This document shows positions 1 through 64,000 of a stretch of DNA of 64,000 bases, piece after piece. The stretch is taken from positions 2,071 through 66,070 of the forward strand of contig DAIQOK010000018.1 in NCBI GenBank assembly GCA_036787895.1, in the 5' to 3' direction. Below the pieces are notes generated by a model that worked only from the letters and a program-made list of their open reading frames with translations, did no database searches and was not told the DNA's origin. The position numbers were made by a program, and so were the translations under genes. The stretch comes from Bacteroidota bacterium (lineage in GTDB: Bacteria > Bacteroidota > Bacteroidia > UBA7662). How positions within the stretch are numbered: position 1 is the first letter of the stretch; each line of letters starts with the position of its first letter.

Positions 1-342
1 GAGAAGCTGCAGGAGATATATGGTGATCGACTCGTGGTGGTGGGTATGCCTACCAACGACTTTGCCGGCCAGGAACCCCGGGATGGACAGGAAATTGCCG
101 CTTTTTGTGAGCGGAATTATGGGGTTAGCTTTTTGATGCTTGAAAAAAGTTCGACCAAGGGTGCAGCTAAAGGGAGTGTATTCAAATGGCTGACCGAGAA
201 AAAACAAAATGGCCGTAAGTCGAGCCGCATTTGGTGGAATTTTCAGAAATATTTGGTGAACGAAAAGGGTGAGCTGGTCGATTATTACTTCACCTTTACC
301 CAACCTGATGCACCAAAAATTATCAAGCAGCTTGAAAAATAA
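1..342 (+). CDS. Glutathione peroxidase, 5'-truncated by the window edge
   Basis: Frame 1 is open from position 1. The translation carries the GPx signature WWNFQKYLV (WNFxKFL-type) and a FAGQEP motif. Stop is TAA at 340-342. Confidence 0.85.
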   Translation, partial: EKLQEIYGDRLVVVGMPTNDFAGQEPRDGQEIAAFCERNYGVSFLMLEKSSTKGAAKGSVFKWLTEKKQNGRKSSRIWWNFQKYLVNEKGELVDYYFTFTQPDAPKIIKQLEK

Positions 343-1021
343 GGCACTCATAGCACGTTTTGGTTGGTTAGTCGCTATTCTGGTGATACTTAGCTGGGGT
401 GGCGTGCTGTTTTTTAATTTATCCAGGGCGTTCAGTTTTGCTGATCCATTGTGCTGGCTATGGTTTTTGGTGCAGACACACTTATTTACGGGTTTATTTA
501 TCACCGCCCACGATGCCATGCACGGAACGGTGAGCCCAAACCGGCGCTTGAATAATGCGGTTGGTCGCCTGGCTTTGGGATTATTTGCTTTAAACAGTTG
601 GAAAAAGTTATTGCCCAAACATCATGAACATCATCGCTTCGTAGGCACGGAAGCGGATCCCGATTACGGTCCACCGGCGTTTTGGTCTTGGTATTTCAAA
701 TTTGTGAAGACCTATATAAGCTTGTGGCAAATTGTAGGCATGGCCATTTTATTTAACATCGCCAAAATTTGGATCAACGAAGTCAATCTTATCTTCTTCT
801 ATGTGGTGCCAAGTGTATTGAGCACTATGCAACTCTTTTATTTCGGCACGTATTTACCACACCAGGGGGAGCATGCGTCCGAAAATAAACACAAGTCGAG
901 GACCTTGCCTAAAAATCATCTCTGGGCGTTTGTGAGTTGCTATTTTTTCGGTTACCATTATGAACATCATGATCAGCCGGGCTTACCCTGGTGGTTATTA
1001 TACCGCACCAAAACCAACTAA
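308..1021 (+). CDS. crtW: Beta-carotene ketolase (CrtW-type carotenoid 4,4'-oxygenase)
   Basis: Three His boxes typical of CrtW are present: HDAMHG, HHEHHRF, HYEHHD followed by PGLPWW. The N-terminus is hydrophobic. The start is uncertain: ATG 308 gives 237 aa, and ATG 269 is also possible. Both overlap the end of the gpx gene. Confidence 0.85.
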   Translation: MHQKLSSSLKNKALIARFGWLVAILVILSWGGVLFFNLSRAFSFADPLCWLWFLVQTHLFTGLFITAHDAMHGTVSPNRRLNNAVGRLALGLFALNSWKKLLPKHHEHHRFVGTEADPDYGPPAFWSWYFKFVKTYISLWQIVGMAILFNIAKIWINEVNLIFFYVVPSVLSTMQLFYFGTYLPHQGEHASENKHKSRTLPKNHLWAFVSCYFFGYHYEHHDQPGLPWWLLYRTKTN

Positions 1022-1030
1022 TTTTTTCCT

Positions 1031-3448
1031 TTGAAGACAATTCTTCTCTTCGTTTTGCTCCCAATTATGACTTTTGCCCAAAGCGGTGAAATCAGGGGCT
1101 TAGTCAAAAATAAACTTACCAATGAACCGGTTGCCTTTGCTAATGTGGTTGTTCAGGGTACGACCATAGGGAGTACCACTGATATAGCTGGGAAATACAG
1201 TATTAAAAATCTGAAACCCGGATTTTATAATCTGCAAATCAGTTATCTCGGCTTTAAAACACAAACCGTATTTGAAATACAGGTGGTTAATTCGCGACCC
1301 GCCATTGTAAATGTGGAGCTGGAAGAAGATGCCCGGAAACTGGAAGCCGTAGAAGTAACCGCATCTGCATTTACCCGACAAGAAGAAAGCCCAGTCTCGT
1401 TGCGTACCATTGGTGTTGCCGAAATTCAGCGGAATCCTGGCGGCGGTCGCGATATTTCGAAGGCAATACAGTCGTTACCCGGTGTTTCCAGCGGTGCCTC
1501 TTTCCGTAACGATATCATTATTCGTGGAGGCGCACCCAATGAAAACCGATTTTATCTCGATGGGGTAGAAGTACCTACCATCAACCACTTTGCTACCCAA
1601 GGTTCATCGGGAGGACCGGTGGGCATTATTAATGTGGATATGATACGGGAAGTAGATTTTTATTCCGGAGCTTTTCCTGCCAACAGGGGGAATACCCTAA
1701 GCTCGGTTTTTGAGTTCAAACAAAAAGACCCCCGCACCGATAAAATGGCTTTCCGCGGCATCGTCGGTGCCAGTGATATCGGCCTCATTGCAGAAGGACC
1801 GATTACTGATAAAATTTCATTCGTGGCTTCAGCACGCAGGTCTTATCTGCAGTTTTTGTTTAATGCTATTGGTTTGCCGTTTTTGCCCACTTTCAATGGC
1901 TTCCAGACCAAGGTCAAATACAAAATCGATAACCAAAATGAAATCAGCTTCATAGGTCTGGGGGCAATTGATCAGTTTAGTCTAAATACAGGCTTGAACC
2001 TAAGCCTCGATCCGGCACTAAATCCCGGCGTTGACAGTCAGCAAGTTAAAGAACAACGTTACATACTCGGGAATTTGCCCGTAAATACGCAGTGGAATTA
2101 CACCAATGGAGTGGTGTACAAACGTTATCGTAAAAACGGCTACCAGACCTTTGTATTGAGTAGGAATATGCTCAACAATGTGGCTTACAAATACATTAAT
2201 AACGACACCAGTTTGCCAAAACTCTTTGACTATCTGAGCCAGGAAAGTGAAAACCGTTTCCGCTACGAAAACCAAATCCGAAGTGAAGGCAGTTGGAAGA
2301 TCAACTATGGCGTAAACCTCGATCGAGCGCGTTATTATGTCAAAAACAGCACACGTGATTTGGTGGGCGATTCGCTGGTAAACCGCGTTTTCGAAAGTGA
2401 ACTCCGCATCAACAGGTATGGTGTATTTGGTCAGCTCACCAAGGGCTTTTTCAGCGAGCGACTCATCCTCAGCGCCGGTTTGCGTTTCGACGGCAATGAT
2501 TACGGACCATCCATGAGCAACCCTTTGGAGCAGTTTTCTCCCCGCTTTTCTGCTTCTTATGCTATTACCGGTAATTGGAGTCTGAATATGAATACAGGCA
2601 GATATTATCAATTGCCCGCCTATACAGTACTTGGCTTCCGAGATAACAATAGCCAGTTGGTAAATCGCGACAATGGCGTGAAATACATAGGTGTTGATCA
2701 TATTGTTGCCGGTATCGAATATTTCAGTCGTAAAAGTTTTAAATCGACGGTGGAAGTTTTCTACAAAAATTACTTCCAGTATCCCTTCTTGCTCGATCAG
2801 AACATCAGTCTGGCGAATCTGGGAAGCGATTTTGGTGTAATTGGCAACGCGCCGGTGGTAAGCACCAGCAATGGTCGAAGTTATGGTATAGAATACCTCG
2901 CTCAGCAGAAGTTGTACAAAGGTTTTTACGGCATTTTGGCCTATACCTGGGTTCGATCGGAATTTGAAAATGCCATGAACCAGTACATCCCTTCGGCTTG
3001 GGACAACCGGCATATACTGACATTAACAGGGGGTAAAATTTTCAAAAGAGATTGGGAAATCGGACTTCGTTATCGTTATGTGGGTGGAGGACCGGGCACG
3101 CCTTTTAACTCAGATTTGAGTCTTCGCCGTGATGTTTGGGATCAAAACGGACGTGGAATTTTGGATTTTGCCAATCTCAACACCATACGTAACGGTGCTA
3201 CCCAACAGTTAGATATTCGCATCGATAAAAAATGGAGCTACAGCAAATGGGCATTGAATCTGTATCTCGATGTACAAAATCTACTGAATCAACAAACCAT
3301 CCTTCAACCTCAATTGGTGGCACTTACCGATCCTGCTTCAGGCGCTCCGGTCGTTGATCCGAACGACAATAGCCGTTATCTGCCTGACTTCATTCCGAAC
3401 ACAGCCGGTACTCGCTTGCCAACTATTGGAATCATTATCGATTTCTAA
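1031..3448 (+). CDS. TonB-dependent receptor with N-terminal carboxypeptidase-regulatory-like domain
   Basis: Signal peptide ends ...MTFAQS. A CarboxypepD_reg-like motif (GxVxNxxTNEPVxFANVVV) is followed by a plug region and a long beta-barrel ending in an aromatic residue (IIDF). The start is TTG. Confidence 0.85.
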   Translation: MKTILLFVLLPIMTFAQSGEIRGLVKNKLTNEPVAFANVVVQGTTIGSTTDIAGKYSIKNLKPGFYNLQISYLGFKTQTVFEIQVVNSRPAIVNVELEEDARKLEAVEVTASAFTRQEESPVSLRTIGVAEIQRNPGGGRDISKAIQSLPGVSSGASFRNDIIIRGGAPNENRFYLDGVEVPTINHFATQGSSGGPVGIINVDMIREVDFYSGAFPANRGNTLSSVFEFKQKDPRTDKMAFRGIVGASDIGLIAEGPITDKISFVASARRSYLQFLFNAIGLPFLPTFNGFQTKVKYKIDNQNEISFIGLGAIDQFSLNTGLNLSLDPALNPGVDSQQVKEQRYILGNLPVNTQWNYTNGVVYKRYRKNGYQTFVLSRNMLNNVAYKYINNDTSLPKLFDYLSQESENRFRYENQIRSEGSWKINYGVNLDRARYYVKNSTRDLVGDSLVNRVFESELRINRYGVFGQLTKGFFSERLILSAGLRFDGNDYGPSMSNPLEQFSPRFSASYAITGNWSLNMNTGRYYQLPAYTVLGFRDNNSQLVNRDNGVKYIGVDHIVAGIEYFSRKSFKSTVEVFYKNYFQYPFLLDQNISLANLGSDFGVIGNAPVVSTSNGRSYGIEYLAQQKLYKGFYGILAYTWVRSEFENAMNQYIPSAWDNRHILTLTGGKIFKRDWEIGLRYRYVGGGPGTPFNSDLSLRRDVWDQNGRGILDFANLNTIRNGATQQLDIRIDKKWSYSKWALNLYLDVQNLLNQQTILQPQLVALTDPASGAPVVDPNDNSRYLPDFIPNTAGTRLPTIGIIIDF

Positions 3449-4269
3449 GCACCAGCTAAAAGGGCATCAATTTTTGCCCAAAGCACAGCAGGCCTATGAC
3501 CGGCTTGACGAAGTTCAGCCACAGGGCGGGCATGGTTTGATTTAGAAAGTTTGTTGCCAAAGGCATCGGTAACCAGCGGCAAATGCCACCATTGGGTGGC
3601 TGTAAAACTCCCAATACCCAATTGTTCGGCCAAAAACAGCTGTGCTGCAGTGGATGGAAGGAGATCTGATCCTCGCACGATGGCGTTGATGCCGAATTGA
3701 AGATCATCGGCCAGAGAAGCGATTTGGTAAGCGGGCAAACCATCCTTTCGGCGAACCACAAAATCGGACATCTCTTTATTTAGGTCGACATAACAGCTGC
3801 CTTGTTGCTGATCATTGAATAAAATACAGCAGTTTTCAGGTAAACGTATTCGCCAGGCATGTCCGGCTGCGGTATGAAAGCTATTTTGATTTCTGCAAAG
3901 GTGGGGGTGGTTGGTTTTGGTCAGCCAATCGAGTTGAGCGCGCGAACAGCTGCAACTGTAGAGTAGGTTTTTTTGACGCAACGTTTCGAGCATACTATTA
4001 GCCAGTTCCAGGCGGTGAAATTGGGACCAGTTTTGCTCAAAATCAGTAAGACTTCGCGGGCCTACATCCCAGTCGATGTCGAGCCAATGCAGACTTTCAA
4101 AAATATCTTCCACATAAGCCGCCCGCTTTCTCGCTACATCCAAATCATCGATGCGTAGTAGAAGACTGCCCTGATTGGCGCGTGCCAGTCGCCAGCTACA
4201 AACGAAAACGAGTAAATTACCCAAATGTAAAAACCCGCTTGGGGTGGGTGCCAATCGGGTTTTAAGCAT
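3445..4269 (-). CDS. gluQ: tRNA glutamyl-Q(34) synthetase (GluQRS, truncated GluRS paralog)
   Basis: N-terminus RLAPTPSGFLHLGN is a class I HIGH-type motif. The 274-aa size lacks an anticodon-binding domain. A LSKS (KMSKS-like) motif is present. Confidence 0.8.
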   Translation of the reverse strand: MLKTRLAPTPSGFLHLGNLLVFVCSWRLARANQGSLLLRIDDLDVARKRAAYVEDIFESLHWLDIDWDVGPRSLTDFEQNWSQFHRLELANSMLETLRQKNLLYSCSCSRAQLDWLTKTNHPHLCRNQNSFHTAAGHAWRIRLPENCCILFNDQQQGSCYVDLNKEMSDFVVRRKDGLPAYQIASLADDLQFGINAIVRGSDLLPSTAAQLFLAEQLGIGSFTATQWWHLPLVTDAFGNKLSKSNHARPVAELRQAGHRPAVLWAKIDALLAGA

Positions 4270-4271
4270 GC

Positions 4272-4733
4272 TTATTTGCCGCTTGTTCTGTTTTTCGCTG
4301 CATCGGTGAGTGCGAAATCCTTGCTTCGGGTGAGTGTTTTGATATAATCCACCCGCCGGAAACGCAAGGCGCTCCAGTCGTCGTCGATGGCCACCTGACG
4401 TACCGGTTCGTAGTTCAGTTTGCCGAATATTTCCCAGCCTGTATCGCGATTAAAATCGCATTTGTACTTTTTGCTGCTGCCTTTGGGGTAACAACACCAG
4501 AAAATGGCGTCGCCTTCCAAATTCTCATCCAATAAGGGTGCCCAATGGTCGATTTCACTTTGTTTAGTCGCGAAAAGCAAGGAAAAATCCGTTTTTTCAA
4601 AATTTTTGGGGTCATTCAGCACCCGGGCCTTTTTACTGAGCCAGTCCTGGGCTTCCTGAAATTCCACCGGCGCATTCACAATCATTACCGGATTATGCTG
4701 CTTATAATTGAGTTTTTTGAAGAGCGCTTCCAT
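4272..4733 (-). CDS. Hypothetical protein (153 aa)
   Basis: Clean ORF packed 2 nt upstream of gluQ on the same strand. I recognise no family motif with confidence. Confidence 0.5.
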   Translation of the reverse strand: MEALFKKLNYKQHNPVMIVNAPVEFQEAQDWLSKKARVLNDPKNFEKTDFSLLFATKQSEIDHWAPLLDENLEGDAIFWCCYPKGSSKKYKCDFNRDTGWEIFGKLNYEPVRQVAIDDDWSALRFRRVDYIKTLTRSKDFALTDAAKNRTSGK

Positions 4734-4852
4734 AGGAGTTGATTGAGTAGGAAATATAGGAATTTTAAAGGTTGAAAAAAGGAACTGATTGGCTATATAT
4801 TGAGATTTGAATAGAAGAGCATACCTTTCAAGGTCAGTTTTTCCAAAGGATT

Positions 4853-5164
4853 ATGGAAGGGAAGAATGAATACATATTTGAAAGAATAGTTTCATGGATA
4901 AAAAGGGAAACCATGATCAGGAATTATGATTTCACCCGGGAAACCCGCATAGAAAAGGATTTAGGCGTGACCGGCGATGATGCTAATGAATTAATTATGG
5001 CATTTGCTAAAGAATTTCACGTTGACGTATCACACTTTATCCTTCATGATTACTTTGGGCCGGAAGGAACAGATATTTTTTGTGCTTACTCTGACGCTGA
5101 ATCACGGAAAAAACTAACGATTGCTGATTTGGAGGAGGCAGTAGATCTTGGCAAATTGGTCTAG
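4853..5164 (+). CDS. Hypothetical small protein, possibly DUF1493-like
   Basis: 103-aa ORF. The segment KDLGVTGDDANELIMAFAKEFHVDVSHF resembles acyl-carrier-like DUF1493 proteins. The assignment is weak. Confidence 0.4.
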   Translation: MEGKNEYIFERIVSWIKRETMIRNYDFTRETRIEKDLGVTGDDANELIMAFAKEFHVDVSHFILHDYFGPEGTDIFCAYSDAESRKKLTIADLEEAVDLGKLV

Positions 5165-5321
5165 TTGTTAGCTATTGTCCAGAATTATTTTTTGGATGAT
5201 CTCTGAGGTTCTCTCACCCCTTCAAGATTCTAATCCAACCTCAACCCCCGTTTAACCAAAACCTCCTAAAAACCCGTTTACCGAAGGCCGCTCGAAAGAC
5301 CAAAACGCCTAAAAGCCCGAT

Positions 5322-5774
5322 TCACCCCTTCGCCTGACTATCCATCGTAATCGTTACCGGCCCATCATTTACCAACGAAATCTGCATATCCGCGCCAAAT
5401 TCGCCGCTTTGAGGTGGGGTGCCGGTGAGTTGCTGAAGCGTATTGAGAAAAGCGTTGTATAATGGAATCGCTGTTTCGGGGCGAGCTGAACGCATATACG
5501 AGGGTCGGTTGCCTTTTTTGGTTTCGGCAAAAAGGGTAAACTGACTTACCACCATTAATTCACCACTTACTTCGGCCAAATCTAAGTTCATCTTACCCTC
5601 AGCATCATTAAAAATGCGGAGCTTAACGATTTTTGATGCCATCCAAAGCAAATCTTCGGCTGTATCGGCGTTTTCGAAGGCGGCGAGTACGAGCAAGCCG
5701 GGACCGATTTTCCCAAGTTGTTTGCCTTCACTCGTCACGCTCGCTTCACGCACGCGCTGCAGCACTACCCTCAT
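5322..5774 (-). CDS. dtd: D-aminoacyl-tRNA deacylase
   Basis: MRVVLQRV... N-terminus, SQFTL motif and GPVT near the C-terminus. Length is 150 aa. Confidence 0.9.
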   Translation of the reverse strand: MRVVLQRVREASVTSEGKQLGKIGPGLLVLAAFENADTAEDLLWMASKIVKLRIFNDAEGKMNLDLAEVSGELMVVSQFTLFAETKKGNRPSYMRSARPETAIPLYNAFLNTLQQLTGTPPQSGEFGADMQISLVNDGPVTITMDSQAKG

Positions 5775-6556
5775 GGTTGGCGGAGGTAGATGGCGGCAGT
5801 TTCGAACATATCGGGCATCTCTTCCGAGAAGTTGGAGAATATGAGGCTATCGCCCTGCAATTCCCAATAAAAAGCGTCATATTCCTGAGCGTTGCGGTAC
5901 ATCCAGATCACGCTGTTAAAGGCTGGATAGCTGGCGTAACCGAGTATAAGTTTGTATTTATTGTATTTGCTGCTGCCACGAACAAAACCGTTGACGCCAA
6001 ACTGGAGACTATTCCCCAATGGTTTATTCCCTGTTTGCAAACGGAAGGTGCCAAACAATTTATTTTTGACCAATAACTGCTGAACGGCTTTGCCAGGATC
6101 ATCCAATTGGGAACTTACGCGCACAAAACGCAGACTGAGCTCATCCACGGTCAAAAGCAGTTGTTTGCTGAAAGGGTCATATTCGAAAACAAATGTCGAT
6201 TCCGCATTCCCATCACAACTGCTTACGATTAAACTGTCGCCTTGCCGTTTGATAGGGCCACTACAGGCTTCATTATAACCAAATACAATTTGAACAGTGC
6301 CTTTGATTTCATCGACAATAACTTCAGAAATAGGTAATAGTTTGGCTTGGCTACCAAAGGGGTCGGCTGATTTTTGCAGCTCATCCAGATAGTCTAATTT
6401 TACCCAATGTCCGGTAAGCGTATCTAAAATCCGGGTTTCCGGTATTTCAATGAGACTGTCGAGTGCCGAATCAGGCGCCAGGCTGCTATCCTCTTTCGGC
6501 TCATCGCCGCAGCTCATCATTAGGGCCAATGCTAATATCCAGAGTAAATTTTTCAT
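5771..6556 (-). CDS. Hypothetical lipoprotein
   Basis: MKNLLWILALALMMSCGDE is a lipoprotein signal peptide with a Cys lipobox. The alternative upstream ATG at 6577 would overlap the rsgA stop. There is a 4-nt overlap with the dtd start. Confidence 0.6.
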   Translation of the reverse strand: MKNLLWILALALMMSCGDEPKEDSSLAPDSALDSLIEIPETRILDTLTGHWVKLDYLDELQKSADPFGSQAKLLPISEVIVDEIKGTVQIVFGYNEACSGPIKRQGDSLIVSSCDGNAESTFVFEYDPFSKQLLLTVDELSLRFVRVSSQLDDPGKAVQQLLVKNKLFGTFRLQTGNKPLGNSLQFGVNGFVRGSSKYNKYKLILGYASYPAFNSVIWMYRNAQEYDAFYWELQGDSLIFSNFSEEMPDMFETAAIYLRQP

Positions 6557-6557
6557 G

Positions 6558-7436
6558 CTAATTGTATTGATCTTCATTGTTGAGTATGCTCAAATAACTT
6601 TTATAACGATCGTAAGGCAGTGTTTCAGCATCTACTGCGGCTTTTACAGCACAGCCCGGTTCATGTTGATGGGTGCAGTTGTGGAATTTGCAATTGGCCA
6701 ATAAGACCTTCATTTCCGGAAAAAAATGACTGATTTCTGCTCCTTCGAGTTCAATCACACCCAATTCTTTTATACCAGGTGTATCGATAATCCGAGTGCC
6801 TGAAATGGGTTCGAACATTTCTGCAAAGGTGGTGGTGTGTTTGCCTTTCTGACTGAAATCGGAGAGGGTGCCGGTTTTAAGCTCCAGCTCTGGATACATG
6901 GTATTGAGCAAAGTGCTCTTGCCTACACCCGAAAAACCACTGATGAGGGTAGTTTTGTCGGTAAAAAGTGTCTTAATTTCAGCTATTCCTTCACCGGTCA
7001 GCGTAGAACAGTGGTAAACTGCATAGCCGGCGTTTTCATAGATGGCTTTGTATTCTTCGTAAACCGCCCGAACCGCCTCATCCTGCCACATATCGGCTTT
7101 GTTAAACACCACGCAGCAAGGAATTTGATAAGCTTCTGCCGTAACCAGAAAACGGTCAATAAATCCTAACGAAACCTTGGGGTAAAATAGCGTAGCAACC
7201 AAAACGGCCTGATCCAGATTCGCTGCCAGCACATGGGTTTGTTTGCTCAGATTAGTCGACCGCCGGATGATATAATTACGGCGTGCTTGTATATCGGTAA
7301 TCACAGTACCATGATGGGCATCGTGGTCAAAATCCACGCGATCGCCTACCGCCACCGGGTTGGTAGATTTTATGCCTGCCAGACGTAATTTCCCGCGTAT
7401 GCGACACTCATACAACTGGCCATCGTCGGTACGCAC
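6558..7436 (-). CDS. rsgA: Ribosome small-subunit-dependent GTPase A
   Basis: Circularly permuted GTPase motifs are present: NKAD then GxSGVGKS. The C-terminus has a zinc cluster (CKFHNCTHQHEPGC). The first canonical start is GTG 7436, but conserved N-terminal sequence continues upstream (see finding). Confidence 0.9.
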   Translation of the reverse strand: MRTDDGQLYECRIRGKLRLAGIKSTNPVAVGDRVDFDHDAHHGTVITDIQARRNYIIRRSTNLSKQTHVLAANLDQAVLVATLFYPKVSLGFIDRFLVTAEAYQIPCCVVFNKADMWQDEAVRAVYEEYKAIYENAGYAVYHCSTLTGEGIAEIKTLFTDKTTLISGFSGVGKSTLLNTMYPELELKTGTLSDFSQKGKHTTTFAEMFEPISGTRIIDTPGIKELGVIELEGAEISHFFPEMKVLLANCKFHNCTHQHEPGCAVKAAVDAETLPYDRYKSYLSILNNEDQYN

Positions 7437-7524
7437 GGCATACCAACTACCAGTTGATTTTATGACAATACCTTCCAGAATCTGATTTTTGACAAAGCTA
7501 GCACTAAATCAGCATTCCTTGGTG

Positions 7525-10005
7525 TCAAGCGTCTTTTGTCGAGATGATATAAGTCGCCGGATCAATAGCCGTCTTACTTTTTTCCTTCAGCAAAGCGATC
7601 TCCAACACCTCGTCCATACGCTCCACATAATGAAACTTCAGGTCGCTGACATATTCTGCCTTGATTTCGTCGATGTCCTTTTTATTGGATTTGCACAAAA
7701 TGATGTCGCTGATGCCGGCACGTTTGGCGGCGAGTATCTTCTCCTTGATGCCACCTACCGGCAGTACTTTGCCGCGAAGGGTAATCTCACCGGTCATGGC
7801 GAGCTTTTTACGCACTTTTCGACCGGTTAAGGCCGATACGATACTCGTCAGCATGGTAATCCCTGCCGACGGGCCATCTTTGGGTGTAGCGCCTTCGGGG
7901 ACGTGGATGTAGAGGTCGGTATGGTCGAAAATGCGGTAATCCAAGCCTATTTTTTCGGCATGGGTGCGTACATATGCGAGGGCGATATTGGCCGACTCTT
8001 TCATCACTTCTCCCAAATTACCGGTAATCTGCAATTTGCCTTTGCCGCGACTCACCCCGGTTTCGATGTAGAGGATGTCGCCACCCACCGAAGTCCAGGC
8101 CAAACCGGTAACTACACCGGCTACGTCATTGCCTTCGTATAAATCGGCGTCGAAATAACGGGCGCCTAATATTTTGCGGAGATCTTCTTCGTCGGCAACG
8201 GTATTGTAAGGCTCCTCTAGGGCTTTGAGTTTGGCAAAACCACGTACTAGCGCGGCTATCTTTTTGTCCAAACTACGCACACCCGATTCGCGGGTGTAGC
8301 CTTCGATGATGCTACTGATAATTTTCGGGGAAATGGTCACATCCTTTTTGGTGAGCCCGTGTTCATCAAGCTGCTTGGGAATGAGGTATTTTTTGGCAAT
8401 TTCCAGCTTTTCTTCCCGGGTATAACCGTTAATCTCGATGACTTCCATGCGGTCGAGCAAAGCGGGTTGGATGGGCTGTAGACTGTTGGCAGTCGCAATA
8501 AACAACACTTTGCTCAGGTCATAATCCAATTCCAGGTAGTGGTCGAAGAAGGTTTTGTTCTGCTCCGGATCCAATACTTCGAGCAGGGCCGAGCTGACGT
8601 CTCCCCGGAAATCGCTGCCAACCTTATCTATCTCATCTAACACCATGACCGGATTGCTGGAACCGGCTTTTTTGATGCTTTGAATAATACGACCTGGCAT
8701 GGCACCGATATAAGTTTTGCGATGACCGCGTATGGTGGCCTCGTCGTGAACACCTCCTAAGCTCATGCGCACATATTCGCGACCAACAGCTTTGGCAATG
8801 CTGCGACCGAGTGAGGTTTTACCTACACCCGGAGGGCCTACCAAAAGCAAAATCGGGGCTTTCATATTGGCCTTGAGTTTGAGTACGGCCAGGTATTCAA
8901 GTATGCGGTCTTTGACTTTTTCTAAGCCATAATGGTCCTGATCAAGTATTTTTTTGGCTCGTTTGAGGTCGAAACGGTCGGTCGAGAATTTATCCCACGG
9001 CAGGTCGAGCATGAGCTCCACATAGTTGAGTACCACGCTGTAATCGGCCGCGGCGGGGTTCATGCGCTGTAGTTTGTCGAGCTCTTTAAAAAAGTGTTCT
9101 TGAACTTCTTTGCTCCACTTTTTTTTGCGTCCTCTTTCACGCAGGTTTTGCACTTCTAGATCGGGGGTGATGCCTCCCAATTCTTCCTGAATGGTCTTCA
9201 GTTGTTGGTGTAAATAATACTCCCGCTGCTGTTTGTCCATATCGGTGCGGACTTTACTCTGAATCTGGTTCTTTAATTCCAGCATCTGGAATTCCCGGTT
9301 CATCAGTATAAGCACTTCATTGGCTCGTATTTTCAGGTTTTCAATTTCCAGCAAACGTTGTTTTTCGGCAACTTCTACATTCAGATTACTGGCAATAAAA
9401 TTCACCAGAAAAGCCGGCGTTTCAATGTTTCGTAGGGCTACAGCTGCTTCACTTGGGATGTTAGGCGATAGCTCGATGATTTGTTTCGCCAGGTCGTTCA
9501 TCGATGCGATAAGGGCCTGGAATTCTTTGTCGTTTTTGCGGGGTTTCTGGTCTTTGAAAGCCGACACATTGGCGCGTAAATATGGCTCCGACTGCGTCAG
9601 GCTATCAATCCGCATCCGCTGCCTGCCTTGAATAATGACGGTAGTATTGCCGTCGGGCATACGCAACATTTTGAGGATGCGTGCCACGGTGCCGATTTCA
9701 TGCAGGTCCTTGAATTGCGGGTCTTCAATGGAAACGTCGCGCTGTGAAACTACACCTATGATTTTGTCGGCACTATTGGCTTCACGAATTAATTTGATGG
9801 ATTTATCGCGACCAACGGTAATAGGAATGACTACCCCCGGGAACAAAACTGTATTGCGCAACGGAAGAATTGGCAGATTATCGGGCAATTTTTCCGATGT
9901 GTCATCGTGATCTTCTTCATTGACCGTCATGATCGGAATGTAATCCGGATCATCTTCTGCCCCTTGTAAGCCAAAAAAATTGCTGCTATCGTAAGTTATG
10001 CTCAT
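7525..10005 (-). CDS. lon: ATP-dependent Lon protease (endopeptidase La)
   Basis: 826 aa. Walker A is GPPGVGKT, and the proteolytic-domain motif is PKDGPSAG. A Lon N-terminal domain is present. Confidence 0.95.
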   Translation of the reverse strand: MSITYDSSNFFGLQGAEDDPDYIPIMTVNEEDHDDTSEKLPDNLPILPLRNTVLFPGVVIPITVGRDKSIKLIREANSADKIIGVVSQRDVSIEDPQFKDLHEIGTVARILKMLRMPDGNTTVIIQGRQRMRIDSLTQSEPYLRANVSAFKDQKPRKNDKEFQALIASMNDLAKQIIELSPNIPSEAAVALRNIETPAFLVNFIASNLNVEVAEKQRLLEIENLKIRANEVLILMNREFQMLELKNQIQSKVRTDMDKQQREYYLHQQLKTIQEELGGITPDLEVQNLRERGRKKKWSKEVQEHFFKELDKLQRMNPAAADYSVVLNYVELMLDLPWDKFSTDRFDLKRAKKILDQDHYGLEKVKDRILEYLAVLKLKANMKAPILLLVGPPGVGKTSLGRSIAKAVGREYVRMSLGGVHDEATIRGHRKTYIGAMPGRIIQSIKKAGSSNPVMVLDEIDKVGSDFRGDVSSALLEVLDPEQNKTFFDHYLELDYDLSKVLFIATANSLQPIQPALLDRMEVIEINGYTREEKLEIAKKYLIPKQLDEHGLTKKDVTISPKIISSIIEGYTRESGVRSLDKKIAALVRGFAKLKALEEPYNTVADEEDLRKILGARYFDADLYEGNDVAGVVTGLAWTSVGGDILYIETGVSRGKGKLQITGNLGEVMKESANIALAYVRTHAEKIGLDYRIFDHTDLYIHVPEGATPKDGPSAGITMLTSIVSALTGRKVRKKLAMTGEITLRGKVLPVGGIKEKILAAKRAGISDIILCKSNKKDIDEIKAEYVSDLKFHYVERMDEVLEIALLKEKSKTAIDPATYIISTKDA

Positions 10006-10288
10006 GTGCTGAAATAAGATGAAGCCCTTGCCAAAGTGGCAGTCGTGGCGGTGACACTGACTAAGGCAAGAACGATGCCATGGCGGCTAGAGCGCATGGT
10101 GGCAACAATTCGGACGTTGTGCTAATTGGGGTAATGGTGTTGCCGATGACCTCGGATAATGGAGAGAATAGCGGCAGTATGTATTTGAGTGCGTTAAGCC
10201 TTATGGTCGACGCTACTCAGGAAAACTCATTGGCCTAATTTTAAGCTTCAAGGGTCAATTTTGAATTTGAAATTTTTGTATTCGAAAT

Positions 10289-10933
10289 TTACCCTTGCAT
10301 CCAAAGCTCCGGTTTTTCCCGCCAGTTGCTTAGTTTGTCGATATCGGATTCGAGTATGTAGTTCTCTTCTTTGGCAACTTGAAGTAAAGCACTGTAGTTG
10401 CTCAGACTAAACAACGGGATTTTAGCTTCTTTGAAGGCTTTATTGGCTTTTGGGAAGTCGTAGGTGAAGGTCGAAAGCACTGCTTTTACCTGCATGCCGG
10501 CAGTTTGTATGGCTTCAACGGCTTTGAGGCTGCTACCTCCGGTCGAAATGAGGTCTTCAATCACCACAACCGTTGCATCCGGGCGGATTACACCTTCAAT
10601 TTGATTGCCCATACCATGTTCTTTGGCACTGGAACGGACATAAATCAAGGGTAGTCCCATTTCTTCGGCGACCAAAGCCGCTTGTGGAATACCGGCTGTG
10701 GCTACTCCGGCGATGATGTCAACTTCCCCCAATTGCTGGCGAATGGTCTCCGATAACATCTGACGGATGTAGGTCCTGATTTTAGGATAGGAAAGCGTAA
10801 TGCGGTTGTCGCAATAAATAGGGGAATTCCAACCCGAAGCCCATTTGAAAGGTTGGTCGGGCGAAAGTTTTACGGCTTTAATTTCCAGCAAAAGTTTTGC
10901 AACTTGCAGGGCGGTCTCATCAGTTTTCTTCAC
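10289..10933 (-). CDS. pyrE: Orotate phosphoribosyltransferase
   Basis: PRPP-binding motif VVVIEDLISTGGS. GTG 10933 avoids overlap with the divergent NUDIX gene. ATG 10960 is the longest alternative start. Confidence 0.9.
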   Translation of the reverse strand: MKKTDETALQVAKLLLEIKAVKLSPDQPFKWASGWNSPIYCDNRITLSYPKIRTYIRQMLSETIRQQLGEVDIIAGVATAGIPQAALVAEEMGLPLIYVRSSAKEHGMGNQIEGVIRPDATVVVIEDLISTGGSSLKAVEAIQTAGMQVKAVLSTFTYDFPKANKAFKEAKIPLFSLSNYSALLQVAKEENYILESDIDKLSNWREKPELWMQG

Positions 10934-10940
10934 AGCGCAA

Positions 10941-11552
10941 ATGTACCAAATCTTCATCAACGAAAAGCCCCTTCATCTTCTCCGACACAAAAAAACGGAG
11001 GCGCGCAGAGGTCATGTGGTCTTGCATGACCCACAGCTGAAAGCTTTGTTACAATGGGCGCGAAAACTTGAGGAAGATGATAGTTTGCAAGCCGTTTACG
11101 CTGTTTGTCGCGACCCTAAGCTGCTGTTTGAAAGCTATGCCGCTGAACATAAAAATATCGATGCGGCAGGGGGCATTGTGGTTCAGGGAGATAAGCTGTT
11201 GTTCATCAAACGTTTTGGTAAATGGGATTTACCCAAAGGCAAACTCGAAAAGGGTGAAGCAACCGAAAAGGCAGCACTGCGGGAAGTGGAAGAAGAGTGC
11301 GGAATAAACCAATTGCAACTTGGGAAATTTATAGCTACCACTTACCATACCTACGACTTTCAGGGTAGAAGGGCATTGAAACACAGCCATTGGTATGAAA
11401 TGCAGACGGATTTCCAAGGCGAATTACTGCCACAAACCGAGGAAGGCATAACAGAAGTGCAATGGATTAATCGGCATGAACTCGAGGAAGTTTTTGGTAA
11501 TACCTATGCTTCCATTTCGGCCTTGCTTAATACCTACCTTACAACAGATTGA
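10941..11552 (+). CDS. NUDIX family hydrolase
   Basis: NUDIX box GKLEKGEATEKAALREVEEECG. The start is taken at ATG 10941 (MYQIFINEKP). The longer ORF from 10845 would be antisense to pyrE. Confidence 0.8.
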   Translation: MYQIFINEKPLHLLRHKKTEARRGHVVLHDPQLKALLQWARKLEEDDSLQAVYAVCRDPKLLFESYAAEHKNIDAAGGIVVQGDKLLFIKRFGKWDLPKGKLEKGEATEKAALREVEEECGINQLQLGKFIATTYHTYDFQGRRALKHSHWYEMQTDFQGELLPQTEEGITEVQWINRHELEEVFGNTYASISALLNTYLTTD

Positions 11553-12027
11553 TTTGTTGTTGAATTTTTTTGGTCATGCGTACCTCAGCAGGCACAAATG
11601 GCGAAACATCGCCATCGTTACGAATGATATCGCGTATGATGGTAGAAGAGATGGGTGATAAGGCAGGCTCGGTAAAAAACAAGACCGTATCTATGTTATG
11701 CATGGCTTTATTGAACTGGGCTATGCTTTTTTCGTATTCAAAATCTGGCGCATTGCGTAAGCCACGGACGATGTAATTTGCACCTATCGATTTACTGTAG
11801 CGCACAGTCAAACCTTCATACACTTCCACCCGAATTTTCGGCTCATTTCGAAATACCTTTTCTATCCAGCTTTTGCGTTGATCGAGTTCAAACAAATAGG
11901 TTTTCGCGCTATTCTGACCAATACCAATGACTACTTCATCAAAAATGGGCAGGGCCCGGCGGATAATGTCGACATGTCCGTTGGTGATAGGGTCGAAGGA
12001 GCCTGGGAAAAGTGCAATACGTTTCAT
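11539..12027 (-). CDS. coaD: Pantetheine-phosphate adenylyltransferase
   Basis: The N-terminus has FPGSFDPITNGH (HxGH-type nucleotidyltransferase motif). Length is 162 aa. Confidence 0.9.
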   Translation of the reverse strand: MKRIALFPGSFDPITNGHVDIIRRALPIFDEVVIGIGQNSAKTYLFELDQRKSWIEKVFRNEPKIRVEVYEGLTVRYSKSIGANYIVRGLRNAPDFEYEKSIAQFNKAMHNIDTVLFFTEPALSPISSTIIRDIIRNDGDVSPFVPAEVRMTKKIQQQINLL

Positions 12028-12572
12028 GAAAGGATTTCGGTTGCGGTAAAAATACTAAAAACCGACTGACCATAATTCCGGGCTTCTAAAAAGCCGTTTT
12101 CAGTACTAAAATTATGATTTGTGGGATGCTCAAGGATTAGCAGACCATCGGCTTTGAGCATGTTTTTAGCAAGAATTAGTCCCGGTAAGCTCTTTAAACG
12201 ATCGAGTTGATAAGGCGGATCGGCAAATATGATGTCGAAATTGCCAGTATTGCGCTCCAACCAAGCGAATACATCGGCCTGATTAACTGCCATTCCATTG
12301 ATGCCGATTTGTGCAATGGTTGATCTAATAAATCTGCAACAGCCTGCATTTTGGTCGACAGCGACAATGTTTTCACACCCTCGAGAGGCAAATTCATAGC
12401 TGATGTTGCCGGTACCTGCGAATAAATCAAGTACACTGATGTCGGCTAGCTCAAAGCGATGCTGCAAATAGCTGAACAGGGCTTCCTTGGCCCGGTCGGT
12501 GGTTGGCCGCACCGGCAAGTTGGCAGGCGCATGTAACTGGCGACCTTTAAACTGACCACTTATGATACGCAT
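12024..12572 (-). CDS. rsmD: 16S rRNA (guanine966-N2)-methyltransferase
   Basis: MRIISGxxKGRxL N-terminus, SAM motif DLFAGTG, and DPPY catalytic motif. There is a 4-nt overlap with coaD. Confidence 0.85.
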   Translation of the reverse strand: MRIISGQFKGRQLHAPANLPVRPTTDRAKEALFSYLQHRFELADISVLDLFAGTGNISYEFASRGCENIVAVDQNAGCCRFIRSTIAQIGINGMAVNQADVFAWLERNTGNFDIIFADPPYQLDRLKSLPGLILAKNMLKADGLLILEHPTNHNFSTENGFLEARNYGQSVFSIFTATEILS

Positions 12573-13429
12573 AGCAAGGCAAGGGCATCGGTAAGCGCTC
12601 CTTTTTCGAGTTTGGCCAGCTCAAATCCCAAGGCTAACTCTTCTCCCGGGCACAGGCTGACACAATGGCTGAATTGAGCTGTCAGTAAGTTGACCAATGA
12701 TTTTTGATCTACTCCGGTTTCCAATAAGCAAATACCCGCTTGATCGAGGCCCAATTGTTTACGGGTATTCAGACTGTGATAAAGCACGTCTTCATCGGTT
12801 TCGACATACAAACTATTTAAAAGCTGAAGCTTTTGTTTTTTGTATGCCCAGATCAAAAGTTCCTTTTCGCGCATCTGTACGTATAGCTGTTCGGAAGCAA
12901 CTGCCTTGGTAAAGAGGTATTCGGTGAGTACGCCGGCTAATGAACGAATGCCTGCGCTGGGAAAGCGTAGCCTGACCGCACCGAGTAAACCATAAGCCAG
13001 GCCATAAATGAGCTCCGCTTCTGTATGTTTGAGGCTGTCGCGATTGAGTTGTTCGTCAAGCGAACGTTTATGTACACTTTCGAAGTAGTCGGTACCCGTG
13101 CCATCCTGGTAAACTGCGGCAGGCACCAAGGTAAACCGATAGCTGGCGAGACCTACTTGAACGCGGGCATACAATTTGCCAACCAAGGCTTCCGACTGCA
13201 TTAACCAGGCTAAACGATCGCTTGGATGTTGTTTTTGTTGTTCCTCCGGCCAGAAAGCAGCCTGTGCTGCTACTACTTTTTTATGGGCTCCCTCTCCAAT
13301 ACAAAAACAATAGCCATCGTTTTTCAGGACGATGGCCAGGATTTTATCGGCTGTGGCGGAAGGGTCAAAACCCGGAGCACTAAGTTGTATGTTTTTCAAT
13401 TTATTCCCAGTTACCGGAGAAGTTTGCAT
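12560..13429 (-). CDS. DUF3822-like protein
   Basis: 289-aa ORF immediately upstream of rsmD-coaD. This is the usual context of DUF3822 in Bacteroidota. The family call comes from memory of that context and from overall sequence character. Confidence 0.55.
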   Translation of the reverse strand: MQTSPVTGNKLKNIQLSAPGFDPSATADKILAIVLKNDGYCFCIGEGAHKKVVAAQAAFWPEEQQKQHPSDRLAWLMQSEALVGKLYARVQVGLASYRFTLVPAAVYQDGTGTDYFESVHKRSLDEQLNRDSLKHTEAELIYGLAYGLLGAVRLRFPSAGIRSLAGVLTEYLFTKAVASEQLYVQMREKELLIWAYKKQKLQLLNSLYVETDEDVLYHSLNTRKQLGLDQAGICLLETGVDQKSLVNLLTAQFSHCVSLCPGEELALGFELAKLEKGALTDALALLCVS

Positions 13430-13937
13430 CGGTCATTGAGCCCACTTTGAGCACTTTGCGTTTATCGAATGGTTTACTATCGATAACCTCGAAGACGTTA
13501 ATATCTACATTTCCTTTACGCACTTTACCGGCACTTATAGTAAAACGTTCCGGCTCAGCAAATGGAATCATCGGAAGAGAATCTACATTGATGCCGACAA
13601 AAAAGGTGTCGATAATAGGGACATAAATGGTGTCGTATTTGATACCCGCTAAAATATCGGTAGAGTCATCAGGGTTACCTTCTACCTTGATGAAACGCAA
13701 ACGATCATTTTTGATTACTTCCAGCAGCTCATCCCAATCATCGGCAAATTCACCTTTCACATCGCGATAAGCTAACTGAGCCGTGCGGATATTTTTGAGT
13801 CGTTCGATCACTTTCGCATACCGCTTGGCTTTTTCTTTCTCGAAACGGATGGGTTCCGATATGGTTTCTACCAGGAAGTAGGTTAAAACTACGATGACCA
13901 CAAATAATGCGGCTTTGATAAGGTTCATCATCTTCAT
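13401..13937 (-). CDS. Hypothetical membrane-anchored protein
   Basis: An N-terminal transmembrane helix (LIKAALFVVIVVLTYFLV) is followed by a soluble domain. It is in the same operon-like array as DUF3822-rsmD-coaD. Confidence 0.55.
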   Translation of the reverse strand: MKMMNLIKAALFVVIVVLTYFLVETISEPIRFEKEKAKRYAKVIERLKNIRTAQLAYRDVKGEFADDWDELLEVIKNDRLRFIKVEGNPDDSTDILAGIKYDTIYVPIIDTFFVGINVDSLPMIPFAEPERFTISAGKVRKGNVDINVFEVIDSKPFDKRKVLKVGSMTDANFSGNWE

Positions 13938-14034
13938 GAGCGCAGTACGATTAAAGTAGTCGCAATAATAGCATATTTATCCCAAAAACAAGTGCCAGCG
14001 GGCGTTACCTTTGTGTTTTTAAAGTCATTTCCCC

Positions 14035-14463
14035 ATGTCGCCAGCCACCGATTTCGAAAGCCGTCGTGCTGATATACTTCAAAAGCTCGAAGGTCAGCAT
14101 TTTATGCACCACATCGGCTTCCGCATAACAGCTATACAACCGGGAGAAATCACCGGGGAAATGGACCTAGTGGCTTTTACTAGGCAACAACTGGGTTACT
14201 TACACGGCGGGGTAACCGCCACGGTTGCAGATATTGTGGCTGGTTTTGCAGCCTACAGTCTTACGCCACTACACCAACATGTAGTTACGGCCGACATCAA
14301 TATCATGTACTACAAACCCGGCACAGGCAATAAACTCCGTGCCATTGGCCGGGTGAAAAAAGCCGGCAGCAAAATTCACTTCTGCGAAAGCGAGATATGG
14401 GTGGAGCAAGAGGGCGAATGGCAGCTGGTTGCCCGGTCAACATCGACCATGGCGGTGATCTGA
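14035..14463 (+). CDS. PaaI-family (hotdog fold) thioesterase
   Basis: 142 aa. The LHGGVTATVAD motif is typical of PaaI/4HBT-type thioesterases. Confidence 0.8.
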   Translation: MSPATDFESRRADILQKLEGQHFMHHIGFRITAIQPGEITGEMDLVAFTRQQLGYLHGGVTATVADIVAGFAAYSLTPLHQHVVTADINIMYYKPGTGNKLRAIGRVKKAGSKIHFCESEIWVEQEGEWQLVARSTSTMAVI

Positions 14464-14544
14464 TACTTTCGTTCGGCGTGGGGTTAAACGGGGTTTTGGG
14501 CTATTGCCTGCCGTGAGTTTACTGAACAGTGGGAGTTTTAGGCT

Positions 14545-14671
14545 AAACGGTGGTTGAGCGCAGTCGAAACCATCGTTATCCTAACGGCCCGGTCATCGAG
14601 CGCACAAGGAGCGCATATTGAGCTTACCGTGATAGGAGTCGACTTGTGCAGCCGAGATGCTCAGAATGAAG
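14545..14671 (+). repeat. Intergenic repeat element, copy A (partner at 38186..38313)
   Basis: Hand alignment with 38186..38313 gives roughly three-quarters identity over ~127 nt. It contains a 7-bp hairpin (14549-14555 / 14568-14574). Confidence 0.7.
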
Positions 14672-14853
14672 TAACCCATAAACGTTAAATGAACCGAAAT
14701 TTCTGTAACACAGATTTTTATCCAGAGCAACCGTCAGGACCTGTAGTGAGTTAACCGAACTACGAGTCGAAATGAGCAAACGCTGAAAAATAGGCAAGCA
14801 ACGGAACGAACGAGGGCAGGTTGCGAGCAGAAATTAACCGTACAGCGCCTAGT

Positions 14854-14923
14854 CCGTAGAGCTTTAGCTCGGCAGGGACATTTTTTTCTTCCGTCTCAAG
14901 TCATCCGTCTCACGTCAAATCAT
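14854..14923 (+). repeat. Partial copy of the 95-bp repeat unit seen in tandem at 18467..18649
   Basis: ccgtagagctttagctcggcagggacattttttt...ccgtctcaagtcatccgtctcacgtcaaatcat aligns with ccgcagagctttagtgcggcggttcattttttt...cgtctaacgtctcaattcttccgtcat. Confidence 0.6.
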
Positions 14924-15098
14924 TTCCTCTTCTTCCAAAATCCCCTCTCCATACTAAATACTGCCAGGAAGCCGCTCGAAGCAGAAATATTATGTGAAGT
15001 CACAAACAAATCCCTGAGAAAGTGGTTGCTATGTTTTGACCAAAAGGCCGTTTGAAAATTGTGCATAATCATGCCGTTTAAAGCTGTTTTTTTAAACT

Positions 15099-15998
15099 GT
15101 GGAATCCGTGAATTTTTTCTCCATCAAAGAGATTGAAGCATTAACTGGCATCAAAGCCCATACGATACGTATTTGGGAGCAACGTTATGCCATGGTTGCG
15201 CCTCGCCGGACGGAGACCAACATCCGTTATTACGACGAAAAAGACCTCAAAAAGCTACTCAATGTGAGTTTGTTGAACCGCAATGGTTACAAAATTTCGG
15301 AAATCGCCGAAATGAGTGAAGAGGCAATGATGACGCATGTACTGCAGTTGTCGGAAGAAAAAAGCGACTATGAAAATCAGTTGCAGTCGCTTACACTGAC
15401 CATGCTGGAGCTGAATGAGGTAGCCTTCGAGCGCATTTTGTCGACGGCCATACTGCAGATGGGATTGGAAAAAACCATGGTGCAGCTGGTTTTTCCTTTT
15501 TTCCGGGCCATAGGTATCATGTGGCAAACAGGATCTATCAATCCGGCCCACGAACATTTTATCACCAACATCATTCGCCAGAAACTTATTGTGGCCATCG
15601 ATGGGCAGTCGCATGAAACGGATGTTTGGTCGAAAAAATTTGTGCTCTATTTGCCCGAAGGAGAGTTTCACGAGATTGGTTTGTTATTCGCCAATTATGC
15701 CATACGGGCCAGAGGAGGGAAGGTGATTTACATCGGTTCTAACGTGCCTTTTGGCGATTTGAAAGTGGTTAATCATACTTACAGTCCCGACTACTTATTC
15801 ACAGTAATCACCTCGCCTATGCTAAACGGAGAATCGGTTGCCGATTATCTGAACAAGCTAAGTGTTCAGTTCCCGAATTTGAAAATTTATGCATCGGGAG
15901 GCCATGTTTTATCGGTACCAGATTTGCAAGTGCCTCAAAACGTACGTATAATCCGCGATTTCAAAGAGATGTTATCTTTGGTGAGTGAAGTAGCGTAA
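15099..15998 (+). CDS. MerR-family transcriptional regulator with C-terminal cobalamin-binding domain (CarH/LitR-like)
   Basis: N-terminal MerR HTH (FSIKEIEALTGIKAHTIRIWEQRY). C-terminal B12-binding signature E-F-H-E-I-G (ExHxxG), with downstream SxL-like and GG elements. The start is GTG. Confidence 0.85.
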   Translation: MESVNFFSIKEIEALTGIKAHTIRIWEQRYAMVAPRRTETNIRYYDEKDLKKLLNVSLLNRNGYKISEIAEMSEEAMMTHVLQLSEEKSDYENQLQSLTLTMLELNEVAFERILSTAILQMGLEKTMVQLVFPFFRAIGIMWQTGSINPAHEHFITNIIRQKLIVAIDGQSHETDVWSKKFVLYLPEGEFHEIGLLFANYAIRARGGKVIYIGSNVPFGDLKVVNHTYSPDYLFTVITSPMLNGESVADYLNKLSVQFPNLKIYASGGHVLSVPDLQVPQNVRIIRDFKEMLSLVSEVA

Positions 15999-16426
15999 TG
16001 GCTTTGATTTACATTTTGATTGGATTTATAGGTCTGGAGCTGATTTCTGCGGCCATTCACCGTTGGTTGATGCATGGTCCGCTGTGGTTTATTCATGCCT
16101 CCCACCACCGACCGGGTCGTGGTTTTTTTCAACGAAATGATGTTTTTACACTTGTATTTGGCGGTACAGGCATTTATTTGCTCCTGCAAGGCATCAACAG
16201 CCTGAATCCGGGTTTCTGGATAGGGGTAGGCATATCGGTTTACGGCGTCGCCTATTTTTTACTGCACGATATGCTGGTACATCGCCGCTTGAAAGGTTGG
16301 ATCAGCACCAACATACCTTATTTCAAAGCATTGCAGCAAGCCCACCGGGCCCACCACAAATGGGTAGACAAAAACCCCGGCGAGAGTTACGGTTTGTTTT
16401 TGTTCCCGAAGCGGTTTTTGAAATAA
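15998..16426 (+). CDS. crtZ: Beta-carotene 3-hydroxylase
   Basis: His motifs are HRWLMHG, HASHH, HDMLVHRR and HRAHH. It is a 142-aa membrane protein. Its ATG overlaps the regulator's TAA (TAATG). Confidence 0.85.
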   Translation: MALIYILIGFIGLELISAAIHRWLMHGPLWFIHASHHRPGRGFFQRNDVFTLVFGGTGIYLLLQGINSLNPGFWIGVGISVYGVAYFLLHDMLVHRRLKGWISTNIPYFKALQQAHRAHHKWVDKNPGESYGLFLFPKRFLK

Positions 16427-16482
16427 GCAACCGCCGAGTTTATTTGCTAGCCCGCAAAGCTTCTGATAGAATAAATTTGGTT

Positions 16483-17193
16483 TTATGGCTGAACGATATG
16501 ATAACGTTCAAGCTGCCAGATGTCACCTGTTGACAAAGCATATTCAACTAGACCAATGTTCTTAGCTATTTTGTATGTCGCTGTATCACAATCGTATATA
16601 GCATCAAATATATTCTTTTGTGTGAGTACATCTGAAAAAGTAATGCCGTTTATTTGAATTGTCTGGTTTTGACCGAGCGTAATTTGTTGTTCTCCTGTTC
16701 TTACATTGCTGCTTCCAAGTGGCAATTCTCTGTTGTTGTAAAGTGGATGCCGGAGATAAAATTGATATTTAAAATGGTTACCCGCTCCTGGTGCTCGTCT
16801 TGCAATATTTATCATATAGGGTGAAGAATCGGGGGTATTATTCCAAACTGGATAATGGTATATTTTTGAATAAAACTGATAATCAAAACCTGTACTCGAT
16901 TTAAGCAACATGGTTAATTTTTCCTTAGAAAATGCAATTTTGGTAAATGAAGTATCTGTGTAAGTGTCCTCCATTTGTAAAGAAGACTGAAATACATATA
17001 TGGAATCAGTTTCACCGGATGTAGCATTTTTGTACACCCAATAGGTACCAGGTAAAAAGTAGGTATAACTGAGTAAGTCAGCAGGGAGTTTGAATACGGT
17101 TTGTTTCGTCGGAGAAGAAAGTGTCGGCTCAGATTCCTTTTTACAAGCAGAAATCGCAAACAGGGCAAACAATAGCGTGATGGATAATTTCAT
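16483..17193 (-). CDS. Hypothetical lipoprotein
   Basis: Signal peptide with lipobox: MKLSITLLFALFAISACKKE. Confidence 0.6.
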   Translation of the reverse strand: MKLSITLLFALFAISACKKESEPTLSSPTKQTVFKLPADLLSYTYFLPGTYWVYKNATSGETDSIYVFQSSLQMEDTYTDTSFTKIAFSKEKLTMLLKSSTGFDYQFYSKIYHYPVWNNTPDSSPYMINIARRAPGAGNHFKYQFYLRHPLYNNRELPLGSSNVRTGEQQITLGQNQTIQINGITFSDVLTQKNIFDAIYDCDTATYKIAKNIGLVEYALSTGDIWQLERYHIVQP

Positions 17194-17261
17194 CGAGGAG
17201 AGTAACTAAGTTGGGAAATCTAAAAGGGAAGGTAAAAATTTAGTTTGATTTAACAATGTAG

Positions 17262-17285
17262 AAACGAAAACAGGACAACTGTTTT
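17262..17285 (-). terminator. Candidate intrinsic terminator downstream of the amidinotransferase-like gene
   Basis: 7-bp stem aaaacag/ctgtttt (17267-17273 / 17279-17285) with a 5-nt loop. On the minus strand the stem ends in a U-run. Confidence 0.4.
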
Positions 17286-17329
17286 AATCCTAACTCTAGC
17301 TTTTTAAGAGCCTATTTGTCCTTCAAAAT

Positions 17330-18238
17330 TTAAAACAACTCCGCCAGCATACACCTCGCACTTCCGCCGCCAATCTGTTCAATAGTGGGAATGTCGAGGC
17401 AAATGGGGGTGAAGAAGTGCGAAAAAACGGTTTGCTGACCTAGCGTAAGACTGTTCCAGCCGCTGCGACTGATGATGCCGAATTTTTCACCTTTGACATT
17501 GGTCACAAACAAAACATTGCCGGCAAATTGGGCCAGCTGCTGCCGGTTAATGTCCATTACCACCCGGTCGGCGGTGTTCAGCGCTCTTAAAACGGCTGCT
17601 TTTTCATCACCTTCGGGCACCACCTCCGGGCAAAAAATGGCGAGTTGAGGCGAAATGGCCAACAGTACATTGGTATGGTATATCGGCCGACCCTGACCAT
17701 CAAAGGCATCAAAAACGCAAAGTTTATAGTCCAATGCATCTGCGACGAATTGTGCCAGACGCGTCTGACTGCGGATCGAACGGCTCATAAAAAGTTGCTG
17801 ATGAGCCGGGTCGATGATGAGGCTACCGGTGCCTTCCAGGTATTCGTCTGCTTCGGCGACTTCCCGGAGGTCGATTTGTTTTTGCGGTTGATTTTTACTC
17901 AGTCTTTGGAGTTGGTTAAGCCAGTCGAGCCTAACTTCGGCCCGCCTGTTTTCGGTGGCCATGGGGTAAACAAACAGCTGGCCATCGGGGTGGGTGCTGA
18001 ACCAATTGTTCGGGAATATGGCGTCTGGTTTGGGGGGGTATGTAGTGTCGTCGAGAACCAAGAGTTGTATGCCTGCCGAGCGTAGGGTAAAAACAACCTC
18101 ATCAAATTCGGCCAGCGCACGTTGTTGAGCTTCTTCCGCAGCGAAGGGTTTTGTTTGCTGAAATCCGTTTGAAACGGCGGTTTGGGCGTTAAATCCAAAG
18201 GCGGCTGGTCGAACAAGTAGCAGGGTGTTGGCGAGCAT
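17330..18238 (-). CDS. Arginine deiminase-related / amidinotransferase-superfamily protein (CtlX-like)
   Basis: The C-terminus GGGSARCMLAELF carries the catalytic-Cys motif of the guanidino-modifying superfamily. Internal FPNNWFSTH is also present. The start is taken at ATG 18238 (MLANTLLLVRP). The ORF extends to 18337. Confidence 0.75.
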   Translation of the reverse strand: MLANTLLLVRPAAFGFNAQTAVSNGFQQTKPFAAEEAQQRALAEFDEVVFTLRSAGIQLLVLDDTTYPPKPDAIFPNNWFSTHPDGQLFVYPMATENRRAEVRLDWLNQLQRLSKNQPQKQIDLREVAEADEYLEGTGSLIIDPAHQQLFMSRSIRSQTRLAQFVADALDYKLCVFDAFDGQGRPIYHTNVLLAISPQLAIFCPEVVPEGDEKAAVLRALNTADRVVMDINRQQLAQFAGNVLFVTNVKGEKFGIISRSGWNSLTLGQQTVFSHFFTPICLDIPTIEQIGGGSARCMLAELF

Positions 18239-18466
18239 AAAGACAATATTAGTGGATGAGTGCGAAAGGAAAGGCGATGTGGATATTTTATTGTGTTTTG
18301 TTATATGACAGGTGGTATAATATTTACGTGCTTCCAAGGGCTTTGGTTTTTGCTTTGGTAAGCGCGTTTATGGGCTGGTGGTTGAAGAAGTCAGCGTTTT
18401 TTACAGGTCCGGTCAAGGGTTCTCGCAAAGACGCTCTGGTTCGCTTGGCGTGAGATGCGCAAAAAT

Positions 18467-18649
18467 GGGCACGCAGAGTCGCGGAGGCCGCAGAGCTTTA
18501 GTGCGGCGGTTCATTTTTTTAGGATTCTCGTCTAACGTCTCAATTCTTCCGTCATAAAAAGGGGCACGCAGAGCCGCGGAGACGCAGAGCTTTAATGCGG
18601 CGGTTCGTTTTTTAGGCCGCTCACGTCTCAAGTCTTCCGTCATAAAGTG
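18467..18649 (+). repeat. Tandem direct repeat, 2 units (95 nt + 88 nt) plus a partial third to ~18686
   Basis: Unit 1 (18467-18561) and unit 2 (18562-18649) both begin gggcacgcagag. Both contain the hairpin gccgca...tgcggc followed by a T-run, and both end ttccgtcataaa. Confidence 0.8.
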
Positions 18650-18872
18650 CTCCCCAGCGCAGAGGCCGCAGTGATAGACGGCTGCCTATCTCAATACCAG
18701 ATACTACATACTTTGCAAATCCGTCGTTTCCCTAATCAACCGGTCAGCGAACCAATATTTTGGCGAAGGAAACGGACAGATTTGTTGGATCTCTTTTGAT
18801 CGTCGGCAGTAGACTGAATTTTATTTGCAATCACCGCTTTGAGTTGAAGTTGCATCGCTTACTTTTGGAAAT

Positions 18873-20267
18873 ATGGCGCTACTCAACGACCCCAAACAAA
18901 TCCGTGCCTGGTGCATGTACGATTGGGCCAATTCGGTCTATAATCTCTCGATTACCACTGCAATTTTCCCGATTTATTACAACGCCGTTACTCAATCGGC
19001 AGCCATTAAAGCCGGGGCTTCAGCTACCGACGACCATTTTTACATCAATATTTTTGGCCGGGATGTGGTGAATACGGCTGCATACAGTTATTCGCTGTCG
19101 ATTGCGTATTTGCTGGTCGCTTTTGTCACACCCTTGTTGAGCGGTATGGCCGATTATGGTGGACTCAAGAAGCGAATGTTGGGCATTTTTGCACTTATTG
19201 GCTCGTTGAGTTGTGCTTCGATGTACTTTTTTACCGACCAAAACGTGCAGCTCGGTCTGATTTTGTTCATGATGGCCGCTTTTGGTTGGGCGGGAAGCGT
19301 GATTTATTACAATTCTTTCCTCCCCGAAATTGTTACTGAAGATCGTTACGACGAGGTGAGCGCCCGAGGCTATGCCTATGGCTACAGTGGCAGTATTATT
19401 CTGTTGGTAGCCCAATTGGTGGTGATTATGTTTCCTGGTATTTTGTTCGATGTAGAAGCCAAAGCAACGGCTTTTTTGGCAGAGGGCATGGAAGCTCCGG
19501 AAGCCATTGCCGCGGCCAAAAGTTATTATTCAGGCTTAACTACCCGCTGGTCGTTTGTAACCGTGGGCATTTGGTGGATAGGTTTTGCTCAGATCACTCT
19601 TTTCCGTTTGCCCAAAGAAAAGGCTCTGGGGAAACTCCGAAGTGGTTTATTGGCCAATGGTTTTCGTGAATTAAAAAAGGTCTGGAACGAACTGAAAGGC
19701 CTGCCTAAAATTCGCACTTATTTGTTGGCCTTCTTTTTTACCAGTGCCGGTTTACAAACCGTCATGTATCTCGCCACGCTTTTTGGATCCGACGAACTCA
19801 AACTCAGCACCGATAAGCTGATAGCCACCGTACTGATTATTCAGTTTATCGGGATAGCAGGGGCCTTTTTGTTTTCTGGCATATCCAACCGTATGGGCAA
19901 CATTTATACGCTGCTCATTGGCATTGTCATCTGGATGGGCATCTGTGTTTCGGCTTATTTGGTCGACCATGAATACGAATTTTATGCGCTGGCCGCTGTA
20001 GTAGGGGTGGTTATGGGTGGCATGCAGGCCTTATTACGAAGCACTTACGCCAAACTCATACCCGATGAAACACCTAACCACGCGAGTTACTTTTCTTTCT
20101 ACGATGTGACCGAAAAACTTGCCATCGTATTCGGTACTTTTGCATTTGGTTTTATCAACGAAATGACCGGTACCATGCGGAATTCGGCCCTTAGCCTGGC
20201 CATCTTTTTTGTGGTGGGGATTTTGTTGATGCGCCGCATCCCGAACTTTAAAATACACAAGGGCTAA
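18873..20267 (+). CDS. MFS transporter, UMF1 (Atg22-like) family
   Basis: The N-terminus has AWCMYDWANSVY, typical of UMF1. There are about 12 hydrophobic segments. Confidence 0.8.
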   Translation: MALLNDPKQIRAWCMYDWANSVYNLSITTAIFPIYYNAVTQSAAIKAGASATDDHFYINIFGRDVVNTAAYSYSLSIAYLLVAFVTPLLSGMADYGGLKKRMLGIFALIGSLSCASMYFFTDQNVQLGLILFMMAAFGWAGSVIYYNSFLPEIVTEDRYDEVSARGYAYGYSGSIILLVAQLVVIMFPGILFDVEAKATAFLAEGMEAPEAIAAAKSYYSGLTTRWSFVTVGIWWIGFAQITLFRLPKEKALGKLRSGLLANGFRELKKVWNELKGLPKIRTYLLAFFFTSAGLQTVMYLATLFGSDELKLSTDKLIATVLIIQFIGIAGAFLFSGISNRMGNIYTLLIGIVIWMGICVSAYLVDHEYEFYALAAVVGVVMGGMQALLRSTYAKLIPDETPNHASYFSFYDVTEKLAIVFGTFAFGFINEMTGTMRNSALSLAIFFVVGILLMRRIPNFKIHKG

Positions 20268-20269
20268 GC

Positions 20270-20995
20270 ATGCAAATCGACTTGTTCGTACCCTGTTTTG
20301 TAGACCAAGTCTACCCGGATACCGCATTTAACGCCATCAAGGTGCTCGAAAAACTGGGTTGTGAGGTTTTTTACAACGAAAATCAGACTTGTTGCGGTCA
20401 GCCAGCATTCAACGCCGGTTTTTGGGACGAAGCCAAAGAGGTAGGTGAAAAATGTCTGCACGATTTTCCGAACAACCGCCCGGTGGTGGTTTTGTCGAGT
20501 TCCTGTGCCGGTATGGTCAAAAACTATTACCACGACCTCTTTCACAACTCAGCGGTACACAACAATTGGAAGCAGTTGCAGCGCAATACCTTTGAGTTTT
20601 CGGAGTTTGTCTTCAAATTCCTCGACATCAGCAAACTCCCATCAGTTTTCGAACACAAAGTCACTTACCACGATGCCTGTTCGGCCTTACGGGAGTGCGG
20701 TATACATGCCGAACCACGCCAATTACTCAAAAAAGTAACAGGTTTGCAATTGACCGAAATCAAGGACAATACCGTTTGTTGTGGTTTTGGCGGCACTTTC
20801 GCTGTCAAATATGAACCCATTTCGGTGGGTATGGCAGAACAAAAGTGTCAGCATGCCCTTGACACAGGAGCTGAAATCCTCGTTTCGGCCGATTTATCCT
20901 GTTTAATGCATTTAGAAGGTTATATTCAAAAAAATAAACTTCCACTCCGCACCATGCACATCGCTGATGTACTGGCCAGTGGATGGGAAGCCTGA
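20270..20995 (+). CDS. (Fe-S)-binding CCG-domain oxidoreductase, LutA-like
   Basis: MQIDLFVPCFVDQ N-terminus. There are two CCG motifs (QTCCGQP and TVCCGFGG). Confidence 0.8.
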   Translation: MQIDLFVPCFVDQVYPDTAFNAIKVLEKLGCEVFYNENQTCCGQPAFNAGFWDEAKEVGEKCLHDFPNNRPVVVLSSSCAGMVKNYYHDLFHNSAVHNNWKQLQRNTFEFSEFVFKFLDISKLPSVFEHKVTYHDACSALRECGIHAEPRQLLKKVTGLQLTEIKDNTVCCGFGGTFAVKYEPISVGMAEQKCQHALDTGAEILVSADLSCLMHLEGYIQKNKLPLRTMHIADVLASGWEA

Positions 20996-20999
20996 GCTT

Positions 21000-22091
21000 A
21001 TGGAGAAAGACGCTATTTACCTATCCGATCAACAATTGTGGGCATTTGTCAGCGAAGTTTTCCTGCGTATGGGCCACAGTCCAGAAGATGCCTATCTCGC
21101 TACCGATGTTTTGCTGGAAGCAGATCTGCGTGGCATCGACTCGCACGGCATCGCCCGTTTGCTGGGGTATGTACGTTTGTGGGAAGCCGGCCGTGTTAAC
21201 ACCCGACCTAACATCCGCCTCGTTCGTGAAGCAACTGCCGCGGCTACGGTAGATGGTGATGGTGGCCTTGGCTTGATTGTGGCTCCCCGCGCCATGGACA
21301 TTGCGATTAAAAAAGCAGCAGCCACCGGTGTGGGTATGATCAGTATCTGTAATTCCAACCACTTCGGCATCGCTGCCTATCACGCTTTGAAAGCGGTACC
21401 TCACCACATGATTGGTATGGCAATGACTAATGCCAGTCCTTTGGTTGCGCCTACGCACAGCAAGGAAAAGTTACTCGGCACCAATCCGCATTGCTGGGTT
21501 TTCCCCACCCGGCAGTTCGACCCGCTGGTCTTCGATATGGCTTCTTCAGCTGCGGCCAATGGCAAACTCGAAATGGCCGAAAGGGCTGGCAAACCCATAC
21601 CCGAGGGTTGGGCAATTGATAAAGATGGGAATCCATCTACCGACCCCGGCATTTTACGCCAGGGGGGTGCTTTGTTGCCGTTGGGCAGCGATGCTGATCA
21701 TGGCAGCCACAAGGGTTACGGCATGGGTGCTATCGCCGACCTGCTGAGTGGCGTACTTTCCGGCGCCAATTTTGGACCTTGGGTGCCACCTTTTGTGAGT
21801 TTCTTGCAACCGCCTGCCGACCCGGTGGGCAAAGGCATCGGCCATTTTGTCGGTGCCCTGCGCATCGATGCCTTCCGCGAGCTCGACGAATATTACGATG
21901 CCATCGATACCTGGACCAAACGCTTCAAAAGCGCTGTGCCGAGCAATCCGGATGAACCGGTACTCGTTCATGGTGAACCGGAGATGAAACAATACCGCGA
22001 CCGCAAAAAGAATGGCATACACATCAATGAAAAGGTGTTTGCCGATATGCAAATCATCTCCGACAAGTTTAAAATCGATATCGAAGGCTAG
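21000..22091 (+). CDS. Ldh_2 family (malate/L-lactate dehydrogenase type 2) oxidoreductase
   Basis: DLRGIDSHGIARL motif and NSNHFG motif. The start is taken at ATG 21000, 4 nt after the LutA-like stop. Confidence 0.8.
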   Translation: MEKDAIYLSDQQLWAFVSEVFLRMGHSPEDAYLATDVLLEADLRGIDSHGIARLLGYVRLWEAGRVNTRPNIRLVREATAAATVDGDGGLGLIVAPRAMDIAIKKAAATGVGMISICNSNHFGIAAYHALKAVPHHMIGMAMTNASPLVAPTHSKEKLLGTNPHCWVFPTRQFDPLVFDMASSAAANGKLEMAERAGKPIPEGWAIDKDGNPSTDPGILRQGGALLPLGSDADHGSHKGYGMGAIADLLSGVLSGANFGPWVPPFVSFLQPPADPVGKGIGHFVGALRIDAFRELDEYYDAIDTWTKRFKSAVPSNPDEPVLVHGEPEMKQYRDRKKNGIHINEKVFADMQIISDKFKIDIEG

Positions 22092-22191
22092 AGCAGTCTT
22101 TGCCCGGAAGCATTGAATTTATTCCACTATTTTTGAGGCGCTTGCTCAACCAAATTAAGTGCCGATTGTAATTTTTTAAACACTATACACC

Positions 22192-22527
22192 ATGTTCGAC
22201 CTCTTTGGTATGATGGACAAAATCAACAAGCTGAAAGATGCTGTTGCCGACGTCAAAACAAAATGCGACCGTCTCACTGTTACCGCCAGCGGAGATAATG
22301 ATGCCGTGGTAGTCACTTCTACGGTGAACAAACACATTCAGTCGATCACACTGAATGCCGATTTATTGAAGCCCGAAAACAAAGTTCTGCTCGAGGAAGC
22401 TTTGCTGGCCACCGTAAACAATGCGCTGCGTGAAGCGCACCGTACCTACAAAGAAGAATTCAAAAAAGGCACCGACGGACTGATCCCGAATATTCCCGGG
22501 CTCGACCTGTCGAAATTTATGGGCTGA
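22192..22527 (+). CDS. YbaB/EbfC family nucleoid-associated protein
   Basis: 111 aa. The size and sequence pattern (SGDNDAVVVTSTVNKHIQSITLN) are typical of the family. Confidence 0.8.
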   Translation: MFDLFGMMDKINKLKDAVADVKTKCDRLTVTASGDNDAVVVTSTVNKHIQSITLNADLLKPENKVLLEEALLATVNNALREAHRTYKEEFKKGTDGLIPNIPGLDLSKFMG

Positions 22528-23009
22528 TGAGCACCCCGCTGCATCCATTTTTCACCCATTTTCCCATTGCCTTATTGGTAGTAGGACTGTTGTTTGAAAT
22601 CATCGGACTTTTGCGCAAACAACCCTTGTTTAGTGAGCTGTCGTTTTGGATGTTGCTGGGCGGCGCTGCAGGCGCAGCGCTGGCCGTGATAACCGGTGGT
22701 TGGGAAGAAGACAAATTAAAAATGTCTGATGCCTTACATGAAGCGGTAGAGCAGCATGAAACTGTCGGTTTTTTGTTTGCGTGGCTGGCAGCTGCACTTT
22801 TTGTGTGGAAGTTATTACGCAGAGCTCATATGAAAGCCAACGAGACCCGCGTATTCCTAGGCGCCTATGTCGTTACGGTCATCCTCATGTTGTACGGAGG
22901 ATGGTTGGGTGGCAAATTGGTCTATGATTATGGTGCCGGCGTGAAAGGCGTTACAATTTTAGATACCGAAAAACGTTCTGACCCGGTTCAGGACCCAACA
23001 ACTGAATAA
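22527..23009 (+). CDS. DUF2231-like membrane protein
   Basis: HPFFTHFPIAL N-terminal motif and four hydrophobic segments. The start overlaps the preceding stop (TGATG). Confidence 0.65.
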   Translation: MSTPLHPFFTHFPIALLVVGLLFEIIGLLRKQPLFSELSFWMLLGGAAGAALAVITGGWEEDKLKMSDALHEAVEQHETVGFLFAWLAAALFVWKLLRRAHMKANETRVFLGAYVVTVILMLYGGWLGGKLVYDYGAGVKGVTILDTEKRSDPVQDPTTE

Positions 23010-23016
23010 TCCTTAT

Positions 23017-24111
23017 ATGAATTGGAAATTTTGGCAGAAAAAAAAGAAGGCAGGCAAGCCCAAGACCAAACTTCGCGAATGGACAGAAGCCATCCTTTTT
23101 GCCGTCATCGCGGCTACCCTCATCCGCACCTTTATGATTGAGGCCTATACCATTCCTACCCCCTCGATGGAAAAATCGCTGATGGTAGGCGACTTCCTCT
23201 TCGTAAGTAAGCTCTCCTACGGTCCGCGCCTGCCGATGACACCATTAAGTTTTCCTTTTGCGCACAATACCATGCCTGTCATCGGTACAAAAAGTTATCT
23301 GGAATGGCTGAGTTTCGATTACAAACGTTGGCCTGGTTTCGGTAAAATCAAAAACAACGATGTGGTCGTATTCAACTATCCCATGGAAGATTTCCGGCCG
23401 GTGGACAAGCAAGACAACTACATCAAACGTTGTGTAGGCATTGCCGGCGATACGCTCGAAATCCGCAATAGGGTGGTTTATATCAATGGTAAAGCCATCG
23501 AACAGCCTGAGCGCAGTCAGTTTAAATACCACGTAAAAACCGATGGCAGCGGCTTCAATCCCAAAACCCTCGAAAAACTCGACATCACCGAAGGTGGTGC
23601 CATCTCAGCCGAAGGCGATTTTTTGTTGAATCTCACGGAAGAAAACGCAGAGAAGGTTAAAGCGTTCGCTAATGTGCAATTCATTGAATCTTACAACGCC
23701 CCGAAAAATTATTTCACGGAGGAGATTTTTCCTTTCACCAAACATTATCCCTGGAACCTCGACAATTACGGCCCCATCATACTCCCCAAAAAAGGGGTAG
23801 CCATGCCGCTCGATACGAACAACATCAACATCTACCAGCGGGCCATTGAGGTGTACGAAAAAAACAAGCTTGAAATCCGCGATGGTAAAATATACATCAA
23901 CGGGCTGGAAAGCACCTCTTATACATTCCAGATGGATTATTATTGGATGATGGGCGACAACCGCCACAATTCCTTGGACAGTCGCTATTGGGGATTTGTA
24001 CCCGAGGATCACATTGTAGGTAAAGCCGTTTTTGTCTGGCTAAGCCTCGACTACAATGCCAGTCTGCTGAATAAAATTCGTTGGAGCCGTGTCATGCGTC
24101 CTATTAATTGA
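23017..24111 (+). CDS. lepB: Signal peptidase I
   Basis: Catalytic Ser box IPTPSMEKSL, Lys box YIKRCVG and GDNRHNSLDSRYWGFV. Confidence 0.9.
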   Translation: MNWKFWQKKKKAGKPKTKLREWTEAILFAVIAATLIRTFMIEAYTIPTPSMEKSLMVGDFLFVSKLSYGPRLPMTPLSFPFAHNTMPVIGTKSYLEWLSFDYKRWPGFGKIKNNDVVVFNYPMEDFRPVDKQDNYIKRCVGIAGDTLEIRNRVVYINGKAIEQPERSQFKYHVKTDGSGFNPKTLEKLDITEGGAISAEGDFLLNLTEENAEKVKAFANVQFIESYNAPKNYFTEEIFPFTKHYPWNLDNYGPIILPKKGVAMPLDTNNINIYQRAIEVYEKNKLEIRDGKIYINGLESTSYTFQMDYYWMMGDNRHNSLDSRYWGFVPEDHIVGKAVFVWLSLDYNASLLNKIRWSRVMRPIN

Positions 24112-24182
24112 AAAGTTCACATTCAAAATTCTGAATTGAGCCGCAGAGCGACTAAAACCCGATCGTAGTGGATTCCAAATTG

Positions 24183-24210
24183 AAAGCCTGACCAAACGTC
24201 GGGCTTTTTT
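24183..24210 (+). terminator. Rho-independent terminator after lepB
   Basis: Stem aaagcctgac / gtcgggcttt (one G-U pair), loop caaac, then T6. Confidence 0.7.
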
Positions 24211-24427
24211 ATTGCCCTAAACCCCGACACCTATGGCCAAGCAAACGCCTTAGTTGGAGGAGGCGCCTTGAAGATTGTATCACCTGTCGTCATGGCGAGT
24301 TTATCGAGCCAATGTTTAACCGACAGTCGCAACCAGCCAGGGCAGGCAAACGCCCAAAACCTTCGTTTCACCAATAAAAACTGCGCCCTCTGCGCCTCTG
24401 CGTGCTATTTCCCCTTAATTTCGCGCC

Positions 24428-25453
24428 ATGATTTACCAAAACGACCTCATTCTCCGTGCCGCACGCGGCGAAAAAACCGACAGAACTCCCGTTTGGATGA
24501 TGCGTCAAGCCGGTCGTATCCTTAAAGAGTACCGAGCCGTCCGCGAACAAGCCGGCGACTTCAAAACCCTGGTCGAAACCCCAGAACTGGCTGCTGAGGT
24601 TACCATTCAACCCGTAGATATACTAGGTGTAGATGCCGCTATTATCTTCTCCGACATACTCGTCATACCCGATGCCATGGGGTGCCGTTACGAGATGATA
24701 GAAGCCCGCGGTCCGAACTTCCCGGAAGTGGTGCGCAGCATGGCCGATTTGAAAAAGATTCATATCGCTGATCCGGCAGATCTCGCCTATGTTACCGATG
24801 CTATTAACCTCACCGTTAAACAACTCGATGGCCGGGTTCCCCTCATCGGTTTTGCAGGTGCCCCCTGGACCATTTTCGCTTATATGACCGAAGGAAAAGG
24901 CAGTAAAACCTTCAGCATCGCGAAAAAGCTATTATATACCGATCCCCATTTCGCTCATGCCTTGCTCGAAATGATCACCACATCCACGATTGCCTACCTC
25001 AAAGCACAAATTGCTTCCGGGGCTGCCATGGTACAGTTGTTCGACAGCTGGGCGGGTATTTTGAGTCCAAATCAGTATGCTGAGTTTTCTTCCCGATATA
25101 TCCGGCGCATTTGTGAAGCTATTATCGAAGTACCGCTAACTGTTTTCGCTAAGGGTGCCTTTTTTGCGTTGGAAGATTTCGCTACTATGCCGTGTAATAC
25201 CATCGGCCTCGATTGGAATATGGATCCGCATGCTGCCAGGGAAAGGGTAGGTGACGGATTTACCTTGCAGGGTAATATGGACCCCTGTTTATTGTATGCC
25301 CAACCAGAGGTGATTAAAGCAGAAACGGAAAAAATGATACAGGCTTTTGGGCCACACCGGCACATCGCCAATCTCGGACATGGCGTGTATCCGGATACGC
25401 CGGTGGAGCATGTGAAGACCTTTATTGAAACTGTCAAAAATTACCGACACTAA
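24428..25453 (+). CDS. hemE: Uroporphyrinogen decarboxylase
   Basis: The N-terminus has [10 protein letters not shown], the invariant HemE motif. Length is 341 aa. Confidence 0.95.
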
Positions 25454-25608
25454 TTTTAGATTAGAATACTGATGTCAGTCCGAGTCGAAATGACTGAAGC
25501 TGACAACTAGGAATACTTTGAATCGAACGAGGACAATCAGTGTAATATGACACAATCCGCTTTTTATACCGGATAGATTAGGGGTATCTTTGCGGAGAAT
25601 TTCAAAAC

Positions 25609-26247
25609 ATGGGTCTCTTCTTTGCTACTTTCAGCGCACTTTTTTCAGTAGTTAACCCACTGGGTGCTATGCCGGTATTTTTGGCGCTCACTTCGAACGA
25701 TTCCCCGGGATGGCGCCGGGTACAATTGCGTAAGGCAGCCATTTATCTGGCCTGTATTCTCATAGTTTTTTTTCTGATTGGCACCTACATCCTCAATTTT
25801 TTTGGCATCAGTATCGAGGGTTTGCGTATTGCGGGTGGGCTAATTATCTCAAAATCAGGGCTGGATTTATTGCGGTCGAAATCGAGCTACGCAAAGGGCC
25901 GGGCAATAACCAAAAGAGTTAAGGAAGAAGCATTACAAAAGGACGATATATCGTTTTCGCCACTGGCCATGCCTGTATTATCAGGCCCTGGTTCTATCTC
26001 TTTATTGATTAGTCTTGCGCTCGAAATATCCGCTTTCTGGGAGTATGCGGCCATAATCGGTGCTTGTATTGCTATAGCAGTGGTGACTTACCTGATATTA
26101 TTGATTTCACCAAAATTGGTGCGTTTTCTGGGTGAATCCGGTATAAGTTCTTTATCGCGTATGATGGGTTTTATTGTACTGGCTATCGGGATTCAGTTTA
26201 TCGCCAACGGGGTTGTGCCCATGTTAAAAGAAGTCTTCGCGCGTTGA
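25609..26247 (+). CDS. MarC family (UPF0056) integral membrane protein
   Basis: 212 aa with six hydrophobic segments. The N-terminal FSVVNPLGAMPVFLAL motif is present. Confidence 0.85.
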   Translation: MGLFFATFSALFSVVNPLGAMPVFLALTSNDSPGWRRVQLRKAAIYLACILIVFFLIGTYILNFFGISIEGLRIAGGLIISKSGLDLLRSKSSYAKGRAITKRVKEEALQKDDISFSPLAMPVLSGPGSISLLISLALEISAFWEYAAIIGACIAIAVVTYLILLISPKLVRFLGESGISSLSRMMGFIVLAIGIQFIANGVVPMLKEVFAR

Positions 26248-26266
26248 GCTGGTTCGATAGCACGCA

Positions 26267-26329
26267 GATTTTTATGATTTTTATAATTTAATAGGATATC
26301 TGCTAATATCATAAAAATCATATAAAATC
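26267..26329. terminator. Imperfect AT-rich inverted repeat between convergent genes (candidate bidirectional terminator)
   Basis: gatttttatgatttttata (26267-26285) pairs imperfectly with atatcataaaaatcatataaaatc (26306-26329). Confidence 0.4.
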
Positions 26330-26342
26330 CACGGTCCATCTA

Positions 26343-26966
26343 CTAATTACCAGCATAGCTGATTTTCCACGCCCCCCGCAAATCCCCCATAGCAAAACCC
26401 GTTGCCCGATCTTCCGGATAAGTGCTTTGGAGCTGAGCCAAAGTAGCCTCTGCAATGTCTTTACCCTCCTCACCATGACACTGCAAACAAAGCGGGCTGC
26501 CTATTCGAATAGCACCATACCAGATTTGATTTCCGTCTTCGTGTAATACCACTGCCGCAGGTTCTTCGCCGCGGCTAAGCTGTGTAGACCAATCCTCAAA
26601 AAGTTGTATTTCAGTGGCATTTACAGCATTCGCCGGATTACGGTAACGAACGGCGATTCGCTTTACATCAACATTATGCGTTCTGCCAAGGTCTCGGGTT
26701 AAAGTACCTGCCTGTGTTTTACAAAGGTCAATAGCATTGAGCACGCTTCCTTCAGCAATTGCTTTTTGAAGCGCTCCGGAAAGTGCCGCAAAAGCTTCCT
26801 GACTGATTTTTTTGGCTTGTTGATACACCAAAGTATCAGGCATGCCTTCACCAGAAGGTAGAGGTATCTCCTCCTCTGTTTCAATTGGTTTGTCAGTAGT
26901 AGTACAACTTGAAATAGCCATACCTATCAAGGCTGAGGCAAGCAGGAGTGAAATGAATTTTACCAT
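26343..26966 (-). CDS. DUF3365-like c-type heme protein
   Basis: Lipoprotein-like signal peptide MVKFISLLLASALIGMAISSC. A single CLQCH heme-binding motif lies near the C-terminus. The start is taken at ATG 26966. Confidence 0.7.
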   Translation of the reverse strand: MVKFISLLLASALIGMAISSCTTTDKPIETEEEIPLPSGEGMPDTLVYQQAKKISQEAFAALSGALQKAIAEGSVLNAIDLCKTQAGTLTRDLGRTHNVDVKRIAVRYRNPANAVNATEIQLFEDWSTQLSRGEEPAAVVLHEDGNQIWYGAIRIGSPLCLQCHGEEGKDIAEATLAQLQSTYPEDRATGFAMGDLRGAWKISYAGN

Positions 26967-27739
26967 TGGTTTTTTTCCTTGTTTAAAAAGGCAGCTATAC
27001 CCCGCTGACAATCAACCGTAGCTCGGGCATGGGCATTTTGTTCGGCGGCGTAGGTTAATGCATCTTCATAAGCAAGGTCCTGAACCCTTGCCAGCATTTT
27101 TTTGGTGGTGGCGAGTGACTCTGAGGAACAGTTTTCGATTAGTTTCTGAGCAAATTGATAGACCAGCCCTTCAATTTCATCGGCATTTACTACAAAATTG
27201 ATTAGGCCGTATTTCAGTGCTTCTTCAGCAGTAAGTAAATCGCCGGTAAGCAATAATTCTCTGGCGCGGCCTTCACCGATTTTACGTGTTAAAAATACCA
27301 TTACTATGGCCGGTATAAAACCAATCCGTACTTCTGTATAGCCAAATTTGGCAATGGGTACGGCAAAAGAGAAGTCGGTGAGTGTAGCTAAACCACAACC
27401 ACCGGCGATGGCCGATCCTTCTATCTGGCTGATGACTACCTTTGGTCCGCTGTAGATCAACTTATACAATTCCATGAGGTGGCTGCTGTCGGCCAGGTTC
27501 TCTTCGAAGCTGTTCGACTGCAAAGATTTCAGATAACCCAAATCGGCACCGGCACTGAATACCTCACCCCGCGCTTTGAGAACGATAATTTTGCAGTTTT
27601 TATCAGCATAAAGGGCTTCAAAAGCAACTTTGAGCTCTGCTACCAATTCGTGGTTAAAAGCATTCCGCTTTTCAGGGCGGTTAAGTACGATATAACCGAT
27701 ACGTTCGGCAACCGAACTTTCTATATAGGCATAATTCAT
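26960..27739 (-). CDS. Enoyl-CoA hydratase/isomerase family protein
   Basis: Crotonase-fold motifs are present (FSAGADL, GxAIAGG). Start ATG 27739 overlaps the comEC stop by 4 nt. Confidence 0.85.
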   Translation of the reverse strand: MNYAYIESSVAERIGYIVLNRPEKRNAFNHELVAELKVAFEALYADKNCKIIVLKARGEVFSAGADLGYLKSLQSNSFEENLADSSHLMELYKLIYSGPKVVISQIEGSAIAGGCGLATLTDFSFAVPIAKFGYTEVRIGFIPAIVMVFLTRKIGEGRARELLLTGDLLTAEEALKYGLINFVVNADEIEGLVYQFAQKLIENCSSESLATTKKMLARVQDLAYEDALTYAAEQNAHARATVDCQRGIAAFLNKEKNQW

Positions 27740-29823
27740 AGTGGCAAAATTAAGGCGCCTTCGTCCCAGCTGCAACTGACATTAAATCCGGCAGCGCGCA
27801 ACATAGGCACGGTCTTACTGCAATAATAGCGCGAATTGCTGCCATCTAATAGTATACGTTTTACAGCTAAACGCTGACGTAGTCCGGTGGTGTCGATAAA
27901 GGGCTGACCGCTGATCAGGAGATAGTCGATTTTTAACGTCCCGGGATGTTTGAGCCAAACCCGGTTTTTTTTGGTGAGCCGCAGTATTTTTAGGTTGTTG
28001 ACACAGATGAGGCCACTTATGGTGTCTTGCTTTGGGTAGCCTGAATCGCGTATGCCGGCTTGTAACAAATGTGCCTGCTGCACAAAACGGCGGTCGCTAT
28101 CATCTTCAAAGCCATACCACAATGCCTGCCGACCGGAGAAAACGGAAAAAGCGGTTTTTTTTGGAAGATGGTAAATGGTAAGCTGTTGCTGTTGTTCCCA
28201 ATGCCATTGTTGAAAAAAGGCCAGTACACAAAGTCCAATTGCAGCAGTCCATGCCAGCCAGAAGGCCGTTCGTTGTTTGTAAATCAGCCAACTGCTGGCG
28301 AAAACGATGGCCAGAAACAACAAAACCAACATCGGAAAACTCAAGGACCAGCCCGACCACACCGCAGCCGGGAGTTGGTCGATACCCACAATTAATTTGT
28401 TCTGCCAATAAATCAACCAGTGCAAAATTTTACCTAACAAGGCTGCAACCATTGGAAATGGTGAGACGGCCAGCAGCAATAAACCTCCGCCCAAAAGTAC
28501 CGTTGCCAAAGGAATTACCAGCCAGTTGCTGAGCCAGAAGTAGGTTGGGAATTGATGGAAATAATACAAACCCAGGGGCATGGTAAGTAATTGTGCCGCA
28601 AAAGCCACCGCGGTGAGTTGCCAGAGGTAATCGGCGAACTTGTTACGCACCGTCCACAAACCATAAATTCGTTTTTGCAGAAATACAATACCCAAAACAG
28701 CAAAAAAGGAAAGCTGAAAACCGACATAATACAGCCAGGCCGGGTTGAGTATCAATAAAAGAAAGGCCGTAGCTGCCAGCGTATTGTAAATCAATGTTTT
28801 TCGTTTGATTTCACCGGCGATTACCATAAAGCTGCACATGGTAGCCGCCCGGTTCACCGAAGGAGGCAAACCTGCCACTAATGCATAGGCCCACAAACCC
28901 AACAAAACCATAGTCGGTGGTAACAACCGCAGTTTCCGGATGCGCCGCAAAGGATTAAAACAAGACTGAAGAAGCAAATAAAGTATGCCGGTATGCAATC
29001 CCGAAACTGCCAGCACATGAATGGCACCGCTATTGGCATAAGCTTGCACGAGTTGCGGTGGTAATTCAGCCCGGTAGCCAAAAATCAGGGCTGCAGCCAG
29101 GCCACTTTCCGGTCCGTGACCGAGATAACGATGTAGTTGCACTAATGCTTTCGTTCGCAGGGCTAAGGCGAGATCTTTCAGTTGGGTGTGGCGGTCTTTA
29201 CCGGCTTTTTTCCAGCTGCCTGACTGAAAATAAGCCTGCACATAAATTTGCTGCTGGAACAAGTAGTTGCGGTAATCAAATGCTCCTGGATTGGCAGGTC
29301 CTTCGGGTGTTTGCAGTCGATTGGGAATCCAGAGTAAGTCACTAGGTTGCAAGGCAGCTGCCAGACTGTCTTTCTGCAAATACAACAGCACTTTCCCCTG
29401 TACAGCGAATGAACTGTCGTTTTTCTCCAGCCAGCGCGCTTCTGCCACAATTTTAACGCTTTGGGCTTTTTGTTCCGGCGTTTCAATCAGGCGAATAAGT
29501 AACCAACCGGAAGGTGACTTTTCATTCTGAAAATTCCGGATATGATTAGCGTGCCGACCGGCATCTTTCCAGCCGGGCAATGCTGTACCTAAAAGAACAA
29601 GGGATATAAAAAACAAAATCCCCGGCACATAACGCCATTGCCACCGACTACGCAATTCACTGCTTTGGTAGAGCTGTTGCAGCAAAATACAACCCAACAT
29701 GCCTGCAGCTGCATAATAGGGTGCAAGCGTAAGCCACCTACTGAGCAAAAAGCCGAGTAGCAAGGGGAGGAGCAGCCTTACAAAAGGTACCTCCCGCCAG
29801 TCGAAGGGTAAAACCGGGCGCAT
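27736..29823 (-). CDS. comEC: ComEC/Rec2 family DNA internalization channel protein
   Basis: 695 aa and polytopic. The competence-domain motif SGLHTGIL is present. Confidence 0.85.
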   Translation of the reverse strand: MRPVLPFDWREVPFVRLLLPLLLGFLLSRWLTLAPYYAAAGMLGCILLQQLYQSSELRSRWQWRYVPGILFFISLVLLGTALPGWKDAGRHANHIRNFQNEKSPSGWLLIRLIETPEQKAQSVKIVAEARWLEKNDSSFAVQGKVLLYLQKDSLAAALQPSDLLWIPNRLQTPEGPANPGAFDYRNYLFQQQIYVQAYFQSGSWKKAGKDRHTQLKDLALALRTKALVQLHRYLGHGPESGLAAALIFGYRAELPPQLVQAYANSGAIHVLAVSGLHTGILYLLLQSCFNPLRRIRKLRLLPPTMVLLGLWAYALVAGLPPSVNRAATMCSFMVIAGEIKRKTLIYNTLAATAFLLLILNPAWLYYVGFQLSFFAVLGIVFLQKRIYGLWTVRNKFADYLWQLTAVAFAAQLLTMPLGLYYFHQFPTYFWLSNWLVIPLATVLLGGGLLLLAVSPFPMVAALLGKILHWLIYWQNKLIVGIDQLPAAVWSGWSLSFPMLVLLFLAIVFASSWLIYKQRTAFWLAWTAAIGLCVLAFFQQWHWEQQQQLTIYHLPKKTAFSVFSGRQALWYGFEDDSDRRFVQQAHLLQAGIRDSGYPKQDTISGLICVNNLKILRLTKKNRVWLKHPGTLKIDYLLISGQPFIDTTGLRQRLAVKRILLDGSNSRYYCSKTVPMLRAAGFNVSCSWDEGALILPL

Positions 29824-29870
29824 GGCTGAATTTCAAACATTCAGCTTGGCTGCCCACTTAATTGGTAGAA

Positions 29871-29932
29871 TGTATAGTTAAATGTATAGCCAACACTTCA
29901 GCTGTGCCGACAATGTATATTGATTTGTATAG
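29871..29932. promoter_or_regulatory. Four TGTATA(G/T) direct repeats in two pairs (candidate operator)
   Basis: TGTATAG at 29871, 29883 and 29926; TGTATAT at 29914. Spacing within each pair is 12 nt. The site lies between the divergent comEC and the small ORF at 30022. Confidence 0.3.
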
Positions 29933-30021
29933 AGGTTGAATTTCGAATTCATACTTTTTCAAACCTTTGGATGTTATTTAGTTCCTCTTTAATTTGATAA
30001 ATTCGAATAAGCATTAGTATC

Positions 30022-30210
30022 ATGACAACAAAAGAGCTCAAATCTGAGTTTCAAAAATCCTTAGACAAGGTGCCCGAAAGTGTGCTGGAGGATGTTTTGG
30101 CTTATTTAAAGCAGGCTGAAGGTCAGTCGAATGAAAATCTGAGCCTGATGAAAAATTTGAGTGCGATATTATCGGAGGATAAAAAATTACTCGATAGATT
30201 AGCTAAATGA
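30022..30210 (+). CDS. Small hypothetical protein (62 aa), antitoxin-like helical protein without a partner
   Basis: Short charged ORF in the AT-rich islet. No downstream same-strand toxin ORF is present. Confidence 0.35.
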   Translation: MTTKELKSEFQKSLDKVPESVLEDVLAYLKQAEGQSNENLSLMKNLSAILSEDKKLLDRLAK

Positions 30211-30234
30211 TCAATATTGAATATGTTGTTTAAT

Positions 30235-30614
30235 CTACCAAAGTAGCTTTAAACTGCTATACAGGCTAAAATTAGCGTCCTTCGAGATGATGGTATAGTC
30301 TTCACATATGGCTTGGGAAATAAGTATTCTATCAAACGGGTCTTTATGAATTTCCTCTAGTTTATTAAGACCGATAATATGTTCAAAATCAAGAGGTAAA
30401 ATTTCAAAATTGTTCAGTAATATTTTGTCCTTGAGCTCCTCTAGTTGAATGTCAAGTTTGAGTTTTCCAACTTAATTGCAACTTCCCAGATGGAAGCGAT
30501 ACTTATCAATTTAATGTTTTCTGTATTTTCTATACTTGACCTAGCACTTTTTGAATGTTCGTCGCTTCCCGTGAGGAACCACAAAAAGGTATGCGTGTCA
30601 AGTAAGTAGTTCAT
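30235..30614 (-). pseudogene. PIN-domain (VapC-like) toxin disrupted by a -1 frameshift
   Basis: The N-terminal 57 codons (MNYLLDTHTFLWFL...SIWEVAIK) end at a premature TAG (30443-30441). Another frame continues GKLKLD...HKDPFDRILISQA... to TAG at 30237-30235. Total length is 380 nt, not a multiple of 3. The ATG overlaps the antitoxin stop (TAATG). Confidence 0.75.
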
Positions 30615-30826
30615 TACATATAGTCTTTGAACTCATCTATGGGTGCATCAAAATCTTCCGCTAAATGTATTTTCCCTTTTAAACTTCCAAAAACGGGTTT
30701 TTCAATTTTCGATTCAGCTTTCTTTTTTTTTGTCTTTTCTACCAAATAGTCAATAAAATTTTTCGCCTCCTCCTTAAGTGCCGGTGGAAGCGTTTCCAGC
30801 TTAGTATAAATTGAAAATGAAGTCAT
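30614..30826 (-). CDS. DUF2281-type antitoxin
   Basis: 70 aa. The C-terminal motif FGSLKGKIHLAEDFDAPIDEFKDYM is typical of DUF2281 antitoxins paired with PIN toxins. Confidence 0.7.
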   Translation of the reverse strand: MTSFSIYTKLETLPPALKEEAKNFIDYLVEKTKKKKAESKIEKPVFGSLKGKIHLAEDFDAPIDEFKDYM

Positions 30827-30905
30827 TACGATAGATTTATATACAAAAATAGGGAATTTTAGCTTTTCAAGCTAAGAATTAACATAGTGGTATTTGTCAC
30901 CTATT

Positions 30906-31796
30906 TCACCCATAAACGCGTGTTTTTTCTGGCTTTAACGTATACCGAATACCTATAGACCGATGCAAAGAAAACCCTCTTGCAAAACGACCACCTGAGT
31001 CTGTATTCTTTATCGCGAGAAGTTGAGTTTGTAATAATTCAAAAAGTTGAATTCGTTTATTTAATTTAAAATCTACTCCAAGCTGAAAACCGCTAATAAT
31101 AACGTGGGTAGGAGCAAGAGGAATTGACAAGGTCTGTGAGCGGTTGTTAAAACCATCGTACCAAAATCTGGTACTGTCAAGACTATAAGTAGAAACTATA
31201 GCGTCAGAAATGAACTCTTGTAAATGTCCTCTTCCATATTCTATTTGATAGCCGATTATTATGCCAGAATAAATCTGCCAACGCTTACGACTATAGAATT
31301 CTTTTGAATATGAGGCACCAATTCCACTTTGTTGGCGGTATAGTTTGGCAGAATAAAGATAATTTTCAATGGTATCCCCGATTGAACGCGTGTAGTCAAC
31401 AGGCACAGAAATACTAATTCTATGACTATTAGAGGGGCGGTGTGCCAGCCAGAATTCAAATTGAGAAGCACCCAAAAAACTATTTTGATAAGAGTCAAAT
31501 TTCATCCAACGAGACCCTATTGAAAATTCTGTTTGCATCAAATTGTATGGATAAACTTCATAAGCATATCTGCTGCCATTCAACTCAGCCTGAAAACTTG
31601 GCTCCGAAAACCTTAAAAAGGCATGAAATACACTGATGTCATTAGATTGGAGTGGAATAAAGTCATTTAAAAGTCTAAACGATGGCAGGCTTGTCCTGAC
31701 AAAAGCAGATTCCAAAGCCCATTTTCCCTGTGCACACAAATTGTAAGTGGAAAAAACCAAAGAAAGAACTACTAAAACATAAAATGATAATTTCAT
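30906..31796 (-). CDS. Hypothetical secreted protein, possibly an outer-membrane beta-barrel
   Basis: Signal peptide MKLSFYVLVVLSLVFSTYNLCAQ. Alternating hydrophobic patterns are rich in aromatic residues (IGIRYTL, GVDFKL). The gene is AT-rich. Confidence 0.5.
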   Translation of the reverse strand: MKLSFYVLVVLSLVFSTYNLCAQGKWALESAFVRTSLPSFRLLNDFIPLQSNDISVFHAFLRFSEPSFQAELNGSRYAYEVYPYNLMQTEFSIGSRWMKFDSYQNSFLGASQFEFWLAHRPSNSHRISISVPVDYTRSIGDTIENYLYSAKLYRQQSGIGASYSKEFYSRKRWQIYSGIIIGYQIEYGRGHLQEFISDAIVSTYSLDSTRFWYDGFNNRSQTLSIPLAPTHVIISGFQLGVDFKLNKRIQLFELLQTQLLAIKNTDSGGRFARGFSLHRSIGIRYTLKPEKTRVYG

Positions 31797-31876
31797 AAGT
31801 AAGCGCAAGGTTAGGGGCGAATACGATTGGGTAGTACTGGCTAACATTATCCTGGCGGCCTTATTTTATGTTGTAT

Positions 31877-32365
31877 TTAATCCCGCCTCAACTCCATCTT
31901 AAAATGCGGAATATTCGCTTCCCAAAAACGTTCGCCAACTGCAGTAAAACCTTTTTTCAGGTAAAATTCCAGGGCATGTTCTTGGGCATGTAAATAAACA
32001 ATCCTTCCATCTTGAGGTAAAGAGGCAACCATCGCATTTAACACCCGGGCGCCATAATGCCGACCGCGATGTTCGGCCAATACGGCCATACGTTCAATTT
32101 TCCAACCATAACCGGTGCTCCTGAAACGGCCGGTGGCCACGCCTTCGCCCGCCACCTTTAATAAAAAGTGGCGGGCACTGGCCTCAAATTCATCGTATTC
32201 TTCCTCCGGGTCTACCTGTTGTTCAACTACAAAAACCTGCTTGCGGATAGCAAATACAATGTCGAGTGTAGGCTGATCTTTAACTTCGAGCAGCTCAATA
32301 CGGCCAGATACGGTGTCCAATGAAAATTTTCCTTTAGCTTTGTGGCTTGTCGTAAAAAAAACCAA
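31877..32365 (-). CDS. GNAT family N-acetyltransferase
   Basis: Acetyl-CoA binding motif [10 protein letters not shown] (R/Q-x-x-G-x-G/A). Length is 162 aa. Confidence 0.8.
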
Positions 32366-32381
32366 ATCTACAAATCAAGCC

Positions 32382-33440
32382 ATGGCAAACCATAAAATCA
32401 GCGAAATTCTGGGTGCACAGGCCGACTATCTGCTCGGTCATGAATCGAAAACCATTTCGAAAGACTTATTACACGCTCCCGGCAGTGATTTTGTTGACCG
32501 CATCTGGTCGCACAGCAACCGCAACAACCAAACCCTCCGCAGCATGGAAACCCTCTATGGTCATGGTCGTTTGGGCGGCAGCGGTTATTTGTCGATTTTA
32601 CCGGTAGATCAAGGCATCGAGCATAGTGGCGGTGCTTCTTTTGCACCTAACCCGATTTATTTCGACAGCGAAAACATCGTCAAACTCGCCATTGAGGCCG
32701 GTTGTAATGCCGTGGCTTCCACTTATGGTGTATTGGGTTCGGTGTCGCGTAAATACGCCCACAAAATTCCGTTTATCGTAAAAATCAACCACAACGAATT
32801 CCTGAGTTACCCCAATAAGTTCGACCAGATCATGTTCGGTACCATCAAGGAAGCCTGGAATATGGGTGCAGTAGCTGTGGGTGCGACTATTTATTTTGGC
32901 TCAGATGAGTCTGCCCGCCAGATCATCGAAGTGTCAGAAGCCTTTGAAATGGCTCATGAACTCGGTATGACCACCATTTTGTGGTGTTACACCCGTAATA
33001 ATGCGTTTAAAAAGGATGGCGTAGATTACCACGCTTCTGCCGATTTGACTGCTCAAGCCAATCACTTAGGTGTAACCATCCAGGCCGATATCATCAAACA
33101 AAAATTACCGACCAACAATGGCGGTTACCTGGCCACCGGTCATGGTAAAACCCATAAAAAAGTCTACGACGAGCTTACCAGCGAGCACCCCATCGATTTG
33201 TGCCGCTACCAGGTCGCCAACTGTTATATGGGCCGTGCCGGTTTGATCAACAGCGGTGGCGAGTCGAAAGGCGCCAGCGATATGGCCGAAGCTGTAAGCA
33301 CAGCCGTTATCAACAAACGTGCTGGTGGTACCGGTTTGATACTCGGTCGCAAAGCCTTCCAAAAACCATTGAAAGACGGTATTGAGTTGCTCAGCACCGT
33401 GCAAGAAGTATATCTCGATAACAGCATTCAGCTCGCTTAA
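32382..33440 (+). CDS. fbaB: Class I fructose-bisphosphate aldolase (FbaB/DhnA type)
   Basis: The N-terminal region [13 protein letters not shown] and downstream IVKINH are typical of FbaB-type class I aldolases. The start is taken at ATG 32382 ([11 protein letters not shown]). Confidence 0.8.
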
Positions 33441-33442
33441 GC

Positions 33443-34288
33443 ATGGCCTGGTTTAAAAGATCAACAGCCGGTGTAACCACCAGCACCGAGGAGAAAAAAG
33501 AAGTACCCGACGGATTGTGGTTCAAATGCCCAAGCTGTAAGAAGTCGCAGATGACCAAAGATCTGAAGCTCAACAAATACGTTTGTGTGCATTGTAATTA
33601 CCATGCGCGTATTGGTTCAGTAGAGTATTTTGAGTTGCTGTTCGACGACAATCAGTTCACCGAACTCGACGCCAACATGACCGCTGGTGATCCGCTAAAA
33701 TTTGTGGATACCAAAGCTTACGATGAGCGTCTGAAAGCAACCATTGCCAAAACTGGCTTGAAGGATGCCATACGTACTGCTTATGGCATGGTGGAAGGTG
33801 AAGAGGTAGTGGTTGCCTGTATGGACTTCGATTTTATCGGTGGTTCGATGGGTTCGGTAGTCGGTGAAAAAATCGCCCGAGCTATCGACAAAGCCCGTGA
33901 ACGCAAATCGCCCATGCTCATCATCAGCAAATCAGGTGGGGCACGCATGATGGAAGCTGCTTATTCGCTTATGCAAATGGCCAAAACCAGTGCGAAGCTG
34001 GCCTTGCTGGCCGAAGAAGGGATACCTTATGTTTCGCTGATGACCGATCCAACAACCGGTGGTGTTACCGCTTCTTTTGCCATGCTCGGCGATTTCAATA
34101 TCGCTGAACCCAATGCACTCATTGGTTTTGCCGGTCCGCGGGTAATCAAAGAAACCATCAAAAAAGACTTGCCTAAAGGCTTTCAGTCGGCCGAGATGGT
34201 ATTGGAATCGGGTTTTCTCGATTTTATTGTTGATAGACGGGAACTCAAGGCTAAACTGGCGCAGTTATTCAGACTATTGAAAAACTAG
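33443..34288 (+). CDS. accD: Acetyl-CoA carboxylase carboxyltransferase beta subunit
   Basis: N-terminal zinc ribbon CPSC...CVHC. The carboxyltransferase domain has GGSMG and SGGARMMEA. Confidence 0.95.
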
Positions 34289-34347
34289 TTGGTAAATAAA
34301 AAAGGAAGCGCTATTTTTGCATGCTCGAAAAGAATAAAACACAGAAG

Positions 34348-34617
34348 ATGTATCTGGATACCGCAAAGAAAAAAGAGATTTTCGCCCAGTTTGGTGGCAG
34401 TGACGCGAATACAGGCATGGCTGAAAGCCAGATTGCCCTGTTCTCGACCCGTATCAAACACCTCACAGAACATCTCAAAAAAAATAAGAAGGACTTCTCT
34501 ACCCAGCAGTCCCTCATCAAGTTGGTAGGCAAACGCCGTGACTTGTTAACTTATCTTCAGAAGAACGACATCGCACGTTACCGTGCCATTGTTGAAAAAC
34601 TCGGTCTGCGTAAATAA
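34348..34617 (+). CDS. rpsO: 30S ribosomal protein S15
   Basis: MYLDTAKKKEIFAQFG... with HLKKNKKD and S15 hallmarks. It is 89 aa from ATG 34348. Confidence 0.95.
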   Translation: MYLDTAKKKEIFAQFGGSDANTGMAESQIALFSTRIKHLTEHLKKNKKDFSTQQSLIKLVGKRRDLLTYLQKNDIARYRAIVEKLGLRK

Positions 34618-34642
34618 TATTACGAGATTGTATACCCTACAA

Positions 34643-34672
34643 GGCGATTGTAATTTCCAATCGCCTTTTTTT
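34643..34672 (+). terminator. Hairpin plus T7 between rpsO and pnp (terminator/attenuator)
   Basis: Stem ggcgattg / caatcgcc (34643-34650 / 34658-34665), loop taatttc, T-run 34666-34672. Confidence 0.8.
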
Positions 34673-34703
34673 ATTTAGCTGCAATTAGAAAAGAGAAGAG
34701 AAA

Positions 34704-37019
34704 ATGAATCCAATCACCAAGACCATCGATTTAGGCGATGGTAGAACCATCAGCATCGAAACCGGCAAACTGGCCAAACAGGCCGACGGTTCGGTTGTCA
34801 TTAAAATGGGCGATACCATGTTGCTCGCCACTGTAGTTTCGGCCCGGGAGGCCAAAGAAGATGTCGACTTTATGCCGTTGACGGTCGACTACCAGGAAAA
34901 ATTTGCGTCAACCGGTAAAATTCCAGGTGGCTTTTTGAAGCGTGAGGGCCGTTTGTCGGATTATGAGATTCTCATCAGCCGCCTCATTGACCGTGCGCTG
35001 CGCCCTTTATTCCCTGAAGATTATCATGCAGACACCCAGGTGATGGTTACCCTCATCTCGGCCGATAAAGATATTGCTCCTGATGCATTGGCAGGTTTGG
35101 CAGCTTCGGCAGCTATCGCCGTTTCGGATGTTCCTTTTAATGGTCCAATTTCAGAAGTTCGCGTTGCCCGCATCAATGGTCAATTTGTCATCAACCCGCG
35201 TATCTCCGAAATGGAATTGGCCGATATCGATCTGATGATTGCCGCTACCATCGACAATGTGATGATGGTAGAAGGCGAAGCCAAAGAATGTTCAGAAGAA
35301 GAACTTGCTGAAGCCATCAAAATTGGTCACGATGCTATCCGCAAACAGTGTCAGGTTCAAATCGACCTCGCCAAGGAATTGGGTATCGTAAAACGTGAAT
35401 ACAATCACGAGCGTAGCGACGAAGAATTGCAAAAAGCCATTCATGCCTATTGCTACGATAAAGCTTATGCCGTTGCCAAATCGGGCGTATCTAAAAATGA
35501 AAGAGCTGCTGCCTTTAAACAGGTATTAGCCGATTTTATAGCGACTTTGCCGGAAGGTACCGTGGTAGATAAATTTCTCGCCAAAAAGTACTACCACGAA
35601 GTAGAGTACGATGCCATGCGTAATCTCATCCTCGATGAAGAGCGTCGTTTGGATGGCCGTAAGCTCGACCAAATCCGTCCGATTTGGGCTGAAGTGAGTT
35701 ATTTGCCCTCAACCCATGGTTCTGCCATTTTCACTCGCGGTGAAACTCAGTCGTTGACTTCGGTGACCCTCGGTTCGAAAGAAAGCGAGCAGATGATCGA
35801 CGGTGCCATGTTTGATGGTTACAATCCTTTCATGTTGCATTACAACTTCCCGGCGTTTTCAACCGGTGAAGCCCGTCCGAATCGGGGTCCAGGCCGCCGG
35901 GAGATTGGGCACGGTAATCTCGCCATGCGTTCGCTGAAGCAGGTATTACCAAGCCGCGAGGAGTGTCCATACACTATTCGAGTGGTAAGTGATATTCTAG
36001 AGTCGAATGGTTCTTCGTCTATGGCCACGGTTTGTGCCGGTACACTGGCCATGATGGATGCCGGTATTCAGCTCAAAGCCCCAGTTTCGGGTATTGCCAT
36101 GGGGTTGATCACCGACGGCAAACGTTTCAAAGTATTGAGCGATATCCTCGGTGATGAAGATCATCTCGGTGATATGGACTTCAAAGTGACCGGGACCAAA
36201 AACGGTATCACCGGTTGTCAGATGGACATCAAAATCGATGGTTTGCCTTGGGAAGTGCTCATCGCAGCACTGAAACAAGCCAAAGCCGGCCGCGACCACA
36301 TACTGGGCGAAATGCTTAAAGCGTTGCCAGCACCACGTGCCGACTACCGTCCGAATGTGCCGCGTATTGTTGAATTCAAAATCGACCGTGAATTTATTGG
36401 TGCAGTAATCGGCCCAGGCGGTAAAATCATCCAGGAAATCCAGCGAGAGACCAATTCTGTGGTATCCATTTCTGAAGATGGCGAATTTGGTATTGTACAA
36501 ATTTACACCAGCGACAAAGCAGGTATGGATGCCGCCATGGCCCGCATCAAAGGCATTACTTCTAAACCTGAAGTTGGCGCTGTGTTCACGGGTAAAGTGC
36601 GTAGCATCATGCCTTTTGGAGCATTTGTAGAATTCCTGCCGGGTAAAGACGGTTTGCTGCACATTAGCGAAATATCTTATGACCGCATCGAATCTATGGA
36701 AGGTGTTTACAAAGAAGGCGATATGGTAGAGGTGAAGTTGGTAGAAATCGATCCAAAAACCGGTAAATACCGCCTCTCCGCCAAAGCTTTGTTGCCAGTA
36801 CCTGAAGGTTATGTGGCACCTGAAGAGCGCCCTCGCCGCGAAAACCGCGATCGTAACGACCGTGGTGGTGACCGCAGAAACGACCGCGGTGGTGATCGCC
36901 GTGGTGGTGGTGACCGTGGTGGAGATCGGGGTGGCCGTTCGTATGGCGACCGCGACCGCAGCGACCGTCCTGAGCGCGCTCTGCGCAGCGAAGGTGGCGA
37001 TGCTCCAGCTACTGAGTAA
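34704..37019 (+). CDS. pnp: Polyribonucleotide nucleotidyltransferase (PNPase) with Arg/Gly/Asp-rich C-terminal tail
   Basis: Two RNase PH domains, then KH ([11 protein letters not shown]) and S1 domains. The last ~65 aa are low complexity ([30 protein letters not shown]). Confidence 0.95.
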
Positions 37020-37040
37020 CACTATTAAATCAATTGTTTT

Positions 37041-37073
37041 AAATCCCGACGCGCTACGTGTCGGGATTTTTTT
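37041..37073 (+). terminator. Rho-independent terminator after pnp
   Basis: 10-bp perfect stem aaatcccgac / gtcgggattt, a 9-nt loop, and a T-run to 37073. Confidence 0.85.
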
Positions 37074-37229
37074 GTTATGTCAGAAACTTAGCCGCCAAGC
37101 AGTAAGAATTCGCTTTAAAGCTTGACATCGTTGTTTTATCTTACTTAATTAGCAAGTCTGTCGGTTTGTGCGCGAAGCGAAAACAACTGCACAGACAACC
37201 AAACTAAAGCGAGTCAAGGCTAAATATCT

Positions 37230-38096
37230 ATGAGACAACTCAAGATCAGCAAGCAGATTACGAACCGGGAGAGCCAGTCGCTCGACAAATACCTCCAGGA
37301 AATCGGAAAAGTCGACCTCATTACAGCCGAAGAAGAAGTGCAACTCGCCAAACGTATACAGCAAGGCGACCAACGTGCCCTTGAAAAACTTACCAAAGCC
37401 AATCTCCGTTTTGTGGTTTCGGTAGCTAAACAATACCAGAACCAGGGATTAACCTTAGGTGATTTAATCAACGAAGGTAATCTCGGCCTCATCAAAGCCG
37501 GTATGCGTTTCGATGAAACCCGGGGGTTTAAGTTTATCTCTTATGCCGTTTGGTGGATACGTCAGTCGATTTTACAGGCCTTGGCCGAACAATCGCGCAT
37601 CGTTCGCCTGCCTTTGAATAGGGTAGGCTCGCTGAATAAAATCAGTAAAGCTTTTTCGGTGCTCGAGCAACAATTCGAACGCGAGCCCACCGCTGCGGAA
37701 TTGGCTGATATGCTCGACATGACCGCCACCGATGTGGAAGATACCATGAGTGTATCAGGCCGCCACATCTCGGTAGATGCACCGTTTTCAGATGGCGAAG
37801 AAAACAGCCTGCTCGACGTCATGATCAGCGACGATGAGCCCCGTCCCGACCAGGGCCTGATGAGCGAATCGCTCCGCCGCGAAGTAGAAAGGGCATTAAC
37901 AACCTTAACAAAGAGAGAAGCCGATGTACTCCGTTTTTACTTCGGTCTGGGTGGCATAGCACCGCTTACGCTCGAAGAAATAGGCGAAAAGTTTTTACTG
38001 ACCCGCGAAAGAGTGAGGCAGATTAAGGAAAAGTCTATCCGGCGTTTGAGGAATACTTCGCGTAGCAGGGCTTTGAAGGTGTATCTCGGGCAATAA
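37230..38096 (+). CDS. rpoD: Primary RNA polymerase sigma factor (sigma-70 family, Bacteroidota short form)
   Basis: Regions 1.2, 2, 3 and 4 are all recognisable ([45 protein letters not shown]). Length is 288 aa. Confidence 0.95.
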
Positions 38097-38185
38097 CTTT
38101 CTTGTTTTTTAACGCAGGTTAGTTGAGACAGTAACCCAAACAGCCAGTTGTTTTCGATTGACGATTGGTTAGACGGGGTTTTTGA

Positions 38186-38313
38186 AAAACGGTAGTTAAG
38201 CGCAGCCGAAACTATCGTTTAGTTATGAGGCATCGGTCATCGAGCGCGCAAGGAGCATAGTGAGCAGGTCGAACTATGAGTCGAGTTGTGCAGACGAGAT
38301 GCGCAGAAAGAAG
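38186..38313 (+). repeat. Intergenic repeat element, copy B (partner at 14545..14671)
   Basis: It aligns with copy A. The equivalent hairpin is at 38191-38197 / 38210-38216, with a compensatory change. Confidence 0.7.
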
Positions 38314-38353
38314 AATACTAAAAACTTTTGGAGAAAGAGCGTTTCTATTGATG

Positions 38354-38447
38354 AGTCGGTGCCTGAGCGAAGCCGAAGGCAACGGCTCCGATAAATAGGA
38401 GCCCAGGAAATCATCTTGCACGCGAACCAGCGCCTTCGGCTTCGCTC
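38354..38447. repeat. 17-bp perfect inverted repeat enclosing a second small hairpin
   Basis: tgagcgaagccgaaggc (38354-38370) pairs with gccttcggcttcgctca (38431-38447). The inner hairpin is ggctcc-gataaata-ggagcc. Confidence 0.75.
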
Positions 38448-38536
38448 ATGCACCGTTTCTGCTTAAAATTGTTTTTTAAAAACCTCTCCGCGAAACTCAA
38501 AAAACTCCGTGTTATCTGCGTTAAAAACCGAAGAGG

Positions 38537-40129
38537 CTACTCCTCCGTAACAATCAACTCCGAAGAAAAATCAAATTTGAGTTTCGGATTATCTTCAATC
38601 GCTCTTTCCAGCATCCAGATACTATCGGCGAAGTAAACCGGGCGGTTGTCTTTATCGTAAGCGAGGTGGTCGCCGCGGTAACGGAAGAATTTTTCGAGGG
38701 CGATTTCATCTTCTGAGCTTACCCAACAGGCTTTTACGTAGGACAAACCCTGATAACTCACCTGGGCGCCATATTCGTGCAACAAACGGTGCTGGATTAC
38801 ATCGAACTGCAGTTCTCCAACAGTGCCTATAATTTTCCGGTTGCCGGGTTGTTGTACGAACAATTGGGCTACACCCTCGTCGGTGAGCTGTTTAAGACCT
38901 TTTTCGAACTGTTTGGTTTTGAAGGGGTCTTTGTTCTCCACCATACGGAACAATTCAGGCGAAAAGGCGGGTATACCTTTAAAAAACACATTTTCCCCTT
39001 CGGTAAGTGAGTCGCCGATTTTGAAGTTGCCGGTATCGTACAAACCCACCACATCGCCGGGATAGGCAAAATCCACATTACTTCTTTCGTTGGCCTGGAA
39101 CATAATAGGCGTGGAGAAACGAAATTTTTTCTTCAGTCGGGGGTGGTGATAAAAGGTATTTCGCTCAAATACACCCGAACAAACGCGCATAAACGCAATA
39201 CGGTCGCGGTGGTTGGGGTCGAGATTGGCGTGGATTTTAAAGACAAAACCGCTCAATTTGGTGTCTTCAGGCTTAATGGTGCCTTTGTTGGTTTCGCGGG
39301 CACGGGGTGCCGGGGCAATTTCAACAAAGGTATCGAGCAGTTCCTGTACCCCAAAATTGTTGAGGGCTGAGCCAAAAAATACGGGTGCAATATCGCCGGC
39401 CTGGTAAGCGGCTATGGTGAATTCAGGGTGGAGTTGGGCCAATTCGGCTTCTTCGCGCAACTGATTGGCGTAACGTTCGCCTAATAGGCCATCCAAAGCC
39501 TTGTCGTTGAGGTCTTCGTAGGCTTTTACATCGTCGGCTATACCGGTTTTGTTGGGCGAGAAGAGGTTGAGTTTTTTGCGGTAGAGGTTATATACCCCCT
39601 TAAAAGTGGCGCCTTTGCTGATTGGCCAGGTGAGGGGGGTGGTGTGGATGTTGAGTTTGGTGTCGAGTTCGTCGAGCAAATCGAAGGGGTCCTGACCTTC
39701 CCGGTCCATTTTATTGATGAACACGATCACCGGCGTATTCCGCATCCGGCAAACCGACATCAGCTTCTCCGTCTGTTCCTCTACACCCTTGGCGGCATCT
39801 ACCACCAGAATCACAGAGTCGACGGCTGTAAGCGTACGATAAGTATCTTCCGCGAAGTCTTTGTGACCCGGTGTATCGAGTATATTCACCCGGCAACCAC
39901 CATATTCGAACCCCATAACTGAAGTCGACACCGAGATACCCCGTTGTTTTTCGATTTCCATGAAGTCGGAAGTCGCCGATTTTTTGATCTTATTGCTTTT
40001 CACTGCCCCGGCAGTCTGTATGGCCCCGCCAAATAGCAGGAATTTTTCGGTCAGTGTGGTTTTTCCGGCGTCGGGGTGGGAGATGATGGCAAAAGTGCGG
40101 CGGCGTTGGATCTCTTCGAGACGATTCAT
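38537..40129 (-). CDS. prfC: Peptide chain release factor 3
   Basis: GTPase motifs are AHPDAGKTT (as SHPDAGKTT), DTPGH and NKMD. Length is 530 aa. Confidence 0.95.
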
Positions 40130-40219
40130 GCAAATGAAGGGCTAAACAAAGGGGCAAAGGTAGGGTTTTTTTAGGCAGCAGAAATGTGCTGATGTGACGG
40201 GTCGCATGGCTCCCCTTTA

Positions 40220-40359
40220 ATGTGCTGATGTGCTAATTGGAGGTTGCACAATGGCAGTGTTTCTGTCTTTAGAAATGCCAGGTAACTAAGTATCGCTTCG
40301 CTCTCCTTAGCACATGTCATCTATCGCCAGGGCGAAATTCTATTAGCACATCAGCACAT
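40220..40359. repeat. 18-bp perfect inverted repeat pair (atgtgctgatgtgctaat / attagcacatcagcacat) flanking 104 nt
   Basis: The arms are at 40220-40237 and 40342-40359. Related words occur at 40183-40196, 40307-40316, 40387-40396, and at 10119 (gtgctaattgg). Confidence 0.75.
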
Positions 40360-40466
40360 CCCCAAGCAAGCGAAGCGCCGCGCCACATTAGCACATTTAT
40401 TATCTTGATAACTTCACACAATCTTAAAGCAATCATATTTTTGCTTTTGGCTTCCATAGCTTACTT

Positions 40467-43328
40467 TTGACGGTCTTAAAGTCCCCCTGTTTGAAGCAGT
40501 TTTTACTGTCCTTAATTTTTGTTCTGTCCGGTCTTGGCGCGTTCGCACAAAAAGCATCCATCAGTGGTGTAGTAACCGATGCCGGCGATAAAATGCCGCT
40601 GATTGGCGTTAACGTGGTCATCAAGGGTACTTCGCTCGGGGCATCAACCGATTTCGACGGTAAGTACAAAATCGATAACATCAATCCCGGCGTTTATAAC
40701 ATCGAGGTAAGTTATCTCGGTTATGAGAAAAAGGTATTCACTGGTATCAAGCTGGAGAAGGGTGAAAACCGCAAACTGAATATTCCTTTAGGGCGTTCTT
40801 CCCTCACTTTCGACCAGGAAGTGGTCATTGTGGGCGACAAACCGCTCGTTGATATAGAACAAACCAAAACAGAGCAGCGTGTGTCTCAGGATGCCATCGA
40901 AGCTGCTCCTGTGCGACAGTTGCAGGGTGTTTTGAATACCCAGGCAGGTGTGGTGCTGAATCCTGAAGGTATCTCTATCCGCGGTGGCCGGACGTATGAA
41001 ACCTCCTTCATCATCGACGGTGTTTCGGCAAGCGACCCCTTAGCCGGTACCGGATTTGGTATCGACCTCGGCACCAATTCTATCGAAAGTATAGATATCA
41101 CCACCGGTGGAGGCGATGTGGCATTTGGTGATGGTACTTCGGGTATCGTAAAAACCAAAACCCGCTCCGGTGGCGATAAATGGGAGTTTTCATTGGGTCA
41201 TCGTCGCGATAATGTGGGATTTAATCGCGACTGGAATAGCGTTTGGAACAACAGTGTATACGAGGCTACTGCAGGAGGTTCGATAAAAGGGGTGCTTCCA
41301 AAACCATTACGGATTTTCTCCTCTTTCAAAGGCAGTTTCGACGACCAGTATTTCCGTAATCCAGCCGATCAGGTGGTGTCGTCCCTCTATCCGAATACCA
41401 GCTGGAGCCCTTTTCAGGATAACCGCTGGGCGGGCATGTTGAAACTCGATTATGAGTTTAATCCGGCCATGCGTTTGTCGTTTACCTATTTGCGCTCCAT
41501 CACCATCAACCAGGACGTTAACATGCTCCGCATAATTGGAAATGATGCACCATTTCTGCCGGGTTTCCAGTATAATTTCTCGCTCCAACCCGACAACGCC
41601 AATACTTATACCCACGACACCAATCTCGAAACGTTGAATTGGTCGCATACGCCAAGCAATAAGTTTTCTTATACGGTAACTGGCTCGCGCATGTTCGTGC
41701 GCCTACGTGCCGATGCAAATGGTCGCGATTGGCGTCCGGAGAATGTTGACTCAGAGTTTGATCCGGATATTATTATTAGTTATCCGGCTACCTATTTTAA
41801 TCCGGGTGACTCGGCCGTTTTTGTGAGTCCGGGACCGGGTTTGTTTAACAACGGCGGTATAGGAACCCTTTGGCACGATCACTATGTGGTAGAATATAGC
41901 TTACGTTATACCGGTAACTATTATTACAATTCCCGTGGCGACCGATTGAGTTTTGGCACTGAGCTGAAAACCCAGGAAATGCAGTGGATTGATATCATAC
42001 GTCCCTGGATTGGTGCACCCATACCTTTGCCGAATGGGGAATACAGTCAAAGTTTCCGCCTGGGCGATTATTCCGATGTTTGGAAGGTGAATCCTACTCG
42101 TGGCGCATTTTATGCATCTAACAAAATCAAATACCGTGGTTTGATTGCGGAAATTGGGGGTCGTTTGGAATATTGGTTTCCCGGTGCTTTTGTAGATAAT
42201 GCCGTGCAGGATGCCCGTTCGCCCATACGCGATGAAATTCGGGAGAATTATATGCAAAATACCATTGGCGTATTTGGCAACAGGATGAAAATGCGGCTGT
42301 TGCCGAAAATTTCAGCCTCGTTCCCGATTAAAGACAACCAGGTGATGTTTTTCAACTACAACCATTCCATGATTTTACCGCATCCATCGTGGGTGTATCA
42401 AGGTTTAAATCCCTTGTATCAGGATAGGTCGACTTTAGCACGTGTGGGTAACCCGGATTTGAACCCTGAAGTGGATATTTCCTATGAATTGGGTGTACGT
42501 TCACAGATAACTTCTAATGACGCCCTGACTGTTTCGGCTTATTGGAAAGATAAATACGACTTCATCACCTCGGCTTCCGTGCAGGTGCGCGATTTGACCG
42601 GTCGTGAAAATACACGTACCATCCGAATTAATTCCGATTATGCCCGGGTAAGGGGAGTGGAGGTGACTTACCTCAAACGTATTGGCAAATGGTTTAGCGG
42701 TCAGACTTCCGCCAGTTATATGGTGGCTACCGGTCAAAGTTCTTCGGCCAATGAAGCCTTGAATCAGATTCTGAATACCGGTAACCGCGAAGACACCAAA
42801 GAAACTTATCTCGCTTGGGATTCGCCTTTCGATATCAAGGCCAACATCACACTAACCCAGAACAACAAAAAGGGACTGTTTAACATCAAGTCGCTCGACC
42901 GCATCTCTTTTTACGCAGAAGCTATTTATCGCTCCGGAAGAAGATATACGCCTTTCATTTATCAGGGTGTAGAACCCATTACCGGTCGCCCGATTTATGA
43001 GCAAGACCCTAACCCGACCGCTTTGTGGTCGAAATTAGGTGAATCCATGTTCTGGATTGATATCAACATCCGTAAATGGTGGCAGGTGAAAGGTCTGCGT
43101 ATCGAAGGTTCGATGCAAATCACCAATTTGCTGAATACGCTGAATACGACTATCCCTAATCCGGTCACCGGTCGTGCCTGGGAGCCCGGCGATCCGGTAC
43201 CTTCTAATCAGCGTGACCCCGCTTTCCTTGATCCCCGAGACTTCCGTTCACGTGGTACCCCGCCCGATAACCCGGCCCGTTACATGGCACCAAGGCATGT
43301 GATGTTTGGTGTGACGGTGAAGTTTTGA
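40467..43328 (+). CDS. TonB-dependent receptor with carboxypeptidase-regulatory-like domain
   Basis: Signal peptide ...GLGAFAQ. CarboxypepD_reg motif (GVVTDAGDKMPLIGVNVVIKGT) is followed by a plug and a barrel with a C-terminal F. The TTG start is uncertain. Confidence 0.85.
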   Translation: MTVLKSPCLKQFLLSLIFVLSGLGAFAQKASISGVVTDAGDKMPLIGVNVVIKGTSLGASTDFDGKYKIDNINPGVYNIEVSYLGYEKKVFTGIKLEKGENRKLNIPLGRSSLTFDQEVVIVGDKPLVDIEQTKTEQRVSQDAIEAAPVRQLQGVLNTQAGVVLNPEGISIRGGRTYETSFIIDGVSASDPLAGTGFGIDLGTNSIESIDITTGGGDVAFGDGTSGIVKTKTRSGGDKWEFSLGHRRDNVGFNRDWNSVWNNSVYEATAGGSIKGVLPKPLRIFSSFKGSFDDQYFRNPADQVVSSLYPNTSWSPFQDNRWAGMLKLDYEFNPAMRLSFTYLRSITINQDVNMLRIIGNDAPFLPGFQYNFSLQPDNANTYTHDTNLETLNWSHTPSNKFSYTVTGSRMFVRLRADANGRDWRPENVDSEFDPDIIISYPATYFNPGDSAVFVSPGPGLFNNGGIGTLWHDHYVVEYSLRYTGNYYYNSRGDRLSFGTELKTQEMQWIDIIRPWIGAPIPLPNGEYSQSFRLGDYSDVWKVNPTRGAFYASNKIKYRGLIAEIGGRLEYWFPGAFVDNAVQDARSPIRDEIRENYMQNTIGVFGNRMKMRLLPKISASFPIKDNQVMFFNYNHSMILPHPSWVYQGLNPLYQDRSTLARVGNPDLNPEVDISYELGVRSQITSNDALTVSAYWKDKYDFITSASVQVRDLTGRENTRTIRINSDYARVRGVEVTYLKRIGKWFSGQTSASYMVATGQSSSANEALNQILNTGNREDTKETYLAWDSPFDIKANITLTQNNKKGLFNIKSLDRISFYAEAIYRSGRRYTPFIYQGVEPITGRPIYEQDPNPTALWSKLGESMFWIDINIRKWWQVKGLRIEGSMQITNLLNTLNTTIPNPVTGRAWEPGDPVPSNQRDPAFLDPRDFRSRGTPPDNPARYMAPRHVMFGVTVKF

Positions 43329-43422
43329 TTGGAACAAGTCTTTCCAGGGATCACATCTTGTGATACCAAAAGAAATCCGCGCTTATCCTAAAAATCATAA
43401 TAATCCGCAGCCTATCCGGATG

Positions 43423-43950
43423 TTATTTTAAAGCCCGGAATGCCTCCCAAAACACCACCCCCGCACACACACTCACATTGAGCGAATGTTTGCTCCCAGC
43501 TTGTGGCACTTCCAAAGCGCCATCGCATAAATCAAGCACCGCATCATCCACGCCCATCACCTCGTTGCCGAGTATAAGTGCGTATTTTTTGTCCTTTTGA
43601 AAGCTAAAATCGGAAAGCAGTACACTTTCGTCGGTTTGTTCGATGGCCAGAAGCGTATAACCTGACTTTTTTAGTTCCTTAAGGCAGTCGGTTGTAGAAG
43701 CAAATTGACGCCATGCCACACTTTCTTCGGCTCCTAAAGCGGCTTTGTGGATGTCGCGATTGGGCGGTGTTCCGGTAAAACCGCAGAGGTACAGGGCCTT
43801 AATCGCAAAAGCATCGGCAGAGCGGAAAATGGCCCCCACATTGGCCAGCGAACGGATGTTGTCGAGCACTGCCACGACGGGTAATTTTTCGCTATTTTTG
43901 AACGCCTCAGCCGTTGGGCGGTTGAGCGCTTCCATTGATAATTTACGCAT
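43423..43950 (-). CDS. TrmH/SpoU family RNA 2'-O-methyltransferase
   Basis: SpoU motifs are present (NVGAIFRSA, LILGNEVMGV, IPQAGSKHSLNVSV). The start is ATG 43950 or 43935. The longer ORF would overlap the mutS start. Confidence 0.8.
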   Translation of the reverse strand: MRKLSMEALNRPTAEAFKNSEKLPVVAVLDNIRSLANVGAIFRSADAFAIKALYLCGFTGTPPNRDIHKAALGAEESVAWRQFASTTDCLKELKKSGYTLLAIEQTDESVLLSDFSFQKDKKYALILGNEVMGVDDAVLDLCDGALEVPQAGSKHSLNVSVCAGVVFWEAFRALK

Positions 43951-43999
43951 AAATACGAACGTTTTGGCCAAATCGACCGACGCAAAGGAAACGCCTTTG

Positions 44000-46573
44000 A
44001 TGAAACAATACAAGCAGATCAAGGCAAAACATCCAGGTGCCTTGTTGTTGTTTCGTGTAGGTGATTTTTACGAGACCTTCGGCGAGGATGCGATCAAAAC
44101 GGCAGGGATACTTGGCATCGTCCTTACCAAAAGAGGCAATGGCACGGCCTCTGAAACAGCTTTGGCCGGTTTTCCTTATCATTCGCTCGATAATTATTTG
44201 CCCAAACTCGTACGCGCCGGTCAGCGGGTGGCCATTTGCGAACAAACCGAAGACCCGGCCCAAGCTAAAGGCATAGTACAACGTGATGTGACCGAATTGG
44301 TAACACCGGGGGTTGCCTTCAGTGACAAAATACTCGATCACCGCTCGAACAATTACCTCGCTGCGATTCAGCTGGAAGGAGAACAGGCGGGTGTAGCATT
44401 TTTAGACGTTTCCACCGGTGAATTTCTGGTGTCGCAAGGACCGTTAGTGCAAATGGAAAAGCTACTGCAAAGTCTTCAACCTGCCGAAATTCTCTATGCC
44501 AAGGGCAAAAACAAAGCGTTTCTGGATGCTTTTGGTGAAAAATGGTATGCCCACACCCAGGAGGAATGGGTATTTCATCTTGATTATGCCGAAGACCTGC
44601 TGAAACGCCAGTTTGAAACACGTTCGGTAAAGGGTTTTGGCATAGATAATTGGCCACTGGCTGTGATTGCAGCAGGTGCAGTGCTTCACTATATCAACGA
44701 AACCCAACAACGCGAAGTAGGCCACATACAGGGCATCGCCCGGCTCGATGAAAGTCAGTTTGTATGGATGGATAGATTCACCATTCGGAATCTTGAGCTA
44801 TTGGAGGCTTCAACCGAAGGTGGGTTAGGTCTTTTTCAAATCATCGACCACACCGTAACGCCCATGGGTGCTCGCTTGCTCAAACGTTGGCTGGTATTTC
44901 CGCTTAAGGAGTTGGCGCCCATACGCGACAGGCTCGAAGTTGTGGCCTGGTTTCATGCCGAAGAACAAACTGCGCATAATTTACGCGCCAGCCTGAAACA
45001 AATAGGTGACCTCGAGCGCCTCGTGTCCAAAGTAGCTGTCGGTCGTATCTCGCCGCGCGAATTGGTGCAATTACGGCGGTCACTTGCTTTAATCGGGCCA
45101 ATTCGAGACGATTTATTGCAAACTGACAATGCACCCTTGCGTCGTCTGGCTGACCAATTAAATCCCTGTCAAACCCTGGTTGAACGACTCGAAAAAGAAT
45201 TACAGGAAGAAGCTCCTGCCTTACTCAGCAAAGGCAATGTGATTGCTAATGGGGTAGATGCAGAGTTGGACCGTTTGCGTCAGATAGCTTATTCAGGCAA
45301 AGATTTTTTGCAGCAAATTCAGCAAAGAGAAGCAGAGCGCACCGGGATAAGTTCACTAAAAGTGAGCTACAATAATGTTTTTGGTTATTATCTCGAGGTG
45401 ACCAATACCCACAAGGACAAGGTACCGGCCGACTGGATACGCAAACAAACCCTGGTCAATGCCGAACGATATATCACCGAAGAACTCAAAACCTTCGAAG
45501 AACAGATATTAGGGGCCGAAGGCAAAATCCACGGTATAGAAGAACGTTTGTTTCAGGAATTGTTGCTTGCTGTGAACGATTATCTGCAGCCAATACAACT
45601 CAATGCCCAGTTGTTAGCCCGGCTCGATTGTCTGCTCGGTTTTTATCAGTTGGCTATCGAAAATCACTACAACAAACCCGATGTCGATGAGTCGTTTGTA
45701 TTGCACCTGGAAGGTGCCCGGCACCCGGTGATTGAAAAACGTTTGCCGGCAGGTGAAAGTTATGTACCCAACGATTTGCTGCTGGACGTAGATACCCAGC
45801 AGATTTTGATGATTACCGGTCCGAATATGGCGGGTAAATCGGCTTTGCTGCGGCAAACTGCGCTCATTACCCTCTTGGCACAAATTGGCTCCTATGTACC
45901 CGCGAAAAGTGCGCGTATCGGTCTGGTTGATAAAATATTTACCAGGGTAGGAGCTACCGATAACATCAGTTCCGGCGAATCGACTTTCATGGTGGAAATG
46001 AACGAAACCGCAAGCATATTGAACAATATTTCGGCGCGTAGCCTGATTTTACTTGATGAAATTGGTCGGGGAACAAGTACTTATGATGGTATATCCTTAG
46101 CCTGGGCCATTGCAGAATATCTGCACCAGCATCCGGTATACCATCCGCGAACTTTGTTTGCTACTCATTATCATGAGCTGAATGAAATGGAGAAGGCCTT
46201 TCCGCGTATTCGGAACTTTAATGTGAGTATCAAGGAAATCGGTAATAAAATCATTTTTCTGCGCAAATTGGTGCAGGGTGGCAGCGAACACAGTTTTGGA
46301 ATCCATGTCGCCCGTATGGCTGGGGTGCCGCAGTCGGTTTTGAGCCAGGCCAACAAAATGTTGCAGGAGTTAGAAGCACAACGCGAAGCTGGTGGAGCAA
46401 AAAAACTACGTAAAACGCGACAGGCTGAGTTTCAGCTCAATCTTTTCGAAGTCAAAGACCCGCAATTGGCGCAAATCCGTCAGATGCTTGACGCAACTGA
46501 TATTAATCGTGTAACGCCGGTGGAAGCCTTGTTCCTACTGAACGAGCTCAAAAAGGTGCTTACTCAGGCTTAA
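44000..46573 (+). CDS. mutS: DNA mismatch repair protein MutS
   Basis: MKQYKQIKAKHPGALLLFRVGDFYETF N-terminus, Walker A GPNMAGKS, and DEIGRGTSTYDG. The start is at ATG 44000. Confidence 0.95.
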   Translation: MKQYKQIKAKHPGALLLFRVGDFYETFGEDAIKTAGILGIVLTKRGNGTASETALAGFPYHSLDNYLPKLVRAGQRVAICEQTEDPAQAKGIVQRDVTELVTPGVAFSDKILDHRSNNYLAAIQLEGEQAGVAFLDVSTGEFLVSQGPLVQMEKLLQSLQPAEILYAKGKNKAFLDAFGEKWYAHTQEEWVFHLDYAEDLLKRQFETRSVKGFGIDNWPLAVIAAGAVLHYINETQQREVGHIQGIARLDESQFVWMDRFTIRNLELLEASTEGGLGLFQIIDHTVTPMGARLLKRWLVFPLKELAPIRDRLEVVAWFHAEEQTAHNLRASLKQIGDLERLVSKVAVGRISPRELVQLRRSLALIGPIRDDLLQTDNAPLRRLADQLNPCQTLVERLEKELQEEAPALLSKGNVIANGVDAELDRLRQIAYSGKDFLQQIQQREAERTGISSLKVSYNNVFGYYLEVTNTHKDKVPADWIRKQTLVNAERYITEELKTFEEQILGAEGKIHGIEERLFQELLLAVNDYLQPIQLNAQLLARLDCLLGFYQLAIENHYNKPDVDESFVLHLEGARHPVIEKRLPAGESYVPNDLLLDVDTQQILMITGPNMAGKSALLRQTALITLLAQIGSYVPAKSARIGLVDKIFTRVGATDNISSGESTFMVEMNETASILNNISARSLILLDEIGRGTSTYDGISLAWAIAEYLHQHPVYHPRTLFATHYHELNEMEKAFPRIRNFNVSIKEIGNKIIFLRKLVQGGSEHSFGIHVARMAGVPQSVLSQANKMLQELEAQREAGGAKKLRKTRQAEFQLNLFEVKDPQLAQIRQMLDATDINRVTPVEALFLLNELKKVLTQA

Positions 46574-46733
46574 AGTTAAAATGACTTTTCCTATCCCATA
46601 ATGAGGGGTAATTGTCATTTTTGGAAAATATTCTCAATCTAATTAATTATAATACATTGAATTACAGACTTTTACCTCATTTTTTAGCCTTGGAATTATT
46701 GTTGTTAATCTACTTGTTATAAAAAGAAGATAC

Positions 46734-49700
46734 TTGGTCAAGCGGCTTTTTTTTGCTTTGATTTTTGGTCTGTTTGTATTTCTTCAAACACAGGCGCAGG
46801 GTGTCATTAGTCTTGTAAATACAACTTCCTATACGTCCGGAGGAAGTAATGTAACATCCTTTAGCCTTGATATTCCTGCAGCTGTTAGCCAAGGAGATGT
46901 TCTTATTGCCCAGATAGCCTTACGCTCAACAGGAACGGTTAATACGCCAACTGGTTGGACACAGATTTCGAGTGTTAGTGCTACTATCCGGCAGGCAATT
47001 TTTTATCGGGTGGTTGATGGCACAGAAGGTGCATCTCAACTTTTTGATGGCTGGGCTTCGACCCGGGCTGCGGGTATTATGCTAGCTTATCGTAATGTAG
47101 ATATTGGGGATCCGGTTCCCGTATTTTCGACCGCCAACGGTAATTCCGGGACTTTAACAGTAAATGCATTGAGTGCGCCAACCACCAATATGCGGTTGGT
47201 CGTTTTTTACAGTACCCAAGGTGGTACAATCACACCAAATGCCAGTCTTACCTCCAGAAATAGCGCTGCAACCACCGGCAATATTATGAATATTAATGCA
47301 AGTGACGAGGAAATAACGGCTACCGGAAGTACAGGGACTAAGAATGGTACAGCTTCAAGTGCTCGTTTTATTACCCATATGATTGCCCTGCGGCCTATTC
47401 CTACCCAAGGCATCATTGAATATATTGGGAGTACAAACGCCTCAGCAACCGCATTTACAGTATCTCTATCACCACCATCGGGCACACAGCAGGGAGATTT
47501 GATGGTAGTTGGTGTAAATCGACTGAATACCAATAGTATTTCAAATATCTCCGCCAATGGTTGGACTTTGCTTCGTCAGGAATCCAATACTGATGTTCGG
47601 ACAGCCGTTTTTTGGAAATTTGCAGGAGCCAGTGAGGGTGCCAGCACTTTTGGCAATAACAGCGCCTCAGTACGCATGACAGGGGTAATGCTGGTCTACC
47701 GAAATGTCAATAAAAAATCGCCGATAGTAGTTGATAATGGCACTGCATCGAACAGTGCAACAACCACTGTGGGAAGCATAAGCCCCGATGTTAAAGAAAC
47801 CAGGTTACTGGCTTTTTTTACAGGCCGAAGAGCCGCTGATTTTGACTTTTTAAATTATAATGGCATGACCGTCCGGGACAGTATTAAGTTTACAGGCTCG
47901 GGCAACAGATTGGGGATTTTGGCCTTGGACGAATTTTTATCGCCCTCAGGTGCTACCGGAACGCGAGTGAATACCATCACTTCGGCCTCGACGCCATATA
48001 CTGCCGGTATTACATTAAGTTTACGACCTGAAAAGACCTATTTTAGCTATCAAAACGGACTCTGGTCGAATCCTCTTAGCTGGACCAAAGATCCCTCCGG
48101 AACAACCCTGGTACCACTCATTGGTGAAGTCCCCACTCCATATGATAGTGTGGTGATTCTCAACGGCAAAACCATCTCACTTTCAGCTAATGTCGCCACT
48201 ACCAATATTGGCATACGCATCAACAATGGAGGTGTGCTTGATTTACTCACCCATGAATTGCCGACATTGACTGGTTTAACCGGTGTAGGGCGTTTGCGTT
48301 CCAGCCGGACTACTGGTGGCGTGACCTATATGCCCACCGTACTTTACAGCAATAATACCTTGGCGAGTGCCAGTGGTGGCACGCTCGAATATTATTGTGC
48401 GTCGAATATGACCTTAAATACAGGTGTATCAGCCTATTTTAATCTTATTTTGAGAAGGGAAAGTGCAGGAACAACCGTTTATACGCTCGCTTCGAATGTG
48501 ACAGTAACGAACGACCTGACCATAAACCGGGCTTCCTCTGGTGTGAGTAACCTGACTTTCGGCAATGATGGTAGCGCACGAACACTAACGGTAGGCCGTA
48601 ATTTAGCTGTCGAGGCCGGCTGTCAGATTCGTCCACAGAACACCGCAGGTCTGGTGACGCATAATCTATCCATAGGTGGCGATTTTGTCAATAATGGCAG
48701 TGCCCGATTTACCAATCAAACTGCACGCGATTACGAAGCCGCTGCCAATAATCGGGTGATACAGGTCACTTTTACAGGTTCAACCGACAACAAACTGGAC
48801 TGTTTTGGAGAAACAGACTTTTATCGGCTCATTATCGATAAAGGAATAGATCAGACTTATGTACTTACTGTAAATTCAACGGATACTGCCAACTTTCGAT
48901 TGTTTGCTCCGATAAATCAAGCCAATACCGGTGCAGCTGATGATCCAAATCCGGTTGTGAATAAGTCGCTTTACTTGAAAAACGGCACTTTGCGTCTGAA
49001 GTCTAATATCAATTTGCCGTATCTGACTACCGGAGGAAATGACTTTTTTATACCTCAAAATGCTGGTTTGTGGGTGGATGGTGCGACCGTTTACTCTGCA
49101 TTTTCCGGTACAAGTAACCGGGGTTTCACTGTTATTGGAAAACTCAGATTGAGTGCAGGTGAACTGAATAGCGGCCAAAGCGCGGGTTTCGTTTATCGTA
49201 TTGATGGGGTGATTCAGATAGAAGGCGGCACAGCACGGGTTACACAATTTCGTAGATCTACAGCAGGAACCGGATTCAGAGCAGCTTACATTCAAAGTGG
49301 TGGATTATTGATTGTTAGTGCAGATGAAGAGACTAATACTGGCTTTGCTTCTTTTTCCTTGCCAGATGTAGATTGCTCATTTACTATGTCGGGGGGTGAA
49401 ATTCGTATTGGTCGGGCGGTATCTGCATTGGCCGAACGTGGATTCCATCTGGGTATTTCACCTTTAAATGGTAATGTAACAGGAGGCTTGATTCATATTG
49501 AAACGACCAACGCCACTGAATTTCATATTTCCAGCACAATTCCGCTTTTTAATTTACAAATATCCCGGCAAAGCAGTACAGCCAATGTGGTATTGGACCT
49601 GCCTTTGCAAGTTAAAAATAACCTGACCCTCTCGAGTAGCGGAAATCTAAATGCCAATGGTAATAACCTTACGATTGGTGGCAACCTGACCATAAATACG

Positions 49701-52700
49701 GGTACTACCTTGAATAATGGCGCTAATACCCTTAGCTTTAACGGTACTGCAAAACAGCAATTTACAGTTAATGGCAGTTTAGTCAACATCAACGCCTTAA
49801 CCATAGCCAAAGCGAATGATACACTTGAACTAGCTGGTAGTCTTTCGACTTTTGTTGTAGGTGGGGCATTCACTATGAATGCGAATGGAGTCTTAAACGA
49901 CAACGGTAAAACCCTGGAGCTACAAGCTGCTATTACCCATTCAGGTACCCATACAGGTAGTGGTAAAATTCTGTTGACCACCGCGAGCACTAGAAATATA
50001 GGCGGTAACGGACATGGTGTTTTCAGAAATCTTGAACTCAGCGGAAGTGTGGCTTCTACTTATACTACGACAACGAATTTCAGAATTACCGGTAATTTGA
50101 ATTTTGTTGGCGCTCAAAACAGAATATTTGATATAGCCGGTAATAATTTGACTTTTGACACACTGGCTACAGTCACCGGCGCCAATGCGACCGGCCCTGT
50201 TCGGATGATTCGGACCAATGGTAATCAATCGGCACAGGGCGTGACTAAAATTTACAATGCTTTGTCATTTACTTTTCCCGTAGGTACCAATACCGATTAT
50301 AGCCCGGCTACCATCAGCTTCGATATAGCACCAAGTCAGTATGGTAGTATTACATTGCGACCAGTCAATAACGAGCATCCAAACGTTACCGAAAACGGCC
50401 GCAGTCTGACCTATTACTGGCGCGTGGTAGCAACCGGATTTACATTGGGTAGTGCCAAGGTTAGCCATAGCTATTCCTATCCTCAATCGAAAGTGGTTAT
50501 TGCGACAGGCATCACTGAAAATGGCTATGTAAATGCACGTTTTAATCCAACATTGGCGAGTTGGGTTAGCGGAACTTCTGCCAGTATTGATTCGAATAAT
50601 AATATCATCAGTTATAGTGGAGCTGGATTTGAAACCACCATTGGCGGGGATTATACAGCTGGAGATAATAGTCCTGTAGACCCTTTTGGTACAGTAATTA
50701 TTTATTACAGTTATAAAACAGCTGCTCGATGGGACAGCATTGGTAGCTGGTCGACAACCGGCCATACCGGCATTCAAGCCATGCCGGCAGTGATTCCGAA
50801 TGCCAATTCGGTGGTTAGAGTAGGGAATAATCACCAGATTAATGTGATTAGTAATGGTGCAGTGAGCGGGAGTCTTTCCGTAGATTCCGGAGCAGTTATT
50901 GATGTAGGGACGACTACAGGACACAATTTTGGTGCCTTGGTAGGTGAGGGGGTAAGTGGCAAGGGGACCATCCGGATTTCGTCATCAGCTGCCACCGCGG
51001 TTTTCCCATCAGGTGACTTTAATATATTTTTTGGTACAGAGGGGGGGACAGTGGTTTATTATCGCGGTAGTGTCAATTTTACCTTACCTACCACCACTAA
51101 TCAGTACAATATGCTGGTTATCGAACTGAACAGTGGAGGAGCCAGCGATTTTATTGATTTACCTAATCTTGACCTCACCATCCTTAATGATTTTAAGGTT
51201 CAGGGCAGTGCCAGCAGCCGGGCAAGGCTAAATACCAATGCCAATGGAAATCTGACCATCAACCGGGATCTGTTGGTAACCGGTGCTGGATTACGTTTAC
51301 GCCATGCCGGAAGCATGGACCGATCGTTGACAGTATTTGGCAAGCTTGAAATAAGCAGTGGCGCTTCGATCGATAACAGCAGTGAAGCAGATCGGGTACA
51401 CAGTCTTTCGGTTTATGGCAATGTAGTTAACAACGGCACATTAAATCTCTATGCCAACGCCAGCCGACACACGCATTTATACATGCTTGGAGAGGCAAAT
51501 ACTGCCATCACAGGCGCAAATGGCAGTGCCTCTACCAGTATATATTTGTTAACTATCAATAAAGGCAGCAGCAAAACGCCGGTTATGAATTTAGATGTGG
51601 CCGGCACTGTAACTTTTAATGCCAACAACCAATGGTTAAGTTTGCAAAACGGCACTTTCCGGCTGAGCAGGAACTCTACCTTGAATTTGAGCTCTGCTGC
51701 TGCTCAATTTGCCATACCTGAAACAGCTGTTTTTTCGGTCAATAACAGCAGCGCCATTGTAAACATCGGTAACGCTGCAAGCGATACCGCCGATTTGCTG
51801 TTACGAGGTAGATTAGAATTGCTCGATGGTACTATTAATATTGGGAATGTAGCTAATACTAATAATAATGACATTGAAATTGCCAGTGCGGGTATAGCTG
51901 AATTATATGTTTCTGGAGGTACATTGAATGTGAATGGCAGTATTCGTCGGGGACTATCTAATGCAGCGGGCTCCTTATATTTTAAACAAAATGGTGGTGT
52001 AATCAATATCCGGGGACAGGCTGCCTATGGACAAAGAGGAAAACTCGAAGTAATCAATAGCGGAAGTTATTTCGAAATGACCGGCAGTTCGCAAATCAAT
52101 ATTTTACGCGGTGGTTCGGCGTCAAATGCCGATTTCTACGTTCGACCGGATAACGGCTTGGTCACCGGCGGCACGCTAAGCTTTGCCCCGCTTTCTGCGA
52201 TTTCTACCCAGAATTATACGCTCGATGCTTCAGTTCCAATATATAACCTGGCCATTACCGGTTTTAATGGATCGAATCTGGCGAATGTAACCTTGCTGGT
52301 TAACAATTTTACAGTGCTGAATAATATGACCATCAGTGCGAATTCTGCCTTCATTTGCAACGATTTGAATATTAACGTAGGAGCACTGTTTACCCGAGTT
52401 GGTACTTTCACGCCCGGAAATAATACCGTCAGCTTTACTTCGGTAAACGGGGCAACTTCCGGCACATTTACCGGCTCAAATGCCTTTTACAACCTTAAAG
52501 TAAATGCAGCAGCAAGCCTTGATTTGGGGGCCAATGTACTGGTGAATAACAATCTTACGATTGAAACAGGTGCTACACTTGTAAATGGTGATAACCAACT
52601 GGACCTAATTCGTGACCTGACAAACCAAGGAATCCACACCAGTCCGTCGAACAGTGGCACTAATGGTTTACGTTTGATTGGAACCAGTCAACAGCTGATT

Positions 52701-55700
52701 TCCGGTAATGGGACCTTCGGAAATGTAATTGTTAACAATAGTGGTAATATTGAAATCTTAGGTAATATCACCATCAATAATCAGCTAACAATGACAGCGG
52801 GTTTGGTCGATTTGGGCGACCGTATGCTTACCTTGGGGGTCAATGCGACCATTGTTTCGGCCAGTTACAGTACCAGCAGGATGATCCGGACCAATGGTGT
52901 ACTTAGTGATGGAGGTATTAAAAAGTTGTATCCGGCCGGCACACTCGACTTCTTGTTTCCGTTTGGCATCTTGAACAAATACACGCCTGCCAGGGTGAAT
53001 GTAACTGCCAATGGTGCAGTAGGTGAAGTAGTGGCTAAACCGGTAAGCTCCAAACATCCTTCGACCCGAGTTGCGGCCGAAACCCAGTTGAATTATTTTT
53101 GGGAAATTCTAACCACTGGTTTTTCAGGATTAAGCGCAACACTAACTTTCAATTATACCGATGCTGAAGTTACCACCAATGAGTCGAGCTGGCGGGGCGG
53201 ACGTTTTGCATTTCCCAACTGGACACCGATTGGTGGAAGTCCGGGCGTAGTTAATGCGGGTACCAATACCCTCACATTTAGCATTACCGGCACAATCAAT
53301 GGTGGCTATACAGCAGGTTTGGAAGCTGAATTCGCAGCGGTACCTACCCTGTATTCCCGCTCGGCGGTGTGTAGTACGGGTTGTGATTGGAATAACCTGA
53401 ATTCATGGTCGGAAGATGGTCATGATGGTTTAGCGACCAATACCCTTCCCAATGGTCAGCCCATGGTCATTGCTGGAACCGATTCAGTGTATTTTGTCGG
53501 AAATAACTTCGTGGCTGAATCGGTACGGCTTGATTCGGGGTCGATTTTGAATATGCAAGCCACTTTTGGTCATAATTTAGGCGTAGTTAATGGCAAAGGC
53601 AAAATTAAAATCAGTGCTACAGCCAGTAATCTTTTTGTTTTCCCGGGCGGAAATTATACCGCCTTTGCGTCCGATACCGGCGGAACGGTAGAGTTTTTCG
53701 GGAACACTGATGGTACGCTTCCAGCTACTCAGGCCAGTTTTTATAAGTTACTGTTTACCGGAAGCAGCCATCGTACACAAGCCAATATCGATATTTTTGT
53801 CAATGGAGAATGGCGTATGCTTGCAGGAGTTATTGATAATACGCTGAATAATAAAAATATCTCCATCCGGGGTGACTGGATCAATAATGCTTCAACCGGT
53901 GCCTATGTGCCAGGTTCCGGTAAGGTAATGCTAACCAGTAGTCAACCTCAGTCCATCACCGGGAATTTTAGCACTACTTTTGGCAAACTCGAAACCAATG
54001 GCAGCGGCGCAAAAAACTTGGGTCAGCATATTGTAATCAACCAGGAATTGTTGCTGGTAAATGGTCGGTTATATCCGGGCAATTATAACATCGAAATGGA
54101 ATTTGCCGCCACCTCCGGAGGCTCACCGGGGGCGGCTGCCATGGTAGTCCAAAATGGGACTGGCCGGGTACGCAAAAAAATGAATGTAACGGGCAATTTT
54201 ACCTTTCCCATAGGTGAGGAGACGGGTGTAGCTGAATATAGCCCGACAACTGTACATTTCACCACTGGTGCTTTTGCCGGTGGTGCCTATGTGGAAGCTC
54301 AGGTATTTGATAATGTGAGTCCACTTTGTTCAGGAACCAGTAATTACATCAGCCGGTATTGGCAATATAATCATACAGGTATAACCTCATTTACAGTTAC
54401 TGCAAGTGCGCAGTACCTTGCTGCAGATGTGGTGGGGACTGAAGCAGCTATTGTGACTAAAATGAGTCGACCTTCCTTACCCTGTATCGATGGAAACTTG
54501 GTGAATGTCGGGACTAAAACTTTGTCGATTAACTCAGACCTGCTCAATCAACTTTCAGGAGGGGAACCCGCACTTCCGGAACCCACTATTCAAGCCAGTT
54601 TGATGGTCTTCAGTCTGGTAACCGACAGCTCGATGCGGGTTACTGTGAAAAGAGGAAATGGAAGCTCTCGTTTGGTTTTGGCCAAGGCAGGTTCGGCAGT
54701 AGATGCAACACCAATCGATTTTACCTCCTATGCAGCCGACAGTATTTTCGGTGATGGGGCAGAAATTGGCACAGCAAATTATGTGCTTTACGCCGGTACC
54801 GACAGCATTTTTCCAATTTTTGGTCTGAACCAGGAAACAGTTTATCATTTCGCTGTTTTTGAATACAATGGTTCAGGTGCCGAAGCCAATTATTTATTAG
54901 GCACGCCTGCCATCGGCAACCAAACCACCTGGGCAGTTGAGCCCACAGTGCAGGCATCGGCACTTCAATTTACGGTGGTTGGCACTACCACGCTTAATCT
55001 GAAATGGACGACAGGGAACGGTGCCCGACGTTTGGTGTTGGGCAAAGCCAATGCAGCAGTAGATGTAGTTCCTGTAGATGGGGTTGCTTATACTGCCAAT
55101 GCCAGTTTTGGTACTGGTTCGGAGCTAGGCACGGGCAACTTTGTTGTCTTTAGCAGCACCATCGATTCGGTGGTGGTTACCGGCTTGACTATGAATACCA
55201 CCTACCATTTTAAGGTTTTTGAGTTCAACGGTACCGGTGGCGTTCAGAATTATCTCACAACTGCAGCCCCTGCTGCCGATACTTTTACCTCATTGTTGGC
55301 TGCCCTCGAACTCTGGCTTGAAGGCGGCTGGAATGGTGCCGACATGGACGCCAATCTGGTAGATAGTTTGCCTTTAACCCAGCCATACAACCAGGCTCCC
55401 TGGAATTATGCCGGCACCGAATCGGTGGGCAGCATTCCCAATGCCGATGTGGTTGATTGGGTATTGGTTGAACTTCGTGCTGCTGGAACAGCGGCTTCGG
55501 CAACTTCAGCTACTATAAAAACAAGAAGAGCGGCTTTCGTTTTGAAAAACGGGCAGTTAGTTGATTTAGATGGCAGTTCACCGTTATTGCTTCGTCCGAG
55601 CGAAGTAGGGAACTTCTATGCTGTAATTTATCATCGAACCCACATCCCTGCCATGAGTGCAGCACACTTGGTATTTAGCAGCGGGGCATATAGGCATAAC

Positions 55701-55955
55701 TTTAAAACGGCGGCGAGTCAGGCCTATGGCACCCAGGCGTTGGTGGCCTTGGGCGGCGGACAGTTTGGTTTGTATGCCGGCCGTGTAGAGAATAGCACGC
55801 CCTTTACCATCGACAGTCCCGACCGCACCACGGCCTGGGACGACCGCAACAAATTGGGTTATCAGCCTGCCGATGCCACTTTAAAGGGTGCCATTGATGC
55901 CAGCGACCGTTCGGTAATCTGGAACAACCGGGGTAAAGTATCGCAAGTGCCTTAA
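46734..55955 (+). CDS. Giant secreted repeat protein (3073 aa), family not recognised
   Basis: A single uninterrupted ORF with a TTG start. Signal peptide is MVKRLFFALIFGLFVFLQTQAQG. Architecture: two tandem ~200-aa N-terminal modules, two ~885-aa and one ~405-aa Asn/Gly/Thr-rich supermodules, two FN3-like modules, and a ~225-aa C-terminal domain. Confidence 0.9.
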   Translation: MVKRLFFALIFGLFVFLQTQAQGVISLVNTTSYTSGGSNVTSFSLDIPAAVSQGDVLIAQIALRSTGTVNTPTGWTQISSVSATIRQAIFYRVVDGTEGASQLFDGWASTRAAGIMLAYRNVDIGDPVPVFSTANGNSGTLTVNALSAPTTNMRLVVFYSTQGGTITPNASLTSRNSAATTGNIMNINASDEEITATGSTGTKNGTASSARFITHMIALRPIPTQGIIEYIGSTNASATAFTVSLSPPSGTQQGDLMVVGVNRLNTNSISNISANGWTLLRQESNTDVRTAVFWKFAGASEGASTFGNNSASVRMTGVMLVYRNVNKKSPIVVDNGTASNSATTTVGSISPDVKETRLLAFFTGRRAADFDFLNYNGMTVRDSIKFTGSGNRLGILALDEFLSPSGATGTRVNTITSASTPYTAGITLSLRPEKTYFSYQNGLWSNPLSWTKDPSGTTLVPLIGEVPTPYDSVVILNGKTISLSANVATTNIGIRINNGGVLDLLTHELPTLTGLTGVGRLRSSRTTGGVTYMPTVLYSNNTLASASGGTLEYYCASNMTLNTGVSAYFNLILRRESAGTTVYTLASNVTVTNDLTINRASSGVSNLTFGNDGSARTLTVGRNLAVEAGCQIRPQNTAGLVTHNLSIGGDFVNNGSARFTNQTARDYEAAANNRVIQVTFTGSTDNKLDCFGETDFYRLIIDKGIDQTYVLTVNSTDTANFRLFAPINQANTGAADDPNPVVNKSLYLKNGTLRLKSNINLPYLTTGGNDFFIPQNAGLWVDGATVYSAFSGTSNRGFTVIGKLRLSAGELNSGQSAGFVYRIDGVIQIEGGTARVTQFRRSTAGTGFRAAYIQSGGLLIVSADEETNTGFASFSLPDVDCSFTMSGGEIRIGRAVSALAERGFHLGISPLNGNVTGGLIHIETTNATEFHISSTIPLFNLQISRQSSTANVVLDLPLQVKNNLTLSSSGNLNANGNNLTIGGNLTINTGTTLNNGANTLSFNGTAKQQFTVNGSLVNINALTIAKANDTLELAGSLSTFVVGGAFTMNANGVLNDNGKTLELQAAITHSGTHTGSGKILLTTASTRNIGGNGHGVFRNLELSGSVASTYTTTTNFRITGNLNFVGAQNRIFDIAGNNLTFDTLATVTGANATGPVRMIRTNGNQSAQGVTKIYNALSFTFPVGTNTDYSPATISFDIAPSQYGSITLRPVNNEHPNVTENGRSLTYYWRVVATGFTLGSAKVSHSYSYPQSKVVIATGITENGYVNARFNPTLASWVSGTSASIDSNNNIISYSGAGFETTIGGDYTAGDNSPVDPFGTVIIYYSYKTAARWDSIGSWSTTGHTGIQAMPAVIPNANSVVRVGNNHQINVISNGAVSGSLSVDSGAVIDVGTTTGHNFGALVGEGVSGKGTIRISSSAATAVFPSGDFNIFFGTEGGTVVYYRGSVNFTLPTTTNQYNMLVIELNSGGASDFIDLPNLDLTILNDFKVQGSASSRARLNTNANGNLTINRDLLVTGAGLRLRHAGSMDRSLTVFGKLEISSGASIDNSSEADRVHSLSVYGNVVNNGTLNLYANASRHTHLYMLGEANTAITGANGSASTSIYLLTINKGSSKTPVMNLDVAGTVTFNANNQWLSLQNGTFRLSRNSTLNLSSAAAQFAIPETAVFSVNNSSAIVNIGNAASDTADLLLRGRLELLDGTINIGNVANTNNNDIEIASAGIAELYVSGGTLNVNGSIRRGLSNAAGSLYFKQNGGVINIRGQAAYGQRGKLEVINSGSYFEMTGSSQINILRGGSASNADFYVRPDNGLVTGGTLSFAPLSAISTQNYTLDASVPIYNLAITGFNGSNLANVTLLVNNFTVLNNMTISANSAFICNDLNINVGALFTRVGTFTPGNNTVSFTSVNGATSGTFTGSNAFYNLKVNAAASLDLGANVLVNNNLTIETGATLVNGDNQLDLIRDLTNQGIHTSPSNSGTNGLRLIGTSQQLISGNGTFGNVIVNNSGNIEILGNITINNQLTMTAGLVDLGDRMLTLGVNATIVSASYSTSRMIRTNGVLSDGGIKKLYPAGTLDFLFPFGILNKYTPARVNVTANGAVGEVVAKPVSSKHPSTRVAAETQLNYFWEILTTGFSGLSATLTFNYTDAEVTTNESSWRGGRFAFPNWTPIGGSPGVVNAGTNTLTFSITGTINGGYTAGLEAEFAAVPTLYSRSAVCSTGCDWNNLNSWSEDGHDGLATNTLPNGQPMVIAGTDSVYFVGNNFVAESVRLDSGSILNMQATFGHNLGVVNGKGKIKISATASNLFVFPGGNYTAFASDTGGTVEFFGNTDGTLPATQASFYKLLFTGSSHRTQANIDIFVNGEWRMLAGVIDNTLNNKNISIRGDWINNASTGAYVPGSGKVMLTSSQPQSITGNFSTTFGKLETNGSGAKNLGQHIVINQELLLVNGRLYPGNYNIEMEFAATSGGSPGAAAMVVQNGTGRVRKKMNVTGNFTFPIGEETGVAEYSPTTVHFTTGAFAGGAYVEAQVFDNVSPLCSGTSNYISRYWQYNHTGITSFTVTASAQYLAADVVGTEAAIVTKMSRPSLPCIDGNLVNVGTKTLSINSDLLNQLSGGEPALPEPTIQASLMVFSLVTDSSMRVTVKRGNGSSRLVLAKAGSAVDATPIDFTSYAADSIFGDGAEIGTANYVLYAGTDSIFPIFGLNQETVYHFAVFEYNGSGAEANYLLGTPAIGNQTTWAVEPTVQASALQFTVVGTTTLNLKWTTGNGARRLVLGKANAAVDVVPVDGVAYTANASFGTGSELGTGNFVVFSSTIDSVVVTGLTMNTTYHFKVFEFNGTGGVQNYLTTAAPAADTFTSLLAALELWLEGGWNGADMDANLVDSLPLTQPYNQAPWNYAGTESVGSIPNADVVDWVLVELRAAGTAASATSATIKTRRAAFVLKNGQLVDLDGSSPLLLRPSEVGNFYAVIYHRTHIPAMSAAHLVFSSGAYRHNFKTAASQAYGTQALVALGGGQFGLYAGRVENSTPFTIDSPDRTTAWDDRNKLGYQPADATLKGAIDASDRSVIWNNRGKVSQVP
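54915..55277 (+). repeat. 363-bp segment identical to 63638..64000
   Basis: Base-by-base reading shows no mismatch between the two tracts. Sequence immediately 5' of both copies is clearly diverged. Confidence 0.9.
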
Positions 55956-56077
55956 TTTTCCAAAATTCAGTTATCGTCTTATTATTGGATTATTTTCCAA
56001 AAATTAGATTAATTACATTTGTTAGAATGTCTTAAATGCAGCAATTTTACACGGCAAAATTATTGCACGTTTGAAGT

Positions 56078-59000
56078 ATGCGTCGATGTAAGCTCAAGGC
56101 TATCCCTTTATTTTTGTTTTTATTGCCTTGCTCTCTTTTCGGTCAGGGTATCAGTTTTGTAGGTTCGTCAACAGGATTTTCGGCTGTCAGTGTCGCGAAT
56201 TTTAATGTAAATGTTCCTGCCAATGTTCAGTTAAATGATTTTCTAATTGCTACCGTTAGTTGGCGTACAACTGCTGGTACCATAGCCACCCCGGCCGGCT
56301 GGACTTCTGCCTATCAAGTAGATAATAATTCTATTTCGACAGCAGTATTTTATCGATTTGCAAGTGCCAATGAACCGGTATCTTATAATTTTTCCAAGGA
56401 CAATACAACCGCGACAACTGCAGGTATTATTTCAGCTTATCGCGGCGTAAGTTTGAAATCGCCACTTATCAATAATTCCGGGGGAACGGGCAACAATGCA
56501 TCAGTCACTGCTCCAACCCGTACCACAGATGTAGATGAAGCCTGGTTAGTAGCATTTTTTTCGATCAAGGAAGATGTTTCCATTAGCCTGGCCACACCTG
56601 GCGGTATGAACAGGCGCTCGTTTGTACAGGCCACCGCGGCAGCTAATGATATTGCGGTATTGTTAACCGATGAAATTATTCCGGTAGCGGGAGCAACGGG
56701 TACCCGGGTAAGCACGGCAGCCTTGAGTGATCGTTGGGTGGCCTATTCTATAGCTTTAAGGCCTGCTAAAATTTTTTATAGTTACCAGTCCGGCCCCTGG
56801 AGTACGGCCAATTCCTGGACCAAAGATCCTTCAGGTACAACACTCCTGGATCCTGCGGTTCCGACCATCAACGATAGTGTTGTTGTATTGAATGGTCGTG
56901 TAATTACCTTGAGTGCCAGCGTAACCACTGCCAATATCGGTATAACCATTCAGGCCGGGGCGGTATTAGATTTGGTTGGCTTCGATTTGCCGGCCTTGAG
57001 CAGTTTGAACGGTCAAGGTGAGTTAAAAATCAGTAGAAATACTTCACCGGCTTATTTTCCGACTTCTGGTGCCAATGCTTTTAATCAGGCAGGTGGCGGT
57101 ACAGTAAGCTATTATTATACTGGGGGAACTATCGATCTGAATACAGGAATTACAGAGTTTAATAATCTCCGGCTTATTCGGGAAACAAGCGGTTCACAAT
57201 TGTACCGATTGAATCACAATCTGACTTTACATGGGAATTTGATTTTGAGTCGCTCCGGAACAGCGGCTACCGAATTCAGGTTAGGGACTTCTGTTACTGC
57301 AAGGGAATTGGTGATCGGCGGGAATGTCGAAATTGCGCCTAATTGTTCACTTACGGTTCATACTGCCGGAAATCATTCGATAAGTGTAGCCGGGAATTTT
57401 GTTAATAACGGCCAGGTCAGACTAACAAACCAGAGTTCACCTGATTATCTCACCACCTATACCGGTGGATTAGCTACTTTAACCTTTACAGGTGCTTCTA
57501 ACGCCAGCTTTGATTGCAACGGCATTACCGACATTTACCGTTTGGTGCTCAATAAAGGCATTGACCAGACTTTTATGCTCACTGTCAATACCAATAACAG
57601 CGCAAATTTCAGGTTGATGGGCGAAAACGATCAGGGCAATACCCCGGCACAAACCACGACCGACCCGAATCCATTGGTGAATAAGGCACTTTCTTTGCGC
57701 AATGGCACCATTCGGTTCACGAGTAACATCAGTATCCCTAGTCTAACTGAAGGAGGTGATGATTTTTGGATTCCCCTAAATACTTGTCTTTGGGTTGATG
57801 GTGCTGATGTAGCAACAACAACCGTGGCCAATGGAACAGGCTATCAGGCAATCACAATCTCCGGTCGACTTCGTATTAGTTCTGGAACATTTACCACGGC
57901 CAATGCTGCTGGGTTGATCTACATTGGTGATGGTATTATTGACATTGAAGGCGGAACAACTACAGTTTGTCAGATGTGGAATATTGGCACCGGTCGGACG
58001 ACTTTTCGTCAAACAGGTGGATTATGTATTCTCAATGCCATTGGTGAACCCAATGACGGACAGCCGGTTTTTAAATTAGAAAGTGTTGATGCCTCTTTTC
58101 AAATGAGTGGAGGCACTTTGAGAATAGCTAATCCCAGAACAGCCACTTATGGCGGGCTGGATATTAATGTATCTCCCTTGAATGCCAATGTTACAGGAGG
58201 TACAGTAGAGTTCATCACCACTGGCACCAATAATTTTGAGTTTCGTTCAACCGCTCCTTTTTACAATCTAATCATGACGCGAAGTGGAGGCAGTGGCGTA
58301 ATCCAACACCGGGTGAATCCACTGGTTATTTTGAACGACCTATCGATTACATCAAACCAAACCTATCAAGCCAATAATTTTAATTTAACTGTTGGTCGGA
58401 ACTTTACCATTGAGTCAGGTTCAACCTATACACCAGGCAGCAGCACACTTACGTTTAATGGTAGCGGTTTCCAGACCTTTAGTAATAGTGGTACAATAAG
58501 CGGTGGACTAAATCTGCTAACCATTTCTAAAACCGATACCCTGGTTTTGGCCGGTTCTGCAGCCACTTTTCAGGTGAATAATACCTTTAACCTGAATCAA
58601 GGTGTAATTAACGACGGGGGAAAAACGCTTGAATTGCGGTCAAATATCATATTGAATGGAACACATACCGGTTCAGGTAATATACTGATGAATACAGCCA
58701 GCTCACGAACCATTAATGGAAATGGGAATGGTCAGCTGGCTAATGTTAATCTGAGTGGTCCGGCAAACAATACGACCTACACCTTAAATGCAGCACTTAA
58801 GGTAACAGGTGTCTTAAACTTTGTCGCCAGTGGCAGTAATCAGCGCATACTCGACCTGCAGCAACATAATTTGTTGCTGGATACGAATGCTAGCATCAGC
58901 AACAATAATTCCGTTCGTTTTATTCGTACCAATGGTTTTCAATCGGCTGGTGGGTTGACCAAGGTCTACAATAGCAACACTTTTGTTTTCCCGGTAGGAA

Positions 59001-62000
59001 CAGCCACAGATTATACTCCTGCGACCATTGGTTTTAATATCAATCCAACCAGTCGAGGGAGTATAACGGTAAAACCTGTGGCGTTCGAGCATCCGAGTGT
59101 TACAATTACCGGGAGATCCTTAGCGTATTATTGGCGGGTAAGTCAGGCAAATTTTGTGTTGGGCGCGGCAAAGGTCTCTCATGCATATACCTATGTTAAT
59201 GCTGACATAATTACCGGGGCCAATATTACGGAAGATGGCTATGTAGCTGCCCGATTCGATATTGGTAACAATGGCTGGGTGCCGGGCACTGTGGCAGATG
59301 TGGATGATGCCGCGAATCAGATCAATTTTAATACGCCCACTTTTGAATCAACCATTGCAGGCGATTTTACAGCCGGGGATAATTCACCGGATAATCCATT
59401 CGGAACGGTTACCGTATATTATAGCCGTCAAAGTGGTCCCTATAACGATGTGAACACCTGGAGCACGGTTAGCCACTCGGTAAACTCTCCACCTGCATCT
59501 ATTCCCAATGCCAACAGTATCGTGCGAATAGGTGACGGCTCGTCGGCATTTCACACCATTACAGTGAATGCCAATGGTGCGCTTTCAGGTAGTCTGGTCA
59601 TTGGCGGTGGTTCAGTGCTGAATCTTGGTCAGACGACAGGTCATAATTTTGGCGCAATCGAAGGAGAAACAGTTTCCGGAAATGGTCGACTTCGTATCGA
59701 CAGAAATGCAGCTACTTATATTTTTCCAGCCGGTGACTTCGGCACTTTTCTGGATGCTAACGGAGGAGAAGTGGAGTACTACAACAGCACAGCGAACGCC
59801 GTTAACCTGCCTGAGAGCCCTGTTACTTACCGCAATCTAATTCTGAATGCACAATCGACAGGTATCATTACCCTACCAGCCGCTGCATTGCTGATTTACG
59901 ATTCTCTCAAGTGTATTTCTGCTGCCAGTAGACAGGTATATTCTTATAATACAGCTGCCGCAGGAGGCAATATCACTGTTCTGAAAGATTTAGTTGTAGA
60001 TGGCGGCATACTGGAAATCAGAAATACCGGCAATGCGCGAAATTGGCAAATTGGTGGAAACATTCGTGTAGCGGCCAGCGCTATTTTACGTGTTCAATCA
60101 GGAGGAACGAATACAACTCACACTTTTAACGTGAGTAGGAATATCATCAATAATGGAACGTTTGACTTTTTCCAGTCGGCTACCCTCAGCATAAACATCA
60201 ATTTTACGGGAGATTCATTGGCGGCTATTACTGGTACCACCGGAGCTGCCACCACTGAGCTGGCTAATATTACGGTTGATAAAGGAAACAGCTGTGCAAC
60301 AGGACTTACGATTAACGTTGCCGGAAGTTTAACAGCACCTGCCAACAATTGGTTGAACCTGGTGAATGGTTATGTAGATTTTGCCAAATCGGCAACTACA
60401 ATTACCCTAACCAATACTGCCAGTGTATTCGAAATTCCAGCCAGTAGTTGTTTGAAATTGAGTGGTACAAGTTCTACGATTTGGGTGGGGAATGTCGCGA
60501 GCGACGCTGCCGATTTAGCGTTGCGCGGTACACTGGAGATCAGTAACGGCACATTTAACATCGGGAATACCGCTAATAACAATAACAATGATATTGAAAT
60601 TGCACCAGCTGGTAATCCGAAACTATTCGTTACCGGCGGTGTGCTGAATGTCAATGGTCAAATCAGACGCTCACTGGCCAGTACGGCAGGGGCTTTGTTT
60701 TACAGACAAGCGAATGCCAGTACCGTAAATATTTATGGCCGCAATCACAATTCAGCCCGAGGTAAAATTGAGGTAGTTAACAACACTGCCTTTTTTGAAA
60801 TGACAGGTTCTCCTACGCTGAATATTTATCGGGGTGGAGCGGTAACTTTTGCCGATTTGTATGTCCGACCCGATAGCAGTTTTGTGAATGGTGGCACTGT
60901 AAGGTTAAAACCAACAGCTGTGGGCAGCAGTCAGGTTTACCGTTTTGATGTAACCTACAGTTTTTGGAATCTTGAAATCGAAGGCGATGGTGCAAATACA
61001 GCCACTGTCGAATTGACAGTGAACAGCCTGAATGTTAACAATGAACTCCGGTTGCTTACCAACAGTACCCTCAATACCAATGATTTGAATGTAACCATAG
61101 GTGCAAAGTTGGAACGAATTGGAGCTTATAATGCCGGAGCTAATACCACCCGGATCAATGGAAATCCCAGCCAGATTCTGGGTGCCATGACTGGTACTAA
61201 CGCTTTCAACAATTTTATTGTAGGTTCTGCTGCCGCACTCACGCTTCAAACCGCCAGTCCAATTCGGATCAACGGACTCTTTACCATAGAAACAGCCGCT
61301 ACCATTAACGACAATGCCCAGGAAATTGATTGCCGCGGCAATGTGGTGAACAATGGTGCGCACAATAGCCCCAGCAATAGCTCTGTCAATACCCTTACCC
61401 TGGCTGGGACACCCACACAACAAATAAGTGGTAATGGTAGCTTTGGCAATATAGTGGTTAACAATGGTAACAATGTTAATTTTCTAGGTGAATTCACCAT
61501 CAATCGTCGATTGACACTAACCTTGGGTATCGTTGATCTTGGAGATAGAAAATTAACGATTGGCGTCACAGGAGAAGTTACCGGTTCATTCAGTAATGGA
61601 CGTATGATACGCACCAATGGCGTATTGAGTGATGGGGGATTGACCAAAAATTATCCGGGCAGTTCGCATAATTTTTTATTTCCTGTAGGTGTAGGTGCGC
61701 GGTATACACCGGCACGCATTAACCTAACCGCCAACGGAAATGCAGGCACGCTTACGGTTAAACCCATCAATGTTAAACACCCATCAACACGCGATGCCGC
61801 AGAAAAACAATTGAATTTTTATTGGCAGGTAGATAGTACCGGTTTTGGTGGCCCCGTTACAGCAACCCATACCTATCATTATATCAATTCTGATGTTACT
61901 GGTACTGAATCGAGTTATCGTTTCGGTCGTTATGTTTTTCCCAATTGGGTGCCCATCAATGGGGTGGCAGGTACCATTTCCGCGACAGGCGATAGTATTC

Positions 62001-64000
62001 ATAATGTTGGTGTAAACTATCTCACTGGCGGTATGACAGCTGGTGAAACCAGCGAGTTTGCCGCTGTAAGTACCTATTATAGCCGTAACGCTGTTTGCCC
62101 GGGTGGTTGTGATTGGACCAATGCCACCTCCTGGTCGATAGATGGTCATGAGGGTAGTGCCGTAGCTTCACCTCCGGTGGGTGTGCCGGTAATCATAGCA
62201 ACAGCACATACTGTGAATATTACAGCTAATTCACAATTGGCCGAATCTGTTCAGCTTAATGGAACAGCAATTCTTAATTTGAATCAGACTTTTGCACATA
62301 ACCTGGGTTTGGTATCCGGAACCGGCGTTATTCGTATCCGGGCAACCAATAGCGAGCAATTTGTTTTTCCCGGTGGAAACTATACGGCATTTACCTCAGT
62401 GAACGGGGGAACAGTTGAATTTTATAATGCCGGTAATGGCATTTTACCAACCCAGCTGACTTACAACAAAATAATTTTTAAGGATGCTTCTACGCGCACC
62501 CAGGCGAATGTCGATTGGGTAATTAATGGTGATGTAACGATTGAGGCTGGCAGCATTACCAATACATCCTTCAACCGAAATTGGGAAGTGAGGGCCAACT
62601 GGATCAACCAGGTAGGTACGGCAGGTTTTGTCCCTGGTACGGGTACCGTTACCTTTAATTCTGCCTCTGCTCAAACCATTACTGGCGTAACACAATTTTA
62701 CCGCCTGGCCTCGAGCGGTGGCGGCAGTAAAACTTTGTTGAATGAAGTAACGGTGCAGCACCAGTTGGTGCTCAATGCCGGTCGTATTTATTTGGGAAAC
62801 AATAATCTCATCATGGACTCGCTGGCAAATGCCGGCGGCACACCGGCGGTCGGTGCCATGGTTGTACAGAATGGGACTGGTCGAATTCGCAAAAACTTCC
62901 GGGCAACTTCGGGTGGATTTACTTTTCCCTTAGGCGAAGAAACCGATCAGGCGGAATACAGCCCGGTTACTGTAAGTTTTTCCAGTGCCAACTATGCAGG
63001 TGGGGCATATTTATCGGTGCAGGTAATAGATAATCAGAACCCGACCTGCTCAGGCGGAATCCATTTTTTAAGCAGGTATTGGTCTTTCACAACTAGTGGA
63101 ATTACCAGCTACCAAGCCAATGTAACCGGTCAATATACCGATGCAGACATTAATGGGGTAGAAGCCCAAATTTTTGGACGCATGACACGGCCATCCTTGT
63201 CGTGCCTCAATGGGTCGGCGGCTAATATAGCAGCTAATACCATCGGCATAAGTAATTCGTCGGCATTAAACGACTTTTCGGGAGGTGAAGCACCGGTGGC
63301 TAAACCGACAATTTCAGCAACTTTGCTCAGTTTCGAGCAAATTGGTACAACAAGCATGCGACTTAGATGGACCAAAGGAAATGGAGAAAGAAGGTTGGTT
63401 TTAGCTAAAGCAGCCTCGGCTGTAGATGCTTCGCCAGTGGATGAGGTAGCCTATACAGCCGATAGTGTTTTTGCTCAGGGAAGTCAGCTTGGAACGGGTA
63501 ATTATGTGATTTACGGCAGTACTGATAGCACAGTTTTGCTTACTGGTCTGAACTCGGAAACCAATTATCATTTTGCAGTTTTTGAATATGCAAACAGTGG
63601 CATTGAATCGGCTTATCGTACTGTTTCTCCCGCTTTAGGCAACCAAACCACCTGGGCAGTTGAGCCCACAGTGCAGGCATCGGCACTTCAATTTACGGTG
63701 GTTGGCACTACCACGCTTAATCTGAAATGGACGACAGGGAACGGTGCCCGACGTTTGGTGTTGGGCAAAGCCAATGCAGCAGTAGATGTAGTTCCTGTAG
63801 ATGGGGTTGCTTATACTGCCAATGCCAGTTTTGGTACTGGTTCGGAGCTAGGCACGGGCAACTTTGTTGTCTTTAGCAGCACCATCGATTCGGTGGTGGT
63901 TACCGGCTTGACTATGAATACCACCTACCATTTTAAGGTTTTTGAGTTCAACGGTACCGGTGGCGTTCAGAATTATCTCACAACTGCAGCCCCTGCTGCC
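56078..64000 (+). CDS. Second giant secreted repeat protein, paralog of 46734..55955, 3'-truncated by the window edge (at least 2641 codons)
   Basis: It is not in the ORF track. ATG 56078 is followed by signal peptide MRRCKLKAIPLFLFLLPCSLFGQG. Frame 2 gives exactly 2641 codons to position 64000. The track lists no frame-2 plus-strand ORF fragments in this span, which fits one open frame. The protein is collinear with gene 1 but has a single N-terminal module. Confidence 0.85.
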   Translation, partial: MRRCKLKAIPLFLFLLPCSLFGQGISFVGSSTGFSAVSVANFNVNVPANVQLNDFLIATVSWRTTAGTIATPAGWTSAYQVDNNSISTAVFYRFASANEPVSYNFSKDNTTATTAGIISAYRGVSLKSPLINNSGGTGNNASVTAPTRTTDVDEAWLVAFFSIKEDVSISLATPGGMNRRSFVQATAAANDIAVLLTDEIIPVAGATGTRVSTAALSDRWVAYSIALRPAKIFYSYQSGPWSTANSWTKDPSGTTLLDPAVPTINDSVVVLNGRVITLSASVTTANIGITIQAGAVLDLVGFDLPALSSLNGQGELKISRNTSPAYFPTSGANAFNQAGGGTVSYYYTGGTIDLNTGITEFNNLRLIRETSGSQLYRLNHNLTLHGNLILSRSGTAATEFRLGTSVTARELVIGGNVEIAPNCSLTVHTAGNHSISVAGNFVNNGQVRLTNQSSPDYLTTYTGGLATLTFTGASNASFDCNGITDIYRLVLNKGIDQTFMLTVNTNNSANFRLMGENDQGNTPAQTTTDPNPLVNKALSLRNGTIRFTSNISIPSLTEGGDDFWIPLNTCLWVDGADVATTTVANGTGYQAITISGRLRISSGTFTTANAAGLIYIGDGIIDIEGGTTTVCQMWNIGTGRTTFRQTGGLCILNAIGEPNDGQPVFKLESVDASFQMSGGTLRIANPRTATYGGLDINVSPLNANVTGGTVEFITTGTNNFEFRSTAPFYNLIMTRSGGSGVIQHRVNPLVILNDLSITSNQTYQANNFNLTVGRNFTIESGSTYTPGSSTLTFNGSGFQTFSNSGTISGGLNLLTISKTDTLVLAGSAATFQVNNTFNLNQGVINDGGKTLELRSNIILNGTHTGSGNILMNTASSRTINGNGNGQLANVNLSGPANNTTYTLNAALKVTGVLNFVASGSNQRILDLQQHNLLLDTNASISNNNSVRFIRTNGFQSAGGLTKVYNSNTFVFPVGTATDYTPATIGFNINPTSRGSITVKPVAFEHPSVTITGRSLAYYWRVSQANFVLGAAKVSHAYTYVNADIITGANITEDGYVAARFDIGNNGWVPGTVADVDDAANQINFNTPTFESTIAGDFTAGDNSPDNPFGTVTVYYSRQSGPYNDVNTWSTVSHSVNSPPASIPNANSIVRIGDGSSAFHTITVNANGALSGSLVIGGGSVLNLGQTTGHNFGAIEGETVSGNGRLRIDRNAATYIFPAGDFGTFLDANGGEVEYYNSTANAVNLPESPVTYRNLILNAQSTGIITLPAAALLIYDSLKCISAASRQVYSYNTAAAGGNITVLKDLVVDGGILEIRNTGNARNWQIGGNIRVAASAILRVQSGGTNTTHTFNVSRNIINNGTFDFFQSATLSININFTGDSLAAITGTTGAATTELANITVDKGNSCATGLTINVAGSLTAPANNWLNLVNGYVDFAKSATTITLTNTASVFEIPASSCLKLSGTSSTIWVGNVASDAADLALRGTLEISNGTFNIGNTANNNNNDIEIAPAGNPKLFVTGGVLNVNGQIRRSLASTAGALFYRQANASTVNIYGRNHNSARGKIEVVNNTAFFEMTGSPTLNIYRGGAVTFADLYVRPDSSFVNGGTVRLKPTAVGSSQVYRFDVTYSFWNLEIEGDGANTATVELTVNSLNVNNELRLLTNSTLNTNDLNVTIGAKLERIGAYNAGANTTRINGNPSQILGAMTGTNAFNNFIVGSAAALTLQTASPIRINGLFTIETAATINDNAQEIDCRGNVVNNGAHNSPSNSSVNTLTLAGTPTQQISGNGSFGNIVVNNGNNVNFLGEFTINRRLTLTLGIVDLGDRKLTIGVTGEVTGSFSNGRMIRTNGVLSDGGLTKNYPGSSHNFLFPVGVGARYTPARINLTANGNAGTLTVKPINVKHPSTRDAAEKQLNFYWQVDSTGFGGPVTATHTYHYINSDVTGTESSYRFGRYVFPNWVPINGVAGTISATGDSIHNVGVNYLTGGMTAGETSEFAAVSTYYSRNAVCPGGCDWTNATSWSIDGHEGSAVASPPVGVPVIIATAHTVNITANSQLAESVQLNGTAILNLNQTFAHNLGLVSGTGVIRIRATNSEQFVFPGGNYTAFTSVNGGTVEFYNAGNGILPTQLTYNKIIFKDASTRTQANVDWVINGDVTIEAGSITNTSFNRNWEVRANWINQVGTAGFVPGTGTVTFNSASAQTITGVTQFYRLASSGGGSKTLLNEVTVQHQLVLNAGRIYLGNNNLIMDSLANAGGTPAVGAMVVQNGTGRIRKNFRATSGGFTFPLGEETDQAEYSPVTVSFSSANYAGGAYLSVQVIDNQNPTCSGGIHFLSRYWSFTTSGITSYQANVTGQYTDADINGVEAQIFGRMTRPSLSCLNGSAANIAANTIGISNSSALNDFSGGEAPVAKPTISATLLSFEQIGTTSMRLRWTKGNGERRLVLAKAASAVDASPVDEVAYTADSVFAQGSQLGTGNYVIYGSTDSTVLLTGLNSETNYHFAVFEYANSGIESAYRTVSPALGNQTTWAVEPTVQASALQFTVVGTTTLNLKWTTGNGARRLVLGKANAAVDVVPVDGVAYTANASFGTGSELGTGNFVVFSSTIDSVVVTGLTMNTTYHFKVFEFNGTGGVQNYLTTAAPAA
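63638..64000 (+). repeat. 363-bp segment identical to 54915..55277 (continues past the window end)
   Basis: See the partner feature. The offset is 8723 nt and keeps both copies in their reading frames. Confidence 0.9.

Follow-up and report, generated by a model that had tools for sequence, protein, structure and literature searches.

Organization of the locus

The last part of the window (the whole stretch of 64,000 nucleotides that was analyzed) is occupied by two giant genes which follow each other on the same strand. The coordinates, the reading frames, the length of 3073 aa, the gap of 122 nt and the 2641 open codons given in the initial annotation were all reproduced:

46734..55955, + strand: gene 1, coding for a giant secreted protein of 3073 aa; TTG start, stop codon at 55953-55955 (from the ORF list and the translation)
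55956..56077, + strand: intergenic spacer of 122 nt, AT-rich (74%)
56078..64000, + strand: gene 2, ATG start; the first 2641 codons, with no stop up to the end of the window (from the translation)

Neither a stop codon nor a frameshift interrupts frame 2 from 56078 to 64000. The TTG start of gene 1 aligns with the ATG start of its closest orthologue, P0159, which is also 3073 aa long, is 86% identical and is found in the same mutS-adjacent position in the locus L012. For gene 1 and this orthologue dN is 0.09 and dS is saturated. As dN/dS is below 0.14 in every module for which dS could be estimated, we conclude that the genes are real; gene 1 is under purifying selection.

The spacer contains at 56014-56021 (+ strand) the sequence TACATTTG, a Bacteroidota-type -7 promoter motif, which is a consensus match only and has a frequency of 0.6 per kb on the + strand. 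A scan for sigma-70 promoters and terminators gave numbers near the shuffled level (27 promoter-like sequences vs 18.1 +/- 4.3, and 14 terminator-like sequences vs 10.7 +/- 3.2). DNA tandem repeats, tRNAs and Rfam families were not found in the region, and because there are no DNA tandem repeats the repeats on the protein level must be ancient.

Residues 228-2847 of gene 1 and 25-2640 of gene 2 align in a single BLASTP segment with 48% identity. The two genes are collinear paralogues, and the earlier description of their products as giant, Sec-targeted, collinear and modular is borne out. Both have the same order of a signal peptide, one or two N-terminal modules (N-modules), three homologous supermodules and two FN3-like domains. 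Gene 1 adds a C-terminal domain (CTD) of 225 aa; the window does not reach as far as the C-terminus of gene 2. In Pfam and NCBIfam a weak fn3 match was the sole coverage of any part of either protein, and a PDB sequence search with gene 1 gave only noise. Thus the expectation that no characterized family would match over the full length was correct for Pfam, NCBIfam and the PDB sequence search.

FN3-like domains and the identical 3′ tract

The similarity between the two genes is very unevenly distributed and is highest in the FN3-like domains:

54579..55277, + strand: gene 1 FN3-like pair, aa 2616-2848; aa 2743-2836 weakly matched by Pfam fn3 and Pur_ac_phosph_N
63302..64000, + strand: gene 2 FN3-like pair, aa 2409-2641, truncated where the window stops; Pfam fn3 match
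54915-55277 in gene 1 and 63638-64000 in gene 2, + strand: identical tract of 363 nt reaching the window end; upstream flank about 65% identical

The assignment as FN3-like, already made from the letters of the sequence, was supported for gene 2 with 27.2 bits, above the gathering cut-off of 25 bits of the Pfam model fn3 (PF00041), whereas gene 1 stays below it with 17 bits, though both genes have the same sequence in the matched domain. Arrays of the FN3-like unit fill the next gene downstream of the giant in relatives. The domain FN3b has 100% protein identity between the two genes, and all other modules have 35-57%. The identity over 363 nt points to a recent gene conversion, and the pair is best explained as ancient paralogues that would have been partly homogenized in this way.

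The tandem pair might instead be partly an artefact of the assembly, namely a collapsed or chimeric join via the identical 3′ tract, with only one gene at the true locus. Such a join would be in line with an identity running to the very end of the window and with the two closest loci (L001 and L012), which carry one giant each after mutS. The place where the genes are joined, however, is a normal AT-rich spacer with a start codon and a signal peptide behind it and lies far from the repeat, and a repeat at the 3′ end would break a contig rather than fuse the stop of gene 1 to the start of gene 2. Moreover, a collapse cannot have created the two genes because they are only 35-57% identical outside the tract. 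They also have separate closest orthologues, gene 1 being closest to P0159 and gene 2 to the single giant of L001, to which it is 61% identical vs 48% to gene 1. We therefore regard an artefact as highly improbable. Taking the genes as paralogues, the single giants of the close relatives indicate that the tandem pair is lineage-specific, and the idea of a conserved tandem pair had to be given up.

Among genome and metagenome contigs the closest matches to the locus are 66-80% identical. The neighbors in the window are mutS, a SpoU methylase gene and a gene for an OMP. Horizontal transfer was set aside, as the region does not differ from its flanks in GC content and lies among housekeeping genes.

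Signal peptides and N-terminal modules

The features at the N-termini are the following:

46734..46799, + strand: gene 1 signal peptide, aa 1-22, read from the sequence; a basic n-region before a hydrophobic core, with Ala and Gln in positions -1 and +1
46800..48032, + strand: N-module 1 (aa 23-222) and N-module 2 (aa 226-433) of gene 1; all-beta and similar to phage tail proteins, both with ...LRP at the end; HMM domain hits 5e-94 and 1e-97
56078..56143, + strand: gene 2 signal peptide, aa 1-22, read from the sequence; the Cys within 'LLPC' makes a poor lipobox
56144..56767, + strand: gene 2 N-module (one), aa 23-230; AlphaFold2 model with pLDDT 94.5 and 12 strands

By eye, both proteins start with a putative Sec-like signal peptide, MVKRLFFALIFGLFVFLQTQA in gene 1 and MRRCKLKAIPLFLFLLPCSLFG in gene 2, each followed by QG; in gene 1 cleavage probably occurs between TQA and QG. 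A shared N-terminal module had been proposed and is indeed present in both proteins; it is not a single copy in each, since gene 1 has two and gene 2 one. The N-modules are the fastest evolving part of gene 1, with 74.5% and 60.9% amino acid identity to the orthologue vs 88-95% for the supermodules and the CTD.

A Foldseek search of BFVD with the N-module returned 89 hits at E<=1e-3; the phage proteins matched include minor tail proteins of mycobacteriophages (E down to 1e-14, TM 0.7-0.89). On the profile level, of 22 instances of the N-module 14 match PHROG 13624 and 8 match PHROG 3329, with best E values of 1e-10 and 8e-10, respectively. In contrast, no good or significant neighbor of the model was found in the PDB with Foldseek, and none of 50,697 phage genomes was matched by the N-module in tblastn. 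By profile and by the shared fold of the predicted structure the N-module belongs with the beta-sandwich domains of phage tail proteins. It differs from these phage domains, which are themselves uncharacterized, in being part of a cellular surface protein and in having no phage match on the BLAST level. The module is also found in extracellular multidomain proteins beside LamG, He_PIG, MshQ-like and Ig domains.

Supermodules and the beta-solenoid

Most of both proteins is made up of the supermodules (SM):

48033..50699, + strand: gene 1 SM1, aa 434-1322; phmmer with gene 2 SM1, E 5e-228
50700..53324, + strand: gene 1 SM2, aa 1323-2197; homologous to SM1 (E 4e-40) and to gene 2 SM2 (E 4e-207)
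53325..54578, + strand: gene 1 SM3, aa 2198-2615; shortened unit with a 'VQNG..FPIG..YSP' sandwich; gene 2 SM3, E 1e-123
56768..59422, + strand: gene 2 SM1, aa 231-1115; query of the exhaustive family search
59423..62047, + strand: gene 2 SM2, aa 1116-1990; E 9e-42 to SM1
62048..63301, + strand: gene 2 SM3, aa 1991-2408; AlphaFold2 pLDDT 94.6, pTM 0.90

SM1 of gene 1 consists of the head motif YFSYQNGLWS..WTKDPSGTT, a long beta-solenoid and the beta-sandwich 'IRTNG..FPVG..YSPA..YYW', and SM3 of this gene aligns to the head and tail parts of SM2. The head motif and the recurring terminal domain noted earlier were recovered in both genes. The former reads YFSYQNGLWSNPLSWTKDPSGTT and FYSYQSGPWSTANSWTKDPSGTT; the latter, 'IRTNG..FP[VF]G..Y[ST]PA', lies at residues 1159 and 2051 of gene 1 and at 949 and 1844 of gene 2, with a variant, 'VQNG..FP[IL]G..YSP', at 2472 and 2263, respectively. 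The stretches rich in Asn, Gly and Thr were modeled by AlphaFold2 as a beta-solenoid, as had been suspected. In the model of gene 2 SM3 about 300 residues form short periodic strands, i.e., the solenoid, and are followed by a beta-sandwich with long strands. This predicted fold of SM3 would extend to the other supermodules by homology.

A Foldseek search of the PDB with the SM3 model gave no significant neighbor (E 0.1 or worse), the best being the beta-helix adhesins Ag43, Awp, TibA and MpAFP. The analogy to adhesins is one of fold class only, as neither the SM3 nor the N-module model has a significant neighbor in the PDB. On this level the predicted stalk resembles the beta-solenoids of the type Va autotransporters Antigen 43 and TibA, of FHA (two-partner secretion, TPS), of the RTX adhesin MpIBP/MpAFP and of Awp from Candida. 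Unlike in these, no autotransporter barrel, TPS domain or RTX repeats were detected with Pfam, and the beta-sandwich that closes each rod is specific to the family.

Many right-handed beta-helices are glycan-cleaving enzymes. The proteins could accordingly be extracellular enzymes with pectate lyase- or tailspike-like beta-helices acting as polysaccharide lyases or hydrolases, and with an N-module which is itself a hydrolase or binds carbohydrates. Tailspikes are indeed among the weak Foldseek neighbors of the SM3 model, PHROG 13624 bears the label 'hydrolase' and one of the BFVD matches of the N-module is annotated as phosphodiesterase. However, a solenoid segment of 715 aa had no match to Beta_helix, pectate-lyase, GH (including GH28) or PL families in Pfam even at E<=10. 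The alignment of the N-modules contains only four invariant residues (P, D, W and L) and no conserved catalytic set. As the N-module covers only positions 17-205 of the 651 positions of PHROG 13624, the label probably stems from another domain. Three tandem rods followed by spacers are, moreover, the typical architecture of a fiber. We consider an enzymatic function improbable and prefer a fibrous surface protein.

A large family with T9SS tails

As members of the supermodule family of giant Bacteroidota proteins we counted those with at least one unit in which a head of the form Y-[YF]-S-x..W..W[ST] is combined with a beta-solenoid and with a beta-sandwich of the pattern 'IRTNG..FPxG..Y[ST]P..[YF][YF]W'; both genes have three such units each. 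An exhaustive HMMER search with SM1 of gene 2 yielded 894 clusters at 50% identity (E<=1e-3), 553 of them with E<=1e-30. The proteins are mostly 2000-5500 aa long, and each of the best 150 contains 2-8 matched stretches. In public records the relatives are named 'hypothetical', 'PKD domain-containing' or 'fibronectin-binding autotransporter adhesin', the last being an automatic name given by JGI. A description of the family was not found in the literature.

Among the best 150 of the 894, the C-terminal ends of 70 cluster with type A and of 6 with type B T9SS tails; the two tail clusters were verified on sampled members with TIGR04183 and TIGR04131. Because the C-terminal ends of the relatives cluster with verified T9SS tails, the family as a whole appears to be exported across the outer membrane, and its members are probably mostly T9SS cargo. 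The two genes had been proposed as a candidate for an undescribed cell-surface system; given the size of this family, they are not an isolated one. Judged from the sequences, the locus would rather be a variant within a large uncharacterized family, this lineage differing by its dockerin-like CTD and its phage-tail-like N-module.

The giants share with SprB and RemA of Flavobacterium johnsoniae, and with other giants named 'T9SS type A/B sorting domain-containing', the phylum, a Sec signal peptide, a length in the thousands of residues and a rod that is repetitive and rich in beta structure, and their direct relatives with the same supermodule carry verified TIGR04183 or TIGR04131 tails. In gene 1, in contrast, searches of Pfam and NCBIfam found no type A tail (TIGR04183/PF18962), no type B tail (TIGR04131/PF13585) and no SprB repeat, and no sprF/porP-like gene neighbors the pair in the window. 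Nothing thus points specifically to the gliding surface, a role which the initial annotation had considered, and nothing points to a role in an S-layer, another of its suggestions.

The C-terminal domain of gene 1

In place of a type A or B tail gene 1 ends with the following domain:

55278..55952, + strand: gene 1 CTD, aa 2849-3073, 225 aa; beta-sandwich, then a degenerate two-repeat dockerin-like segment, ending in ..SQVP-COOH

The beta-sandwich is marked by the motif string LEGG..QPYN..PWNY.GTESV..VDWVLVELR..HRTH. There are 131 homologues of the CTD; of 93, 83 carry it at their C-terminus, with a conserved QVP end, and all homologues named to a taxon are from the FCB group (Bacteroidales, Ignavibacterium, Calditrichia and Roseivirga). 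The same CTD was found in 7 of the 150 best matches of the supermodule family, at the site where the others have the T9SS tail. The CTD also closes the giant and the two secreted proteins encoded after it in both L001 and L012, and proteins with T9SS tails come next, represented in L012 by orthologues of 381 aa and 285 aa.

The profile of the CTD family (A2) matches dockerins of the PDB, with 2vn5_B as best match (E 1.2e-3), and some homologues carry Pfam Dockerin_1 (PF00404). A true cohesin is present as well in many proteins of the family (A5 against PDB cohesins, E 1e-6). The CTD of gene 1 itself has no match in Pfam or NCBIfam, and none to Dockerin_1 even at E<=10; its Ca2+ loops are degenerate, VENSTP and DATLKG vs DxNxDG. 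Over about 60 residues at its end the CTD family has a duplicated D.N.DG....D segment and is like the type I dockerin (PF00404) of cellulosomes and other cohesin-dockerin assemblies. Unlike in type I dockerin systems, the CTD is found in a diderm host, is fused to a conserved beta-sandwich lying upstream, ends in a terminal QVP and has degenerate Ca2+ ligands in gene 1. A cohesin was not found in the cluster. The N-terminal domain common to the downstream T9SS-tailed proteins (A4) was considered as a cohesin, which was not supported: its PDB profile search and Pfam were blank, and hhalign gave 0.3-1.5% against true cohesins.

These observations allow two readings of the CTD, both of which we hold only tentatively. 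In one, the CTD would belong to an unrecognized surface-targeting system of FCB-group diderms which replaces the T9SS CTD and docks the giant fibers, in cohesin-dockerin style, onto T9SS-anchored partners encoded just downstream; we think this doubtful as it stands. In the other, the CTD would represent a fourth class of secretion signal of the T9SS rather than a functional dockerin, and the giants would be ordinary T9SS cargo, released or attached in the usual way without a cohesin-like partner. The site shared with the type A and B tails of the relatives, the strictly terminal position with its conserved end motif, the restriction of the named homologues to FCB-group taxa and the degenerate Ca2+ ligands would all suit a secretion signal, and there is a precedent for CTDs outside types A and B, e.g., type C (cl41395), the C-terminal ~100 aa of ChiA (PMC10202324). 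However, homology to the type A tail was rejected, hhalign giving a probability of 0.2% against the type A tails of the family, and neither the type A nor the type B model matches. With 225 aa and a helical dockerin-like end the CTD is also unlike the T9SS CTDs, which are beta-sandwiches of about 80 aa, and the combination of a true cohesin with the CTD in many family members suggests protein-protein docking. We consider the secretion signal, too, rather unlikely.

A model for the giant proteins

We propose that both genes encode long, rigid, fiber-like and adhesin-like proteins of the cell surface of an uncultured Bacteroidota, and we give this functional assignment a probability of roughly 0.6. 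The adhesin-like role at the cell surface put forward in the initial annotation thus still appears as the best inference; the location at the surface, the adhesive role, the partner for docking and the route of export are all what we infer from the data described above. Each protein would be exported by Sec, as its signal peptide suggests. Most of the chain would form three beta-solenoid rods in a row, each with a beta-sandwich as its cap; behind the rods would come two FN3-like spacers and then a domain serving as a C-terminal address. The rod would hold the one or two N-terminal beta-sandwich modules off the cell, where they may, by analogy, attach to a surface, a particle or another cell via a ligand that is probably a glycan. 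In this lineage the CTD of 225 aa would stand in place of the type A/B sorting domain of the relatives and could serve as a targeting and attachment label docking the fiber to a surface partner; it may also be the signal for crossing the outer membrane.

Bacteroidota contact particles, hosts and other cells largely via their displayed surface, and most of their largest genes are unannotated. The locus provides a clean anatomy of a large unnamed family of giants with at least 894 clusters, and its supermodule of solenoid and sandwich could become a domain model. It also brings to light two modules not covered by curated libraries, a tip domain shared with phage tails and a terminal dockerin-like domain replacing the T9SS sorting tag. 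If the cohesin-dockerin reading of the latter is true, a cellulosome-like principle of assembly would exist on the outer membrane of Bacteroidota. If the CTD is a docking or export label, it would represent a new route for building the cell surface in this phylum and would account for over 130 small proteins which carry a cohesin or the CTD.

The two giant genes

Translation and the ORF list bear out both reading frames proposed in the initial annotation:

46734..55955 (+): gene 1, TTG start, 3073 aa (ORF list)
56078 (ATG) to 64000 (+): gene 2, 2641 codons, stop-free and open at the window end (translation)

The frame 2 translation contains 0 stops, and gene 2 is absent from the ORF list solely because this list leaves out ORFs running past the window end. 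The spacer of 122 nt (A+T 74%) contains one Bacteroidota-type −7 motif, TACATTTG, 57 nt 5′ of the gene 2 ATG, identified solely by its match to the consensus. The signal peptides noted for both proteins are, judged from the sequence, of the Sec type with Gln at +1. The proposed collinearity holds, residues 228-2847 of gene 1 and 25-2640 of gene 2 forming one BLASTP segment with 48% identity, and a motif search found every sequence motif named for the pair in both proteins. The module order is also shared (signal peptide, N-module(s), three supermodules SM1 to SM3, two FN3-like domains); what differs from the original description is the number of N-modules, units of ~200 aa ending in ...LRP, with two in gene 1 and one in gene 2. 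In gene 1 a C-terminal domain (CTD) of 225 aa follows the FN3-like pair. If the homology continues, gene 2 would stop near 64678 and carry the same CTD.

A gene 1 orthologue of equal length is present on the Logan contig L012 (identity 86%, dN 0.09, dS saturated), and dN/dS is below 0.14 in each module with estimable dS. Divergence has been fastest in the N-modules, at 74.5% and 60.9% amino acid identity, compared with 80-83% for the FN3 pair and 88-95% for supermodules and CTD. The GC content of the giants (46.0% and 45.7%) is the same as that of the rest of the window (46.5%), and the surroundings are housekeeping genes, among them pnp, an rpoD-like gene, prfC, a TonB-dependent-receptor-like outer-membrane protein (OMP), a SpoU methylase, mutS, lon and lepB. 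The closest genome matches of RF3 are freshwater Bacteroidota MAGs (73% identity). Further features of the window are:

1031-3448 (+) and 40467-43328 (+): two OMPs with CarboxypepD_reg and Plug domains, the latter keeping its prfC-to-mutS position in L012
15099-15998 (+): MerR-family regulator with B12-binding domain, the architecture of CarH/LitR-type light-responsive regulators
4272-4733, 5771-6577, 13401-13937, 16483-17193 and 30906-31847 (all −): five ORFs of 153-313 aa without Pfam match
43745-46573 (+): mutS as listed, 942 aa, TTG start, overlapping the SpoU methylase gene at 43423-44022 (−)

As the mutS orthologue has 891 aa, the true mutS start is probably more downstream. No link between the two OMPs and the giants was shown.

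Origin of the tandem pair

At the two related loci compared, the tandem pair is not conserved. L012 and L001, a second related contig (UBA7662), share the order mutS, one giant, an FN3-array protein (1471 or 1745 aa), a protein of 830-860 aa and T9SS type A-tailed proteins, and the same CTD ends the giant and both proteins after it. Since both loci have a single giant, having two in tandem is specific to the window's genome. The L012 giant is of the gene 1 type and the L001 giant of the gene 2 type (61% identity to gene 2, 49% to gene 1); both old paralogues could have been retained, or one could have been acquired. An assembly artefact is an unlikely alternative: for it speak the single giants of the relatives and the complete identity of the two genes over at least 363 nt at their 3′ ends, against it the separate counterpart that each gene has. 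The identical tract, with its sharp upstream edge, indicates recent gene conversion.

At two unrelated loci a CTD-bearing gene again directly precedes a type A-tailed gene. Counted by genomic context, the gene following a CTD gene of the "QVP" kind is T9SS type A-tailed in three unrelated contexts:

L012, 25996-27141
L001, 20364-21530
L093, 9213-11408
L096, 8834-9937

These partner proteins have an N-terminal domain of ~170 aa whose strand pattern resembles that of cohesins; PDB profile search, Pfam and hhalign (~1%) detected no cohesin homology.

Supermodules and N-module

The three supermodules are mutually homologous (SM1 versus SM2, E ~1e-41), SM3 being a shorter copy which retains head and tail. 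No DNA tandem repeats were found in the region, and the internal repeats are therefore old. An AlphaFold2 model of gene 2 SM3, calculated from an alignment of 13 sequences (pLDDT 94.6, pTM 0.90), predicts ~300 residues in short periodic strands, a beta-solenoid, followed by a long-strand beta-sandwich, in agreement with the fold suspected for the Asn/Gly/Thr/Leu-rich repeats. Foldseek gave no significant PDB neighbour, and every one of the weak top hits has a beta-helix (Ag43, Candida Awp adhesins, TibA, MpAFP and tailspikes).

AlphaFold2 models the N-module as an all-beta domain of 12 strands (pLDDT 94.5) with no real neighbour in the PDB (top TM-score ~0.25). Against BFVD there are 89 matches at E≤1e-3 (TM 0.7-0.89), among them mycobacteriophage "minor tail proteins" and numerous Caudovirales proteins that are uncharacterised, and PHROG 13624 and 3329 match down to E 1e-10; tblastn against phage genomes gave 0 matches. 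We aligned 22 instances from both giants, MshQ-like proteins, Longispora PQQ-dependent dehydrogenases and LamG- or He_PIG-containing proteins. An unlikely alternative is that the giants are enzymatic beta-helix proteins; the only invariant residues of the aligned N-modules are P, D, W and L, a pattern that speaks for binding and against catalysis. Judged from its sequence distribution, the N-module is a mobile extracellular module with a range far beyond Bacteroidota. It occurs in tandem arrays of 2-4 copies beside DUF6701 in MshQ-like proteins, C-terminally in Longispora PQQ-dependent sugar dehydrogenases and in a protein with Pfam YD-shell and Big_7 domains (carriers P0002, P0005, P0006, P0007, P0008, P0010 and P0011).

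A large family and its C-terminal ends

Pfam and NCBIfam did not place supermodules or N-module in a named family either, giving over both giants only weak fn3 matches (gene 2, 27.2 bits at a cut-off of 25; gene 1, 17 bits). A word-index search returned few relatives; exhaustive phmmer of gene 2 SM1 against 1.84 billion representatives returned 894 proteins at E≤1e-3 (553 at E≤1e-30). The best 150 of these 894 are 830 to 5493 aa long (median ~3200) with 1-8 matched stretches per protein. In public records the relatives go by "hypothetical protein", "PKD domain-containing protein" or the automatic "fibronectin-binding autotransporter adhesin".

We clustered these 150 proteins by their C-terminal ends and assigned types from sampled cluster members. 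By the matches of such samples, 70 of the 150 ends group with TIGR04183 (T9SS type A tails) and 6 with TIGR04131 (type B tails); 7 ends, gene 1 counted, are the gene 1 CTD. Another 33 form one cluster, mostly closing in the conserved [RK]-x-P-x-T-G-P-x-Y-H-[IV]-x-N-x(2-4)-COOH, a motif for which NCBIfam offers no model and which may be a further C-terminal signal not yet recognised (P0171, P0179, P0184 and ~30 others, all outside the window). The remaining ends are truncated. From these clusters and the family size we therefore conclude that the supermodule marks a large uncharacterised family of giants that are mostly T9SS-exported; a literature search did not find it described.

The C-terminal domain

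A word-index search gave 131 CTD homologues, most of them 200-390 aa long and encoded in genomes of Bacteroidales, Ignavibacteria, Calditrichia and Cytophagia. Their alignment contains a conserved beta-sandwich part (LEGPY..M.T.LN..LP..QPYN..PWNY.GTESV..VDWVLVELR..HRNHL), then the repeat D.N.DG....D twice over, with QVP closing the domain. The alignment profile matches PDB dockerins (top 2vn5_B, E 1.2e-3), Pfam Dockerin_1 is found on a few members, and many have a true cohesin at the N-terminus (cohesin alignment versus PDB cohesins, E 1.4e-6). The gene 1 CTD has degenerate Ca2+ loops (VENSTP, DATLKG) and does not match Dockerin_1.

Of 93 complete hits, 83 terminate 0-2 residues past QVP, which is the behaviour of an address label. 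A less likely alternative is that the CTD is a new class of T9SS signal, a reading to be set beside the dockerin and cohesin matches. A T9SS type A tail (hhalign probability 0.2%) and a type B tail (no match to the type B model) were ruled out; type C is a further class of such C-terminal domains (PMC10202324).

Proteins of ~380 aa consisting of signal peptide, true cohesin and gene-1-type CTD are widespread in Bacteroidales-type MAGs (P0023, P0024, P0026, P0027, P0031, P0033, P0078, P0079, P0082, P0084, P0088, P0099, P0103 and P0106). Cohesin and dockerin-like domain on one chain suggest self-assembling surface chains.

Overall reading

Of the cell-surface roles proposed initially (adhesin, S-layer-like or gliding), the first is best supported, with the two genes read as encoding a pair of fibrous, adhesin-like and presumably surface-displayed proteins; in place of a separate system there is one large family. 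The solenoid rods would hold a phage-tail-like binding module out at the tip, and the terminal dockerin-like domain would stand in for the T9SS tag usual in the family. We infer that the proteins reside on the cell surface, and likewise their ligand, their docking partner and how they cross the outer membrane. The chief value of the locus lies in the unmodelled supermodule family and the CTD.
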